Assembly (NCBI GenBank): GCA_963666285.1
Contig: OY762711.1
Direction: 5' to 3' (one strand)
Length of the DNA: 64,000 nt
DNA from: Sedimentisphaerales bacterium
Lineage (GTDB): Bacteria; Planctomycetota; Phycisphaerae; Sedimentisphaerales; SM23-30
Shown here piece by piece: positions 1 through 64,000 of the stretch. The position numbers and the translations under genes are program-made. Under the pieces are notes generated by a model that was not told the DNA's origin, made no database searches, and saw nothing but the letters and a program-made list of their open reading frames with translations. Within the stretch, counting starts at the first letter, position 1, and each line of letters begins with the position of its first letter.

Positions 1-457
1 CTTTCTGTTCCATGCCTATTTTTTCGGCAGCATAAACAGGAATTAATGAAATTGCATTAAGTAACATTGCAATGTAGAGAAAAGGATTTATTGAGCGTAA
101 TAACGAGGGGAATATATTATATTTGTACACTCCAATAGCCCTATCGATATAGCTTACTATTGTGCTAGGCGGTACGTCTCTGGGGTTGATTAAATCAAAA
201 TTTCTAATCACATTAACCGTTGTTGTCCCTTCATCATTAGTAATATGTATTGCGGTATTTATATCTGATGAACCGAGCATGAGTTCGGTTATATGTGACC
301 TTTGATTAAATTTTATTTCATATTCATGTCTTTCATTACCAGTCCTTGAGTGAAAATAATTATTCAGTATTGTCTTAGATTTTGACAAATACATAAGCCT
401 ATGAATATTATTTATAATCATTATTTTTTTATAATGTCTCAAAACATAAACTCCCAT
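1..457 (-). CDS. Hypothetical membrane protein, partial (runs off the left edge); probably belongs to an upstream island
   Basis: Manual translation from ATG at 457 is open to the window edge (MGVYVLRHYKK...IDRAIGVYKY...SINPFLYIAMLLNAISLIPV...), with a hydrophobic segment near the truncated end. Absent from the ORF track because it has no stop in the window. Confidence 0.6.
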   Translation of the reverse strand, partial: MGVYVLRHYKKIMIINNIHRLMYLSKSKTILNNYFHSRTGNERHEYEIKFNQRSHITELMLGSSDINTAIHITNDEGTTTVNVIRNFDLINPRDVPPSTIVSYIDRAIGVYKYNIFPSLLRSINPFLYIAMLLNAISLIPVYAAEKIGMEQK

Positions 458-704
458 GTTATAAATTACAAAAATGATATGAAAATATTTTAAGCAGAAA
501 CACTTTTATTTCCAATTAAATAATAGAGAGCCGGTTTTAGGTGATGTATTAAAGGCAAAATAAGCTAAAAGGTGTGGTTGTTTTGTGGTTGTTGTTATAG
601 CGTAATTTAGTATATTATCGCATACTAGTAAAAAAGCAAAATCTGTATAAGTAGTTTGTTTGTAATATGTTATACGATATGGCTAAAGGCGTAAGATAAC
701 GATT

Positions 705-753
705 CTTTGGCCTACGAAACCAAAGGTTACAGGTTCGACTCCTGTCGGGCGTA
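705..753 (+). pseudogene. 3' fragment of tRNA-Arg(ACG): anticodon arm, T arm and acceptor 3' strand, no 5' half
   Basis: TTGGC-CTACGAA-ACCAA anticodon arm (ACG at 714-716), ACAGG-TTCGACT-CCTGT T arm, then CGGGCGTA. No RCGCCCG acceptor 5' strand or D arm upstream. Confidence 0.85.
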
Positions 754-755
754 TT
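727..755 (+). repeat. attL core, 29-bp direct repeat TTACAGGTTCGACTCCTGTCGGGCGTATT
   Basis: Identical to 40213-40241. Confidence 0.95.
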
Positions 756-979
756 TGTAAACACTTGTAAAATAGAAACTTATAAAACTGAAAACTATAG
801 AACTCTGTAAAGGATTCTGTAAAATCTGTAAAGATTAAAATGGTTATAAGTTATTATTTTATAAGTGTTTATTCTTTTTTTAATGGTCTTATATGGATTT
901 TTAATTGAGTAGTTCATAAATATTTTCAAAAAAATATCTAAAGATTATGAATAATTCTTCTAATTCCTCATTTAATAGA

Positions 980-1009
980 TTGACTTTAAGTATTTGATTT
1001 TGGTACCAT
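980..1009 (+). promoter_or_regulatory. Putative sigma70 promoter for the cargo operon
   Basis: TTGACT (980-985), 18-nt spacer, TG-n-TACCAT extended -10 (1001-1009), upstream of the ORF at 1171. Confidence 0.5.
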
Positions 1010-1170
1010 AGATAATGAAAATATGGGACTTGAATATAGGGAAAAAGTTCTAAATCATTTCCTTCTATTCACCTTTATTTAATGACTGCCTTATGTTATG
1101 TATAGGCTGTTCACTGGGAACAGTTTTGAGGATAAAAGTTGCTAAGTGATACGAAAGGAAGAATGGTATA

Positions 1171-4140
1171 ATGAGGAATGTTTTCACAAGGTATTTTCTG
1201 GGAATAGTTACTTTAATGTTAGTTACATCAGGGGTAATGGCGGACCTGCCGATTCAGACATTATCAATTGAATTAAGTAATTCGGTCCCTCTTGATTTTG
1301 ACCCTGATAATTATAATTTCTTAGTTTATGATTGTGGGGCAAAAGATAATAGTGGGCAATATAATGATATCGTAGCTGCAATGATAGAGCTGTTTGATTA
1401 TTATCCTGATGTAGATTACACATATAGAAATGCTAGTACTGCTTCCATAACTCTCAATGATTTAGCATCTCATGATATATTGATTGTTGGTTGGAGCAAT
1501 AGTGGAGGCACAGGGGGATTATCAAAAACAGTTATTGAAACAGGTATAATGGGAAGAGTTGTTCTTAGCGGACACGATGCAGACTATCATACAGCAACAA
1601 AAGCTGGTTCGCATGATAGTGGAGATTTTCAACCTGCTGATATGTTTTTCTCACAAGCTATTGAATATGTATTAGGTGGAACAGGGACAGGCATGGTGGC
1701 TCTGGGCAATACTTCCGGCTTTACCTGGCTTCCCGATGAATGGAATATAGATTCTGAAGTAGTATCAGAAGGAGGAGAAACGGTATCAAATATAACAGAG
1801 TTTGGATATGAAAGCGGTGTATATGATGGGCTATACCATACAGATATGAGTAATTGGAGTCAGTCTTATCATAATTCATTTGATGTTGATACTCTTCCTG
1901 CTTATTTTTCCCCTTTTGAATTAAAATATTCGACAGGGACAGAAGTTGAATATGCAATTACCATTGCAGCAGATGTTAATCCTTATGAACTTATTGAATT
2001 AACTAAAGAAGATTTAATAATAGACCATAATCAAAATGGAACTTCTTGCTGTGACCCTAATGACGAAATTGAATATACTATATGTTGGGACAATATTACA
2101 AATAGAACTTTTGAAGATGTATGGATAGTTGATTATCTTCCTTATGGTGTTGATTATCCTGAAGGATTTTATCAGGAAACAGAAGACCCATTTAATCCAA
2201 TTCCTCCAGACCCTAATTATGATGAATATGCACATTCATATATATGGGAAATTGGAACAATTGACCCTAACAATACAGAAGGTTGTGTTTCAATTACTGT
2301 AAGAGTTAATGATTATGCTCCTGCTGGTATGTTTTTGAATAATGAAGCTTATATCTATAGCGGTGATACTCTAATAGGAATAGCTGAAGTAGATACTCCT
2401 GTTTGTTGTTGGCAAACAGAAGATGCAGACTTAATCTTTGTAGATAAGAATGCAGAAGGTTTTAATACAGGCATGTCATGGACCCACGCTTACAATGATT
2501 TGCAAGATGCACTAAAAAGAGCAAGTGAAGCTAATTGTTCACCTACAGGATATAAAATATATGTTGCAGAGGGAAGTTATAATCCTGGCAATTCTTCATC
2601 TTTAAGTTTTATATTACCATATCAAACTAAAATGTATGGTGGTTTCAAGTCTGGAGGGTGCGATTTTGCAGATAGGAATCCTGATAAATATAGAACAGTG
2701 TTGACTGGAAAAATTGAAGATATAAGAAAGAATGATTATGTAGTCACTATGGGAGATGAGTGTGTCTTGGATGGTTTTAGTGTAGAACATGCCCTTAAGG
2801 ACCTAATATTTGCTGATGGTGTTGATTTCAATCTAAAGAATTGCTTAATACAAAAAAGTGTTCAAAATGGAATTAATATTAAGAATGGAAATGTTGGTAT
2901 TGAATGGTGTAAGTCATATTCTAATGGTCATAGTGGAATATACATAGAAGAAGGTAGTGAAGCCGTAATACAAAATAGTTACACTAGTAATAACAATAGA
3001 CATGGTATAATCTCTTTGAGTTCTATAGTAACAATTAATAACTCAGTCATAACAGCAAATGGAGTGGATGGTGATAATTATTTTGGGGTAAGAATTATTG
3101 ACCCTAATGAACCACCTGTGTTATATAATAATACTATTGCATATAATTACAATGAAGGTCTTTCTTATGTTCAAACAGACCCTAATGCTTTGGACCCTGT
3201 TATAAATAGTAATATTATTTACTACAATAATGATGATGGTGTTCAGTTGTCAGGTGTTGAATATCCTGAACACTGCTGTATATATGACCCTGTCAATGAC
3301 CCTAATGGAGTTGATTATATTGATTATGATGGGTTTGGTAATTTCTCAGGAAAGCCAATGTTTGCTTATCCTGGGGACCCTAACAATATTCATCTTGCAT
3401 ATAACTCAGGATTAAAAGATAGGGGAGATGGGTATCTTTCAAGTGTTGAGATTGGCTCTGAAGATATAGATAATGAAACAAGGATAATTGATGATTGGGT
3501 TGATATTGGGGCAGATGAAATCTATTCTTGTGATAATGATTTATCTGAAGATGATATTTACAATGCTAGAGATTGGAATGCTGATGGTGTTGTAAACTTA
3601 CATGAGTTTGCAATGATGTCTGCGGCTTGGTTAACTAATAGCCCTAACACTCCTGCATATGTAGCAGACCCTAACAGTTTTGACCCTAATTTTGCAGACA
3701 ATTGGAATGAAACTTGTAATTTATATGTTGATTATAAAATTGACTTATCTGACTTCGATTTGTTTTTAGATGAGTGGTTATGGACCGCTTGTTGGAAAGA
3801 TAGTTATGATAGTAGGTTTGATAATCTTGTTGCTCCTTTGGGTGGTGAAACAATGATGATGGTCCCTATGTCCATGTCATTAGAAACAACATCGAGCCTA
3901 TCAACTGTTGAAGAGTATAGCATTGATGAAACTACAGAGAAAGAAAATATGGCTATGCTTGTTATAGGCATATATCAGATAATGGATATTTTGGATGAAG
4001 CTAAATATAATGCAGACTCAGACATATCAATTGAAAACATTGATGAGGAAAAAGCTAAATTAGAAGAAATTCTATGGGAAATGTATGATGATTATTATTC
4101 AATAGATGATAAAAAAACCAAGAAAGATAAATCTAAATAA
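1171..4140 (+). CDS. Secreted multidomain surface protein: DUF11-like domain, right-handed beta-helix, dockerin/EF-hand-like C-terminal module
   Basis: Signal peptide; EIEYTICWDN...VWIVDYLPYGV (DUF11-like); IFVDKNAEGFNTGMSWTHAYNDLQDAL followed by parallel beta-helix repeats; DWNADGVVNLHEFAMMSAAWL and IDLSDFDLFLDEWL, like the host proteins at 45.5-62 kb. Confidence 0.8.
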   Translation: MRNVFTRYFLGIVTLMLVTSGVMADLPIQTLSIELSNSVPLDFDPDNYNFLVYDCGAKDNSGQYNDIVAAMIELFDYYPDVDYTYRNASTASITLNDLASHDILIVGWSNSGGTGGLSKTVIETGIMGRVVLSGHDADYHTATKAGSHDSGDFQPADMFFSQAIEYVLGGTGTGMVALGNTSGFTWLPDEWNIDSEVVSEGGETVSNITEFGYESGVYDGLYHTDMSNWSQSYHNSFDVDTLPAYFSPFELKYSTGTEVEYAITIAADVNPYELIELTKEDLIIDHNQNGTSCCDPNDEIEYTICWDNITNRTFEDVWIVDYLPYGVDYPEGFYQETEDPFNPIPPDPNYDEYAHSYIWEIGTIDPNNTEGCVSITVRVNDYAPAGMFLNNEAYIYSGDTLIGIAEVDTPVCCWQTEDADLIFVDKNAEGFNTGMSWTHAYNDLQDALKRASEANCSPTGYKIYVAEGSYNPGNSSSLSFILPYQTKMYGGFKSGGCDFADRNPDKYRTVLTGKIEDIRKNDYVVTMGDECVLDGFSVEHALKDLIFADGVDFNLKNCLIQKSVQNGINIKNGNVGIEWCKSYSNGHSGIYIEEGSEAVIQNSYTSNNNRHGIISLSSIVTINNSVITANGVDGDNYFGVRIIDPNEPPVLYNNTIAYNYNEGLSYVQTDPNALDPVINSNIIYYNNDDGVQLSGVEYPEHCCIYDPVNDPNGVDYIDYDGFGNFSGKPMFAYPGDPNNIHLAYNSGLKDRGDGYLSSVEIGSEDIDNETRIIDDWVDIGADEIYSCDNDLSEDDIYNARDWNADGVVNLHEFAMMSAAWLTNSPNTPAYVADPNSFDPNFADNWNETCNLYVDYKIDLSDFDLFLDEWLWTACWKDSYDSRFDNLVAPLGGETMMMVPMSMSLETTSSLSTVEEYSIDETTEKENMAMLVIGIYQIMDILDEAKYNADSDISIENIDEEKAKLEEILWEMYDDYYSIDDKKTKKDKSK

Positions 4141-4153
4141 GGAGAATTAAATT

Positions 4154-4753
4154 ATGAAAAAGATGATGTTATTTATGCTTTTATTGTTTGCTTATTCAGT
4201 AAATGCTATGGTTATTTCTGATACGTATGAGTATGGAGTTAGCTTATACAATAATGATTCACTTCTAGTGACTGGTGGTGGTGCTGATTCAATAAACGCT
4301 TATGACTATGCAACAATTAATATTGAAAATACATTACCTCTTCAAATTGACGTTGGAGGGATTGTAGATATTACCCTCAATTATAATAGCAAGTTAACTA
4401 TGGAAGGGGGAGAAGTAGAAATTATTGATTTATTTGAATATTCAACAGCCACTCTTTCAGGTGGTTCAATACATAAAATTTTTAGTTATCAAGATGCTTA
4501 TTCTCCTAATCAAGTTCATCAACCTCATATAGAAATTATATGCAGAGAATATGATGATTCTGTTGCTAATTTAATTACAGGCATATGGGATGTTGATAAT
4601 GATGGAAATGGTTTCTATGATACTTTTTCTATTGAATTGAAAAATCAATCAGGCTATGACCCTGTAATTGATAATATTAAGTTCACTATAGTCCCTGAAC
4701 CTTGTTCCTTAGTTCTACTAGGATTAGGTGGATTATTGATTAGAAGGAAGTAA
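4154..4753 (+). CDS. PEP-CTERM sorting domain protein
   Basis: Signal peptide and C-terminal VPEPCSLVLLGLGGLLIRRK. Confidence 0.92.
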   Translation: MKKMMLFMLLLFAYSVNAMVISDTYEYGVSLYNNDSLLVTGGGADSINAYDYATINIENTLPLQIDVGGIVDITLNYNSKLTMEGGEVEIIDLFEYSTATLSGGSIHKIFSYQDAYSPNQVHQPHIEIICREYDDSVANLITGIWDVDNDGNGFYDTFSIELKNQSGYDPVIDNIKFTIVPEPCSLVLLGLGGLLIRRK

Positions 4754-4774
4754 CTCAACTTCTATACATAAGGC

Positions 4775-4815
4775 TAAGGCTCTTGGTCCCTTGGGACTGG
4801 GAGCCTTACTTTTTT
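4775..4815 (+). terminator. Rho-independent terminator closing the cargo operon
   Basis: TAAGGCTCTTGGTCCC-TT-GGGACTGGGAGCCTTA hairpin followed by a T run. Confidence 0.8.
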
Positions 4816-5145
4816 AAGAAGGGAAAAGAATAATGATAAGATATGCTCCTGATAAAGAAATTGAACCTGTTATTTTTGAAATCAATATAGATGCTGAAAG
4901 ATTATCAAGGCTTCTATCTGTTATTTTAGAAGAATCTGAGCCTGAAGAGATATAGTCTTAATTCTTCCCTATTTCCTCTCTATGGGCTTCCCTTGGTCCT
5001 ATGTCTAATAAACCTACTCTCCCTAGTTCTCTCAGTGTGGGCTAAAATAAGCCATTTTTTACTGGGCACCGATTGTAAAGAGCGCTAAGATATGAACTTA
5101 TGTAAGATTTTTCATATTTATAACCTCTTTTTAGGAGATTTAGAC

Positions 5146-5418
5146 ATGCAAAGAACTAAGATTTCAAGAAGGTTCTGTAAGAACTGTGGGAAAAAAACAA
5201 AACATGAAAGACATATAACTGCTATGGGACTTGGAGATTTTATAATGATAATTTTTACCTGTGGACTATGGCTCATTGCTAGAAGGTTAGAGGTTTTAAA
5301 TTCTTACGAGCCTTCCCCTGTTTGGGGAGGGCTTTTTTTCTTGTATTATCATCCTGATTTTATTATATTATATTCTCTTGCTCATTTCTTTGGGAGAAAT
5401 TACAATAAACGACACTAG
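5146..5418 (+). CDS. Small CxxC and transmembrane protein, possibly truncated or degenerate
   Basis: RBS AGGAG before ATG 5146; FCKNCGKKTKH then a hydrophobic LGDFIMIIFTCGLWLIA. The 3' part reads through a terminator hairpin (5308-5339). Confidence 0.45.
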   Translation: MQRTKISRRFCKNCGKKTKHERHITAMGLGDFIMIIFTCGLWLIARRLEVLNSYEPSPVWGGLFFLYYHPDFIILYSLAHFFGRNYNKRH

Positions 5419-5459
5419 TGACGGTTTCTGTATATTTATATTTTTCAGGGAAGATATTT

Positions 5460-6317
5460 ATGAATAAATCCCTTATAAAACAAATAAAAGAGCTTCATTC
5501 CTCTATATCTAAGGACTCTAAAAACTCCCTTAAAAAAGCTCTTAAACTAGGTGGAATTCTTCAAGAACAGAAAAAAGAAATAGGATTTGGAAACTTTACA
5601 CACTGGGTAGAAAAGACCCTTCCATTCTCAGAAAGAACAGCTCAAAGATATTTAGCAGTCAATAGGAACAAAGAAAGAATTGAAGAATCAGGAGTAACTA
5701 CACTCTATGAAGCCTATGAACTCCTGAAAAGTAAACTTCCTTATCAACAAAATAGCACTAAAAAAGATTCTACTGTTTATACTCCTAAAAAAGTTTCTGA
5801 ATATCTTTACAAGCTCATATCTCCCCATATAAGCCCTGAAACTGTTTTAGACCCTGGAATAGGTAAGGGAAGTCTTTCAATGCTATGGAGGGAAAATGGA
5901 GCTTCTATAATAGGTTCTGATATAGAATCACATGGGAAGAAATATTCAGACCTATTTTTATTAGGGAAGTTTGAAGAAATAGAAAAATGGGAATGGGAAA
6001 AGCCTGATTTGATTATATGTAATCCTCCCTTTAATGCTTATGGAGAAGGGAAATTATACCCTGAAATCTTTCTCAGGAAGATGATTGAACTATTTGGGGA
6101 GAAACAAAAGATAGTTTTAGTTGTTCCTATGGGATTCAGGCTCAATCAGAGGGTAACTAGTGAAAGATGGAATTGGTTAAGCAACTCAAAATGTAAAATA
6201 ACTTCTATTATTAGTCTTCCTATTGATTGCTTCAAAGCAAAATTTCACACTGAAATTCTTATTTTCAATATTCCAAAATTGAAACCTCATTATTTTTTAT
6301 ATGAGGAGATTAAATGA
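5460..6317 (+). CDS. DUF3102-like N-terminal domain fused to an amino (N6-adenine) DNA methyltransferase
   Basis: GFGNFTHWVEKTLPFSERTAQRYL (DUF3102-like); VYTPKKV, VLDPGIGKGSL (motif I) and ICNPPFN (motif IV). Confidence 0.8.
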   Translation: MNKSLIKQIKELHSSISKDSKNSLKKALKLGGILQEQKKEIGFGNFTHWVEKTLPFSERTAQRYLAVNRNKERIEESGVTTLYEAYELLKSKLPYQQNSTKKDSTVYTPKKVSEYLYKLISPHISPETVLDPGIGKGSLSMLWRENGASIIGSDIESHGKKYSDLFLLGKFEEIEKWEWEKPDLIICNPPFNAYGEGKLYPEIFLRKMIELFGEKQKIVLVVPMGFRLNQRVTSERWNWLSNSKCKITSIISLPIDCFKAKFHTEILIFNIPKLKPHYFLYEEIK

Positions 6318-7468
6318 CTAAAAAAGAAAAAGACCTTCTATCAAGAATTCAAAAGCTTCATTCTGAAATTATAAAAAACACTAAGAATTCCCTTAATAGA
6401 GCTATAAGATTAGGGACTATTCTTGACACTCAAAAAAAGAATCTTGGACATGGAAATTTTACAAGATGGGCTAACTCTTCTCTTCCTTTTTCTGAGAGGA
6501 CAGGACAAAGATATATGAGTGTTTTTCATCATAAAGATGATATTAAACAGGCTAATATAACTAGTCTATATGAAGCCTATAAACTTCTCTCTAATTATGG
6601 TAGTTATGCTATGACTAGAAAAAGGGAGGAAATGAAGCAGAGAAGGAGAGACTTTGCAGCTCAAGAAACAAAGTTTCAAAATCCCAGGACCTGGGAAAAC
6701 AAGGTTATTTGCGGGGACTGTCTCTCCATCATGGAGAAGATGATAAAAAAGATGAGTGGGAAATATAGTTGTGTTATAACTAGTCCCCCATATAATGCTA
6801 ATTTTGACTATGGGAAAAAGTATAATGACTCCCTCCCTTATGAAGACTATTTAGAATGGCTCCTTAAACCTTTTCCCTATTATTCCAAGCTCCTTAGGAC
6901 AGGAGGAAGAGTTATATATAATATTGGAGCAATGGTCCAAAATAATAATAGGAATGAAGGAGGAGATTATAATCATCAGCTTATTACAGATTTAACTTAT
7001 AGAGTGAGAAATGATTTCCCTGAGTTTAAACACCTAACAACTTATATATGGGATAAAGGGAATAAAGGGAAGAACCCTCTTAATTGTAGATGGGGTTCAT
7101 TCTGCTCTCCTGAAAGCCCTGTATCAAGGATAAACCATGAGTATATAGTAATATGGTGTAAGGATTCATTCATCCTTGAGAATGAAACAGGAGGAGAAAT
7201 AGACATAACTGAGGATGAGTTTAAGGAGTGGACTTGGTCTATATGGACCATTACTTCAAATAATGTTGGAATTCATCCTTGCACATATCCAAGGGAACTA
7301 GTTAAGAGATTGATTAAATTATATACTTATAAAAATGATTTTGTTTTGGACCCATTTTCAGGAATTGGAACAACTGGAATAGTGGCTCAGTCCCTAAAGC
7401 GAAAATATACTTGCATAGAAATTAACCCTAATTATTGTCAGGAAGCGAAAAAGAAACTAAAAGATTAA
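6314..7468 (+). CDS. DUF3102-like N-terminal domain fused to a beta-class N4-C/N6-A DNA methyltransferase
   Basis: GHGNFTRWANSSLPFSERTGQRYM; ICGDCL, ITSPPYN (motif IV) preceding HPCTYP and VLDPFSGIGTT (motif I). Confidence 0.88.
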   Translation: MTKKEKDLLSRIQKLHSEIIKNTKNSLNRAIRLGTILDTQKKNLGHGNFTRWANSSLPFSERTGQRYMSVFHHKDDIKQANITSLYEAYKLLSNYGSYAMTRKREEMKQRRRDFAAQETKFQNPRTWENKVICGDCLSIMEKMIKKMSGKYSCVITSPPYNANFDYGKKYNDSLPYEDYLEWLLKPFPYYSKLLRTGGRVIYNIGAMVQNNNRNEGGDYNHQLITDLTYRVRNDFPEFKHLTTYIWDKGNKGKNPLNCRWGSFCSPESPVSRINHEYIVIWCKDSFILENETGGEIDITEDEFKEWTWSIWTITSNNVGIHPCTYPRELVKRLIKLYTYKNDFVLDPFSGIGTTGIVAQSLKRKYTCIEINPNYCQEAKKKLKD

Positions 7469-7507
7469 AACTATTTATTAACATAATATAATTAAGGAGA
7501 TTAAAAA

Positions 7508-7702
7508 ATGAAATGTCCACATTGTGAAAATGAAATTGTTAATCCATATAATAATGGAATAGTTCAAATCAATATTGACAATAGACCTTTTAGTGTATAT
7601 GAATTGACTTGCACTACTTGTAAAAAACTTATATCATTACTTCCAGTTTCTACTGTCCCTGATATTCCTTCTCAAGGAGTAAATTCTGTAAAACGAATAT
7701 GA
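7508..7702 (+). CDS. Small zinc-ribbon protein
   Basis: RBS AAGGAG; CPHC...CTTC; followed by a terminator. Confidence 0.7.
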   Translation: MKCPHCENEIVNPYNNGIVQINIDNRPFSVYELTCTTCKKLISLLPVSTVPDIPSQGVNSVKRI

Positions 7703-7709
7703 TATTTTC

Positions 7710-7735
7710 AGCCCTGTTTTTCAGGGCTTTTTTTA
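7710..7735 (+). terminator. Terminator AGCCCTG-TTTTT-CAGGGCT plus T run (copy 1 of 3)
   Basis: Same hairpin at 10384-10409 (+) and 38617-38641 (-). Confidence 0.8.
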
Positions 7736-7865
7736 TGCCCTGTAAAATAAAAGTTTTCATTTTTTGATTTCAGTTTTGGAAACTAATATTATCAGTTTTT
7801 TTCTCATTTTAATGGTCCTTAAAAATCCTAATTTTTGACCATATAAACAAGGAAATTTATCAAAA

Positions 7866-8040
7866 AAGGTGACTGGTTTGTATGACTGAAAGGTGACTGG
7901 AAGATGACTGAAAAGGTGACTGGAAACAGGAAAAAAGGTGACTAAGAGATGACTATACTATAATAGTTATAACTATAAGAGTAGTTACTATAATAGTTAC
8001 TATAAAAGAGAAACTATAAAAGAATTACTATAAAAGAAAA
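7866..8040. repeat. Iteron-like array: 7 x TGACT-core repeats then 6 x ACTATAA; candidate replication origin
   Basis: TGACT at 7870, 7883, 7894, 7905, 7917, 7939, 7950; ACTATAA at 7957, 7972, 7987, 7999, 8013, 8027; non-coding and AT-rich. Confidence 0.65.
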
Positions 8041-8606
8041 TTCAATTTTATTTTTCAGTTTTTAGGGACTAAGGGAATAGGGTTAACTTGGCAAGCTGAG
8101 TTCAAGCTTTGCTTGTCCTCAGAATCCCCTCCCTCATAGAGGGAGAGTCTTATCATTATCTTTTTTTCTTTTCAGGATTGTCTACAAGGAAGAATGAGAT
8201 TAATTAACCTTGTTACCCATATTTCTTTTTTTAGTCATTCTGGGGGCTATATAGCCCCATATATAAGGCTTCAGATAATATTACCTTATCCTTATTGTAT
8301 ATGCCCCATAATGGGGCTTCCTGATTGCCCCCCAAGTTCCGCTCTCCCCCCAGTTCTCAGAATAATCTTGAAAAGCGAAAAAGTTTTAATTATAATTACA
8401 AAAAGAGTGAGTTAGAGTAAGTGTTCAGGGATTTTAGTTTTTTCAAAAATAATTAAAGGAGTTTTTATTTTAAACTCGAATAGTAGTTAGAAAATGATTT
8501 TTTATACTTCCTATAAAATCGTTGTAGCCTGCTGACGGGCAGGCTCAACACTTTTAAAATGTTTTATAGGAAGAAAAAATAATACAATTTATTAGGAGTG
8601 TATAAA

Positions 8607-9578
8607 ATGAGTGTGAAAAAAATAAGTTTTGTAAGTCAAAGCGAAAATGAAACTAAGGCAAGTCTGTTATATTTGACTTCATCTGTTAGTAAGTTCAAAA
8701 GTGAAAAGCGAAAACTCAGTTCAATAATAAAAACATTAGAACTGTTTGAGCTTGAAAGAAAAGGTTCCCCCATGTTTAAGTTTCTTGTTAGAGAATATGG
8801 GTTAAGCTGTTCTAAACAAGAGTTTGACGAAATCCGTGAACATATCAAATACAAAGCGGAAAAAAAGATTAAGATTGAAAATTATTATTTTGTTCAAAAT
8901 TTAGTTTATGAAGAAGACCTTCAATTCCTAAATAACAGGTTCCTTAAAAAGGAGGAAATTCAATTCTATTTATATAAAATCTCTCAAGCTTTGCTTGAAG
9001 AAAAATATGAGGGAACTAGGACCCTCAGTCGAAACTATTTGTTAAAATTCGCTGACAATTATAAGAGGAACACAGGGAGGACACTGAACAAGAATAAGAT
9101 TGCTTACATGAATAAGTTACTAGTCAAATTAGGATTATTGCAAACACAAGATTTCAGGAAATTCTACATAGGGGAAAATCATCCTTTATTTCATACTAGC
9201 CTTGTTAGTGAAGAAGTTAGACATGTTAAATTTAAAAATATTGCCCCTCTAAATGAACAAATAAGGGAAGCAAAACAGGATTATGATAACCTTGTTAGTG
9301 GTTATCAGGAACTTCAGGCAGAAAATGAAGCCTTAAAAAAGCAAATAGAAGACATGAAAAAGAATGAAATAAGGAGAGATAAGATGAGTTTAATAGTTGC
9401 GAAAATAGAAGATTTGAAAGAAATTGAAAACCAAGAACCTGTTTATTCATTTTTTGACTTTGGTTCTCCTCCTGAAGGAGTTGAAAATGTGGAAGATGAC
9501 AAAGAATTATACATTAAATGCGTGAATAGTTATAAGGGAAGTTATAAGGGAAGTTATGATAGAAGGAATAAAAATTGA
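8607..9578 (+). CDS. Hypothetical basic protein with C-terminal coiled coil; possible replication initiator
   Basis: RBS AGGAG; Lys-rich; lies downstream of the iteron-like array. No diagnostic motif recognised. Confidence 0.6.
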   Translation: MSVKKISFVSQSENETKASLLYLTSSVSKFKSEKRKLSSIIKTLELFELERKGSPMFKFLVREYGLSCSKQEFDEIREHIKYKAEKKIKIENYYFVQNLVYEEDLQFLNNRFLKKEEIQFYLYKISQALLEEKYEGTRTLSRNYLLKFADNYKRNTGRTLNKNKIAYMNKLLVKLGLLQTQDFRKFYIGENHPLFHTSLVSEEVRHVKFKNIAPLNEQIREAKQDYDNLVSGYQELQAENEALKKQIEDMKKNEIRRDKMSLIVAKIEDLKEIENQEPVYSFFDFGSPPEGVENVEDDKELYIKCVNSYKGSYKGSYDRRNKN

Positions 9579-9695
9579 ATAATATACTTAAAGAAAGAAT
9601 AAGTCCCCCAAAAAATAAAACAATTTAAAGCCTGTTTGATGTTAGTGGGGACTGCATTGAGCGGGCTTTTTCTTTTGAAACAGGAGAATAAAGAA

Positions 9696-10103
9696 ATGGA
9701 AAATGTGAAAGAAATGAAAGAAATGAATTATGATTGCGGAGATTTTTACTTTCGCAAAAATGAAATGGGAACAGAAATAGTGTGGGAAACTGACCCTTAC
9801 ATATATTTTGGAGAAATTGATTTTGATATTAATGCAGCGGATGACCCTAACTTTAAAGAGATGGATATTGATGGCGATTTTAATTTTGAGGACTGGCAGC
9901 GAAAACAAGGAGAACAGGCAATTGAGGAGATTATTGCTTGTATAGTGGAAAAATTGTTAGAATTTTACGATGATGAGGGTGAGTATAGCGAGGTAGGAGA
10001 AATAGAAATTTACAACATTCAAAATGTCCCCAATTCCTCATATGTAAGAGAAATTATTAATATAGGCATTGATCACACAGCTTTAGTCGTGTGGGAAAAA
10101 TAA
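9696..10103 (+). CDS. Acidic hypothetical protein
   Basis: RBS AGGAG before ATG 9696; very Asp/Glu-rich. Confidence 0.65.
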   Translation: MENVKEMKEMNYDCGDFYFRKNEMGTEIVWETDPYIYFGEIDFDINAADDPNFKEMDIDGDFNFEDWQRKQGEQAIEEIIACIVEKLLEFYDDEGEYSEVGEIEIYNIQNVPNSSYVREIINIGIDHTALVVWEK

Positions 10104-10123
10104 AATATAGGAGAAGAAAGAAG

Positions 10124-10360
10124 ATGAATGAGAATGTTTTTATAATAACTTTTGACAAAGATTATTGTTTTTACTTTATAGAAAGTCTCGGTTTCTTCTA
10201 AAACAGGGACTTCTATAAAGTAAAATGGGATTCTGAGAGAGAAGGTGTTTTCCCATCAAAGATAGAAAAATGTGAGAAAGTGTATAAAACCAAGGAATCC
10301 TGCAATAAGGTTTGTAAAGATTTGAATGCTTATGTTTCATCAAAACTTATGTGGTATTAA
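10124..10360 (+). pseudogene. Small ORF with an in-frame TAA at codon 26
   Basis: AGGAG, then MNENVFIITFDKDYCFYFIESLGFF*NRDFYKVKWDSERE...LMWY*. The frame stays open after the TAA at 10199-10201. Confidence 0.45.
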
Positions 10361-10383
10361 TAAAAAAGATAACCATCTCTCAT

Positions 10384-10409
10384 AGCCCTGTTTTTCAGGG
10401 CTTTTTTTA
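10384..10409 (+). terminator. Terminator (copy 2 of 3)
   Basis: AGCCCTGTTTTTCAGGGCTTTTTTTA. Confidence 0.8.
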
Positions 10410-10535
10410 CGCCTATTCTCAAACTCTATCCCTGTCAGATTATTTTTTAAGATTCTCAAAAATAAAAGAAGGATTTCTCAATTCTTTATTGAAATCATTT
10501 ATATAAGAATAATAAAATAATGGAGAATTGGAAAA

Positions 10536-11441
10536 ATGGGAAAAAGTTACACTTACCAACAAGTTCAAGAAATTTTTGAAAAATATGGGATGAAACTTCT
10601 ATCAGAATTATATGTTAAAAATGATGAGAAGCTATCTGCACTCTGTAGTTGTGGAAAAAAATGGGAAACATCTCTTAACAATTTCAATAAATTAAAACAT
10701 AAAACCTGCCCTAGTTGTAGGCAAAAAACACTATATGACCTTGAACAAGTCAAAGAGGAGTATGAGAGAAGAGGGTATAAGTTACTAGCCACTACATATA
10801 AAAATGACAAGTCTCCTCTTGATTGTTTATGCAGTTGCGGAAGACCTGCAAAAATTTCTTTGTATGACCTTAAAAAAGGCTATAGATGTAGGGAATGTTG
10901 GTTAGAATCTCACTCAGGAAAAAACAATTGTAACTATAATCCTAATCTCACCGCTGAAGACAGGGACAGAGAAAGAAGCCGAGAAAATAAAGCTTGGGCT
11001 AAGGCAGTTAAGGAAAAAGACAATTACACTTGTCAGGTCTGTGGTAAAAGAGGAGGAACAATGAATAGTCATCATCTCTATAACTACTCAAAATTTCCTG
11101 AGTTCAGAACTGAATTAAAAAATGGAAAATGCTTGTGTAGGTCCTGTCATTATAATTTTCATCAGGGATATGGTTACAAGGAAAATGAAGCTTCTGATTA
11201 CCTCTTCTTCAAAAATGGAGAAGATAGTCTAATTGTAGATTTTGCAGGTCCATTCTCCCTTAAAGCCTTCTCACCTGATCAACTAAATAAGGCAATAAAA
11301 GAGACTCAAGGAGAAAGTTTTAATAATGTTCCTGTTGAACAATTCCTGGGGAAGAAAGAGAAGAAAGAAAAAAAGAACTACCACTATAACCAACTCTCTA
11401 CAGGTTATAGCAAAGATTATTTTAATTCGATTAATAAATAG
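10536..11441 (+). CDS. HNH endonuclease with repeated N-terminal zinc-binding domains
   Basis: Two CSCG...CxxC repeats; KDNYTCQVCG...NSHHL...NGKCLCRSCHYNFH. Confidence 0.85.
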   Translation: MGKSYTYQQVQEIFEKYGMKLLSELYVKNDEKLSALCSCGKKWETSLNNFNKLKHKTCPSCRQKTLYDLEQVKEEYERRGYKLLATTYKNDKSPLDCLCSCGRPAKISLYDLKKGYRCRECWLESHSGKNNCNYNPNLTAEDRDRERSRENKAWAKAVKEKDNYTCQVCGKRGGTMNSHHLYNYSKFPEFRTELKNGKCLCRSCHYNFHQGYGYKENEASDYLFFKNGEDSLIVDFAGPFSLKAFSPDQLNKAIKETQGESFNNVPVEQFLGKKEKKEKKNYHYNQLSTGYSKDYFNSINK

Positions 11442-11461
11442 AGAATAAAGGAGAAAAGGAA

Positions 11462-11653
11462 ATGAATTGGAACAGTTATATAAGCAAAAAAGAAAAACCA
11501 CTTTCAAAAGAGCAAGCTAGGCAATTAAAAGAAATAGTTTCAAATAGTTTTGATAGTCTAATCAGCTACATTGAAGAAGAGCAAGAAAGAATGAGAAAAG
11601 ATATGAACAAATCATTTGATGAGTTAAAAAATAAGTTAGAACAAATGAAATAA
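11462..11653 (+). CDS. Hypothetical coiled-coil protein
   Basis: Strong RBS; 63-aa charged helical ORF. Confidence 0.6.
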   Translation: MNWNSYISKKEKPLSKEQARQLKEIVSNSFDSLISYIEEEQERMRKDMNKSFDELKNKLEQMK

Positions 11654-11788
11654 ATATATGAAAAAAGTAAAAGCTAAAACAATTTAGAGCAACAGCCTGA
11701 ACAGGGATTCTGAGGGACAGGAGGAGGACTAGGAGAGCAGGAATAAGAGGGAACTGAAGTTTAGTTTATCCTGCTCTTCATTTTTAAT

Positions 11789-12130
11789 ATGCCATATTTA
11801 CCAAAAACAAACTCACAGAGAAACAAGGAAAATAGCCCATTCAAAAAGTTTTATGAGAAGCAAGAGAAACTTCAGAAAAAAGAACATGAGAAGAAGAGAG
11901 GAACAGCAGCTCAAAGAGGTTATGGTTCAAGGTGGCAAAAGACAAGAATAGGATTCTTAAAGAAACATCCTCTTTGTGTTGAATGTCTGAGAAATGGGAT
12001 AACTAAGGAAGCTACTGTAGTTGACCATATAATCCCACACAGGGGAGATATGAAATTATTTTGGGATAGTAAGAATTGGCAAAGTCTTTGTAAACAATGC
12101 CATGATAAAAAGACAGCAAGAGGAGAATAG
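11789..12130 (+). CDS. Terminase-associated HNH endonuclease (HK97 gp74-like)
   Basis: RGTAAQRGYGSRWQK...HPLCVEC...VVDHIIPHRGD...NWQSLCKQCHDKKT; upstream of the terminase genes. Confidence 0.92.
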   Translation: MPYLPKTNSQRNKENSPFKKFYEKQEKLQKKEHEKKRGTAAQRGYGSRWQKTRIGFLKKHPLCVECLRNGITKEATVVDHIIPHRGDMKLFWDSKNWQSLCKQCHDKKTARGE

Positions 12131-12133
12131 GGA

Positions 12134-12655
12134 ATGCATAAAAATAGTATGAACATTATGAATGAGTTATTAACTAACTATTTAAACAAGGAAGAATCTC
12201 TTTACATTGCAGACATAGGAAGCCTTGATGTTAATGGAACATATAAGACTCTTATCCCTAGTCAATGGACATATACAGGCTATGACATAGCCAAGGGAAA
12301 CAATGTAGATATAGTTATGAGTTCTCCCTTCTCTATCCCCGCCCCTGATAAGTCATATGATGTTGTTTTGTGCGGACAGGTAATAGAACATTGCTGTCAT
12401 CCTTTTAGGCTTATGGAAGATATTTACAGGATAACCAAGGACAATGGTTATGTGTTTGTTGTGGCTCCCTCTGTTTGTCCTGTACATAGGTACCCTAAAG
12501 ATTATTGGCGTATCTTTCCCGATGGAATGAAAGAACTATTAACTCAATCAGGGTTTGCTTGTTTAAATGTTTACGAGAGTCCCAGGAATGCCCTCAAAAG
12601 GATTTCTAAATATAGGATGATAGATTGTGTAGGCATAGGAAAGAAGGCTTTGTAG
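12134..12655 (+). CDS. Class I SAM-dependent methyltransferase (small-molecule/glycan type)
   Basis: IADIGSLDVNG, YDVVLCGQVIEH, HRYPKDYWR. Confidence 0.85.
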   Translation: MHKNSMNIMNELLTNYLNKEESLYIADIGSLDVNGTYKTLIPSQWTYTGYDIAKGNNVDIVMSSPFSIPAPDKSYDVVLCGQVIEHCCHPFRLMEDIYRITKDNGYVFVVAPSVCPVHRYPKDYWRIFPDGMKELLTQSGFACLNVYESPRNALKRISKYRMIDCVGIGKKAL

Positions 12656-12684
12656 GTTCTGTGAGAGCCATTAAAAGGGTAATT

Positions 12685-12765
12685 GGGGTATGGGGGGTAA
12701 AATCTCTAAGAGCCTAGAAAACCAAGACCGAAAGCCCCCATTTTCCGCGAAAAAATACCAGTTTT
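12685..12765 (+). promoter_or_regulatory. Probable cos (packaging) region
   Basis: GGGGGGTAAAATCTCTA...GACCG...GCCCCC...CGCGAAAAAA just upstream of terS, resembling the cos context of HNH/P27-type phages. Confidence 0.55.
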
Positions 12766-12803
12766 TCAGAGATAATAAATATTTTTATTAAAGGAAAATA
12801 AAT

Positions 12804-13178
12804 ATGGAAATACAAAAACTAAATAAAGACTTCATCCCTGAGGACCTCTCACCTGAAGAAGTTGAGGTATGGAATAAACTAGCTCCTCAACTGATTGAAC
12901 TAGAAATAATCAATTCTCTTAATTATTTAATTCTATCACGCTATTGTTCCTTGGCAGTTCTTAACATTCAACTAACAAAGAAATACCCAAACAACACACA
13001 GGGAATAAGACTAAGGAACCAAGAATTAAAAAAGATGGAAGAAGAGTTATGTTTAACTCCTCAGGCTTATAACAAATGGATGAAAGATAGATTGATAATT
13101 TCTGAAAGAAAGAAAAAGCAGGAAAAGGGAAATAATAATAGAAATATAGATGAAGATGATGAAAAGTTTTTCGGATAA
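12804..13178 (+). CDS. terS: Terminase small subunit (P27-like)
   Basis: PEDLSPEEVEVWNKLAPQL...LSRYC...ELCLTP; position before terL. Confidence 0.75.
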   Translation: MEIQKLNKDFIPEDLSPEEVEVWNKLAPQLIELEIINSLNYLILSRYCSLAVLNIQLTKKYPNNTQGIRLRNQELKKMEEELCLTPQAYNKWMKDRLIISERKKKQEKGNNNRNIDEDDEKFFG

Positions 13179-13650
13179 TAAATAAAATATTTAAACGGGG
13201 AAAAAATAGAATGAGTGTAAAAATTGATTGTGATGTTATGTTTCCAAGTTTTCAATGGCGAGATAATAAGAGAAGTAAAGAAGTCAGGGACAGGAGTTTC
13301 TACAGTAATATTATATTTATATCATAAAAAATGAGTGTGAATAAATCAGAAATAGACAACTTAATAGAATTGATTCCTAACTATTCTCCTACAGAAACAT
13401 CAGAAGAAGGAATGTATTTCGATTATGAAGAAGCTGAGAGAGTTTTAGACTTCTTCCAAAAACATCTTAAATATGTTAGAGGAGAGAAGGCAGGACAGCC
13501 TTTTGAACTAGAACCTTGGCAAAAATCAATCATTATAAATCTCTTTTCATGGAAAAAGATAAATGGGGAAAGAAGATATAGTCAATCATTTATTTTCATA
13601 CCAAGAAAGAATGGAAAGAGTTTTTTAGTTGCTGGTATTTTAACTTATAT

Positions 13651-14985
13651 CTGAACTTTTGCAAAATTAAAAAATTAACGTTAAAATGTGGTATAGACCG
13701 ATAAAATTTGATAGCAGAGCACTCCGAAAACCCAGAAAGGATTTTGGTATGCCAGCTATAGTACAATACCCTACAGTAGTCCAGCAAGCTGTCGATGAAT
13801 TTGGCGATCATTTTCAAAATGAGCCTGAACGTCGTCATTTTGCTGAGTATATCACCGGTCTTATCATTGCCCGCAAGAAAAACGTCTCTGCCATCAACAG
13901 GGAATTTGCATTTGCCTCTGATCAATCCTGTCTCAACCGGTTTCTCACCGATGTTGAATGGGACGAAGAATCGCTTAACACTGCCAGACTGGAGTGGCTG
14001 CAGAAAGACCCTAAAACCAGATATAGCGATTCTGGGGTTATTGCCCTTGATAATGTTCTGATAGACCATAGTGGTAAACATATTGAGGATGTAGGATATT
14101 TCTGGGATCATGCAGATCAACGTAATAAAATAGCCCATGATTACCTGATAGCCAATTATGTCTGTAATTCCGGGAAACATTATCCTTTGGAGTTTTACAG
14201 ATTTGTCAAAAAAGAAGATTGTCTGGAACGGGGCATTGAATTTCAGGATCATAATATCCTTTTCCGCAATCTGGTTGACTGGACTGTAGCTAACGATATT
14301 CCCGGTGACTTTACCTTCGATAGCTGGTTTACCCATAGCGACAACCTTAACCATATAAACCAGTATGAACGTAATTATGTTGGTGATTTGAAAACAAATC
14401 GTAAGACTATATTTCAGGGCAAAGTAATAAAGGCTGAAGAAGTAGCCAAATCTATTGACCCTGAAATCAAAAAACTCATAACTATTGGCAAGCATCGCCA
14501 ATATTACTTTACTAAAAGTATCAGGATTCCTGGTGTAGACCACAAAGTACGTATCCTGATTATCTGGCATAAAAAGAATGATATTGAACCTAAAAAGATT
14601 CTGGTTTGCAATCGATGCAACTGGGAAGCGATTCGTATCCTGAAGGTCTATCGCTGCCGCTGGCAAGGCACAGAGTGCTTTCATCGAGACGGCAAGCAGT
14701 ATTTGGGCATGGGCGACTGTCAGCTTAGAAGCGGCCTGGGTCAGACAAGACACATGTACATGGTGTTTCTGGCGTATAGCGTACTTTTGACTCAAATGCA
14801 GCAGAACCGTGTGTGTGAATGGGCACGAGAACGCCTGACGACCATAGGACAATCTTGTATGGCAGTTATGCGAGAAACTCTCAGCAATACAATCGCTTGG
14901 GTGGTTGATCAAATCGAATCCAACGGAACAAGTTTTAAACGTATTAAAGTACAATTAGCTTTACCCTAATTTTGCAAAAGTTCAG
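13651..14985 (+). mobile_element. IS701-like insertion sequence (1335 bp)
   Basis: Terminal inverted repeats CTGAACTTTTGCAAAATTA / TAATTTTGCAAAAGTTCAG; flanking direct repeat TTATAT (13645-13650, 14986-14991). Confidence 0.92.
13749..14969 (+). CDS. DDE transposase (IS701/DDE_5-like)
   Basis: IALDNVLIDHSGK, TFDSWF, YRCRWQGTECFHRDGKQYLG. Confidence 0.9.
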   Translation: MPAIVQYPTVVQQAVDEFGDHFQNEPERRHFAEYITGLIIARKKNVSAINREFAFASDQSCLNRFLTDVEWDEESLNTARLEWLQKDPKTRYSDSGVIALDNVLIDHSGKHIEDVGYFWDHADQRNKIAHDYLIANYVCNSGKHYPLEFYRFVKKEDCLERGIEFQDHNILFRNLVDWTVANDIPGDFTFDSWFTHSDNLNHINQYERNYVGDLKTNRKTIFQGKVIKAEEVAKSIDPEIKKLITIGKHRQYYFTKSIRIPGVDHKVRILIIWHKKNDIEPKKILVCNRCNWEAIRILKVYRCRWQGTECFHRDGKQYLGMGDCQLRSGLGQTRHMYMVFLAYSVLLTQMQQNRVCEWARERLTTIGQSCMAVMRETLSNTIAWVVDQIESNGTSFKRIKVQLALP

Positions 14986-16320
14986 TTATATATGTTATTG
15001 TGCTGGTGAGCCTGGGAGCCAGGTCTATAGTGCAGCAGCTTCAAGGGAACAGGCTTCCCTTATCTATAATGATATGGCAGCTATGATAGAGAGGAATCCT
15101 TCTCTCTCAAAGAGAGCCAATTTAACTAAAGCCTATAAAAAAATAGAAATTGAGTCTAAAGAGGAATGTGTTTTTAAGTCTCTTTCTTCTGAGGGAAAGG
15201 TTTTACATGGTCTAGATATATATGCACTATGTATAGATGAACTTCATTGTATCTCTGACAGGGAATATTTAGCGGCTCTCACAACGGCTCAGGGAGCAAG
15301 AAAGAACCCTCTTACTATATATATAACTACTGCTGGAGTCTATGAGCCTAATAGCCCTTGTTATGAGAAATATGATTATTCTAAAAAGATAATTGAGGGA
15401 GTTATTCAAGATTCTTCATTTCTCCCTGTTATATTTGAAGCTGATAAAAATATAGATTGGCGAGAAGAGGAAACATGGAAACAGGCTAATCCTAACTTGG
15501 GTGTTTCTGTATCATTAGATTATCTAAAAAAGAAATGTGAGGAAGCTAAAAACCTTCCTTCAGAAGAGAATAATTTTAAGAGACTCCACCTTAATCTATG
15601 GACAGAACAATTAGATAGATGGCTCCCTATGGAAAATTGGAATGAGTGTGATGAACTGCCTTCCAAGGATAATTCTATAAAATGGTATGGTGGTCTTGAT
15701 ATGTCTACAGTTACAGACTTATCTTCATTTGTTTTAGTGGGAGAAGATGAAGAAGGATATTTCCATGTTCATACTTGGGCGTTTATTCCCAAGGATAACA
15801 TAACAAGAAGAGAAGAAAGAGATAAGGTTCCCTTCTCTGTATGGGCTAAAGAAGGAAAGATAGAACTAACAGAAGGAAACTCAATAGACCATGATTATAT
15901 AAGGAAAAGAATAGGAGAGATTGCTGAAGAGTTTGAGATAAAAGAAATAGCAGTAGATAGAGCTAATGCAACTCAGATAATAACTCAACTAATGGGAGAT
16001 GGTTTTGAAATTGTCCCTCATGGACAAGGTTTTCTCTCTATGAGTTCTCCTTCAAAGTTTTTAGAAACTCTTCTATTGCAGAAGAAAATTAAACATGGAG
16101 GACAGCCTGTTTTAAGATGGTGCGCTAGTAATGTTACAGTTGAAACAGATGCTTGTGAAAACATAAAACCTTCTAAAAAGAAGTCAATAGAAAGAATTGA
16201 TAGTATTGTTGCCTTAGTTATGGCATTAGGGAGACTGATTTCAACTGAAATAGTTGAAGAAAAAGAATCTGTTTATGAGTCAAGAGGAATATTAAGTTTT
16301 TAAGATTGGGAAAAGGGAAT

Positions 16321-19300
16321 ATGGGAGACAAGGAAATAATTAAAATCAATAATAGAAATCCATTTGTTCAAAAAATAAATGAAGCTTCAAATCCTTATAA
16401 CAAGGGAAATAGTATATTCAATGTTAGAAAGAAACCATATGAAGAAGTTAAGGAAGAATTAGTTTCTGTTGTTATCCTGTCTAGAAATGAAGAATTTTTA
16501 TCTCAGACAATAAATAATATGTCTGAGCTGGCTGAGGGACCAATTGAGTTTGTTATAGTTTTGGACGGGGACTATGAACCTGAAAAGATAATTGATGTTA
16601 ATGAAACTCTTCACAGGTCTCATTCTATTCAGTTTGTTTGTAATAAAGAGCCACTAGGGAGAAGACCTTCTTCAAACCTTGGAGCAGAGAGAGCAAGAGG
16701 GAAATATCTTTTCCATTTAGATGCTCATTGCAAAACTGATTGTAAGGCATGGGACACATTACTTAAACAGTCTGTAACTACTCCTTCTACTATGGTTATT
16801 CCTTCCCTGAATAAACTTATTGTTCCTGAATATAAGCAAGTTGGGAATAGGAATGGACACAAGTATATAAGTGTCAATTTTAAGGACCAATGGTCCGGAA
16901 ATAAGGGAAGATATAACTTAGAACCTACTATAACAGGAAATGGAATGGGATGGTTTTTGACAAAGGAATATTATTTATCCTGTGGAGGTTGTGATGTTTC
17001 TTCTCCTGCTTATGTATGGGGAAACTTTGGTATAGAATGGGCTTTGAAAACTTGGCTATGTGATTTTGGTTTAGGAGCTGGACAGGTCCTTCTTACAACT
17101 GAAGTTGTCTTTGCTCATTTATGGCAAAAGAAACTTCCATATAAACAGCCAGGAATAGGGAAAGATAGAAACAGATTAAAAGAAATGTATCTTGATGGAA
17201 AAGCCCCTAATCAAGTTAGACCATTTTCATTCTTTGAAGAGAACCTTGGACACCTTCTCCCTAAAAATAAAGAGACACCTGAGAAACAGCCTTTAAGAGT
17301 TCTACAGGAAGAAACTGAACCTGATGTAACTGTCATTATGAATACTAACGGTCTTTATCCCGATTTGATTGAGGAAGCAATTCAATCATTTATAAATCAG
17401 GATTATCCAAATAAATATTTGAAAATAGTTTCAACTAATAAACATTTGAAACTTGATAGAGAATATGAAGATATAGAAATTATTTATGTTGAACCATTTG
17501 AAAGATTCCCACAACAGATTCAATATGCTTTGAAACAAGTTAAGACTCCTTATTGGTGTATTATGGATTCAGATGATGTTTTCAGTTCAGACCATATTTC
17601 TAAGCTAGTAAAAATAATGTTAAGGGAAAAGAAGAATGGATTAAAAAGCCCTTGTTATGTAGGGATTGATGGAGCCATAGAGCATTGGGTTAATAAAGGA
17701 ACTCCTAAACTTAGAAATAGAGGGTGGTGGTCTTGTCTTTATGATAGAGTTCCTGATGAAAAGATAGATGAAGTATTCAATGAGTTTCTTAATAAGAGAA
17801 ATAAGGACACAGGCTCAGACTTGCATTTTATAAAGAAAGATTTTTGGAATAAGAAACTAGTTCAAGGGAAAAAGACAGCCTATCACAGATTAGGAGTAGC
17901 TTTCCATATTAGAAATGAAAGATGGAAGGATAATTATTATAAAAACTCATTAGAGACTGTTAATAACTATGTTCCTCCTGTATTGGTTCCCAAATGGAAA
18001 AAGGATTATGATAAAATGATAAATGATTTTAATTATCCAAGAGTTACTTTGATTATGAACACTTTTCAAAGGGACATGAAGACTCTTCAAGAATCCATAT
18101 ATTCTTTCTTATGCCAGGATTACCCAAATAAGAAACTTCTGATAGTTAATTCTTCCCCAAAAAGATTAGTTCATAGAGGTTATTCTCCTGATGTTGAAGT
18201 TATAGATATTAAATCTTCTCACCATTTACAAGAGTTTAAGAATGCTTGTAAACACTTGATAGAGAATGCAGGAGATAATGAGTTCTTTTCTATTTTTGAT
18301 GATGATGATGTTTTAAAGCCTAATCATATTTCCCAAATGGTCCAAAATCTTCAGAAAAACAAGTTCAAATCTTGTATAAATAGAAACTATGTAGATTTCA
18401 ACATAAAAAGAAATTCGGGGAAAGAAGTATCTAAGCTTATGTGGTGGAATGGTATTTATCCTGTCTCTCTTTTAGAGACTATTAAATTAGGAACAGATTT
18501 AGAAGGCTTTGATAAGAGATTCATGGAACAGGCTAATCCTGTTGAATATGATGGAGAAGCAACATATATATGGCAAAGAGGAAATGTTATCCATGAATCC
18601 AAAACTAATAAAAACTCTCATGAAGAGAAATTAGATAGGATGAAGAGAGCTAAGGAAGAAGCTATGAACAGGAAAGATGATATCCCCGTTTATGTCAGAC
18701 CTTATATCCCTGATCCACCTATGATAACTGTTTGTATGGTTACTTATGGAAGTCATAAGGCTAAGACTGAAGAAGCTATTCAATCTTATATAAATCAATC
18801 ATATAAGTTTAAGAAATTACTAATTCTGAACACTCACAAGGACCCTATTAAGTTAGAAACTGAATATTCAGATATAGAGATTATAGAATTGCCTAATAAG
18901 AAGTTTAACTCTTTGGGAGAAAAACATGAATATCTAATAAATCAGGTAGATACTCCATATTGGACTGTTCTTGATGATGATGATATTATTCTCCCTTGGC
19001 ACCTTGAAACCTTGGCTTCTGCATTAGTTCATAATAGAGCTAGTTATGATAAGCCTTCACACAAGAGACCTTTATTAACAGGACATAATAGAAAGATTAT
19101 CTCCGTAGATAATAAGTATTCATATATAAAGAGTGGTTCAGGTTGGACCTGTCGAGTATTTGAGAAGTTGAGTCCTGATAAGGTAAGAGGGAAATTACAG
19201 AAGAAAATTAAGGGAACAAGTGAATGTAATTATGATGCTAGGTTCTGTTCTGGGAAATGGCACTCATTTATATTAAATTATCCTGTTCTTCCTTCTTATG

Positions 19301-20007
19301 TATGGAGAGGAGGAGGAGATAATTTCCATCTTTCAGCAGCAGGAGACACAGATGAAGTATTCAATAATGCTTTTAATAATGCTGAGGATGAAGCACAAAA
19401 AATAGATAATTCTTCTGTTTGGGTTCCTCATTGGGAAAAAGACTATGTTAAAGAGTTCTATTATTTTCTTAATATAGGAAGTCATAAACAAATATTTGGA
19501 AAGAATCATCATCATTTAAGACTAAGTTCCTCAGGAGCCATAAGGAAGAAAGAATTTCATTTCCTGAATGATTTCTGTAAAGAACATAATGTTAAGAATA
19601 TAGTTGAGTTTGGTTCAGGAGCCTCTACTCTCTCTTTCTCTTTGGAAGGATATAATATAACTTCCTATGAGACTAGTGAATATTGGCGTGACAGAGTTAG
19701 ACTATTCCTGAGTTATGACCCTATTAAAATGTGGGATGGAAAAGCATTTAAATTAGAAGAAGATGTAGATTTAGTTTTCATAGACGGTCCAGACCCTCCT
19801 GATTCAAGGGAAGAATCATTCAAGACAGCTATAACTAGTAATGCTAAATATATAGCTGCTCACGATGTATTCAGGCATATAGAGCAAAATTTTATTGAGA
19901 AATATCTTCTTCAGAATGGTTATAAGGAGATTGCAAAGATAGGACCAACAAAAGGAGTAAAAGGACCTAATAAACTAAGAGGGATAGGGATATATGGGAA
20001 AGAATAA
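16321..20007 (+). CDS. Multidomain glycosyltransferase: GALNT(GT27)-like GT-A domain, three GT2 domains, C-terminal SAM methyltransferase
   Basis: Domain 1 LFHLDAHC and VWGNFGIEWALKTWLC. Domains 2-4 each have (V/I)T(V/L)xMxT...xSF/YxxQxY..K.L.I and a DxD motif (DSDD, DDDD, DDDD). Domain 5 IVEFGSGAST...VDLVFIDGP. Confidence 0.88.
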   Translation: MGDKEIIKINNRNPFVQKINEASNPYNKGNSIFNVRKKPYEEVKEELVSVVILSRNEEFLSQTINNMSELAEGPIEFVIVLDGDYEPEKIIDVNETLHRSHSIQFVCNKEPLGRRPSSNLGAERARGKYLFHLDAHCKTDCKAWDTLLKQSVTTPSTMVIPSLNKLIVPEYKQVGNRNGHKYISVNFKDQWSGNKGRYNLEPTITGNGMGWFLTKEYYLSCGGCDVSSPAYVWGNFGIEWALKTWLCDFGLGAGQVLLTTEVVFAHLWQKKLPYKQPGIGKDRNRLKEMYLDGKAPNQVRPFSFFEENLGHLLPKNKETPEKQPLRVLQEETEPDVTVIMNTNGLYPDLIEEAIQSFINQDYPNKYLKIVSTNKHLKLDREYEDIEIIYVEPFERFPQQIQYALKQVKTPYWCIMDSDDVFSSDHISKLVKIMLREKKNGLKSPCYVGIDGAIEHWVNKGTPKLRNRGWWSCLYDRVPDEKIDEVFNEFLNKRNKDTGSDLHFIKKDFWNKKLVQGKKTAYHRLGVAFHIRNERWKDNYYKNSLETVNNYVPPVLVPKWKKDYDKMINDFNYPRVTLIMNTFQRDMKTLQESIYSFLCQDYPNKKLLIVNSSPKRLVHRGYSPDVEVIDIKSSHHLQEFKNACKHLIENAGDNEFFSIFDDDDVLKPNHISQMVQNLQKNKFKSCINRNYVDFNIKRNSGKEVSKLMWWNGIYPVSLLETIKLGTDLEGFDKRFMEQANPVEYDGEATYIWQRGNVIHESKTNKNSHEEKLDRMKRAKEEAMNRKDDIPVYVRPYIPDPPMITVCMVTYGSHKAKTEEAIQSYINQSYKFKKLLILNTHKDPIKLETEYSDIEIIELPNKKFNSLGEKHEYLINQVDTPYWTVLDDDDIILPWHLETLASALVHNRASYDKPSHKRPLLTGHNRKIISVDNKYSYIKSGSGWTCRVFEKLSPDKVRGKLQKKIKGTSECNYDARFCSGKWHSFILNYPVLPSYVWRGGGDNFHLSAAGDTDEVFNNAFNNAEDEAQKIDNSSVWVPHWEKDYVKEFYYFLNIGSHKQIFGKNHHHLRLSSSGAIRKKEFHFLNDFCKEHNVKNIVEFGSGASTLSFSLEGYNITSYETSEYWRDRVRLFLSYDPIKMWDGKAFKLEEDVDLVFIDGPDPPDSREESFKTAITSNAKYIAAHDVFRHIEQNFIEKYLLQNGYKEIAKIGPTKGVKGPNKLRGIGIYGKE

Positions 20008-20686
20008 GAAAGTTATATACACTTCTTATTTTGGGAATAGAGGAGGAATTATAGAACCTTCTTATATATCCCCAGGATGGGACTATGTATTTTTCACTGA
20101 CAACGAATATATATATGATTTGAGTAAGAAACATCTATTAACTTGGAAGATAGAATATATTCCTACTACTACAGAAGAAACAGACTCAGAAATTAGAGCA
20201 AAGTTCTATAAAATTGTTTCTCATGCCTTTTTTCCTGAGTATGAATATTCCATATATATAGATTCTGACAAATACAAGATAGATTGTAACCTTGATAGAT
20301 TTATAGAAAATACTCTTTCTCCTGATTCTGTTTTTGCTTCTTTGAAGCATAGAAAATGCGATTGCACATATAAAGAGATTGAGAGACAGAGAAAAAGAAA
20401 AAGGGATTTTGATAAAAACTTCGATGATATAAGGGATAGATGTATAGATTCAGGACTTCCTGAGCATTGGGGATTGAATGATAATTCTATAGTTGTAAGG
20501 AAACATTGTTCAGAATTATATATAGTTATGAATAATTGGTGGTTAGAAGTTGCTAAGTATTGCAAGCGAGACCAATGTTCCTTAATGAAGGTTTTATATG
20601 AATCAGGTCTTCCATTTAATCAGTTGGAATATGAAGGATTTAAGAATTATAAAACTATGAGATATTTGAGTAGAATCTCAAAATAA
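19994..20686 (+). CDS. DUF616 (TOD1/MUCI70-like) glycosyltransferase
   Basis: KVIYTSYFG, DYVFFTD, KFYKIVSHAFFPEYEYSIYID, KHRKCDCTYKE, WWLEV...RDQCSL. Confidence 0.82.
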   Translation: MGKNKKVIYTSYFGNRGGIIEPSYISPGWDYVFFTDNEYIYDLSKKHLLTWKIEYIPTTTEETDSEIRAKFYKIVSHAFFPEYEYSIYIDSDKYKIDCNLDRFIENTLSPDSVFASLKHRKCDCTYKEIERQRKRKRDFDKNFDDIRDRCIDSGLPEHWGLNDNSIVVRKHCSELYIVMNNWWLEVAKYCKRDQCSLMKVLYESGLPFNQLEYEGFKNYKTMRYLSRISK

Positions 20687-20779
20687 AAAAAGGGATTAGA
20701 GAAAATTGAGTGAATATATATGGAGAGGAGGAGAAGGACTCTCTCTATATAGATAGATAGAACAGGGATTCATATAAAT

Positions 20780-22336
20780 ATGTTCAAGAAAATACGTTCT
20801 TTTTTTGATGGCACAAAGAAAGCTGATACAGCCACTACAAAAACAATAACAAATCAGTGGTTCCCGTCTTCCTTGATTTCAGGGAATACAACTCATGGGG
20901 AAAATGTTTCTTATGGGAATGCTTTAACAATTTCAACAGTTTTTGCTTGTGTTAATGTGATTTCACAAGATACAGCAAAGGTCCCATTTTATTCATTTCA
21001 GAAGACAGACAAAGGAAAAGAGAGACAAAATAATAAAATATCTCATTTATTGAATTTTAGACCTAATCCTTTAATGTCTTCAATGGATTTCAGACAGACA
21101 CTTACAGCACATTGTTTAACTTATGGTAATGGCTATGCAGAAATTCAGAGAGACATAAATAATGAAATAACTGCTTTATGGATTCTCCCACCTGATAAAG
21201 TTAAGCCTGTTTTTAATGAGGAAAATAAGCTCATATATGAGATTCATTCTCATGGGAGGATTTCATATTTATATCCTGAAGAAATTATTCATATAAAAGG
21301 ACTAGGTTTTGATGGTTTCCAAGGTTATTCAGTGATTGCTTATGCTTCTCAGTCTTTGGGTTCTGCCCTAGCACAAGATAAATATGCAGGTTCTTTCTTT
21401 GGAAATGGAGCCTCTATGGGTGGATTCTTAGAACATCCTGGGAATATAACAGACAAAGCTCAAAAGAATCTCTTGGAGAGTGTAGAAAGAAGACATTTAG
21501 GAGCAGATAAAGCACATAGATTGTTATTGTTGGAAGAAGGAATGAAGTTTAATCAGGCTTCAATATCGCCTGAAGATTCACAATTATTACAATCAAGACA
21601 ATTCTCTATATCTGAAATATGCAGATGGTTTAGAGTTCCACCTCATAAGGTTTCAGACTTATCTAAAGCAACATTTTCTAATATAGAACAACAATCATTA
21701 GAATATGTCTGTGATACTCTAACTGCTTGGTTTAAGAGATGGGAACAGGAATTATGGTTTAAGTTGTTTGATGATGAAGAAAAAGAACAGGGATATTATG
21801 TTGAACATGTTATAGAAGGGTTATTAAGAGGAGATATAGGAGCAAGATATTCAGCTTATGCTACTGCTAGACAATGGGGTTGGTTAAGTGTAAATGATAT
21901 AAGGGAAAAAGAAAATATGAACCATATAGAAGGAGGAGATAAATATTTAGTTCCTCTTAATATGGTTGATGCCAATACAGTTAATACAGAAGAAACAACT
22001 GAGGAAGATTTAACTGGGGAAAAGATAAACAAACTATCTTTATCTAAAGACATTGCTGAAAGAATAGGAAGAGCAGAATTAAGGGAATTAGATAAACAAA
22101 TAAATAGAGAAGATTTTAATCCTGAATTATTTTCTGAATGGATGAATAAGTTCTATTCAAAACATAATGAATATGTAATTAAGACTCTTTCAATCTTTTC
22201 AGGTGAAATAGAACCTGATAATTTTACTATGAAAAAAGATTTAGAAGAATCTGAAAATAAACAAGGATTATTCAACACAAACAAAGAAACATATATAGAT
22301 AATTTAGAGAGTATGATTTATGGATTCATTAAATAA
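20780..22336 (+). CDS. Portal protein, HK97 family
   Basis: VFACVNVISQD, RPNPLM, YGNGYAEI, EIIHIKG, ICRWFRVPPH, FSNIEQQ. Confidence 0.95.
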   Translation: MFKKIRSFFDGTKKADTATTKTITNQWFPSSLISGNTTHGENVSYGNALTISTVFACVNVISQDTAKVPFYSFQKTDKGKERQNNKISHLLNFRPNPLMSSMDFRQTLTAHCLTYGNGYAEIQRDINNEITALWILPPDKVKPVFNEENKLIYEIHSHGRISYLYPEEIIHIKGLGFDGFQGYSVIAYASQSLGSALAQDKYAGSFFGNGASMGGFLEHPGNITDKAQKNLLESVERRHLGADKAHRLLLLEEGMKFNQASISPEDSQLLQSRQFSISEICRWFRVPPHKVSDLSKATFSNIEQQSLEYVCDTLTAWFKRWEQELWFKLFDDEEKEQGYYVEHVIEGLLRGDIGARYSAYATARQWGWLSVNDIREKENMNHIEGGDKYLVPLNMVDANTVNTEETTEEDLTGEKINKLSLSKDIAERIGRAELRELDKQINREDFNPELFSEWMNKFYSKHNEYVIKTLSIFSGEIEPDNFTMKKDLEESENKQGLFNTNKETYIDNLESMIYGFIK

Positions 22337-23156
22337 AAATACAATATGGGCTTTAATGCCTGAGTTTGATTTAGTTTCATTTTTTGGACAGGATAAAGAA
22401 GCCTTAACAAAAGAAGCTAGCTCAGGTTCTTCTTATTCAAAATCTGATAAAGTGGCTATACTTCCTCTATATGGAATGATAGTTCAGAAAGAATCTTGGA
22501 TAACTAAATATGGTTTAGGAACATCTACAGAAACATTCTCAAGATGGTTAGATATGGCTTTATCTGATAATTCTATAGGGAGAATAATAATAGATGTTAA
22601 TAGTCCAGGTGGTTCAGTTTATGGGGTTCAGGAACTATCAGACAAGATAAGGAACTCAAGAGGAAAGAAACCTATTGTAGCAATTGCTAATACACTTATG
22701 GCTTCTGCTGGCTATTGGGTAGCTAGTGCAGCAGACAAGATTTATGCTTCTCCTTCTGCTGATGTTGGTTCAGTGGGTGTTTATATGACTCATGCAGACT
22801 TTTCTGAGCAATTAGAGAAAGAAGGTGTAAAAGTTACATTTATATCAGCGGGAAAATATAAAGTAGAAGGAAATGCTTATGAACCTCTTCAGGAAGAAGC
22901 TAAAGCATATTTACAAAAATCTGTAGATGATACTTATGAAAGTTTCATTTCATCAGTTGCAAAGAATAGAAATACAACTAAATCAGATGTTATTGCTAAT
23001 TATGGTCAAGGAAGAGTTCTTTCTTCTAAGGATGCAATGAAGAATGGTTTAATAGATGGTGTTAAAACATTAGAAGAAGTTCTTAATATAAAAAGAATAA
23101 ACACTTTCAGCAAAAAAAAGGCTGAAATGGATATAGAGTTAAGGAAGTTAAAGTAA
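22320..23156 (+). CDS. Prohead protease, S49 (SppA-like) family
   Basis: DVNSPGGSV, MASAGYWVASAA, VGSVGV, AGKYK. Confidence 0.92.
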   Translation: MDSLNKNTIWALMPEFDLVSFFGQDKEALTKEASSGSSYSKSDKVAILPLYGMIVQKESWITKYGLGTSTETFSRWLDMALSDNSIGRIIIDVNSPGGSVYGVQELSDKIRNSRGKKPIVAIANTLMASAGYWVASAADKIYASPSADVGSVGVYMTHADFSEQLEKEGVKVTFISAGKYKVEGNAYEPLQEEAKAYLQKSVDDTYESFISSVAKNRNTTKSDVIANYGQGRVLSSKDAMKNGLIDGVKTLEEVLNIKRINTFSKKKAEMDIELRKLK

Positions 23157-23309
23157 ATAGTTATCTTTCTTACTTTTCACTCGGTAGAGGTTAAGGAGCT
23201 AGAGAATTATGAACAGAGACTTTGTGAATAATAATAATTTTAACAATAACTCAGAGAAGATGTAGAAGAAAAAGATGTAGATTGAAATCTTTGAGGGAGG
23301 ATTTTAATC

Positions 23310-24671
23310 ATGTTATCAATTGAAAAATTGAATGAAAAGAAAGTTGAATTGCTTTCTAAAATGGAAGCTATTGTAGAAGCTTCAGAAGAGTCTCTTTCAG
23401 AAGAGTCTCAAAAAGAATTTGATACTCTTAAAGCTGAGTTTGATAGCACAGTTAAAGCTATTGAAACAGCAGAGACATTAGAAAAGGCTAAACAGGACAA
23501 AGAAGCACAGGATAAAAGACCTGTTCCTTCTAAAGAGAGAATAGTTCCTCAAGAACAGATTTCAGAAGTTAAACCTGAAACAAGTTCAAAGGTTATTCTT
23601 CCTGCAACAGTGAGAAAATCTCATTCATTAAAATCTTTTAAGGGTGAAGATGCTAATGAGAAAGCCTATTCATTCGGTCAGTTTATTAAAGCGGCTAATG
23701 GTGATTATAGAGCAGCTCAATGGTGTAGTGATAGAGGAATTGAAGTAGGTAAGTTTGCAGTTCATAACTCTACTACTAATTCTGCTGGTGGTTATCTTGT
23801 CCCTACTCAGTATTCAGACGATATAGCACAGTTGATTAATTCATATGGTGTAGCTAGACAGGAATGTAAAGTTATTTCAATGGGTTCAGATACTTTTAAT
23901 AGACCTAAAAGAAGTTCAGGTCTAACAGCCTATCCTATAGCTGAATCTGCACAGACAACAGAAAGCACTAAAAGTTATGGAAATATTCAATTAGTGGCTA
24001 AGAATTGGGGAATTATAACAAGAATGACAAGACAACTTTCAGAAGATGCTTTGATTTCTGTTGCTGATGACCTTATGAATGAAATAGCATATCAATTTGC
24101 TTACGCAGAAGATAATTGTTTGTTTAATGGTGATGGAACTTCTACTTATAATTCTATCACAGGTCTTAATTCAGCTATAACAACAGCGGCGGCTGATTCT
24201 AGTTCTAATCCTAATGTAGTTAGTAATACAGCTACTTCAGGTTCAGTAGCAATCAGTGATATAACTTCCCTAATGGGTAGTCTGAATAGATTCTCTTCTA
24301 ATGGTGCTAAGTTCTATTGTAACTCTGCTACTTATTGGAGCGAGCTAATGAAAGCGGCTTATGGAACTTCAGGAACTAATGTAGTTAATGTTGTTGAAGG
24401 CGCTAATGTTAAGTTGATGGGTAAACCTGTTGTGTTCTGTGATATCTTGGCAGATGGTGTAGTTTACTATGGAAATCTTGCTCAGGTTGCAGACTTTGGA
24501 GACAGGTCTCAATATTCTATCGATTTCTCTGATTCTGCTGTAGTTGGTGGAGAAAGTGTATTTGAAAGAAATCAAATTGCTGTTAGAGGATTTGAAAGAT
24601 TTGATATCAATGTTCACTCTTATGGACAAGATGATGAAGCTTGTCCTGTAGCATTGCTAACTATATCTTAA
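23310..24671 (+). CDS. Major capsid protein, HK97 fold with N-terminal scaffold (delta) domain
   Basis: Coiled-coil N-terminus, AGGYLVP, FNGDGT, LMGKPV, FERNQIAVRGFERFD. Confidence 0.93.
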   Translation: MLSIEKLNEKKVELLSKMEAIVEASEESLSEESQKEFDTLKAEFDSTVKAIETAETLEKAKQDKEAQDKRPVPSKERIVPQEQISEVKPETSSKVILPATVRKSHSLKSFKGEDANEKAYSFGQFIKAANGDYRAAQWCSDRGIEVGKFAVHNSTTNSAGGYLVPTQYSDDIAQLINSYGVARQECKVISMGSDTFNRPKRSSGLTAYPIAESAQTTESTKSYGNIQLVAKNWGIITRMTRQLSEDALISVADDLMNEIAYQFAYAEDNCLFNGDGTSTYNSITGLNSAITTAAADSSSNPNVVSNTATSGSVAISDITSLMGSLNRFSSNGAKFYCNSATYWSELMKAAYGTSGTNVVNVVEGANVKLMGKPVVFCDILADGVVYYGNLAQVADFGDRSQYSIDFSDSAVVGGESVFERNQIAVRGFERFDINVHSYGQDDEACPVALLTIS

Positions 24672-24763
24672 TTAACTGGGTTTACTCCCTTTTTTCCTTA
24701 AAGAGTTGGGAGCCTATGGTTCCCTTCTCTGCAAGGAATCACTAGGGACAAGGAAGGGAATAT

Positions 24764-25354
24764 ATGAATTATATAACTCATAATAACTATAAAATAACAA
24801 GCTCTCCTTCTTATGAACCTGTTACTCTTTCAGAGATGAAAGAACATTTGAGAATAACAGATTCTACTGAGGATGATTTCATAATAACACTAATTCAGGT
24901 TGCTAGAGAATATTGTGAACACTATGAGAACAGGGCTTACTGTCTTCAGACAGTTACAGCCAAATATTCAGCATTTGGAGAGAGAATAATTCTTCCTGTA
25001 AATCCTGTTATAGAAATTGAATCAATAACTTACATAGATAATTCAGGGATAACTCAAACTTTAGATAGTTCTCAATATGAGATTGACAATTATTCTTGTC
25101 CTGCTTTTGTTTATCCTGCCTATGGAATTAGTTTTCCTAATGTTAGAGATGTCCCTAATCCTATTACAATTACTTATACAGCGGGATATGATGCAGAACC
25201 TTCATTAGGAGAAGATGTTCCTGCAAGGGTTAAACATGCTATTAAGTTACTAGTTGGACATTTGTATGAACACAGGGAAGAAAACTCTGAAATGATTTTA
25301 ACTAATATTCCTTTTGGAGTTAAAAACTTATTATGTGAAAGAGTCTTTTTATAA
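24764..25354 (+). CDS. Head-tail connector (gp6-like adaptor)
   Basis: EPVTLSEMKEHLRI...VPARVKHAIKLLVGHLYEHRE. Confidence 0.9.
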   Translation: MNYITHNNYKITSSPSYEPVTLSEMKEHLRITDSTEDDFIITLIQVAREYCEHYENRAYCLQTVTAKYSAFGERIILPVNPVIEIESITYIDNSGITQTLDSSQYEIDNYSCPAFVYPAYGISFPNVRDVPNPITITYTAGYDAEPSLGEDVPARVKHAIKLLVGHLYEHREENSEMILTNIPFGVKNLLCERVFL

Positions 25355-25369
25355 GGGAAAAGGGAAATA

Positions 25370-27253
25370 ATGAAAATAGGTAAACTGAGACATTATATAG
25401 AACTTCAATCTTATAATACTACAAGAAATGTAGTTGGAGAAGTTCAAAAAGTATGGACTACTTATGCTTCTGTATGGGGACAGATTTCACCTGTTTCTTC
25501 TTCTAATTATGAGGCGGGAGAAAAAGAAAATTATGAACTGACTCATAAAATAGTTGTTAGATATAATGGAACAATCAATTATAAAGATAGAATTAAATAT
25601 AATGATGACTATTATGAAATAGTTGAAATAATCAATTATGACCATAGAAAAGTATATCAGATAATAAAAGTTAAACAGGTCTTCCCTGAAGATAATGATA
25701 CTTATGAAATAGACTATTCAGGACATTACTCAGAACTAGTTAACTATGTTGATGAGGATGAAGGATTTATATTTTTAGATTCTGATAATTGGGTTTTATA
25801 TACTAGAAATTCAACTGCTTATACAGGCTCTAACTTATTAGATTGTTTTAATTCCTCTTCTATAGAATTAGCTCAAGTTAGTTCAGGAACATCAGGAACA
25901 AGTGGAACTTCAGGTGTATCAGGTAGCAGTGGAAGCTCAGGAACATCAGGAGTAAGTGGGATTAGTGGAACATCAGGCTCAAGTGGTAGTTCAGGGACTT
26001 CAGGTATAAGCGGAGCTTCAGGTTCTTCTGGAACAAGTGGAAGCTCTGGAACCTCAGGTATCTCATCAGTTCAACCTTTTTTAGGTTCTACTAGTTCTTA
26101 TGCTCAAGGAAACATACAGACAGATTCTTCTTTCTTTGAGTATATAACTACAATAAAAATATATGATACGTTATTAAACAAAGATGGACAGAATATAGGA
26201 TTATGGTTCAATTCCATGTATTCAAATCCATATATTAAAATTGTCAATTCTGATGACCCTTCAAAGTATGGAATCTATGAAGTTTTAGGAGTTATACATG
26301 ATGGAAACTTTTATTCCTTTGATGTTTCAGTAGTTGAATCTAATAGTTTTTTTTCCAGTGGATATGATACTCTTTATGTTTCTTATGTAGGAATATCAGG
26401 AACTTCAGGGACAAGTGGATCTTCAGGAAGCTCAGGAGTTTCAGGTTCATCAGGTTCAAGTGGTAGTTCAGGAACATCAGGTAGTTCAGGAACATCAGGA
26501 GCAAGTGGAGCCTCAGGTTCTTCAGGGACTAGTGGAACCTCAGGTATTTCATCAGTTAATCCTTTTACAGGCTCTACAAGTTCATACTCTTCAGGGTTCT
26601 TGTGGGCTGATATGAGTATGTATGAATATATAACTACTATTAGAATAAGTTCTAATTTATTAAATAATAATGGACAAGATATAAGTTCATGGTTTGAAGG
26701 ATTATATTCTTATCCATATATAAAATTGACAAACAAGAATTATCCTACTGATTATGGAGTATATGAAATAACTAATATAACTTATAACTATTCTTCATAT
26801 TACTATGAATTGAGTGTTAATTATATAAAGGGTTCAGGTTATTTCTCTTCAGGAATAGATACAGTTAATTTTTCAATTTCAGGGGAAAAGGTGAATTATA
26901 TGCCAAAACTAATATATATGAGTGGAAAGACTCTTAGTGAGTCACCAACAATGACTAATATTTCAGATTCTTCTAATTGGAATGTAAATAGTTCTATTAT
27001 AAAAGCTATTAAGGTCCAAACTGATTCTACTGATTGGGACTTGGAACTATGGACCAATGATTCAGGAAGTGATACAGGTATTTATGATGAAGGAAAGATT
27101 ACAGTTGCTTCTTCTTTATCTGGGGACCAAGTTCTATTATTAGATTTACCTTATAAAGATAATGACTCTTCTAAAGAGGTCCATTTGATGTTTTATGATA
27201 ATGATTCAGGAACTACTCATTTAATTGATATATATGGGGTAGAAGGAAACTAA
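25370..27253 (+). CDS. Head closure protein (SPP1 gp16-like) fused to two (Gly-X-Ser)n tracts and a duplicated ~110-aa domain
   Basis: N-terminal MKIGKLRHYIELQ...WTTYASVWGQI...THKIVVRY; SGTSGSSG tracts near 25880-26067 and 26390-26554. Confidence 0.85.
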   Translation: MKIGKLRHYIELQSYNTTRNVVGEVQKVWTTYASVWGQISPVSSSNYEAGEKENYELTHKIVVRYNGTINYKDRIKYNDDYYEIVEIINYDHRKVYQIIKVKQVFPEDNDTYEIDYSGHYSELVNYVDEDEGFIFLDSDNWVLYTRNSTAYTGSNLLDCFNSSSIELAQVSSGTSGTSGTSGVSGSSGSSGTSGVSGISGTSGSSGSSGTSGISGASGSSGTSGSSGTSGISSVQPFLGSTSSYAQGNIQTDSSFFEYITTIKIYDTLLNKDGQNIGLWFNSMYSNPYIKIVNSDDPSKYGIYEVLGVIHDGNFYSFDVSVVESNSFFSSGYDTLYVSYVGISGTSGTSGSSGSSGVSGSSGSSGSSGTSGSSGTSGASGASGSSGTSGTSGISSVNPFTGSTSSYSSGFLWADMSMYEYITTIRISSNLLNNNGQDISSWFEGLYSYPYIKLTNKNYPTDYGVYEITNITYNYSSYYYELSVNYIKGSGYFSSGIDTVNFSISGEKVNYMPKLIYMSGKTLSESPTMTNISDSSNWNVNSSIIKAIKVQTDSTDWDLELWTNDSGSDTGIYDEGKITVASSLSGDQVLLLDLPYKDNDSSKEVHLMFYDNDSGTTHLIDIYGVEGN

Positions 27254-28528
27254 GGGGGATAAATGGCAACATTTGAATTAGGCTCATTAGGCTCTTCCTT
27301 ACTAGAGGTAAGAGAAGGGACAGGAACCTTAGAACAATTATATCAGGATTTTTATACAGCTGCTGGAAATGCTGAAACATATATGAGTAAGACAGGTTCA
27401 GACCCTTATACTTATTCTATTCATGGAAACAGGGAATTAGAATTAGAAAGTGGAGTTACACTAAACATTACTAATACAGGTGATACTCTTCAATGGGATT
27501 CAAGAACAGGAAGTGACTCTCCTGTAATAGACCACCAAAGAGGAGCAGTATTAAATATAGGAGAAGGAGTAACTATAGATTTTGATACTTCTATTACTAG
27601 AACTTGGTATTCAATTTCTTATTTTGAAGGAACAACTAATTTCCAAGGGACAAGTTCAAATCCTATTACATTAAAGAATCTGTTCTCACTTTACATATAT
27701 AATAGAGAAGGAGAACTTCACACTTGGGACTATGTAAATATAGAGGATGGGAGCTACTCTACTTATAATGGATTGTTACAGTTATATTATACTAATAATT
27801 CTCAGAATGAGAACTCATTCACTAATATCTATATATCTGAAACTATTTCTCCAACTACTTCTTCTGCAAGAGGATTAGGATTAGCTATATATGGGGATTG
27901 GTCCAAAACAACATTAAATAATATAACTATAGATGGAACTTATTATGGAGCCAAGTTTGAAGGAGCTATATGTAAACTTTCTAATTTAACTATTAAGAAT
28001 ACTTATGGAGACCCTATATATGATACTTATAATTGCGGTTGGCTTCCTAAGTGGTATTATAACCCAGACATAGCCAATGAAGATTCAATGTTTTACAATT
28101 CCTTCAATCAGCCTAAAGTTACATTTGACAATTGCACCTTCCAAGACAATAAACAATCAGGAGGAAACTATCAGTTCTATTATTCTAAAGCTAGCATAAT
28201 AAAACTTAAAGATTGCACTTTTTCTTATACATTAGGAGGAGTTTCAGGGAGAGGGATATCTAGTTATTATGGAACTAAATGTCTATTAGAAGGAACTCAG
28301 ACATATAACAATATCTCTATAGATAGATACTGGTATTATAATGGTTCTATACATTGGACAAAGACTTTAGATTTAACTGTTGAAGATGTTTCAGGGAACC
28401 CTATAGAAGGAGCCTCAATAACTATTCAACAATCTCAAGGATATGAAAGAGAAACTCTCTATTCAGATTCTAATGGAGAAGTATTAGATGTATTTGGAGA
28501 TTTACCTGTTTTTGTTGAGAAAATAGAA

Positions 28529-29955
28529 GTAAACTTTCGCATTTTTTATAGTGTATTTAAGCCGCTGGAGCCAGAGCATCCAGCAGAAACGTATATTTTT
28601 TATCATGAACGGCCGAATTACCGAACATATATTTAATTCTTTCACTCCAAAGTTCCCTTCGGAGGTCAGCGATAGCATCGGCGAAGCTCGGAGTCTCTTT
28701 GTGTTGATACCATGGCTGAACAAAGAAGTATTGTTCATTGGGTTTCTTGGTCAGATACCTCAACCAGACCATCGAGTACAGCCAGAGTCCAAGACCAGCG
28801 GCTCTTTCTGGTCCTTTGCCCTTATATGTCTGCAGCTGTTGAACACCGAGCAGCTGTTTAGTGTTCTTGAACGTATCTTCAATAGCCCAGCGATCGGCAT
28901 AACAGGTCAAAACTTCCTCAGGCGCCATAGTAATATCTGTCGTAAAGAAAAAGTCATCTTTTTCCTTACCTTCAGGGTCTCTACATATAACAACAAGGAT
29001 TGGTTTGCGAGTTACCTTATACCAGAGAGCAATACGAGTATAAACCAGCCTTTCAATAATCGTACCTCTCTGACTAAACTCAACTGTTCTCCAATTTCTG
29101 ATATGGGCAGCCATTTTTTCCAACTTAGCCAGTTTTTGCCCTCTACAGCGAGGTCTGCCACGGGTTTTCTCTTTAACTTTAGGCGGCAGCTCAAACAGAT
29201 CGGCATTACGCCTGATTCGAGAGATAATGGTAACATTCTCAAGATTCTTTCCAGCCAGAGTAGCATAAAACCCGTCTGCTACAAGCCTTATACGCCTGTT
29301 TGGAAGCCATTGGCATATTTCATTAATGATTTGTACCGCCAGTTCAATCAAGGATTCTTCTCCTTTGCGATGCAACCGCATATTGACCGGCAGTGCCAGA
29401 GGTTCGCCACCCCAAGATGGTTGAATTTGCAGACACGTTACTACCAAATTCAAACCCCAGGCATATACTATTCTTTTCTTGGTAGAACGAACGGCATCTC
29501 TCCAGAATCCGGCTCCATGGACTTTTGGACCGCTTCGATGAAACAGGGTGTCGTCCATGGACAGAGTGATTGTTCCTTTGGGACAGAATCTTTGAACCAT
29601 AATCAGGGTGAGCATCTTCCACATCCGGCTCAGAGACCAGCGGCAATCTGGAAAGAAACGATGATATGCATCGTGAGCTCGTTCGCCCAGCGGGTCTGCG
29701 TAGGGTATTATGCCTGTTATCGTGCGGCGAGTAGTGCACAATATCCAACCAATTACCACCCGGCAGAAGATTTGTGCCCCCGGCTCTGTAAAAATTGGAA
29801 AAAATTGTTGAATAAATTGCGTCCATGTCGAATAATATTGATAGTACATATCGGCCTCCGTGTCCTATTGTTATCAATCATTAAAGACATCGGATCGCCG
29901 ATATTTTTTTGTTTATATTTTCAAATTTTAACCCTCAAAAAGTGCGAAAGTTTAC
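28529..29955 (-). mobile_element. IS701-like insertion sequence (1427 bp)
   Basis: Inverted repeats GTAAACTTTCGCATTTTTT / AAAAAGTGCGAAAGTTTAC; direct repeat TAGAA (28524-28528, 29956-29960). Confidence 0.92.
28557..29849 (-). CDS. DDE transposase (IS701/DDE_5-like)
   Basis: LSMDDTL, LVADGFY, YADRWAIEDTFKNTKQLLG. Confidence 0.9.
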   Translation of the reverse strand: MYYQYYSTWTQFIQQFFPIFTEPGAQIFCRVVIGWILCTTRRTITGIIPYADPLGERAHDAYHRFFPDCRWSLSRMWKMLTLIMVQRFCPKGTITLSMDDTLFHRSGPKVHGAGFWRDAVRSTKKRIVYAWGLNLVVTCLQIQPSWGGEPLALPVNMRLHRKGEESLIELAVQIINEICQWLPNRRIRLVADGFYATLAGKNLENVTIISRIRRNADLFELPPKVKEKTRGRPRCRGQKLAKLEKMAAHIRNWRTVEFSQRGTIIERLVYTRIALWYKVTRKPILVVICRDPEGKEKDDFFFTTDITMAPEEVLTCYADRWAIEDTFKNTKQLLGVQQLQTYKGKGPERAAGLGLWLYSMVWLRYLTKKPNEQYFFVQPWYQHKETPSFADAIADLRRELWSERIKYMFGNSAVHDKKYTFLLDALAPAA

Positions 29956-30152
29956 TAGAAACCTCATTAAATAATTATACTAATTGGTCTGATTCAATTT
30001 CTTCAGGCAGATATCATTTAATTACTATCTCAAAGGAAGGATTTCAGACATGGACAAGGAAAGTAGAGTTCACTTCTGATTTAACTATTACAGCAAAATT
30101 AAATTCTGAAATTGGAACAAGGAATATTGCTCAATAAAGGAGAAATATATAT

Positions 30153-30548
30153 ATGGGAATATTAAACAAAAACTTTATAGAAGATAAGGATTTTATCCTT
30201 AAAAGGAATCTAGCAAGAATTGACAAGATAAACAGGGTTCTCTATTCAAAAATTAAAAATATGATTAAAACAAGTTTTAATTTAGTGTGGGATAATCCTG
30301 AAGGTCTAACTCCTCAAGAAATCTTAGATGGTTTTGGAACTGATGCAGGAGAATTATTTATTTTTTCCGCACAAATGCAAACATTATTATTAACTGTTAA
30401 TCCTGATTATGAGTTCCTAACTCCTCCTTACAACTATGTTATCAATCCTGATGGAACTGTTACAGTAGGAGAAAAGATAGAAGAAGATAATCCTTCTGAT
30501 ATTACTGAGGAACTTGAGCCTGAGATAGTGGAGGAAGATATTATTTAA
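30153..30548 (+). CDS. Hypothetical phage protein
   Basis: RBS; WDNPEGLTPQEILDGFGTDA...INPDGTVTV; acidic tail. Confidence 0.7.
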   Translation: MGILNKNFIEDKDFILKRNLARIDKINRVLYSKIKNMIKTSFNLVWDNPEGLTPQEILDGFGTDAGELFIFSAQMQTLLLTVNPDYEFLTPPYNYVINPDGTVTVGEKIEEDNPSDITEELEPEIVEEDII

Positions 30549-30991
30549 TGAAAGTTAAGGGATTAAAAGAACTAGAGAAGAAACTAAAGAGGATGGAAAA
30601 AAAGGATGCAAAGAAGGCAGTAAGAAAAGGTGTTAGGGAAGCTCAGAAGATAACACAAAAGGTAGCTAAGTCTAATTCTCAATCTATGGTTGGTGGAGAA
30701 ATGGGACAAAAGATTTCTGGTGCTCTAAAGGTTAAACCTATTAACAAACAAAAGAAGGGTTATTATGCTCTTCAGGTTGGAATAGACCCTAATAAATCTG
30801 ATGAGTTTGTTCATATTACAGAAGATGGAACTCGTTATTATATTCCTACTGCAATTGAATATGGACACAGGAAACAAGGAGGAGGGACCGTCCCTGCTAT
30901 ACCTTTTATGAAAAAGGCTTCAGATGAAACTGAGCAACAGAGAATAAAGAAAATGGTCCAGGTTATTAAAAAAGAAGTTGAGAAAAAGTAA
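30548..30991 (+). CDS. HK97 gp10-family neck/tail completion protein
   Basis: MKVKGLKELEKKL...IEYGH...PAIPFMKKA. Confidence 0.88.
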   Translation: MKVKGLKELEKKLKRMEKKDAKKAVRKGVREAQKITQKVAKSNSQSMVGGEMGQKISGALKVKPINKQKKGYYALQVGIDPNKSDEFVHITEDGTRYYIPTAIEYGHRKQGGGTVPAIPFMKKASDETEQQRIKKMVQVIKKEVEKK

Positions 30992-31750
30992 ATGTTAGAA
31001 ATAGCCTTATATAACTTATTATCTTCAGATACTACTATTGAAGGGATAGTAGGAGAAAAGATTTATCCTATTTTAGCAGATGAATCTGTAAGAGAGCCTT
31101 ATATAGTTTATCAGGTTTTAACTACTTCTCCTACTCATACATTAACTGATTCTGTTGATTTGGTTAAAGCAAGTGTTCAAGTTTCCTGTTGGACTGATTC
31201 ATATTATGACAGTCTAACATTGTCTCAAGCTGTAAGGGATGCACTAGATAATTATTCAGATTTGGAAAATCCTTCCATGGGAGAAGATTATTTTCAATGT
31301 ATTCATTTAGAAGATGAGGGAGATTTATTCGATTATAACAAGGGTGTTGATAAATCTAAGAAATTCGGGAGAAGATTAAACTTTTCTGTTTGGTATAACA
31401 GGAATGTTAGCCTAGAAGGAAGGACATTCTTAACATATGGAACTGATGGAAATTATTTAGTTGCTAATATTGAAACAGTTACAAATGATTATTCTATTAG
31501 TGAGGATGATTATACTATTTTAGTTAATTGTTCTTCTGGTCCAATTACTTTAACACTTCCTTCTTCTCCTGTACAAGGGCAAGTTTTTGTCATAAAGATG
31601 ATAGATAGTTCAGGGGGAATATGCACAATTCAAGGTAATGGGAAAATGATAGATGGTTCTTCTTCATTTTTGATATTAACCACCTTAAAAGCATTGACCA
31701 TTCAATATGATGAAAATTATGAATGGGCAGTTATAAATAGCACAAATTAA
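30992..31750 (+). CDS. Tail terminator (DUF3168-like) with an extra C-terminal beta domain
   Basis: ALYNLL...KIYP...PYIVY...VQVSCW...AVRDALD; extension ILVNCSSGPITLTLP...IDG. Confidence 0.8.
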   Translation: MLEIALYNLLSSDTTIEGIVGEKIYPILADESVREPYIVYQVLTTSPTHTLTDSVDLVKASVQVSCWTDSYYDSLTLSQAVRDALDNYSDLENPSMGEDYFQCIHLEDEGDLFDYNKGVDKSKKFGRRLNFSVWYNRNVSLEGRTFLTYGTDGNYLVANIETVTNDYSISEDDYTILVNCSSGPITLTLPSSPVQGQVFVIKMIDSSGGICTIQGNGKMIDGSSSFLILTTLKALTIQYDENYEWAVINSTN

Positions 31751-31822
31751 AGAAGGACTTTTTTAAGTTCTTCAGAATATAAGATTGAGAAAATTGAGTT
31801 ATCCTTTTAGGAGGGATTTTAC

Positions 31823-32218
31823 ATGGCAAGTTCAGGCACACATGGACACGGAACAACTCTATCAGGTTCATCATTAGGAACAGTTGGAGAAGTTATAGAT
31901 ATTGATTTGGGTGGAATTGAAGCAACTGATATAGATTTAGGTTCTATGGATTCAACAGACAAGTATAAAGATTTTATTTCTGGGATGATAGATGCGGGAG
32001 AAATATCTTTTAACTGTATTTATGACAAAACACAGGCTTCTTCTCTATATGGAGCAGTTGGGACTAGTGATACATTCACAGTTACTTTCCCAGATAGTGC
32101 TACTTTTGTAGCTTCAGGTTATGTAAAGAATGTAGGAACTACTATTCCATTTGAAGACAAGATAGAACAATCAGTGACTATTAAAATAAGTGGGAAACCT
32201 ACTTTTTCAGTAAGTTAA
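31823..32218 (+). CDS. Tail tube (major tail) protein
   Basis: KDFISGMIDAGEISF...VTFPD...SVTIKISGKP; position before the chaperone genes. Confidence 0.85.
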   Translation: MASSGTHGHGTTLSGSSLGTVGEVIDIDLGGIEATDIDLGSMDSTDKYKDFISGMIDAGEISFNCIYDKTQASSLYGAVGTSDTFTVTFPDSATFVASGYVKNVGTTIPFEDKIEQSVTIKISGKPTFSVS

Positions 32219-32244
32219 CAATTAAATAAAAAGGGAGATTTAGA

Positions 32245-32583
32245 ATGTCACTAAGAGACAAGATTTTGAGTGTAAAAGATTTTGAGTTAGTAGAAGTTGA
32301 GGTTCCTGAATGGGAAGTTTCTATTTATCTGAAACCTATTTCAGGAATGAAAAGAGCAAAGCTAGAATCTATGAACAACAACAATAAACCTCTTGAAACT
32401 ATTATGATGAGTTTATTAGTTGATTCTATTGTTGATGAGAATGGGAACCAAGTCTTCACTGATGAAGATATAGAGAAATTAGGGAATAAGAATTCCAAAG
32501 TTATTTATAGAATCTTCACAGAAGCCTTAACTGTTTCAGGTTTAAGTGATAAAGAAATTGAGGAACTTGAAAAAAACTTATAA
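32245..32583 (+). CDS. Tail assembly chaperone (gpG-like)
   Basis: VEVPEW...IVDENGNQVF...ELEKN; ends in slippery heptamer A AAA AAC. Confidence 0.85.
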   Translation: MSLRDKILSVKDFELVEVEVPEWEVSIYLKPISGMKRAKLESMNNNNKPLETIMMSLLVDSIVDENGNQVFTDEDIEKLGNKNSKVIYRIFTEALTVSGLSDKEIEELEKNL

Positions 32584-32906
32584 ACAGTCCATTCAGAAAG
32601 TTTTGTTTCATGTTGGCTTCCCATTTGAAAATGACTTTTAAAGAGTTGTTAGAAAGAATGGACAGCAGAGAACTTTCTGAGTGGATGGCTTATTATAACT
32701 TGGAACCTTTTGGAGAAGAGAGAGCAGATATAAGACAAGGTATAACTAGTTGTGTTATGGCTAATTCTTTTTCAAATAAAAAACATAAGATTGATGATTT
32801 CATCCCTAAGTTTAGACAACAAAGAAAAGAACCTAAAGACTGGGAAACAATGAAGGCAATGTTACAGGGATTCACAGAATTATATAACAAGGGAAAAATA
32901 AAATAA
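32577..32906 (+). CDS. Frameshifted chaperone extension (gpGT-like), -1 frame
   Basis: The -1 frame is open from the slippery site (LINSPFRKFCFMLA...MDSRELSEWMAYYNLEPFGEERAD). Confidence 0.8.
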   Translation, partial: LINSPFRKFCFMLASHLKMTFKELLERMDSRELSEWMAYYNLEPFGEERADIRQGITSCVMANSFSNKKHKIDDFIPKFRQQRKEPKDWETMKAMLQGFTELYNKGKIK

Positions 32907-34301
32907 ATGGCAACAGTTTCAACATTACTAGTTAACCTCAAGGCAGGAACAGCGGCATTTCAAAAAGGAATGAAGAAGGCTAATAATACCCTTGGGAAGT
33001 TTGGAATGTTATCTAAGGGAGTTGGAGGAACAGTAACTAAGTCTTTTGCTGTTATGGGAGCTGCAGCTATAGGAGCAGGAGTAGCTCTTTCTTTCCCTAT
33101 TAAGAATTCCATGGCAGCCATAGACAAGATTTCTAAAATGTCTTCAGAATTAGATATTTCTACTGAAGCCTTGGGAGGTCTTGAACATGCTGCGCAAATA
33201 ACAGGAGCCTCTCTTCCTGATTTGCATAAGGGAATGCAAATAATGATTAGAAGGCTTGGAGAAGCAAAACAGGGATTAGGTGAAGCTAGACATGGACTAA
33301 CTACGCTTGGACTTACTACAGAGCAATTAGACAAGATGAACACTGAAGATAAGTTTAAGGCTATCTCTGAAGGTATCTCAAAGCTTCCAACTGTTACAGA
33401 TAAGGCTCAAGCGGCTTATGCAATGTTTGGAAGACAGGGAATGAATATGTTAAATACTCTTAATCTTGGAGCAGATGGTATAAATGCTTTGCAACAAGAG
33501 GCTGAGGAATTAGGTTTAACATTCAGTAGATTTGAGGGAGGACAAGTAGAAGAAGCTAATGATGCTTTTACTAGGTTGAGAAACTTAATAAAAGGTATAA
33601 CTCAGAGAATAACTATAGCCTTGGCTCCTTACTTACAACTTGTTTCTGATTCTTTGACAAACATGGGTAAGAATGGAGTTATTTCTGTTGATACTATTTC
33701 CCAAAAAATGAAATTCTTAGTTAAGATATTTGATATAGCAGTTAGGGCTATAAATGGGATGAAATCTGCATTTCATGCAGTAGCAGGAATATTTTATAAA
33801 TCTATCTCTTTCATTGCAGAAGGTTTTCATAACCTCCTTGATACTATTGCATGGGCTTTAGAAAAATTGGGAAAAGATGAATGGGCTAATAAACTTAGAA
33901 ATAGTTTTGCTTCTAATTTCTCAGATGGACTAGCAAAAGAGTTTGATGAAATGGCTTCTTCAAGATTTGATAAAGCAGGGAAAAAGTTCTCAGATATGAT
34001 AGGAGAAGGTTCTGTTAAAGGAATAGAAGAACAATTAAAAAAGAATGCTGATAAGGTTAAAAAAGCAGTTGGACCTAAAGATATAAATACAGATTTTGAA
34101 CCAGGTTCAAGAGTTAAATCTAAAAAGGCTTCTGCTTTAACATATTCTTCTGCTCTAATTTCAGTGAAAGCTTTATCAGGTTCTTCAGTTACAGACCCAC
34201 AAACTAAGGAACTAAAAAAGAATTATAGTGAGAACAAGAGAACAGCAGATAATACTGCAAAAATAGCTAATGGTCTTGGGAAAATAGGATTAGCGGTTTA
34301 A
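32907..34301 (+). CDS. Tape measure protein (short, 464 aa)
   Basis: MATVSTLLVNLKAGTAAFQKG; Ala/Gly-rich helical sequence; directly after G/GT. Confidence 0.88.
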   Translation: MATVSTLLVNLKAGTAAFQKGMKKANNTLGKFGMLSKGVGGTVTKSFAVMGAAAIGAGVALSFPIKNSMAAIDKISKMSSELDISTEALGGLEHAAQITGASLPDLHKGMQIMIRRLGEAKQGLGEARHGLTTLGLTTEQLDKMNTEDKFKAISEGISKLPTVTDKAQAAYAMFGRQGMNMLNTLNLGADGINALQQEAEELGLTFSRFEGGQVEEANDAFTRLRNLIKGITQRITIALAPYLQLVSDSLTNMGKNGVISVDTISQKMKFLVKIFDIAVRAINGMKSAFHAVAGIFYKSISFIAEGFHNLLDTIAWALEKLGKDEWANKLRNSFASNFSDGLAKEFDEMASSRFDKAGKKFSDMIGEGSVKGIEEQLKKNADKVKKAVGPKDINTDFEPGSRVKSKKASALTYSSALISVKALSGSSVTDPQTKELKKNYSENKRTADNTAKIANGLGKIGLAV

Positions 34302-34310
34302 GGAGGGATA

Positions 34311-35126
34311 ATGGCAACAGTTAATTGGAACTTAATAGAAGGTGAGACTGCAACTCTAAATAGAGAAGGATGGACAGCAACAAGAGGGATAATAGTTTCT
34401 GATATAGGTTCTTCCTATGAAGGACAGGAAAAAATATATAGAGGTTTTCAATCTCTTGGAGTAGAAATAGGTGAGCGTCATCCTACTTATCCTTATTCTT
34501 ATCTTCAATCTGTTTCAGGGACAGCTTTATCTAGTGACATAGTTAAATATGATTTAACTTATGAACCTATGAAAAATGTTCCTCCTGAAATAACTGTTTC
34601 AGGTAAATTAGCTTCAGTTCAAACTAATTTAGATGTTTCAGGGGACCCTATAACAGTTAGTTATACTTTTCCTAGTGACTATAAACATGACCCAAACAGG
34701 GCTAATCAAACTGACACAGTAACAAAACAATTAAATAAAAGTATCCCTTCTGCAACTATTACAGTTAAAAGAAGGGAAATAATAACAGGTTCTCAATTAG
34801 CTGAGAGAGCCTTATATTATGAAGGAACTGTTAATAATTCAGGATGGAATATAAGACCTTATGATGATGCTAACACTTGGATGTGTTCAACTATAGACGG
34901 TCAATTAGCAGGCTATATACTAGATGGTTCTTTATATTATGTATATGATACTGTTTATGTATGGGAGTATCAGTCTGAAGGATGGAATCAGAAGATTATA
35001 TATGTGGACCCTAATACTGGGGACCCTGTTCCACCTGATGCAGAAGGGAATTATCCTCCTGAGACTAATAAAGAAGTTATATTATATCCTCAGATAGATT
35101 TTAGCCCTCTAACGATAGATTTATAA
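34311..35126 (+). CDS. Putative tail tip/hub protein
   Basis: Follows the tape measure gene; beta-rich; GERHP motif. Function inferred from position only. Confidence 0.55.
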   Translation: MATVNWNLIEGETATLNREGWTATRGIIVSDIGSSYEGQEKIYRGFQSLGVEIGERHPTYPYSYLQSVSGTALSSDIVKYDLTYEPMKNVPPEITVSGKLASVQTNLDVSGDPITVSYTFPSDYKHDPNRANQTDTVTKQLNKSIPSATITVKRREIITGSQLAERALYYEGTVNNSGWNIRPYDDANTWMCSTIDGQLAGYILDGSLYYVYDTVYVWEYQSEGWNQKIIYVDPNTGDPVPPDAEGNYPPETNKEVILYPQIDFSPLTIDL

Positions 35127-35147
35127 TAAGGAAAAAGGGAGAAATAA

Positions 35148-36614
35148 ATGATTAAAAGATTCAGAAGAGGAGGAACAGAAGAAGCCCTTAATAACCTGAA
35201 TAAGATGGTTGATACTTGTAATGATTATAATAATGTATCAACTAATCAGGGTTCTTTGTCACCTTTTAAATCTTCCCCGAAAATATATTATGGGAGAATA
35301 GTTACAGAACTAGGAGATGATGGTTATTTCCTTGGGACTTTTTTTGATGGAATGGGAAATCCTGTTTTAGATGATTCTCCATTCTATGAACAGCCTATCT
35401 ATTGTTGTATAAGTGAACAGCCTAATGTAGAAATAGAAAATGTTTTTGTTGCTATTAGGAACCCATACAATTATGAATGGTATTGTTTGGCTATTTATCC
35501 TGCCGAATATGAATCTTCTATCTCTTCTTCTATTAGTGAGAGTTGGAGTTCAGAGAGTGGCTCAAGTGACACAGAAAGCTCTGAGACTCAATCTAAGAGT
35601 AGTTCAGTTAGTTCTGATAGTTCTATTACCTCTGAGAGTGATAGTAGCACAGAGGAGACTTCATTTAGCTCAGAATCAACTTCAGATAGTTCTTTTGATA
35701 CTTCAGATAGTTCTGATGGGACAAGTGATTCTTCTGTAACTTCATCAGGCTCATCTTATGAAACCTCTGATAGTAGTTCAGGGGGAACTTCAGATAGTTC
35801 ATTTGAAACATCAGGAAGCAGTTCAGAAGGTACTAGTGAAAGCAGTTTTGAGACTTCTGATTCATCATATGAGACTTCAGGCAGTAGCACAGAAGTTAGT
35901 TCAGGCTCTTCAGATGTAACAAGTGGAAGTTCATATGAGACTTCAGGAAGCTCTGATGAAACTAGTGGTTCATCCTACGAAACTTCAGACTCTTCTGATG
36001 CTACAAGTGGGAGCAGCACACAAGATAACTCATCCTCTGAAAACTCTAATACAGAAAACTCTGTAACAGAAGATTCTCACTCATTTAGTTCTATAAGTGA
36101 GGGTAGTTTAACATTTATATCTCTTTCAGGTTCCTCAGAATCTTGGGATGATAGTTCTAGTTCTTCAGATAATAGTTCTTCTTCTGATGATTCTTCGGGA
36201 AGTAGCACAGATAGTTCAGGCTCATCAGATGGTAGTTCAGGAAGCTCAGACTCATCAGGTTCTTCAGAAAGTTCAGGTAGTAGTGATGGTAGTTCAGGTT
36301 CTTCAGGCAGTTCAGATAGTTCAAACTCTTCTAACTCATCAGGCAGTTCTGATAGTTCTGATGATGCTTCTACACCACCTCCTCCACCTCCTTCTTCAGA
36401 TGAACCTCATCATCATCATTTAGGATTGTTTATATTTAGAATATTTACAGAAGAAGAAAAACAAGAAATATATGCAAGATGTAAAGATGCTCTAAAAGAT
36501 GTTAAAAAAGAGGACATGGAAGATAAGCTAATTGAATTAGTTATAAACAATAAACTTACTGCTGATGAAGCCTTAATTGTAGCAATAAAGGAAGGTATAG
36601 CAATTGACTCTTAA
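35148..36614 (+). CDS. Mucin-like Ser-rich protein at the tail-tip/fibre position
   Basis: ~120-aa globular N-terminus, ~285-aa Ser/Thr/Glu/Asp/Gly tract, PPPPPP and HHHH, helical C-terminus. Confidence 0.8.
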   Translation: MIKRFRRGGTEEALNNLNKMVDTCNDYNNVSTNQGSLSPFKSSPKIYYGRIVTELGDDGYFLGTFFDGMGNPVLDDSPFYEQPIYCCISEQPNVEIENVFVAIRNPYNYEWYCLAIYPAEYESSISSSISESWSSESGSSDTESSETQSKSSSVSSDSSITSESDSSTEETSFSSESTSDSSFDTSDSSDGTSDSSVTSSGSSYETSDSSSGGTSDSSFETSGSSSEGTSESSFETSDSSYETSGSSTEVSSGSSDVTSGSSYETSGSSDETSGSSYETSDSSDATSGSSTQDNSSSENSNTENSVTEDSHSFSSISEGSLTFISLSGSSESWDDSSSSSDNSSSSDDSSGSSTDSSGSSDGSSGSSDSSGSSESSGSSDGSSGSSGSSDSSNSSNSSGSSDSSDDASTPPPPPPSSDEPHHHHLGLFIFRIFTEEEKQEIYARCKDALKDVKKEDMEDKLIELVINNKLTADEALIVAIKEGIAIDS

Positions 36615-37308
36615 AAGCTTGCTTAAATTAGCTAGCTATAAGGGAACTGATTTTTTTGATAAAGAATCTATTGGTTTAATAGCTAGAGGACCTTCTTCTA
36701 AGGCTATAGAGGAATGTAATAATAAGTTTAACCATTGTTTCTTGGCGGGAGAGTTTAATAACAACATAGATAAAATAGGAGTGTATCTAAAGAATAAAGA
36801 TATAGTTTTGAGTATTGTTCAGACAGGAAGATATAGAACTCCTCCTGATAAGTGTAAAAGATATAATATTAAAAATGTTCAAATAATTCACCAATATGGA
36901 ACCTCAAATTATTATGAGAGTGTGAAAAGATTTTTAGACATTAAAGTAGTGGGATATACAGAACATCAGGTATTAGAAGCAAAAGAAATATTTAAAGAAG
37001 ATATGGAATGTAAATATGGGATATGGACAACAGGGATAGCTGGTCTTTTCCATGCTTCATATTTTAGACCTAAGAAATTATATGTTATGGGAATAGATTT
37101 CTATAATGAAGATAAGGATAAATATTCAATCCCTGAGGACCATGATATCTTAGATGATACTGTAGAAATATCTGCTGAAAGAATGAGAGATGGAATGTTA
37201 AAGAATTTCTATTCTATATGTGATTTCTATTCAGATGTTGAATATATAGTCTATACAACATTCCCAGGAATTAAGAGTGGGAAAAACATAAAAGTTATAG
37301 AAATATAA
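36604..37308 (+). CDS. Cst-II (GT42)/Maf-like nonulosonic-acid transferase-like protein
   Basis: IGLIARGPSS (compare IAGNGPSL) and TTGIAGLFHASYFRPKKLYVMGIDFY (compare TSGVYM...GYKEIYLSGIDFY). Confidence 0.6.
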   Translation: MTLKSLLKLASYKGTDFFDKESIGLIARGPSSKAIEECNNKFNHCFLAGEFNNNIDKIGVYLKNKDIVLSIVQTGRYRTPPDKCKRYNIKNVQIIHQYGTSNYYESVKRFLDIKVVGYTEHQVLEAKEIFKEDMECKYGIWTTGIAGLFHASYFRPKKLYVMGIDFYNEDKDKYSIPEDHDILDDTVEISAERMRDGMLKNFYSICDFYSDVEYIVYTTFPGIKSGKNIKVIEI

Positions 37309-37436
37309 AAGAGGATTTTTAATGGAAAAATATAATAGTAAAAATATAGATGTGTTAGCTGATGAAGCTTAGATTATAGTTATTAAGGAAGGTGTATATA
37401 TTGACAAATAACAAACCTAATAAATATGGGGAAATC

Positions 37437-37739
37437 ATGGATAATATGAAATTTATTTCTGTTGTAGTTAGCCTAATCTTATCAGTAGGATTTTATATTT
37501 TTATGGCTGGAAAATTAACAGAATCAATTAACCAAAATACTAAGGCAATTCAAGCTAACACTGCTCAGATTACCAAGAATGCAGAAGACAATAGAAATAC
37601 AGATAAGAAACAGGAAGAAGATATAACAAAACTTAAAGAATATAAGGCTTCCTCAGAAGAAAAATTAGATAACATTTGTGAAGATGTTAAAGAAATAAAA
37701 ATAGATATCAAAGAATTATTGAAAAATAAAAATGAGTAA
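37437..37739 (+). CDS. Single-TM coiled-coil protein, holin-like by position (alternative start TTG 37401)
   Basis: N-terminal TM FISVVVSLILSVGFYIFMAG then coiled coil; overlaps the next gene. Confidence 0.55.
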   Translation: MDNMKFISVVVSLILSVGFYIFMAGKLTESINQNTKAIQANTAQITKNAEDNRNTDKKQEEDITKLKEYKASSEEKLDNICEDVKEIKIDIKELLKNKNE

Positions 37740-38541
37740 TGAAATAAAAACACTTCTTAGAAAAGGAATACTTAGGGACCCTGAAGACTCAAGAGATTAT
37801 CAACTATCTTCAATCTCTTCAGGTTCTTCTATACCGCCCTCAGTTGACCATAGCCCTTATATGTCTTCTGTTAAATACCAAGGGAACCTTGGGGCTTGTG
37901 TGGCTTTCTCTGTGGTTGCTCTGAAAGAGTGGCAGGAACAGAAAGAATATGAGGAAGAGAGGAAACAGGGTAGTTCTTATAAAAGGGATAAAACATATAA
38001 TCTTTCTGAGCAATGGTTATATTGGAATTGTAAGAAGATTGACCCTTGGGGAAATAGTGTAGAAGGAACTAATATCAGGTCTGCCATGAAAGTGTTGAAT
38101 AAAATAGGAGTTCCTCCTGAAAAGGCTTGGACTTATACTGACGATAAAATAAATATAGGGGAACCTAAATCATGGGCTAATCTTATTTCTAGGTGGTATA
38201 GAATTGGTTCTTATTGGAGAATCAATAATCTTGATGAGTTAAAACAGGCTTTAGTAGATGGACCTGTTGTAATAGGACTAAAGATTTTTGAGGATATTAT
38301 TGAGCCATTGAAAAATGGGAAGGTCCCTCTCCCTGAAAGAAATAGGAGTCTTGGGGGACATGCTTTATTGGCAGTTGGTTATAATGATGAAACAAGGGAG
38401 ATTAAGGTTAAGAATAGTTGGTCTAAGTTTTGGGGAGAAAGAGGATATGGTTATTTTTCCTATGAATATATAGATAGATATATGTTAGATGCTTGGGCTT
38501 GTAGAGATATAGAGGTAACAAGGGACATGTTAAAAAATTAA
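37732..38541 (+). CDS. Papain-like (C1A) cysteine peptidase
   Basis: QGNLGACVAFS (Gln, Cys), LSEQWLY, GGHALLAVGY (His), KNSWSKFWGERGY (Asn). Confidence 0.93.
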   Translation: MSNEIKTLLRKGILRDPEDSRDYQLSSISSGSSIPPSVDHSPYMSSVKYQGNLGACVAFSVVALKEWQEQKEYEEERKQGSSYKRDKTYNLSEQWLYWNCKKIDPWGNSVEGTNIRSAMKVLNKIGVPPEKAWTYTDDKINIGEPKSWANLISRWYRIGSYWRINNLDELKQALVDGPVVIGLKIFEDIIEPLKNGKVPLPERNRSLGGHALLAVGYNDETREIKVKNSWSKFWGERGYGYFSYEYIDRYMLDAWACRDIEVTRDMLKN

Positions 38542-38616
38542 ATGTTTACCAATTCATTTATTCTTCTTTGGGAGTGTAGCTTTTCTCCATTTGCTCACTC
38601 CCTCTTTTATGGACCA

Positions 38617-38641
38617 TAAAAAAGCCCTGAAAAACAGGGCT
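38617..38641 (-). terminator. Integrase terminator (copy 3 of 3)
   Basis: Reverse complement of the 7710 and 10384 hairpin, just after the integrase stop. Confidence 0.8.
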
Positions 38642-38649
38642 ATAAGGGA

Positions 38650-40041
38650 TTATTTTTTAAGAGTGAAATAATATTCATGTAAATCTCTAACAAGGTCCTT
38701 AGTATCTTCAGGCATTTGATAAATATAAGACTCATCCGCGCCGGGGATTTTTCTTCCCATAATAGCCTTATAAGCTAGTGTGTTAGAATGATATCCTAAT
38801 TGACTTGCTTTAGTAGCAGTCATTTTTCTAAGTTTATCCTGAGTCAACCATTCCATTTCAGCCTTAGTTCTAACCTTGTTGAAATGGTTCCTAAGGTCCT
38901 TGTCTGACCATATATTATTGTGTTTAGTTAAGAATATATATTCAGTGTCATTAGGGTATTTATCCATATATTCTTTAATTGCTTTTATGGTTATATCCCA
39001 TAATTTACAGGCTTGTAGATTCCCATTTTTATTCCTGAAAGATAGATATTCTTTATTGTCAAAGTCTATCATATCTTTAGTTATTTCTGCAAAATCTCCC
39101 CATCTTATACAGCAATTTAGACCTAATAATATAGAACATTTAACAAGTATATCCTCATTAGAACAGTCTAATAAGTTTTTAAGTTCAGAAGAAACTAAAA
39201 CTTTCTTAGATTTGTTAAACTTAGCCTTGTTTTCTTCTTCTTTTTTGACATAGGTTAATTGGTTCATATGTTCTAGTAATGTTATGCAATCTTGTTTAAT
39301 AACTCCTTTAGATTTATCTCTGAGCCTTCTTATAACTCTTTTGACTGGATCGAAATTATTCTTAACATACCTGTATTTATTTTTAATAGTGGCTTTTTTT
39401 GCTCGTTTATGTATTTTAAGGTTATAGGTGGTTATATCTTCAAAGGTGATTTCTCGAATGGAAGACCTGCCTACAATAGATTTAAATTCTTTCCAAGCAG
39501 GCTTAATATTCCTATTCAAATCTTTATCACTTGAGCCTGTATAGTGGCTCTTATATAGGTCCCATACTTCAGACATAGGAAGGCTTTTTTCAAGTGGTTT
39601 TACATCATGTAAATAAGCTAGCTCAGGGATATTTAGTCTTTTAGCAGAGTAGGGGAGGTTAGCCTTTATTACCTTTTCAGCAAGGCTCCAGAACTCATCA
39701 GTTATGTTAAGACTGTCTATAGACACTTGTCCCTGTTCTATCTGTCTTAGAGTTTTTACATAGTCTTCAGGGGAATATAGGGAGCCATCTTCAGGTATAT
39801 CTATTTCAAACTCATGGATTTTAGGAGCCTGAATAATAATATTATGCTCTCTTTTATAGATTTCAAACTTCTGAAGAGCCTTGTTAAAATCAGAGCCACA
39901 AGTTACTTGTTTCTTATTATCAAGGTAATAATAGGCTTTGACTCTTCCATCTTTCCACTTGTTTGTATATAAGCCTTCTACTATTTCACCAGTATGAGGA
40001 TTAGTAGCCCATGAAGCTTTTTTTCCTGATTTTTTAGCCAT
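38650..40041 (-). CDS. int: Tyrosine recombinase / phage integrase
   Basis: LLGLNCCIRWGDF (Arg), RNKNG (Lys), DKLRK, IMGR, SYI (Tyr); adjacent to attR. Confidence 0.88.
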   Translation of the reverse strand: MAKKSGKKASWATNPHTGEIVEGLYTNKWKDGRVKAYYYLDNKKQVTCGSDFNKALQKFEIYKREHNIIIQAPKIHEFEIDIPEDGSLYSPEDYVKTLRQIEQGQVSIDSLNITDEFWSLAEKVIKANLPYSAKRLNIPELAYLHDVKPLEKSLPMSEVWDLYKSHYTGSSDKDLNRNIKPAWKEFKSIVGRSSIREITFEDITTYNLKIHKRAKKATIKNKYRYVKNNFDPVKRVIRRLRDKSKGVIKQDCITLLEHMNQLTYVKKEEENKAKFNKSKKVLVSSELKNLLDCSNEDILVKCSILLGLNCCIRWGDFAEITKDMIDFDNKEYLSFRNKNGNLQACKLWDITIKAIKEYMDKYPNDTEYIFLTKHNNIWSDKDLRNHFNKVRTKAEMEWLTQDKLRKMTATKASQLGYHSNTLAYKAIMGRKIPGADESYIYQMPEDTKDLVRDLHEYYFTLKK

Positions 40042-40212
40042 AATATACCATCCTTTTATATGTATAATAGAAACCTACAGGCTATAAGCCTGACTATGTA
40101 AAAGAATACCATTTTTTAGGCTAAAAACAAAGGGTAATTCTGTAAAGAACTCTGTAAAATGAAATTAAGATGATATAAGTAATTAAAAATTAGTATCTTA
40201 CGGAGACAGGTT

Positions 40213-40241
40213 TTACAGGTTCGACTCCTGTCGGGCGTATT
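40213..40241 (+). repeat. attR core (tRNA-Arg 3' end duplicate)
   Basis: Identical to 727-755. Confidence 0.95.
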
Positions 40242-40770
40242 ACTTAATAACCCTGTTTTTGACTTAAATCATTGATTTGACTCAAATTCAGGGTTATTTC
40301 ATTTTACGGGAATATTGATTATTATAATAACTTATTAAACTGCAAAAGATTACAGATATTTAACTGTCTATGTAGTTTATTGGTAGATTCATTTTATTAT
40401 ATTATATTGCAGAGATTTCGAAGTTTTATTGTGTTTTTTCTATGCCTTAATAAGGCAAAACTTTATGATTTACTCAGTTTTTTGCCTTATTTCATTCCCA
40501 ATTTTAATCAAAAATTAACAAAAAATTTTCAAAATATTCAAAACTCAATTATTATCTTTTTATTAAAAATGATATAAGTCTATATAATGCAATAATATAT
40601 GTATTATTTGACGATAGTACAATTACTGTGTTGTTTATGGCAAATATCCTTGAATTGGGTATGTAAATTGTGTATATTAAATAGATAAGAGATTTATGTT
40701 AATTTTTCATTAGTATCATTTAAGTAGTAGATAGAAATCAGATTCACGCCCTTTTTAGTGTAGACCTATT

Positions 40771-41646
40771 ATGATCGTTATTAATAAATCAAATGTTTCT
40801 ATAGGTAACCACCAAATTCTTGGCGAAAATTCCCCCGGCATTGAGCTGCCAACCGGTCAGCAAATTCCAAAAGAAAATCTGCAAAATTCTGCTAATAATC
40901 AGAAAAAATCAAAAGATAAAATGCTAAAACGGAGATACGAGCTCAAATATCGTATTCCGGAAGCCAAAGCCAGGGCTATAGCTAAATATGTCGAAGATTA
41001 TATCCCGGTAGATAAATTTTCCAAAGATAAGGAAGATTATGAATATCCAATTTCCAGTTTATATTTGGATTCTCATACTTTAGATCTTTATAATGAGACA
41101 ATTGATAAAAAAGTAAATAGATTTAAGCTTCGTGTACGTTGTTATGATGACAATAGCGAATCACCTTGTTTCTTTGAGATTAAACGCCGTTTTAATAGCG
41201 TTATAGTAAAAGACAGGGCTAGAGCAGAGAAGAAAGACCTTGCTGATATTCTCCTGAATGGATGTTTTGTTCCATGCCAATTAGATAAAGACTGTGAAGA
41301 GACATTAAAGCAGTTTCAGTTTTATGCTCGTATGATTAATTCACGACCAATTGTTTTAGTGAGATATATTAGACAGGCATTTGAAGGCAGTTCTTCAAGT
41401 CGAGTTAGGATCACTTTTGACCGTAAACTAAGTTATAAAATGGTTAATTCTCCTGAACTGGTTGTAGGGGGAGGCGGTTGGCAAATGGTCCCAATGGATT
41501 TTGTTGTACTGGAAATTAAATTTTCTGATAATTATCCTTCATGGCTTAGTGATATGGTCAAAATTTTTGATCTGAAACAAACTTCAATGTCTAAATATTG
41601 CTCTACGGTTAAGCAGTCTTTTGCTTTAGGATGTAACAGTTTTTAA
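40771..41646 (+). CDS. VTC-domain (polyphosphate polymerase-like, CYTH/TTM fold) protein
   Basis: RRYELKY, ISSLYLDS, RFKLRVRCY, FFEIKRR, VRYIRQAF, RVRITFD, VLEIKF, SKYC. Confidence 0.9.
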   Translation: MIVINKSNVSIGNHQILGENSPGIELPTGQQIPKENLQNSANNQKKSKDKMLKRRYELKYRIPEAKARAIAKYVEDYIPVDKFSKDKEDYEYPISSLYLDSHTLDLYNETIDKKVNRFKLRVRCYDDNSESPCFFEIKRRFNSVIVKDRARAEKKDLADILLNGCFVPCQLDKDCEETLKQFQFYARMINSRPIVLVRYIRQAFEGSSSSRVRITFDRKLSYKMVNSPELVVGGGGWQMVPMDFVVLEIKFSDNYPSWLSDMVKIFDLKQTSMSKYCSTVKQSFALGCNSF

Positions 41647-41663
41647 GATAGGCAGGTGCAGCA

Positions 41664-42365
41664 TTGACTGAAAGAATATGGGAGGTCATCCAGAGAGCTT
41701 CTTCTGATGGAGCTGATTTTAGTGTTCAAGGTGTTTTATTATCCTTGTTGCTTGCATTCATTCTTGGACAATTATTAGCTTGGGTTTATTATTTTACTCA
41801 TAATGCCCTTTCTTATTCCAGAACATTTGTCCAGTCTCTGATATTGATCACAGTTGTAGTAGCTATGGTAATGTCTACAATAGCAGGCAGTTTTGTTGTT
41901 GCTGTTGGACTGATGGGTGCTCTTTCCATCATACGGTTTAGAAATATAATTAAGGATACCCGCGACATATGTTTTATATTTTGCGCTCTTGTTATTGGTA
42001 TGGCATGCGGTTCTCAAAGATATACAATTGCAATTATTGGGACGATATGTATTTGTGCTATTATTTTCTATTTATATCTATCTGATTTTGGTTCTCATCG
42101 TCCTCATAATGCTTTTTTGAGATTCAAGATGCCTGAACATATCAACCCCAAACATCCTGTAGTTGTAACTTTAAATAAGTTCTGCAGGTCTCATACTATG
42201 ATTTCTTCTCAGGATAGTAGCTTTGGAGAGGTGGGTGTTGAGTATGCTTATCAGATCTTAATCAAAAATGTTGCTAACAATGAGCAGATGATGAATGAAT
42301 TGCAATCTGTTGGCGGAGCACAAAACCTTAATTTAACTGTGCAGGAACAATTATTGCAAATTTAG
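41664..42365 (+). CDS. DUF4956 membrane protein
   Basis: YSRTFVQSL...GLMGALSIIRFRNIIKDTRD...GMACG; several TM helices. Confidence 0.9.
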   Translation: MTERIWEVIQRASSDGADFSVQGVLLSLLLAFILGQLLAWVYYFTHNALSYSRTFVQSLILITVVVAMVMSTIAGSFVVAVGLMGALSIIRFRNIIKDTRDICFIFCALVIGMACGSQRYTIAIIGTICICAIIFYLYLSDFGSHRPHNAFLRFKMPEHINPKHPVVVTLNKFCRSHTMISSQDSSFGEVGVEYAYQILIKNVANNEQMMNELQSVGGAQNLNLTVQEQLLQI

Positions 42366-42374
42366 GAGCCAAAA

Positions 42375-43529
42375 ATGTCTATAAAAATGGGAACGACTAA
42401 TTTGCTGACAAGGTCATTGCCGGTGCTTATGTGGTGTGCCGCTTTAGTAGCTGTTGGCTTTCTGTTTGTTGATCAGTCAGAAACCGTCAGGTTAAAAGGT
42501 ATTGCTTTCAGTGATGAACAGGTGATCAATAGTGTTGAGACTGGTTACATTAGTTCTTTACCTGTTCAGTTATATCAGAAAGTCAAAAAGGGTGAGACTC
42601 TTGCTATCATCAAAGAGAATACTTCTGCTAAAGATGAATATGTAAACCAGCTTCTTATAGCGTCAAAGGCTACAGCTGAAGCTGAATTGGCCAGGCTGCG
42701 ATCGGAACTTGAAGCTGCTGAAGAGAGAATGCTTCAGGAAATGGCAGGTATCGAAAATGAACATTTTGAGATTGAAAGAAATCTGGCTTTGGATGTTGAA
42801 ACCGCCAGGCTCAATATGTTGGAGGTAAAGTCTAATTTAGAGCCTGATAAACTTGCATTGAAAGACCTGGAAGTTGAAATAGAAATTGTTAAAAAACTTT
42901 TAGCTGAAGACGCCGCTGAAGAATATGAGTTGCAAAAGATTGAAGCTTCATATGCAATTATGAAAGAAAAGGTAAAGCAGCAGGAAAAATTGCTTGCCCA
43001 GACGCAAAACAGTTATGAATTTGCCCAGATCCGTAAAGATGTTTTTGACCAGAAACATCCTTTAAGACCGAGATTGTCAGAAAAGGAATTAGCACCTATA
43101 CGCAAGGCTATCATTGTTCAGGAAAAGAAAATTGAAGAATTAATGACGCAGCATGACGTCCTGGTGTTGAACGCTCCTTTTGACGGTATTGTGAGTAATC
43201 TAGCTTATAAGCCGGGACAGACGGTTGTTCGCGGTGAGCCAATTATGACCATTGTAAAGCCTACTCCAGATACTATCACTGTATGGGTGCCGCAAAGTGA
43301 AATGAATAAGTTTGATTTGCACACAAAAGTTGAAGTAGTATCGTTAGATATTCCTAAACAGATTTTTGTCTCTCAGGTTTCAAATATGAGCGAATCGCTC
43401 GAACAGATTCCACAAAGACTCTGGCATGACCCGGCTATTCCTCAATGGGGAAGAGCACTCCAGATTCCTATTCAGCCCAATTTTATTTGTTTAAGTAATG
43501 AAATTGTTGGCATAAGATTAGTCCGTTGA
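42375..43529 (+). CDS. HlyD-family periplasmic adaptor (membrane fusion protein)
   Basis: N-terminal TM; lipoyl halves GYISSLPVQLYQKVKKGETL and LNAPFDGIV...GQTVVRGEPI around a long coiled coil. Confidence 0.88.
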   Translation: MSIKMGTTNLLTRSLPVLMWCAALVAVGFLFVDQSETVRLKGIAFSDEQVINSVETGYISSLPVQLYQKVKKGETLAIIKENTSAKDEYVNQLLIASKATAEAELARLRSELEAAEERMLQEMAGIENEHFEIERNLALDVETARLNMLEVKSNLEPDKLALKDLEVEIEIVKKLLAEDAAEEYELQKIEASYAIMKEKVKQQEKLLAQTQNSYEFAQIRKDVFDQKHPLRPRLSEKELAPIRKAIIVQEKKIEELMTQHDVLVLNAPFDGIVSNLAYKPGQTVVRGEPIMTIVKPTPDTITVWVPQSEMNKFDLHTKVEVVSLDIPKQIFVSQVSNMSESLEQIPQRLWHDPAIPQWGRALQIPIQPNFICLSNEIVGIRLVR

Positions 43530-43552
43530 TTTAATTAGTTATTTTTTGCTTG

Positions 43553-45199
43553 ATGAAAATATTTTATAAAAAAATATTAGTAGCTCTGTTATGTCTAGTT
43601 GTGGCAGGGTGCAATAATGATTTAGCCGAATCTGTAAAAAAAACAGATGACCAGGTGTATGACATTATAGATAATGCCTGGGCTGATAATCTGGGACCGG
43701 CTTGTGATTATACCATTTCTGTAGATCCTAACCAGGTTGATGATCCTGATTTAACTATTGATTTCTCTAAAATCGGTATTTTGTCTTTGCCGAAGGCAGT
43801 TGCTTTAGCTTCAACATATAATCGACAGTATGCATCAGAGAAAGAGCTTCTTTATTTGACTGCCTTGGAACAGGTTGATGTTAATCATTTATACGAGCCT
43901 ATTCCGTTTGCCGGCCTGAACGGTGGGCAGGTAAAAGATGGTTCCGACGAAGCTGCCGGAGTTTCTGGTGATATAGGTTTCTCTCAGTTATTGTCAACAG
44001 GTGCCCGCATAGGTTCTAATATCAGTATTGGCTGGTTCGATATATTATCTGGCGATATGAAAAGCGGTCTGTCTACTATTGCTTCAGCCGTAATTACCCA
44101 GCCGCTGTTGAGAGGTGCCGGAAGAAAAGTTGCATTTGAGAATTTGACTCAGGCTCAACAAAATACGTTATACCAGATAAGGTCTTTTAATCGTTTTAGA
44201 AAAGAGTTTATTACTTCTGTAATCTCTGGTTATTATCAAGTTTTGATATATCAGGAAAGACGTCAAAATGCTCTTGAGCATCTTAATAATCTGCAGGATA
44301 CCTATAATAAGTTCCAGAAACGCGCAGTTGCAGGAAAAGTGTCCAGACATCAATTCGATCAGATAGAACAGGATATTTTACAAGCTGAATCTGAATATAT
44401 AACCAGGCAAAAAGAATACGAGAATGTGTTGGATACTTTCAAAACTTTAATGTCTGTATCTCCTGATACAGAATTAGAACTTGATGCTAATGAGCTGGCT
44501 GCTTTGAAAGATTCAATTTCTCAAAATGTTGATATGTTGTCAATAGACCAATCCATTGATATAGCCTTAAATCAACGACTGGATCTTGCTAATGCCGCTG
44601 ACAAGGTTATTGATGCTGAGCGTAAGGTTGATGTGGCCGCTGATGCTATTCGTGCAGAGCTCAACCTGGTCGGTTACGGTCAGACTCATGCCGGTAATAA
44701 AAACAGGGGAGCGTTTGGTGCAAGTGTTGGTCAGCTTTCTCGGGCTCAAAGCGAGTTTGAATTAAGCTTGCAATTAGACTTACCTCTTGACCGGGTTGCC
44801 GAAAAAAATGCCTATCGCAGAGCCATGATTACTCTTGTCCGGATGCATAGAGAACATCAGCAGGTAACTGATGATATAATTATGCAGATCAGAAATTCGT
44901 ACAGACGAATGAAAGAGGCGCGGTCAAAATATCAGGTTGAATTACAAAATCTTAGAGTAGCACGGAAACGCACTGATAATTCAGTTTTACTGCTGCAATA
45001 TGGAAGAGCATCAACTAGAGATATGTTAGATGCCCATGAAGATCTATTTGAGTCAAAAGATGCAGTCGCAGAGACCTTAGTCGAATGTATAACAGCAAGT
45101 CTTGATTATTATAGAGATACCGGTATGATGAAAATTCGTCCCGATGATACCTGGGAAAACGAGATTCCAGCTCAAAATACCGTGTCTAAGTCTGAATAA
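43553..45199 (+). CDS. TolC-family outer membrane efflux lipoprotein
   Basis: Lipobox VAGC; ITQPLLRGAG, ALNQRLDL, LDLPLDR, YGRASTRDMLDA. Confidence 0.88.
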   Translation: MKIFYKKILVALLCLVVAGCNNDLAESVKKTDDQVYDIIDNAWADNLGPACDYTISVDPNQVDDPDLTIDFSKIGILSLPKAVALASTYNRQYASEKELLYLTALEQVDVNHLYEPIPFAGLNGGQVKDGSDEAAGVSGDIGFSQLLSTGARIGSNISIGWFDILSGDMKSGLSTIASAVITQPLLRGAGRKVAFENLTQAQQNTLYQIRSFNRFRKEFITSVISGYYQVLIYQERRQNALEHLNNLQDTYNKFQKRAVAGKVSRHQFDQIEQDILQAESEYITRQKEYENVLDTFKTLMSVSPDTELELDANELAALKDSISQNVDMLSIDQSIDIALNQRLDLANAADKVIDAERKVDVAADAIRAELNLVGYGQTHAGNKNRGAFGASVGQLSRAQSEFELSLQLDLPLDRVAEKNAYRRAMITLVRMHREHQQVTDDIIMQIRNSYRRMKEARSKYQVELQNLRVARKRTDNSVLLLQYGRASTRDMLDAHEDLFESKDAVAETLVECITASLDYYRDTGMMKIRPDDTWENEIPAQNTVSKSE

Positions 45200-45502
45200 T
45201 TTGATTTTAGTCCGTTTATTCGCTTTTTTACCAATTATAATAAACTGGCTTCCTGATTAATACGATATAAATCAAATGTTTATATTCTATTTTTTTATAG
45301 ATATTTAAGTGAATATTTGTTTATATATTAAATATGTAATCAAGAGTCGTATTTTCTTTTTACGATTCATTTATTATATGATTTGTGTTTATTTATGAGG
45401 AGATTCACTAAGCAAAGGTTACGCTATTTTTTCATATTTTAAACAAATAATGTTCATATATGAACCAGGCTAGTGTGTTCTTAAAGAAGGAAAAGAGGTA
45501 AC

Positions 45503-48500
45503 ATGAGAAGTTTAGTCAGAATTGTTGTTGTAATAGGATTGTTATGTTTTTCAGTTAATGCTGAATTAGTGCATCGATACAGTTTTTCCAGCGATGCTTC
45601 TGATTCAGTCGGTAGTGCTGATGGTGTTTTGGTCAACAATGGAGTTGATGCATATTATACCGGTTCATCCCTTGAAATGGGAAATACTGAGCAGCCAAAT
45701 TCAAACAGTACTCAACTTAACTATGTAGACTTGCCAAACGGTATTATTTCCAGTCTTGGCTCCGGGGCGACATTTGAAGCCTGGGTTACCTGGCATGGAC
45801 CTTCAACTTCATCCTGGCAGAGAATATTTGATTTTGGGACAAGTGATGCCGGAGAAGACTTAGCTACCGGCGGAACAAATTCTACATATTGTTTTATGTC
45901 TCCTTATTCAGGAAGTGGTACATATAGATTTGGACATCGTCGAGGAGCTGAATTAGGTGATGTTGTTGAGAATGTTATTGATTCTGCTACCTTGTCGGTA
46001 AATACTGAGGTACATGTAGCTGTTGTCTGGGACGATGTATTAGAGACTGTATATATGTACCAGGATGGTCAACTGGTTGCAAGCGGACCGTTGATTGTTA
46101 AGCTTGCTGATATACCTGATGTTAATAACTGGCTGGGACGCTCGCAATGGGCGGATACTGCGTTTAACGGCAGTTATAATGAGTTTCGTATATATAATGA
46201 AGCTTTAAGTAGTGGAATGATACAGGCCAGTTATGAATCAGGACCGGATTCTCCGATTACTACTTATATGATTCCAACTGACCCGTCTCCGGCTGATCAG
46301 GCAAAAACCGGGACTGCAACTCCGCTTCTTTCCTGGACCTCTGATTCCAGCAGCGATATTTCCAGTCATAATATTTATCTCGGAACAGATTACGCTTCGG
46401 TTCAAACTGCAACTACTGCTTCGACCGGAATATATCAAGGTCAGAGTTTATCAGGAAACACCAGCTTTCAGATTGTTAATGAGCTTGTTCCCGGCCAGAC
46501 TTATTACTGGCGTGTTGAAGAAGTAACTTCCGGATATACTTTTAGCAGTCCGGTCTGGAGCTTTAAAGTTGTGAGTACTAAGGCCTATGCTCCTCTACCG
46601 GCAAATAATGCTGATGGCATAGCTGTGCTAAACTCTATTCTGCAATGGCAGCCAGCTGAGGATGTTGTTGCTCACAGAATTTTATTGGGTACATCTGCAG
46701 GTTCGCTGCAAATAATAGAAGATAACTACGCTAATTCATCGTATTCTCTGGAAAGTCTTGATTATCAGACACAATATTATTGGCGTGTTGATGAAATTTA
46801 TGAAGATACATCTGTAGTTACCGGTAATGTCTGGTCTTTTATAACAAGACCATCTGTTATATCATGTTTGCCGGGTGATTTGAATGGCGACTGTAATGTT
46901 ACCATCAGCGACCTTGTGATATTTTCTCAGCAATGGCTCAATCAGGCTGGTTGTGTTGGTTATAGTGGTGATTGTGCCGATCTGGTTGGAAATGACGGCG
47001 TTAAGAACAATGATTTCGCAGTAATGGCTGGCCAATGGGAAAATCAAGGTGAATTTTCAGTTGTAATAAATGAAATACACTATCATCCTGATTCAAATAT
47101 CGAACAGGTTGAGTTTATTGAATTATATAATGCCGGTGTTCAGCCGGTAGATTTGAACGGCTGGTCTTTTGATGGTGCCGTGGATTACGATTTTCAGGGT
47201 GTACCGTTGTTGTATCCTGATGGTTATATTGTAATATGCAAGAATCAGGGAGACTTTTATACTAAGTATGGTTTCAGTGCGTACGGACCTTTTGAAGGTA
47301 AGTTAAGCAATGAAGGTGAAAATCTGATTTTAAGAAATGAGCTTGGTGATAAAGTTGATAGTGTTGATTATAATAGTGAGTTCCCTTGGCCGATAGCTGC
47401 AAATGGTGAAGGGGCTTCCATGGAATTGATTAATCCTCTGCTTGACAACAATCTAGCCGGCAGCTGGAGAAGTTCTGGCTTCAATCTAAATGAACGACCC
47501 GAGTTATCTTTTGGCTTACCTACACCTGGAGCTGTTAACAGTATATATTCTGCCCAGGTACCGCCTCATATTCGCCAGGTTAATCATAGCCCCAGTCAGC
47601 CTCTTTCCAGTGAGTCTGTCATAATAACGGCAAAGGTTACCGATCTTGATGGTGTTAGTAGTGTTGTCTTGAAGTATCAGGTAGTTACCCCCGGTAATTA
47701 CATCCCGGCTTATCTGCCTGTCGAGCATAGCTCACTTTTAACCGATCCGGATCAATTATGTCCGCAGAACCCGGATTTTGAAAATCCTGAAAATTGGGTT
47801 GCTGTTAATATGGTTGACGATGGCAGTGGGTTTGATGGAACAGCTGGTGATAATGTATATACAGTTGTTCTGGCCCCTCAAATCAATCGTACTTTGCTGC
47901 GATATAGAATTGAGGCCTCAGATACGTCTGGTAATTCAGTTCAAGTACCGTATGCAGATGATGAATCTTTGAATTTTGCCTGTTTCGTATATGATGGAGT
48001 TCCGGACTACGTCACAACCGATGCTTCTGTCCATTCCGATGGTGTTGGACATGCTTATAGCTCGGAGACGCTAACTTCGCTTCCTGTCTATACTCTGATT
48101 ACCAGGAACGAAGATTTATACGAATGTAACGGGTATAATTCGGCTGACCAGATAGACCAGTCAACAGCTTCTGCTGCTATTCAGGATGCAGGTCGAGCTT
48201 ATAACTGGGAAGGCTGTTTTGTATATGACGGCAATGTTTATGACCATATTGGATATCGTCTTCGCGGCGGAAACGGAAGATACAATAATGGGGCAGCTGG
48301 TAAACGCTCTATGAAATTCCGTTTTAACCGTGGAAATTATTTCCAGGCTCGAAATATATATGGTAAAAAATTCCCATCTAAATGGCAGCATCTGAATACT
48401 GGAAAAATGTTTGGTAACAAGATTGTTTGGGACTATTACCGAAAATATCCTTACGGCTTGAATGAAGTAATGAATATGCTGGTATTTGATATTGCTAATG

Positions 48501-51500
48501 TACCGTCAGCTCATACTTACTGGATGCATTTTCGTGTGATCGATGGCCCAACTGAGACACCTCTGGTAAGCGGCGGCCAATATAATGGCGATTTCTGGGG
48601 CCTTTATGTTGCCTTCGAAAATTATGATGGAGCTTTCCTTGACAGGCTGGGTTTGCCAAAGGGTAATTTATATAAGTTGTCTGATAAGGTTTATGAAGGT
48701 GAACGTCAGCTTCGTTATCAGGGACCGGATGCTGTCAGTGCTTCAGAAGATTATGAAAATATTCGCTGGAATCTTAATCATAACTCTACTGCTGAATTTA
48801 TTCGAAATTATATGGACTGTGGTGAATGGTATCGTTATCACACGGTAATCGAATCTATCAGGTCTTTTGATATTTTCTCCGGTGCCAGCTGTGTGCATTG
48901 TCTTAAGAACTCTGCCTGGTATTTCTATCCTGATTATACCGAAGCGAATAATAATTATGGTAAAGTCCAGTTTTTGCCGTTCGATGTTGATGATACCTGG
49001 GGACCATTCTTTAATTATGGTATTGACCACGGCAAAGCGGCTGTTCTTGATCAGTCTTTTGATAATGATCATGTTTTAGAGTATTTTGATCTGCAGCCGG
49101 AAAAATCATCGCTAAGACAGGAATATCGCAATTATATCCGCGAGTTCCGTGATCTGGTCTGGCAGCCTGAGGTGATTGATACGCTTATTTTGGATATGGC
49201 GTCAGTTATTATGGATTTTGTACCTGCTGATCGTGATCGATGGAAAGAAGATCCTACTTCCGGTGGTGCGATAGATAACGGTCCTTTTGATGACGGGCTG
49301 GCGTTAATGCAGCAGTTTGCATGGAGCCCTGGTTATTTCGATGGAATGTATTACTGGGAAGGTACTTCTAATCATTTGGACAGCCTTGCTGGTGATGAAG
49401 ATGATGATTCCTGTATTCCCTATACCCCGACTGTTAGCTATATAGGCTCAACTGGCTATCCGGAAAACGATTTATGGTTCCATACTACAGCTTTTGCTGA
49501 TCCTCAGGGAGTCGGTACTTTTGCCGCTATGAAATGGCGTATTGCTGAAGTCGAACCTTCTTCCGGACAGAGTGGACCTTATACTGTTAACCTGATCAAT
49601 AGTGAGGAAACCGATTGGAAATACTACAGGGCAATTGACAGCGGCCCATCGTATCCGGATGATGCGTGGACTGCCGCTGATTTTAATGACAATTCCTGGC
49701 AGATCGGGCAGACCAGTATTGGTTATGGTGACAACGATGACAATACAGACTTGAATGATCAGTCACCGGAAATGCAGGGGAATTACTATACGGTATATCT
49801 ACGTAAATCATTTGAGATACTTAATATGGATGATATTAGTTCTTTTGCTATGAGCTTGTATGTTGATGATGGTTGTATTGTATATATTAATGGCGTTGAG
49901 GTTGTTCGGCATTATTGCTCTGCCGGGGAAAAATCATGGAATTCAACTTCGGGCCAGACAGTAGATAATCCATCCTGGGAATCTGTGAAGCTTCTTTCTC
50001 CATACGACTATTTCGTTGAAGGTGACAATACAATCGCAATTCATGTATTGAATCAAGGGATAAACAGCTCAGATTTATCTATTGATGTCGAATTAACTGC
50101 GACATATGGAGGTGATTCGTCAGAAGCTCTTCCACTGGCACCACGGAAACTTGAAATTGATGCCCTATGGGAAAGTGATGATATAACAACTTATGACAGT
50201 GATATTTTAATGCCGGCAAATGGTGTCAAGCCGGGCCGCACATATCGTGTACGATGCAAGATGAAAGATGATACCGGCAGATGGAGTCACTGGTCGGATC
50301 CGGTCGAATTTGTCGCTGGGGAAGCGATTCCAAGCCCGCTCAGAGAACATCTTCGTATTACAGAGCTTATGTATAACTATGATGATGCTGAATTTATTGA
50401 ACTGTATAACAGCGGCACAGAGATATTGGATTTAAGTGATGTTTCATTTACCAGCGGCATAACATTCAGCTTTGCTGACTGTTTTATTCAAGCGATAGAG
50501 CCGGACAGCTACATATTGGTTGTTAAATATCTGGATGATTTTGAAGAACAATATGGCACCGGCTTCAATAATATTATTGCCGGTGAATATTCTGGTTCTC
50601 TTTCAAATGGTGGTGAAGTTATCAAGTTGGAAGACACCTGGGATGGCACTTTATCCGAATTTGAATACAATGATGCTCGAGGATGGCCTTTGGCGGCAGA
50701 TGGTGCAGGGCACTCTCTTATCCCGCAGGAATGGGCTATAGAAGATGAGCCGCTTGGTACCCTGAATTATGGTGGTAATTGGCGTGCCAGTTCCTTTATG
50801 GGTGGTTCGCCGGGTACTGCTGATCCGACTCCTGTTGTTAATGTTGTTATAAATGAAATTATGGCACACACTGACTTCAGTGACCCTGTAAATTACCCGG
50901 ACTATGACAGTAATGACTGGATAGAGCTGTTTAACAGCAGTGATTCTACGGTTATTTTTGATGGTAACTGGTATCTTAGTGATGAAAGTGATGAGTTAGA
51001 TAAATGGTCATTACCTGTATCTTCTTTGAATTCTCAAGATTATGTCAGTTATGACGAAATCTCTGGATTTCATTGTCCTATTAGTTCAGGATTTGGATTA
51101 GACAAATCTGGAGAAAAACTTTTCCTGTCATATTTACCGGGAGATGGTCAGGATCGTGTAGTCGATTGTATTGAGTTTAAGGGCCAGGAAAATTCCATTT
51201 CTATTGGCAGGTTTGCTGATGGCAAACAATATTGGTTTAGTTTTGATCAGCCGACAAAAGGCAGTGAAAATCTTAATCCGGCTGAGCATATTGTTATTAG
51301 TGAGATAATGTATAATACGGCAGATGGGCAATATGAATACATTGAACTAACGAATGTTACAGATTCGTCTGTAGATTTAACTGTTGATCTGCCTTTGGGC
51401 GGTGTTAGAGGCTGGGCTGTTGATGGTGCTGTTCAATATGAATTCCCTGCCAATGCTTCTATTAGTGCAGGTGAAATAGTACTTGTTGTTGATTTTGATC

Positions 51501-51832
51501 CGGCTGATTCAGCTTTACTTGACGATTTTGAGGCTTCTTATGGCATAAATGGCTTAACTGCCGGTGTCGATATTTTCGGGCCTTGGGATGGATCATTGTC
51601 AAACGATGGTGAACGTGTAACCTTTGAAAAACCTCAGGATTCAGATGACCCGTTAGAACCTCTGGAAGTGTCATGGGTTATTGTTGATGAGTGTATTTAT
51701 AATGACTATTGGCCTTGGCCTGTTGATGCTGATGGTACCGGGTTATCGCTTCAGAGGATTTCGAGTTCTGCTGCTGCTTCAGGTAATGATCCGGATAATT
51801 GGCAGGCAGCTGAGCCGGACCCTGGTCAGTAA
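45503..51832 (+). CDS. Secreted CotH-family kinase with LamG, Fn3-like, dockerin-like and multiple lamin-tail domains (2109 aa)
   Basis: Signal peptide; LamG (WQRIFDFG, NNWLGRSQW); LPGDLNGDCNV; lamin-tail starts VVINEIHY, LRITELMY, VVINEIMA, IVISEIMY; CotH motifs YRLRGG, KRSMKFRF, WGLYVAFE, PFDVDDTWG. Confidence 0.88.
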   Translation: MRSLVRIVVVIGLLCFSVNAELVHRYSFSSDASDSVGSADGVLVNNGVDAYYTGSSLEMGNTEQPNSNSTQLNYVDLPNGIISSLGSGATFEAWVTWHGPSTSSWQRIFDFGTSDAGEDLATGGTNSTYCFMSPYSGSGTYRFGHRRGAELGDVVENVIDSATLSVNTEVHVAVVWDDVLETVYMYQDGQLVASGPLIVKLADIPDVNNWLGRSQWADTAFNGSYNEFRIYNEALSSGMIQASYESGPDSPITTYMIPTDPSPADQAKTGTATPLLSWTSDSSSDISSHNIYLGTDYASVQTATTASTGIYQGQSLSGNTSFQIVNELVPGQTYYWRVEEVTSGYTFSSPVWSFKVVSTKAYAPLPANNADGIAVLNSILQWQPAEDVVAHRILLGTSAGSLQIIEDNYANSSYSLESLDYQTQYYWRVDEIYEDTSVVTGNVWSFITRPSVISCLPGDLNGDCNVTISDLVIFSQQWLNQAGCVGYSGDCADLVGNDGVKNNDFAVMAGQWENQGEFSVVINEIHYHPDSNIEQVEFIELYNAGVQPVDLNGWSFDGAVDYDFQGVPLLYPDGYIVICKNQGDFYTKYGFSAYGPFEGKLSNEGENLILRNELGDKVDSVDYNSEFPWPIAANGEGASMELINPLLDNNLAGSWRSSGFNLNERPELSFGLPTPGAVNSIYSAQVPPHIRQVNHSPSQPLSSESVIITAKVTDLDGVSSVVLKYQVVTPGNYIPAYLPVEHSSLLTDPDQLCPQNPDFENPENWVAVNMVDDGSGFDGTAGDNVYTVVLAPQINRTLLRYRIEASDTSGNSVQVPYADDESLNFACFVYDGVPDYVTTDASVHSDGVGHAYSSETLTSLPVYTLITRNEDLYECNGYNSADQIDQSTASAAIQDAGRAYNWEGCFVYDGNVYDHIGYRLRGGNGRYNNGAAGKRSMKFRFNRGNYFQARNIYGKKFPSKWQHLNTGKMFGNKIVWDYYRKYPYGLNEVMNMLVFDIANVPSAHTYWMHFRVIDGPTETPLVSGGQYNGDFWGLYVAFENYDGAFLDRLGLPKGNLYKLSDKVYEGERQLRYQGPDAVSASEDYENIRWNLNHNSTAEFIRNYMDCGEWYRYHTVIESIRSFDIFSGASCVHCLKNSAWYFYPDYTEANNNYGKVQFLPFDVDDTWGPFFNYGIDHGKAAVLDQSFDNDHVLEYFDLQPEKSSLRQEYRNYIREFRDLVWQPEVIDTLILDMASVIMDFVPADRDRWKEDPTSGGAIDNGPFDDGLALMQQFAWSPGYFDGMYYWEGTSNHLDSLAGDEDDDSCIPYTPTVSYIGSTGYPENDLWFHTTAFADPQGVGTFAAMKWRIAEVEPSSGQSGPYTVNLINSEETDWKYYRAIDSGPSYPDDAWTAADFNDNSWQIGQTSIGYGDNDDNTDLNDQSPEMQGNYYTVYLRKSFEILNMDDISSFAMSLYVDDGCIVYINGVEVVRHYCSAGEKSWNSTSGQTVDNPSWESVKLLSPYDYFVEGDNTIAIHVLNQGINSSDLSIDVELTATYGGDSSEALPLAPRKLEIDALWESDDITTYDSDILMPANGVKPGRTYRVRCKMKDDTGRWSHWSDPVEFVAGEAIPSPLREHLRITELMYNYDDAEFIELYNSGTEILDLSDVSFTSGITFSFADCFIQAIEPDSYILVVKYLDDFEEQYGTGFNNIIAGEYSGSLSNGGEVIKLEDTWDGTLSEFEYNDARGWPLAADGAGHSLIPQEWAIEDEPLGTLNYGGNWRASSFMGGSPGTADPTPVVNVVINEIMAHTDFSDPVNYPDYDSNDWIELFNSSDSTVIFDGNWYLSDESDELDKWSLPVSSLNSQDYVSYDEISGFHCPISSGFGLDKSGEKLFLSYLPGDGQDRVVDCIEFKGQENSISIGRFADGKQYWFSFDQPTKGSENLNPAEHIVISEIMYNTADGQYEYIELTNVTDSSVDLTVDLPLGGVRGWAVDGAVQYEFPANASISAGEIVLVVDFDPADSALLDDFEASYGINGLTAGVDIFGPWDGSLSNDGERVTFEKPQDSDDPLEPLEVSWVIVDECIYNDYWPWPVDADGTGLSLQRISSSAAASGNDPDNWQAAEPDPGQ

Positions 51833-51865
51833 TATCTGGTAATCATCCATTTTTATTGTTTTTAT

Positions 51866-51906
51866 ACTCTGTTTCTGTTATTCGAATAATGGAAACAGAG
51901 TTTTTT
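51866..51906 (+). terminator. Rho-independent terminator
   Basis: ACTCTGTTTCTGTTATT-CG-AATAATGGAAACAGAGT hairpin plus T run. Confidence 0.8.
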
Positions 51907-52124
51907 AATGTCCGGAATTGCTGAGGTTGGGGTTAGTTGGTTATATAAATGACGTAGATGTGGCTAAGTGTCTGATATTAAATGGCTTGTGATGTGTATA
52001 ATATTGTGTCTTTAATTTTTTGAAAAAAAAGTTTTTTTTATGTGTGAATTATCGGTTGGGATGCGGTTGCTTATTAAGAAGTTACTAATTGCATATATAT
52101 TCTATTATGCGAAAATAATCATAT

Positions 52125-52637
52125 ATGGAAAATAATCAAAATACAGCTTTTGTAGAGTTATATACTACTAATTATATCAGGATCAGGGCATTTATTCTGT
52201 CTTTAGTTCCTAATATTACTGAAGCGGATGATATCATGCAGGAAACATCACGCGTGATGTGGCAGAAGTTCGACCAGTACCAGCCCGGCACAAATTTCGC
52301 CTCCTGGGCTGTTACTATCGCTAAATATGAAGTTTTGAAATACAGAAGAACCTATAATTCCAAGGTTCCGCTCGGCTCTGATGTTATTGAAATTATGGCT
52401 GATGAAACTAAAGGGCCTGATATCGAGGAAAATGAGAGACTTGATGCTTTAAAAGGCTGTTTGAAAAAATTAAATGAAAAAGACCATAGTCTGATTCGTC
52501 ATCGATTTGAACAGAAAACAACTGCTAGGGAATTATCAAAGCAGTATGGCGTTGCCATGAATACTATATATCGAAATGAGATTAGAATTTTACGTGTTTT
52601 ACAAAGTTGCATAAAGAAATCACTGAGGGCAACTTAA
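52125..52637 (+). CDS. ECF sigma-70 factor (planctomycete/verrucomicrobial type)
   Basis: EADDIMQET...WQKFDQYQPGTNFASWAVTIAKY; LKGCLKKL; region 4 HTH. Confidence 0.92.
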   Translation: MENNQNTAFVELYTTNYIRIRAFILSLVPNITEADDIMQETSRVMWQKFDQYQPGTNFASWAVTIAKYEVLKYRRTYNSKVPLGSDVIEIMADETKGPDIEENERLDALKGCLKKLNEKDHSLIRHRFEQKTTARELSKQYGVAMNTIYRNEIRILRVLQSCIKKSLRAT

Positions 52638-52639
52638 TT

Positions 52640-54349
52640 ATGACTGATAATAATCAATATAAAGAGCTGGAACTCCTGATTATTCGTTCATTAGATGGTA
52701 CTATAACTTCTGATGAGTTTAGCAGGTTAAATGATATCCTTAGATCGGATGTTCAAGCCCGCAAAACTTACCGGTCATTTATGACTATGTATTGTGATCT
52801 GGAGATATCTTTGGGGATGTCAGAAGAGCTTAATTCTTCGGTTGCTTCGGATACGAACCAGGATATTAGCCAGGATTGCCTGGTCAGTCTCGCTGAATAC
52901 GAAAATAACGCACCGGCGATAGAAATTGAGCCGGTAGAAGATAATTCCGGTATTGTAGAAGAAGTTCAGATTGTTAAAGATAGAAAACAAAATAGTAGAT
53001 TTTATAGAATCTTTGATAAGTTTGTGTATATAGCCGCCGCTTTCATGATTATTTTTATTATCTATGCCGAAGTTTTTTCTCCTCAGTATACTGTGCCTGT
53101 AGCGTCTGTTATAGATCAAATAAATGTGAAATGGGGGAACGGTTCACACAACTTAAATAATAACGATAGAATACTGACTAATCAACCTCATTATGAAATT
53201 GAAAAAGGTATTATTAAAATCAGTTATGACAGTGGCGTGGATGTGATTATTGAAGGGCCTGCACGGTTTCAGTTTGAAAAACAGGGTATTGATATAAAGT
53301 ATGGCCGATTATACTCTTACGTGTCAAATACAGGTCGTGGTTTTACCGTTGATACCCCAAACAGCCGCTTTATTGACCTTGGCACTGAGTTTGGTGTTTT
53401 TGTTGATAAAAATGAGACTTCTGAACTACATGTATTGAAAGGTGAAGTGCAGTATTATTCCGGGCGGCCCGGCACGGATAAGGTTAGCAGGACAATTAAA
53501 GAAAATAATGCCAGGAGGTTTAATGCTGATACTGGCGAAGTTCAGGCAATCCCGGTAGCTGAAGAGTATTTTGCTCGCCAGGTAAATTCTAAAAGCGGGA
53601 TGATATGGCGGGGACAAAAGTCGCTTGACCTGACCAGTATAATTGCCGGCTTGGATGGTTTCACTCCGGTTAAATCTGCTAAAGGTATTAGTCCGCTCTC
53701 CGGCACATACGAATCTCCTTACTTTTATAAAGATACTGTTACTAATAATAAATATAACCTGTTCAATGATTCTTTATTTATTGATGGTGTCTTTGTGCCT
53801 GACGGAGGCAAAAACCTGGTTACTGTATCTTCGACTGGAATTACATTTAACTGTCCCAATACTTCCGGAAAGTATTCTCATAATATTTGTGTCTTTCGGG
53901 GTGGTTTAGGAAAGACTGATTCGACTATACTACCGCCGGTATTTAATAATCAGGATTATTCTCTGTTAGATGAACCTGTTTTATTCATGCATAGTAATTG
54001 TGGTTTGACTATTGACCTTCAAGCTATAAAAGATTCTAAACCGGAATTGAATCTTGACGGGTTTACTGCCTGGGGGGGCATCACTGAAGCGGCCAAAGAT
54101 GTCGAAGACGAACCTGATGTTAATTTCTGGATTCTTGTTGATGGCCAGATTAGATATAAAAAAGAGTTTCTAAAAATTGATGACGGTACTGTGGCTTTTG
54201 ATATTGATATTTCAAGCCAGGATCGTTTTTTGACAATCATAGTGTCTGACGCTCTAAAAGATCCTGATCGCAGGGATTATCCCTGGGGCAATGACTTCTT
54301 TTATCTGGTTAGCCCGCAAATTGAGTTAACGCATATTATTGATAATTAG
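52640..54349 (+). CDS. FecR-like anti-sigma factor with C-terminal NPCBM/NEW2-like domain
   Basis: Central TM; VIIEGPA, GFTVDTP...DLGTEFGV...HVLKGEV; C-terminal LFMHSN...VNFWILVDG...DRFLTI. Confidence 0.88.
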   Translation: MTDNNQYKELELLIIRSLDGTITSDEFSRLNDILRSDVQARKTYRSFMTMYCDLEISLGMSEELNSSVASDTNQDISQDCLVSLAEYENNAPAIEIEPVEDNSGIVEEVQIVKDRKQNSRFYRIFDKFVYIAAAFMIIFIIYAEVFSPQYTVPVASVIDQINVKWGNGSHNLNNNDRILTNQPHYEIEKGIIKISYDSGVDVIIEGPARFQFEKQGIDIKYGRLYSYVSNTGRGFTVDTPNSRFIDLGTEFGVFVDKNETSELHVLKGEVQYYSGRPGTDKVSRTIKENNARRFNADTGEVQAIPVAEEYFARQVNSKSGMIWRGQKSLDLTSIIAGLDGFTPVKSAKGISPLSGTYESPYFYKDTVTNNKYNLFNDSLFIDGVFVPDGGKNLVTVSSTGITFNCPNTSGKYSHNICVFRGGLGKTDSTILPPVFNNQDYSLLDEPVLFMHSNCGLTIDLQAIKDSKPELNLDGFTAWGGITEAAKDVEDEPDVNFWILVDGQIRYKKEFLKIDDGTVAFDIDISSQDRFLTIIVSDALKDPDRRDYPWGNDFFYLVSPQIELTHIIDN

Positions 54350-54469
54350 AAGTCGGACGCTATTTTAGCAAAAGTATTATAATATTTGGAGGATAGTTTA
54401 TGTAGTGTGTCGCATTTGTTAGGGTATTTTTCTTACAATTATAGTTATTTTGATTTTGGAGATTTTAAG

Positions 54470-56602
54470 ATGAAAAAGTTTAGAGTTGTTCTTTTTGTTG
54501 GTGTTTTGTGTCTTATGGTTTCTGCCTTGTTTGCTTTACCGCCGATTACAGATGGGCTTGTTATTCAACTGGATGCAAGAAGTCTGTCACTTACAGATGG
54601 CGATCCTGTTGCTGTATGGTCAGATCAATCTGGCGGGGGTAATGATGCAACTCAGGAAACTGCAGATAATCAGCCTGCATTTATTGTCAGTTCGGAAGAG
54701 TTTAACAATAGGCCGGTAGTTCGCTTTGATGGTTCTAATGATTGTTTGTTATTACCTTCAGATACAGATTGTCCTATTGATGTGACATCTTTTACAGTAT
54801 TAATATATGCTAAATTCAGCTCTATCGATGCAAATGCATATCTTATTGCCGGTCAGGCTTCTAGCGCAGATAATGGACGCCTGCGTATTTGTAATGACGT
54901 AGCTGGCGGTGGTTTCTTGTTCCGTGTTGGTAACTCAACCTGGAAAGGAATTGTCGCAACTGCCGATACTGACGTTCATAAATTCGCTGTAACTTCTACT
55001 GTTGAAGGTTTTGTCGATGGTGTAAGTATAAATACAACTACAAATACCTCTACTGATTATCCTCAGGCATTTAATCTTGGTTCATACAATAATGGAGAAA
55101 AAGACTTTTTTAATGGAGATATAGCTGAAGTACTGGTTTATAACCGTGTTTTAACTACCGAAGAATTAGAAACAATCAATACTTACTTCGAAGAAGGGTT
55201 CCTGCCAAATCCATCTCCGGTCGATGGTGATATATTAGTTCCTCTTGACACTGCTGTCTTGGCATGGGATACCCCGGATGTTGGTTTTACTCCTTCTAAA
55301 TATGTTTTGACTATGCGAGCTGATGATCCTAACTTCCTGGATACAGCAAACAATACTGTGATAGATCCTGTTGTTGACCTGAATTCTGATGCCGGAAGAG
55401 TTGAAGCTGCTATGCCGGTTACTTTGGACTATGGTATTTCTTATTACTGGCGTGTTGATGTTTTTGATGGCGATACTGAATATCCTGGAACTTCTCTGAA
55501 ATTTACTACAGCTCCTCTGGATAAGTTCCCTGTTGTTGATGCCGGCAGTAATTATATTACCTGGCTGGATAACCTTCCGCTGCAGATTACCGGTAGTATT
55601 GATGACAGTGGTGAAGGTGATGTTGCCGATGTTGATATTGAATGGTCTATTGTTGGTTATCCGGGTGATCCTGTAGATGCCGTTGCCCGCGTTTTGGATC
55701 GTGGTGTCGATTCGTCTGTTGCTGCTGAACTTAAAGATGCTGGTTATGATCCAAATATGCTGTCTGATTGGATTGGAACTGATGTTTCTCAAACTGGTAA
55801 TCCACTAGTAATTACTTTAAGCGATCTTCCTGCTGCAACTTATAGCTGGAAGTCATATCATCATGATTATAGTGACCAGACTGGTACATTTAATGTATAT
55901 GTTAATGGAGTTATGGTTGAAGAGGATGTTGATATTTCTGATGAAAATAATACTCCAACTGAATTTACAACAACATTTAACACTGATGGTACAGATGTTG
56001 AGCTGATATTCGAAAAAAATGAAGATGAGTATAATGCTAATGCTCCTGAATATAAAATCTTTGTAATAAATGCTTTTGAATTATCTGATAGTTCAAATAT
56101 ATTGAAGGTTGACTTTAATAAATTTGTTCCTTCTACAGTTGAAGGTGAACCTGATACGATATCTCCTACCGCAACTGGTTTTGTTGCTTATAATGCAACT
56201 AATGCTGATTTGTCTTCATTTATTTCTCAGAGCTATAGTTTGGGCTCTTCTACTGTAACAGTTCTGTCTGAGTGGGGAGCTATGGCTGCTGGCTTGATAG
56301 ATGCCGCTGTTACCAAGACATCTTCTGATCCGTTAAACCCGGCAGCTGAATTAACTGCAAATTATCCTGGCGAATATACTATCCAGTTGGCCGCTACAGA
56401 TAGTGCCGGACAGGCAGATTCTGATACTATGGTTGTTAATGTTGCCGCTGATGCCTGTGCAGCAGCTCAGCTTTCTGACAGCTGGGTAGAGTTCAATTAC
56501 TTTGATTTGGACCAGAACTGTGTTGTTAATTTAAGTGACTTTGCTGAATTTGCAGTTAGCTGGCTGGAAGACATTTCAGCTGTTTCTGTTGAAGCGTATT
56601 AA
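54470..56602 (+). CDS. Secreted LamG-like / PKD-like / dockerin-like protein
   Basis: Signal peptide; LDA...WSDQSGGGNDATQ; FNGDIAEVLVYNRVL; YYWRVD; FDLDQNCVVNLSDFAEFAVSWL. Confidence 0.82.
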   Translation: MKKFRVVLFVGVLCLMVSALFALPPITDGLVIQLDARSLSLTDGDPVAVWSDQSGGGNDATQETADNQPAFIVSSEEFNNRPVVRFDGSNDCLLLPSDTDCPIDVTSFTVLIYAKFSSIDANAYLIAGQASSADNGRLRICNDVAGGGFLFRVGNSTWKGIVATADTDVHKFAVTSTVEGFVDGVSINTTTNTSTDYPQAFNLGSYNNGEKDFFNGDIAEVLVYNRVLTTEELETINTYFEEGFLPNPSPVDGDILVPLDTAVLAWDTPDVGFTPSKYVLTMRADDPNFLDTANNTVIDPVVDLNSDAGRVEAAMPVTLDYGISYYWRVDVFDGDTEYPGTSLKFTTAPLDKFPVVDAGSNYITWLDNLPLQITGSIDDSGEGDVADVDIEWSIVGYPGDPVDAVARVLDRGVDSSVAAELKDAGYDPNMLSDWIGTDVSQTGNPLVITLSDLPAATYSWKSYHHDYSDQTGTFNVYVNGVMVEEDVDISDENNTPTEFTTTFNTDGTDVELIFEKNEDEYNANAPEYKIFVINAFELSDSSNILKVDFNKFVPSTVEGEPDTISPTATGFVAYNATNADLSSFISQSYSLGSSTVTVLSEWGAMAAGLIDAAVTKTSSDPLNPAAELTANYPGEYTIQLAATDSAGQADSDTMVVNVAADACAAAQLSDSWVEFNYFDLDQNCVVNLSDFAEFAVSWLEDISAVSVEAY

Positions 56603-56783
56603 TGTTTTTCATAAATCTTCTAATCGTTTGATTAGATCCTCAAATGAATTGGCCTTATTTCTCGTAATTGAGGCCAATTCATATATTTAATTTTGGTTAT
56701 CTAGGGTATTTTTATCTTAGGTGTTTCTAGTGTGATATTTGTTTTTGTTTTAATTAATTCTATTTTCCAAGGAGAAAAGAAAA

Positions 56784-57470
56784 ATGAAAAAGTTTGTACA
56801 ATTTCTAATGATTTTTGTAATGATGGTCGGTAGTAGTTATGCAGCACCGATTGATATCGTTAATGGCGATTTCGAGACTGGTGCAGACAATGATGCTCCT
56901 TCCGGTTGGACCGACACCTCTTCTTCTATCAGCTTTTGGCTGGGGATGGCTGATGAGACAGGAAACCCTACCCAGACTGAATGGGATGCTGCTCCTGCTT
57001 CTCTGGGGGCGTTTATCCTTACCACAGCACGTCAGTCTGCCGGAGTAGGGTCACAGCCTATTGACGGTCAATTAACTCAGGTAGTGGACTTATCTTCGTT
57101 TGCAGCTGATATTGCTGCCGGTGACCAGGTCTTGAACGTTGATTTTGTCTGGGCCAGTGATGACTCACGTGATACCGGTGCTTTCAGTCTGATTTTCTTT
57201 GACGCTGATAACAACCAGCTTGGCGATGGTTACAGTGTCGCTTTAGATGATGGCGATGGTTATTCTTTTACCGGATGGATTGAAGAAACTGTTGGCGGGC
57301 TGGTACCTGTTGCCGCACAAAGTGTTATGCTGCAGATTGATACCACCAGAACCGGCGGTTCTGAAACCAATATCTGGATTGATAATATCTCAGGTAATAT
57401 TGCAGTTCCGGAACCTTCTACCATGATTCTTTTGGGGCTTGGCGGTCTCGTTCTAAAACGTCGTAAATAA
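56784..57470 (+). CDS. PEP-CTERM sorting domain protein
   Basis: Signal peptide; NGDFETG; C-terminal VPEPSTMILLGLGGLVLKRRK. Confidence 0.93.
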   Translation: MKKFVQFLMIFVMMVGSSYAAPIDIVNGDFETGADNDAPSGWTDTSSSISFWLGMADETGNPTQTEWDAAPASLGAFILTTARQSAGVGSQPIDGQLTQVVDLSSFAADIAAGDQVLNVDFVWASDDSRDTGAFSLIFFDADNNQLGDGYSVALDDGDGYSFTGWIEETVGGLVPVAAQSVMLQIDTTRTGGSETNIWIDNISGNIAVPEPSTMILLGLGGLVLKRRK

Positions 57471-57705
57471 GTATTTGCTTACGTGTCCGGCCTCATTTTC
57501 TTAGGAGATGGGGCTGGGCATTTATAAATCTTACTTGTTTGCCATATTGATCAAAAATAGAGCTTATAATGAATAAATAAGTATCATAATTCATTTATTT
57601 TTTACCTGTCTTCTGCTGCTGTTTACTCCTGCCATATTACTGTGTTCAATTTTTGATTGTCTTATTGAATTGCAGTCTGATAGATTCCTTTGAGAGAGGT
57701 TTATT

Positions 57706-60700
57706 ATGAGAAAGTATGTTAACATAATCGCAATTATCATAGTGCTTTGCATTTTAGACAACGTTTCTGCCGTGCTGCCGGTGACAAGTAGCCTGGTAAT
57801 TCATCTTGATGCTGGAGATCTTACTGGACTAAGCGATGGCGAAACAGTCAGTACCTGGCAGGATGCATCTGGTGTCGGCAATGATGCTATTCAGCTGAAT
57901 GCGGTTAATATGCCTATATATATTGCTGAATCTGATGCATTTAATAGTAATCCATGCGTTTGGTTCGATGGATCTGATGACTGGTTGTCATTACCGTCTC
58001 CTGCTCCATTCAACGTTGGCTCGGTAACAATGTTTGCGGTTGCAAATTATAATTCTTATGTCTCAAACGATCAATATATTGTCGCAGCTCAGGATGGCAG
58101 TGGCAATGACCGCATGCGTTTCGCCTGTAATAGCGACAACAGCTTCGAGTATCGTATTGGCAGTACCGGCTATAAGGCCATAAATACCGGGCCCGGTAAT
58201 GCCGATCTGAATGTCCACATTTTCGAAATCAATTCATCTGCTGAAGGGTTCCTTGATGGTGCTAGTGTCAATATTGCATTAAATACATCTACTGAGACTC
58301 CTGTTGCATTAAATATCGGCTCATACAACTTTGGTCAGAAAGACTTTTTCGCAGGCAACCTGGCAGAACTGATTATTTTTAGTCGAGTATTAGATGATGA
58401 TGAACGAAATGCTGTTGGCGAATACCTGGCGATAAAATACGTCTTGGATACCGAATACGGCGGCGATTACTTACAGGTATTCTCACCGCAGCCTGCTGAT
58501 GATGCTGTTAATATTTCTATTGAAACCGAGCTTAGCTTCCAGGTGCCTGATTCACTGCAGGAACCGCTATTCAATATATATCTTGGCACTTCGGTTGACA
58601 ATCTTCTGCTGGTTTCTGAACTACAGTCAGAATCCGTCTTCAAACCGTATCAGTCAGCTCTCCTGCTAAATGGGCAAAAATATTACTGGCGTGTTGATAT
58701 TGCCGGTCAGGGCCCAGGCAATATATGGAGCTTTTCTACCGTTCCGGAGGCTTTAGCCTCTCTCGATGCGGATATTAATGAAGATGGTTATGTCAATATG
58801 CTGGACTTGAACCAGTTATGTGAAGCTTGGCTTTCACATGAACTTATTTATGACAGTGTTATGGCTGATATGACTGATTTTGCCTGTATCAGCTCAATGT
58901 GGGAAAAAAATGGACCGGTCCCAGGCAGCTATGTTGTTTCGCGGGCCCGGGCAGAAGATTTTGTTATCAAATATGGTAGTGAAATTGCCTCTATTTATGT
59001 CGATGCCGATGATTTCGCGGTATGCCGAATTGCTGCTAACTGTCTCGCTGACGATATACAGGCTGTTTGCGGCATCAGGCCTGAGATTGTCAATGATATT
59101 AGCGGGCTCAACGGTAATGTTATCTTTATTGGCACTATTGGCCACAGCTCAGTTATTGATAGCATGGTCGCATCTTCTGTTATAGACATTACGGATACAT
59201 CTGGCAGTTGGGAAACTTTCGCTCTTGAGGTTGTCGATCAGCCAATAGCCACTGTTGACAAGGGACTCGTTATCTCAGGCAGCGATCGGCGTGGTACTGC
59301 CTATGGCGTTTTTGATCTATCCGAAAAAATGGGCGTTTCTCCCTGGTTCTGGTGGGCTGATGTACCGGTTAAGTATCGGGACTCAATTATCGTACGTAAC
59401 GGCAGATACAAGCAGGGGCCGCCATCGGTCAAATATCGCGGTATTTTCATAAATGATGAAGATTGGGGCATACATCCCTGGGCTAAAAACACTTTCTCGC
59501 CCGAAGATGGCTATATCGGCCCCAAGGCCTATGAAAAGATATTCGAGCTCCTATTGCGTCTAAAGGCCAACCATATCTGGCCTGCCATGCATTCTTGTAC
59601 CAAAGCATTCAACGCCTTTGATGAAAATAAGTATATTGCTGACGATTACGGCATCGTTATGGGTTCTTCCCATTGTGAGCAGATGCTCCGCAACAACGTT
59701 TGGGAATGGTCACGCTGGACCCCTGACAGTGGTTCTCAAGGCAGCTGGGACTGGTGTACAAACAGCAGCCAGATCGTTGAATACTGGCAGGATCGGGTCG
59801 AGGTTAATGCTCTGTTTGAAAATATCTTTTCTACTGGCATGCGTGGCATACACGATGGCTCTATGCCTTGTTCTGGTGCAACCAGTGCCCAGAAAGTACA
59901 GAAAATGGAAGATGAAGTCTTCCCGGCCCAGCAACAGATTATATCTCAATTTGTGAACGTAGATTATTCTTCTGTCCCTCAGGTATTCTGCCCGTACAAA
60001 GAGGTATTAGACCTCTATGACATGGATATGCAGGTTCCTGAGCATATGACTCTTCTCTGGCCCGATGACAACCACGGCTACATCAGGCGACTGTCTAATA
60101 CCTCCGAACAAAGCCGTAGCGGCAGGGCGGGTGTCTATTATCATATGTCATACTGGGGTTCACCGCATGACTATCTCTGGCTCTGCTCCACTGGTCCGGG
60201 TCTTATCTGGGAAGAAATGAAAAAAGCATACGATTATGGCGCAGATCAGGTATGGGTCTTTAATGTCGGCGATATCAAACCTGCTGAGATTAGTATGGAA
60301 TTTGCCCTGCGTTTAGCATGGGATGTCAGCTGCTGGGACAATACCAACCTGCGGGAATATCTGGAATACTGGGCTTGGCGTGAATTCGGTCCCGACCATA
60401 AAGCCCAGATTGCTGATATACTTATCGAGTATTATAGGCTGGGTTTAACCAGGAAACCGGAACATATGACTTCCAGTGGTGCCGGATTCAGCATGGTTAA
60501 TTATAACGACGAAGTTCAGTTGCGTATTGACGCATATAAGCAGCTGGACAGCAGGGCGGACGCCATATACCGGTCATTGCCTGTCATTTACAAAGATGCC
60601 TTCTATCAGCTTGTCTTATATCCTGTCCGCGGCGCCAATCTTATGAACCAGAAGATTCTATACGCCCAGAAGAGTATTACTTATGCTTCACAGGGCAGAG

Positions 60701-62340
60701 TCAGTGCCAATGAATATGCCCGGATGGCCCAGTCGGCATACGATCAGATCAAAACTGAAACTGATATCTATAATACTGTCATTTCCGGCGGTAAATGGAA
60801 CAATATGATGAGTTATAACCCTCGCAGCTTATCCGTATTTGATATGCCGGCAACAGGTTCCGTTGAACCGGTAAGCGGTGCGGCTATGGGTGCGGTCCTC
60901 GAAGGACAGTATACTGATATTGCCGCCTCAACAGGTACTGATGAGCCTTTTAACGACGATTTCTCAGATGGCAATGCCGATGGCTGGCTCACACTTAATT
61001 CTGACAGGTGGGAAGTTCGATCAAACGGTTCCATTATGGAATATGCCATTAATACTTCGGATTATTCCAACCTCTCAGGAGATCGCCTCGGCGAAATGGC
61101 CATGATCGAAGATTACAGCTTCGATAACTTTAATTTCACTTGCCGGCTTCGCACTGCCGATGATCTTTCATCCAATAGCTCTGCGGATCTTGCTGTTATC
61201 TTTGGCTATGTAGATGAATACAACTATAACTACCTGATTTTAACGACTAATTCCTCAAATTCCGCGTTATACCGTGTCCAGAACGGATCTCGTGTATTAG
61301 TCCAGTCACTGAATATCGGTATCCCTGACAATAGTTTCTACCCTGTTGAAATTGAAAAAACTTCTACAGAGTTATCTATAATATATCGCGGCCAGACCAT
61401 ACTCTCAACTAGCCAGCAGTTTAATCGCGGCATGATCGGACTCGGCTCCTATAATGATTCCGCGGCTTTTACCGATATAAATATCACTCCGCTCGAAGGA
61501 GCATCTGGTAACTCGTTACCTTGCTTTGATGTTTATACTGCCGGTTCTCATTTTATTGATATCTTCAACAAGGGAGATATCCCTTTAAGCTGGTCCGCCG
61601 TTCCTTCTGAATCATGGATACTTTTGGATTCTTCTGCTGGCACAATAGCTTCTGACCAGCGAATATGGGTCAGTATCGACTGGCAGAATGTTCCTTTCGG
61701 CAGTAGTAATGCATCTATCGATATTGCTGGTGCCGGGTCAAGTTTTGCTGTCGGGATTGAAGTTTTTAACCCGCAATCTCCTCGTCCGAATGATATTAGT
61801 GGCTTTGTCAGCTCAGATGGCTGTGTGAGTATCGAAGCCGAACATTTTTCTAATACGACTGCCGGAAATAACGTCTCTTGGGAACTGATCTCCACTCTGG
61901 GCACTTCAGGCGATACAATGACCGTTCTGCCTTTTACCGCTGCAAGTCACACGGAAATATCCGACATTATCGCCAATAGCCCGGTTCTCGAATATGATGT
62001 CTATCTATGGGAAACTGGCACTCTGCCGGTTACCGTTTTGTGTCTGCCTACGCACGCTGCTACTGATGAACGAGGATTACGTTATGCTGTCTCATTCGAT
62101 GATCAGCAGCCTCAGATTGTTGAATTTGATACTGCTGAATGGAGCTCTCAGTGGTCCCTGAACGTTCTTCAGGGTGCCGCCATTACCCAAAGCGAACATC
62201 AGGTTCAATCTGCAGGCAGCCATAAACTCAAAATTTGGATGGTCGATCCCGGCGTGGTACTTGACAAGATCATTATCGGTGACTACAAAACCAGTCGCCT
62301 TGGCCCTCATGAAACCGCTGTAATTTCTACTAATCCATAA
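57706..62340 (+). CDS. Modular GH115 alpha-glucuronidase-like glycoside hydrolase with LamG-like, dockerin-like and lectin-like domains
   Basis: GSDRRGTAYG, GVSPWFWWADVP, PSVKYRGIFINDEDWG, LLRLKANHIWPAMH, GSSHCE, WPDDNHGY, GVYYH, NVGDIKP; C-terminal KIWMVDPGVVLDKI. Confidence 0.93.
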   Translation: MRKYVNIIAIIIVLCILDNVSAVLPVTSSLVIHLDAGDLTGLSDGETVSTWQDASGVGNDAIQLNAVNMPIYIAESDAFNSNPCVWFDGSDDWLSLPSPAPFNVGSVTMFAVANYNSYVSNDQYIVAAQDGSGNDRMRFACNSDNSFEYRIGSTGYKAINTGPGNADLNVHIFEINSSAEGFLDGASVNIALNTSTETPVALNIGSYNFGQKDFFAGNLAELIIFSRVLDDDERNAVGEYLAIKYVLDTEYGGDYLQVFSPQPADDAVNISIETELSFQVPDSLQEPLFNIYLGTSVDNLLLVSELQSESVFKPYQSALLLNGQKYYWRVDIAGQGPGNIWSFSTVPEALASLDADINEDGYVNMLDLNQLCEAWLSHELIYDSVMADMTDFACISSMWEKNGPVPGSYVVSRARAEDFVIKYGSEIASIYVDADDFAVCRIAANCLADDIQAVCGIRPEIVNDISGLNGNVIFIGTIGHSSVIDSMVASSVIDITDTSGSWETFALEVVDQPIATVDKGLVISGSDRRGTAYGVFDLSEKMGVSPWFWWADVPVKYRDSIIVRNGRYKQGPPSVKYRGIFINDEDWGIHPWAKNTFSPEDGYIGPKAYEKIFELLLRLKANHIWPAMHSCTKAFNAFDENKYIADDYGIVMGSSHCEQMLRNNVWEWSRWTPDSGSQGSWDWCTNSSQIVEYWQDRVEVNALFENIFSTGMRGIHDGSMPCSGATSAQKVQKMEDEVFPAQQQIISQFVNVDYSSVPQVFCPYKEVLDLYDMDMQVPEHMTLLWPDDNHGYIRRLSNTSEQSRSGRAGVYYHMSYWGSPHDYLWLCSTGPGLIWEEMKKAYDYGADQVWVFNVGDIKPAEISMEFALRLAWDVSCWDNTNLREYLEYWAWREFGPDHKAQIADILIEYYRLGLTRKPEHMTSSGAGFSMVNYNDEVQLRIDAYKQLDSRADAIYRSLPVIYKDAFYQLVLYPVRGANLMNQKILYAQKSITYASQGRVSANEYARMAQSAYDQIKTETDIYNTVISGGKWNNMMSYNPRSLSVFDMPATGSVEPVSGAAMGAVLEGQYTDIAASTGTDEPFNDDFSDGNADGWLTLNSDRWEVRSNGSIMEYAINTSDYSNLSGDRLGEMAMIEDYSFDNFNFTCRLRTADDLSSNSSADLAVIFGYVDEYNYNYLILTTNSSNSALYRVQNGSRVLVQSLNIGIPDNSFYPVEIEKTSTELSIIYRGQTILSTSQQFNRGMIGLGSYNDSAAFTDINITPLEGASGNSLPCFDVYTAGSHFIDIFNKGDIPLSWSAVPSESWILLDSSAGTIASDQRIWVSIDWQNVPFGSSNASIDIAGAGSSFAVGIEVFNPQSPRPNDISGFVSSDGCVSIEAEHFSNTTAGNNVSWELISTLGTSGDTMTVLPFTAASHTEISDIIANSPVLEYDVYLWETGTLPVTVLCLPTHAATDERGLRYAVSFDDQQPQIVEFDTAEWSSQWSLNVLQGAAITQSEHQVQSAGSHKLKIWMVDPGVVLDKIIIGDYKTSRLGPHETAVISTNP

Positions 62341-62539
62341 TTTCTGCCAGCTATCTCTTTGCTGATAATCATCTACCTCCCAAAATACGATTATCTGCAA
62401 AGAGATAGTTTTATGGAACTTAACTCTATGTCCAGTAATGCGTTATGTTGTGACTTGGTCCAATGTTTGTTTCTGACTCTTTGCTAATTCCGCTTTCAAT
62501 CTCATTGACAATTACCTGTTTTGTCATTAACATTAAGCC

Positions 62540-62607
62540 ATACCTTCACATCGTTGGAATATTCCAATGATGTGCCAGAGTGCGAAGCACGTATTTCCTG
62601 TTTGCTG
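62540..62607. repeat. REP/MITE-like element with a 28-bp palindrome (copy 1)
   Basis: ATACCTT-CACATCGTTGGAATATTCCAATGATGTG-CCAGAGTGCGAAGCACGTATTT; near-identical to 63162-63229. Confidence 0.85.
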
Positions 62608-63161
62608 GCCGCTGTTCGCTCGTAGCTGATTGCCTGTTCTACTATCATTTGTTCTAATTTTAAACAAGCCGTGAGCCGTTAGGCGAACACCTTAATTTTT
62701 CACTTTTAATTATTCATTTTTCATTTAGCGTAGCTCGTTGCTGTTTAGCTGTTTTCTGCCTACCGTGTTTGTCTGTGTTTGTCCGTGTCAGTCAGTGCTA
62801 TATTTAAAATGATATTTTGCAAATCTTGCCAGCTTTCCCTTCTCTCTTCTCGCTTCTTTCTTCTAACTCTTCTCATCCTTCAGGTGCCGCAATTTTGATT
62901 AAACTTTACCTATGCGTCAGCCTTAAAACAAGTCGTGAGCCGCAGCGAATTATTCCTGATGTCAACGTACATCAGGACACCTCCTTTACACTTTGATGCC
63001 GCTTCGCGGCATCTGGTCCGCCCACAAACCAAAAATAACAACTTACAACAAATCACGTAAATTTCTCAGCCCACCGCACTACCTCCGAGACCTGCCCGGT
63101 CAACTTCGCTAACCGCCTTCACTTTCGCTTCAACACATAAAAATAGCATCGCCGCTAGGCG

Positions 63162-63229
63162 ATACCTTCACATCATTGGAATATTCCAATGATGTGCCAG
63201 AGTGCGAAGCACGTATTTTCTGTTAGCTG
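63162..63229. repeat. REP/MITE-like element with a perfect 28-bp palindrome (copy 2)
   Basis: CACATCATTGGAAT|ATTCCAATGATGTG at 63169-63196. Confidence 0.85.
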
Positions 63230-64000
63230 ATTGCTGATAGCTCGTTGCTATTCCCTGCTCACCTGTTCTAATTTCTAACGACCTTCGGTCGTTCGCGCAG
63301 CACGTACTTCCTCTTAACTGACCGCTGGTTGCTGGTCGCTGGCAACTCGCTGCTGACAGCTCTCTTGATTTTATATACTTCATCCTTTATACTTCAGAAA
63401 CGCTTTCCATTTCTTTCTTTATCAGTGTGCATCGGTGTTCATCAGTGGTTCTCTTTTTTTTAAGGCGCCAGCCGCTTAAAATAAGCCGTCCGCGAAGCGG
63501 ACACCTCAACTCTTACCTCTTACCTCTTACTTTTTACCTGCCTTCCCATCTCCGCTTCGTCCCCGTCCGTATACCGCCGCACCCATTCAACGTTCCGCCG
63601 TATACTGCCCGCGGCCCGCAATTCGCCGCCGCTCAAATCCATTTGCCTTTTCACCGCCGTCAACCCGCCGCGATGACTCGTATACATGCCGCACACCTCC
63701 CGTTACCCATCAATTAGCCGCGAGCGATAGCGAGCAACCTTCCCTGGCACCTGAAACCAGATCCCTGACCCCTGATTTTCTCGAAAAAATCACCGCGTTT
63801 TTACAACCACCAAAACACGAAAATCCAAAATCTTAAAAATTATTATCCACTTTCCCTCCAACGCCTTACAAACTTCCAAGCCAACCATCCCACCCAAAAA
63901 ATCAGCGCACTTTTGACATACCGTCCAACAGTAGAGAGCCGACAAAAAATGAGAACCAGCAAAAATCAGCTCTCTCTAAAACATAACAACGACGAAAACT

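Follow-up and report, generated by a model that had tools for sequence, protein, structure and literature searches.

What a prophage gains from a row of glycosyltransferase (GT) genes set among its structural genes depends on what these enzymes glycosylate: the virion, the surface of the host or the phage DNA. The window, i.e., the whole stretch of 64,000 nucleotides of Sedimentisphaerales DNA that was analysed (contig OY762711.1), holds an integrated prophage of siphovirus type in a planctomycete-type bacterial host. A preliminary description had proposed a phage-encoded, mucin-type virion O-glycosylation system here, and every feature that it named was found where it had been placed. Phage-encoded virion glycosylation is supported by the identities of the enzymes and by their co-occurrence with a tail protein; the label mucin-type is not.

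A putative glycosylation cassette in the late operon of a prophage

The prophage encodes an integrase and is temperate, and it is one of three in the genome, the other two being paralogous to it. The GT genes lie inside its late operon, between the large terminase gene (TerL) and the portal gene, in a stretch where genes overlap or abut. The features discussed are the following.

12134..12655, + strand: class I SAM methyltransferase, small-molecule/protein type, 173 aa, upstream of TerS (Pfam)
13331-13654 and 14972-16303: N-part and C-part of TerL, split by an IS element
13651..14979, + strand: IS element in the large terminase gene (DDE transposase 13686-14969)
16306..20007, + strand: five-domain glycosyltransferase-methyltransferase polyprotein (Pfam, PDB profile, fold model)
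19994..20686, + strand: TOD1/MUCI70 (DUF616) glycosyltransferase-like protein, 230 aa (PF04765)
25370..27253, + strand: head-completion (Hc1) domain with collagen-like tracts (Pfam, PHROG)
28529..29957, - strand: second IS element (transposase 28557-29849, minus strand)
34311..35126, + strand: tail protein, 271 aa, directly 3' of the tape measure gene (synteny)
35148..36614, + strand: Ser-rich tail-module protein, 488 aa, proposed glycan acceptor (translation, composition)
36604..37308, + strand: putative ulosonic-acid transferase of GT42/Maf fold (Cst-II-like), 234 aa (AF2 fold match)

The IS element in TerL leaves positions 1-41 and 50-177 of the Pfam TerL_ATPase profile matched on two separate ORFs; it has five copies in the genome with at least 99.7% identity, and breaks between contigs at 13651 and 14979 coincide with its edges. 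The second IS element (DDE_5 match, E 7.3e-22) interrupts gene 27263-28636 at its 3' end, in the neck region, has seven more genome copies that are 100% identical, and stands out by a GC content of 0.405 against ~0.33 around it. A plus-strand ORF at 28551-30137 was rejected as a gene, being a spurious antisense shadow of the transposase. Since two IS elements have landed in it, one within the terminase gene, this copy of the prophage is probably defective and no longer able to make particles, and the damage to TerL and the neck region means that its glycosylation system may be a relic.

Enzymes of the cassette

The polyprotein (1228 aa from the ATG at 16321, 1233 aa from 16306) comprises a GT27-like GT-A domain (domain 1, aa 54-297), three GT2 domains of GT-A type (domains 2-4, about aa 340-560, 578-790 and 806-1035) and, at the end, a domain that folds like a SAM methyltransferase (about aa 1075-1233). 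The four GT-like domains that the preliminary description had read from 16321-20007 are borne out by Pfam and PDB searches as GT-A domains, the first of them GT27-like. Glycos_transf_2 matches four stretches (E 1.6e-31), of which three clear the Pfam gathering score singly, the fourth piece, cut inside the domain, scoring 15 bits. Domain 1 has ten PDB matches, all of them ppGalNAc-transferases (best E 2.6e-6, aa 54-297), in an alignment that takes in the Gal/GalNAc-T motif region, and ppGalNAc-transferases also make up 11 of the 14 PDB matches of a six-sequence profile. With E about 1e-6 this is a distant resemblance to GT27, and the lectin domain is absent. The best PDB profile match of the polyprotein is 5hea 'GalT1', which we take to be an enzyme of the serine-rich-repeat-protein (SRRP) pathway. 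The D-x-H...H metal ligands D139, H141 and H271 are invariant in all 12 family members, and the motifs DxH, DSDD and DDDD are kept across the family. Neither the polyprotein nor domain 1 had a tblastn match among 50,697 phage records.

Two methyltransferase domains had been described as not acting on DNA, and both assignments hold, one by modelled fold and the other by Pfam. The last 194 aa of the polyprotein, for which no Pfam model exceeds its threshold, were modelled as a class I SAM methyltransferase fold (pLDDT 76) with 373 PDB structure matches at E<=0.001. The 12134-12655 protein matches Methyltransf_23 (E 1e-9), Methyltransf_11 (E 2.2e-9) and phrog_32762 SAM-dependent methyltransferase; neither of the other prophages has a paralogue of it, and its similarity to the methyltransferases encoded behind the GT gene in two related loci, L009 and L012, is only generic.

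The gene at 19994, whose start overlaps the stop of the polyprotein gene, is likewise the DUF616 protein that had been claimed (PF04765, E 7.1e-12, 45.7 bits, cut-off 21.4) and also matches phrog_26101 glycosyltransferase. It occurs in all three prophages, the paralogues sharing 36% identity. For the 36604-37308 protein, searches of Pfam and the PDB with the single sequence returned nothing, and the claimed Cst-II/Maf likeness is carried by the fold. The six top Foldseek matches of its AF2 model (pLDDT 92.5) are Cst-II/Cst-I structures, with VIA Z scores of 13.3 for Cst-II, 13.2 for Cst-I and 12.0 for the Magnetospirillum Maf glycosyltransferase, falling to below 5 past a group of related folds. 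A profile of its family (54 relatives in the representatives search) matches, over the GxDFY motif, the CMP-Neu5Ac sialyltransferase 9c08 (E 7e-4); the family has no invariant His. The gene of the 36604-37308 protein begins just before the Ser-rich gene ends, this protein is the sole member in the genome and the related loci, and the host genome has a NeuB-family gene (E 1.3e-78). The families and folds of these enzymes, their lack of membrane segments and their place in the structural operon are shown here.

DNA glycosylation is known among phages, and this prophage, whose two DNA methylases at 5418-7468 show an investment in modifying DNA, might use its GTs to make hypermodified bases that evade restriction. 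We regard this as highly improbable: the 46 window ORFs scanned include no hydroxymethylase or thymidylate-synthase-like gene, a temperate element replicates with its host, and neither the fusion of several GT-A domains with a sugar-type methyltransferase nor the pairing with Ser-rich genes fits.

Candidate acceptors in the tail and neck

The second gene past the tape measure, 35148-36614, encodes an N-domain (aa 1-121) that ends in the motif WYC(L/T)(A/G)IY, a poly-Ser tract (aa 122-408) with 144 Ser among 287 residues (50% Ser), a Pro6 stretch and a helical C-terminus, an architecture common to eight proteins. The Ser-richness is beyond chance, since among 3746 stop-to-stop frames of at least 200 aa in the genome only four reach 40% Ser in a 150-aa window, three of the four being these Ser-rich prophage proteins. 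Ser codons are drawn from both the TCN and the AGY box in all six tracts. The tracts are acidic, with little Thr and almost no Pro, a composition for which mucin-type was an overstatement.

The domain ahead of the tract is homologous among the window, L001/L002, L012 and L013 (the N-domain HMM matches L013 residues 698-797 at E 9e-11). Upstream lies a conserved partner gene, 34311-35126, with homologues in both paralogous prophages (37-39% identity) and at 911-1765 in L008 (26% identity, E 8e-18); neither the Ser-rich protein nor its partners match anything in Pfam or PHROGs. In L010 and L013 the Ser-rich module forms the C-terminal part of a ~1150-aa protein whose N-terminus, as a lead only, scores 0.91 with the language model Atlas for likeness to Tal / prophage tail endopeptidase. 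Synteny and this lead predict that the Ser-rich protein is located in the virion.

The second protein described as Ser/Thr-rich is equally real. It joins an Hc1 domain (aa 1-105; Phage_HCP, E 2e-19) to G-X-S tracts (aa 171-233 and 338-404; Collagen, E 7.9e-17), each followed by a copy of a tandemly repeated ~100-aa domain, and its PHROG matches are phrog_25 head closure and collagen-like tail fibre phrogs. We consider 25370-27253 a probable neck fibre and, speculatively, a second glycan acceptor. Its Ser/Thr-rich collagen-like tracts are one ground for supposing that the capsid, the tail tube or the neck fibre, and not chiefly the Ser tract, is what the enzymes glycosylate; the GT genes of this genome's prophages adjoin portal and capsid genes, not tail genes, and actinobacteriophage virions are reported to be glycosylated in a passage of PMC13313380. 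However, the collagen extension occurs only in the window prophage (aa 1-103 alone are common to the others), the two paralogous prophages keep their GTs without it, and the immediate neighbour of the GT gene in four other lineages is the Ser-rich gene, not a head gene, which makes a main acceptor elsewhere in the virion quite unlikely. The collagen-like extension, the Cst-II-like protein and the 12134 methyltransferase, being confined to the window prophage, are not tied to the pathway by comparison.

Pairing of glycosyltransferase and Ser-rich genes

The strongest evidence for tail glycosylation is comparative. The multi-GT family is rare, with 13 clusters in a collection of 5.8 billion and members in two of 401 genomes of the phylum (this genome and one weak match). 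In five metagenome/MAG loci, drawn from four lineages, its gene has as its immediate neighbour a Ser-rich gene that is homologous to the one here or looks like it, and the Ser-rich gene comes immediately before the GT gene wherever upstream DNA is readable.

L008: Ser-rich gene 1762-3159, GT gene 3141-5708
L009: Ser-rich gene 1-1098, GT gene 1080-3647
L012: Ser-rich gene 519-1994, GT gene 1976-4645
L010: Ser-rich gene 2011-5496, GT gene 5520-7907
L013: Ser-rich gene 6246-9686, GT gene 9686-10846

All three prophages of the genome keep both genes, about 15 kb apart, so the pairing survives a changed gene order. The GT27-like and GT2 core is paired with Ser-rich tail genes across the six lineages inspected, L008 and L009 being nearly one phage, as are L001 and L002; L011 offers only 190 nt of upstream DNA, and the contigs of P0006, P0008 and P0009 were left out of the survey. 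L004, a distant single-domain relative, has no Ser-rich neighbour. The co-occurrence postulated in the preliminary description was thus confirmed, for a tail protein.

Relatives carry further sugar-tailoring modules (GT9, Methyltransf_24, rhamnosyltransferase), and a class I methyltransferase gene lies directly behind the GT gene in L009 and L012. GT2, GT9 and rhamnosyltransferase families are mostly builders of polysaccharide or LPS. Such modules in a temperate prophage with an integrase, together with the L013 GT genes at the prophage end beside the integrase, a typical moron position, would be consistent with lysogenic conversion, in which the GTs alter a glycan on the surface of the host (LPS, capsule, EPS or an envelope glycoprotein) and block superinfection, the Ser-rich protein being an unglycosylated flexible linker. 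We consider this unlikely. The cassette has no flippase, polymerase, lipid-carrier GT or membrane segment (in every enzyme the hydrophobicity of 19-mers stays at or below 1.3), its GT genes are embedded between TerL and portal with overlapping ends, and the closest structural relatives of domain 1 are protein O-GalNAc-transferases. Moreover, this reading leaves unexplained why five loci have the GT gene directly beside a Ser-rich tail gene. That the GT gene sits directly behind Ser-rich genes elsewhere makes it likely that the phage sugar-coats its own tail.

Proposed mechanism

On balance we favor a reading in which phage-encoded enzymes O-glycosylate, in the cytoplasm, the Ser-rich tail protein of the same phage, a function that we infer from homology and gene neighbourhood. 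Soluble sugar-transferases would glycosylate the Ser tract of 35148-36614 in the host cytoplasm, prior to tail assembly. Attachment of the first sugar to Ser is assigned tentatively to domain 1 (GT27-like, D139-x-H141...H271), and lengthening of the chain to GT2 domains 2-4 with the TOD1/MUCI70-like protein; the C-terminal methyltransferase domain, perhaps also the 12134 methyltransferase, would methylate a sugar. In the window prophage only, the Cst-II/Maf-fold protein may add a CMP-activated ulosonic acid, which would either cap the chain or sit on Ser itself. The result would be a stiff glycan brush that resists proteases, serving as a stalk between the tail-anchoring N-domain and the variable C-terminal domain.

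Comparison with known systems

In domain arrangement the polyprotein resembles chlorovirus PBCV-1 enzymes as described in passages of PMC7826918, i.e., A064R, a GT-GT-methyltransferase acting on capsid glycan, and A111/114R with three GT domains: one viral polypeptide unites several GT domains with a sugar methyltransferase for a virion-protein glycan. PBCV-1 is, however, a giant virus of eukaryotes whose major capsid protein carries N-linked glycans. A passage in PMC13313380 citing Freeman et al. 2023 describes glycosylated actinobacteriophage virions. Phage-encoded GTs whose target is the virion of the phage itself, in some cases accompanied by a methyltransferase, are common to actinobacteriophages and the system proposed here. 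The acceptors of Freeman et al. 2023 (Cell Host Microbe) are reportedly subunits of the capsid and the tail tube and no dedicated poly-Ser protein.

Maf enzymes work in the cytoplasm, where they attach nonulosonic acids or Kdo by O-linkage to Ser/Thr residues of a structural protein such as flagellin. The 36604-37308 protein shares the fold (Z 12.0-13.3) and GxDFY core of Maf, Cst-I and Cst-II (GT42; PF01973, PF06002), but is a minimal 234 aa without the Maf accessory domains, falls below the Pfam thresholds and lacks an invariant His.

Domain 1 aligns over ~245 residues with the animal ppGalNAc-transferases (GT27) GalNAc-T1, T2, T9, T10 and T12, covering the D-x-H motif, W-G...E and the His further on, and the proposed acceptor is a dense Ser tract; yet domain 1 is remote from GT27, has neither ricin-type lectin domain nor membrane anchor, and the tract is poor in Thr and Pro. 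The SRR proteins GspB, Fap1 and PsrP are O-glycosylated stepwise in the cytoplasm by GtfA/GtfB and follow-on GTs, and PMC5578698 and PMC6973325 describe acidic low-complexity tracts with hundreds of Ser and several GTs encoded alongside, as in the phage. The SRRP initiator is the GT-B pair GtfA/B and the product a cell-wall adhesin exported by accessory Sec, whereas the phage initiator would be GT-A/GT27-like, its proposed acceptor belongs to a tail module, and the phage has no export system. With acidic tracts poor in Thr and Pro, the phage system is nevertheless closer to serine-rich-repeat-protein glycosylation than to true mucin glycosylation.

Prophage context

The window corresponds to G000:C1:2144001-2208000. 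Its AT-rich portion (bases ~1-40041, GC ~0.32-0.35) is a prophage that ends with an integrase gene, and host genes follow from 40771 onward (VTC, efflux parts, a 2109-aa LTD/CotH protein, PEP-CTERM and GH115), with GC up to 0.46. According to Pfam and PHROGs, the late operon is of the HK97 siphovirus type and comprises HNH, TerS, TerL, portal, S49 protease, capsid, adaptor, head completion, gp10-like, tail terminator, tail tube, chaperones and a 464-aa tape measure. The chromosome carries two further prophages related to this one (C1:2122001-2142372 and C1:967001-987000). Both have an intact TerL gene (536 aa), and one of the two lies just ~3 kb upstream of the window prophage. The window prophage carries two insertion elements (IS).

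Integrase gene and IS damage in the window prophage
13331-16303, TerL gene split by a 1.33-kb IS (13651-14979; DDE transposase 13686-14969) that is present in five near-identical copies in the genome, this one included
28529-29957, second IS of 1.43 kb, transposase on the minus strand, eight copies in the genome (the seven others identical), truncating the gene at 27263-28636, which follows the gene of the collagen-like neck protein
38650-40041, minus strand, tyrosine integrase gene, the last gene of the AT-rich portion

Since its TerL gene is split, the window prophage probably cannot package DNA, and the paralogous prophages are better experimental subjects than this damaged copy. Among the sequencing runs listed for the window sequence are three of one study, of DNA or unclassified type and none of them RNA; contigs of two of these runs break at both IS elements, and none spans an IS. 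The plus-strand ORF 28551-30137 (528 aa) was rejected as a real gene, being the antisense shadow of the second IS transposase. Between 11500 and 24000, a scan for promoters and terminators found about as many as in shuffled sequence.

Several neighbouring genes are recorded here in their own right. Two adjacent DNA methylase genes (5418-7468; N6_Mtase-like and N6_N4_Mtase) each encode an N-terminal DUF3102, and upstream of them lies the gene of a 989-aa right-handed beta-helix protein (1171-4140) that has no PHROG match and could act as a tailspike or, alternatively, as a 'moron' of the cell surface. Just before the integrase gene, at 37392-38541, the gene of a small holin-like protein with a single strongly hydrophobic segment overlaps that of a papain-family C1 peptidase, and the two may form a lysis pair of the peptidase type. 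The gap between the neighbouring prophages (L018, G000:C1:2141001-2146000, and window bases 1-457) holds a PIN-domain gene and small minus-strand ORFs. On the host side, the gene at 45503-51832 encodes the 2109-aa protein, with four lamin-tail domains, LamG, a CotH kinase-like domain and Ig-like parts.

A modular glycosyltransferase and its companion enzymes

The glycosyltransferase (GT) and methyltransferase features claimed in the preliminary description are present, as judged by Pfam, PDB profile matches and fold comparison. The largest enzyme, referred to as the polyprotein, consists of four GT-A domains and a C-terminal methyltransferase-fold domain.

Polyprotein and companion enzymes
12134, gene of a small methyltransferase (173 aa; Methyltransf_23/11 in Pfam), before TerS
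16321-20007, polyprotein, between TerL and portal; it lies in a 1233-codon frame (from 16306), of which the ATG at 16321 gives 1228 aa, matching the length of the recorded protein
19994-20686, TOD1/MUCI70-like protein (PF04765, DUF616; 45.7 bits against a gathering cut-off of 21.4), overlapping the polyprotein stop

Pfam recognizes four Glycos_transf_2 stretches in the polyprotein (E 1.6e-31), and of the pieces tested singly three of four scored above the gathering score; the fourth had been cut within its domain. In Pfam, domain 1 is assigned to Glycos_transf_2 and to no other family. When the polyprotein was compared with all PDB sequences, all ten matches were polypeptide GalNAc-transferases (best E 2.6e-6, aligned residues 54-297), as were 11 of the 14 PDB matches of a profile of six five-domain homologues, for which the top match was 5hea 'GalT1', restricted to residues 35-184. 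The D-x-H metal-binding motif is present in domain 1, where H-L-D139-A-H141-C pairs with LDAHC of GalNAc-transferases, and H271 (FAHLW) aligns with the metal-ligand His of GHVFR in the same enzymes; each of the three residues D139, H141 and H271 is invariant across the 12 family members. The stretch W238-G239-N-F-G-I-E244 aligns with WGGENIE, with W, G and E invariant and a different motif middle; the Gal/GalNAc-T motif is WGGENxE. No ricin or lectin domain is found in the polyprotein by Pfam, and domain 1 leads instead into further GT2 domains. Domain 1 bears a remote likeness to GT27.

The DSDD motif of domain 2 is kept in all three paralogues, its three Asp being invariant in 12 of 12 family members, and family proteins that possess domains 3 and 4 retain the DDDD motif of each. 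The last ~190 residues contain a glycine-rich motif I, EFG(S/C)GAS, invariant in six sequences. The best Pfam E-value for this domain is 0.097; its AF2 model (pLDDT 76) has 373 PDB matches at E<=0.001 in Foldseek, the top ones all SAM methyltransferases, O-methyltransferase-like, and the model places it in the Rossmann-type class I SAM-dependent methyltransferase fold. The TOD1/MUCI70-like paralogue in L001, which belongs to the other prophage lineage of this genome, reaches 16.6 bits (cut-off 21.4). A specific kinship of the 12134 methyltransferase with the methyltransferases that follow the GT in two metagenome loci, L009 and L012, was considered and rejected (E 0.01-0.02).

A Cst-II-like fold in the tail module

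The gene at 36604-37308 encodes a 234-aa protein whose own sequence has no match in Pfam, NCBIfam, PHROG or PDB; an exhaustive HMMER search yielded 54 relatives. In the AF2 model built with 46 relatives aligned (pLDDT 92.5), the best six PDB matches by Foldseek are Cst-II and Cst-I (E 2e-4 to 1e-3, TM 0.46-0.58). VIA-align ranks Cst-II (Z 13.3, rmsd 3.7 over 196 aa) and Cst-I (Z 13.2) first, then the Magnetospirillum Maf glycosyltransferase 5mu5 (Z 12.0) and the Pasteurella sialyltransferase 9c08 (Z 11.3), with SteA, HPPK and ST8SiaIII in a next tier at Z 8-9.7 and the remainder <5. The initial guess of a Cst-II or Maf relationship is borne out at the level of the predicted fold. The family profile matches a CMP-Neu5Ac sialyltransferase in the PDB (E 7e-4) over the TG...GxDFY stretch, and PF01973 is matched, weakly, by four of the 46 relatives (best E 6.7e-4). 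The family conserves RGxS 28-31, TG 143-144, GxDFY 163-167, Y174 and N228, whereas at no position does His reach 60% of the 46 sequences. In Cst-II the catalytic base is His188.

The host genome contains a NeuB-family gene (E 1.3e-78) and two CTP_transf_3 genes, so supply of a CMP-activated ulosonic acid donor by the host is plausible from its gene content. A scan of IMG/VR with the Cst-II-like family and a tblastn search of 50,697 GenBank phage records with the protein gave no match. Two further candidates were rejected as Cst-II-like, namely the 203-aa gene behind the GTs of L013, a Phycisphaerae metagenome-assembled genome (MAG), and, in the neighbouring prophage, the 372-aa gene that follows the Ser-rich gene. 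The product of this 372-aa gene, which stands at the position of the Cst-II-like gene of the window, is a Cys-rich protein of no known family.

Putative acceptor proteins

Two structural proteins had been proposed as acceptors.

Proposed acceptors
25370-27253, collagen-like neck protein; a head-completion domain and two collagen-like G-X-S tracts, each followed by a repeated ~100-aa domain
35148-36614, Ser-rich protein; an N-domain of 121 residues leading into the Ser-rich tract (287 residues), behind which come six Pro and a helical tail

The 287 residues of the Ser-rich tract include 144 Ser, 30 Asp, 26 Thr, 25 Glu and 25 Gly. Its Ser codons are drawn from both codon boxes (TCT 41, TCA 45, AGT 43), as are those of five other tracts examined; it follows that selection acts on the encoded protein and that the tract did not arise as an artefact of DNA repeats. 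Such composition is rare: in the 6.35-Mb genome, 4 of 3746 stop-to-stop frames of at least 200 aa reach 40% Ser in a 150-aa window, and three of these encode the homologous proteins of the three prophages. The fourth (G000:C1:3904393-3905298; L019 1393-2298) encodes 302 aa with no Pfam match and lies outside any prophage examined.

In all three prophages a single gene stands between the tape measure and the Ser-rich gene behind it. In L013 and the metagenome locus L010, the Ser-rich module forms the C-terminal third of a ~1150-aa protein, the N-terminus of which lies near 'prophage endopeptidase tail / Tal' clusters in a language-model Atlas (score 0.91, 145 shared features), which we treat as a lead. 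Whichever locus is considered, the tail proteins encoded near the Ser-rich gene match nothing in Pfam or PHROGs, and the position of the Ser-rich protein at the tail tip is therefore one that we infer. A relationship of the 34311 family to the N-termini of the L010 and L013 fusion proteins was rejected (profile-profile probability 0.08). The Ser-rich N-domain had no match in IMG/VR. Word-based searches for this N-domain, and for stand-alone relatives of the C-terminal domain of the polyprotein, were blank as well, a result of little weight since they missed even the protein of the window itself.

The collagen-like tracts would equip the neck with trimeric fibres; neither paralogous prophage has this extension. 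Besides the tail protein, the capsid, the tail tube or the neck might be glycosylated too.

The polyprotein family and its pairing with Ser-rich genes

The polyprotein family is represented by 13 clusters among 5.8 billion and, within the phylum, by two of 401 genomes, this one and one with a weak generic match. Neither the polyprotein nor domain 1 has a tblastn match in 50,697 GenBank phage records, and scans of IMG/VR with GT alignments gave one weak single-domain relative (L004) and nothing further. Domains 1 and 2 form the conserved core, and the modules behind it vary: GT2-GT2-methyltransferase, GT2-Methyltransf_24, GT9 or GT9-methyltransferase. Some members (P0010, P0012-P0016, L008 3141-5708 and L012 1976-4645) have Cys-rich N-terminal extensions of 90-170 aa, and in these a GT9, heptosyltransferase-like, replaces domains 3-5; GT9-like enzymes also heptosylate Ser of autotransporter adhesins.

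Pattern scans gave six loci with visible DNA, five from metagenomes and one from the Phycisphaerae MAG. L011 has just 190 nt before its GT gene and was left out of the upstream count. The preliminary description had called for a test of whether GTs and Ser-rich virion proteins occur together, and a Ser-rich gene was found directly upstream of the GT gene in every readable locus.

Ser-rich and GT genes in the readable loci
L008, Ser-rich 1762-3159, GT 3141-5708
L009, Ser-rich 1-1098, GT 1080-3647
L010, Ser-rich 2011-5496, GT 5520-7907
L012, Ser-rich 519-1994, GT 1976-4645
L013, Ser-rich 6246-9686, GT 9686-10846

The Ser-rich proteins share an architecture. Their first domain ends in W-(Y/W)-C-(T/L)-(A/G)-I-(Y/W/F), where L010 has A for C; next comes a stretch of 160-290 residues at 36-65% Ser, and the C-terminal domain behind it varies and is often rich in Cys. 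An HMM built on the N-domains from the window, L001 and L012 matches residues 698-797 of the L013 protein (E 9e-11); L010 is marginal, and L008 and L009 share the terminal motif alone. In L008 a homologue of the window's 34311 gene precedes the Ser-rich gene. The gene after the GT encodes a class I methyltransferase in L009 and L012 and a rhamnosyltransferase in L011.

With the nearly identical L008 and L009 merged, and likewise L001 and L002, there are six lineages; GT and Ser-rich genes abut in four of them and lie ~15 kb apart in the two lineages of this genome. A pairing that survives rearrangement is the best available evidence for a functional link. The 12134 methyltransferase, the Cst-II-like protein and the collagen-like extension each occur only in the window prophage, and comparison lends no support to tying them to the pathway.

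Proposed pathway

The GT genes stand between TerL and portal, the Cst-II-like gene lies in the tail module, and gene ends in the late operon overlap or abut. On the Kyte-Doolittle scale, no 19-mer of the enzymes or of the putative Ser-rich acceptor exceeds 1.3, against a maximum of 2.4 in the holin-like 37392 product. Since the enzymes have no hydrophobic segment and are encoded within the late operon, cytoplasmic action during virion assembly is expected. The enzymes would act on nucleotide sugars while virions assemble: domain 1 would start chains on Ser, domains 2-4 and the TOD1-like protein would lengthen them, the methyltransferase domain may tailor a sugar and, in the window prophage only, the Cst-II/Maf-fold protein may add an ulosonic acid. 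Published work offers precedents: SRRP (serine-rich repeat protein) glycosylation is described as intracellular (PMC5578698), Maf enzymes as O-linking nonulosonic acids and Kdo to Ser/Thr (PMC11339370; 10.1101/2020.06.03.131540), and chlorovirus A064R as a GT-GT-methyltransferase for the capsid glycan (PMC7826918).

The enzyme families would agree with lysogenic conversion, i.e., modification of a host glycan by the phage GTs, but the soluble nature of the enzymes, their position in the operon and the pairing with Ser-rich genes disagree with it. Glycosylation of DNA finds no support in the present analysis. We consider it possible, at somewhat below even chances, that this planctomycete phage lineage builds a glycan bottle-brush at its tail tip, in which a dedicated poly-Ser stalk is densely O-glycosylated in the cytoplasm by a phage-encoded assembly-line enzyme with an initiator related to animal mucin GalNAc-transferases, is finished here by a sialic-acid-like sugar and methyl groups, and represents a third independent invention of the mucin/SRRP principle. 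Such a bottle-brush would serve the virus in host recognition or protect its receptor-binding device.

The pairing of the enzyme with a dedicated acceptor makes the system directly testable by co-expression of two to five genes. Confirmation would mean that a bacterial virus can use a GT27-like enzyme to start the O-glycosylation of a protein, that a modular multi-GT 'assembly line' exchanges tailoring modules (GT2, GT9, methyltransferases) among phages, and that glycosylated poly-Ser can form a tail-tip stalk. Soluble, cytoplasmic, substrate-paired O-glycosyltransferases are sought for the glyco-engineering of mucin-like polymers in bacteria.

Comparison with known systems

Phage-encoded virion glycosylation is already known, reportedly from Freeman et al. 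2023, and is documented mainly in actinobacteriophages, on capsid and tail-tube subunits. The full-text literature, in which most subscription journals lie outside coverage, yielded nothing on a phage GT27-like enzyme, on a glycosylated Ser-rich phage tail protein, or on a modular multi-GT enzyme that includes a GT27-like initiator and is paired with a dedicated poly-Ser tail protein.

Unlike animal GT27 enzymes, the polyprotein lacks the C-terminal ricin-type lectin domain typical of the animal members. The label 'mucin-type' in the preliminary description goes too far. The Ser tract is acidic, with Ser far in excess of Thr and almost no Pro, and its composition resembles SRRPs rather than mucin PTS domains. 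The system differs from SRRP loci in having neither the GtfA/GtfB GT-B initiator pair nor accessory Sec export (no such Pfam families among 46 window ORFs). As in actinobacteriophage virion glycosylation, the GT genes of the window phage lie within or beside virion structural genes, and as in SRRP loci, the putative Ser-rich acceptor is encoded together with its GTs, both in the window phage and in its relatives.
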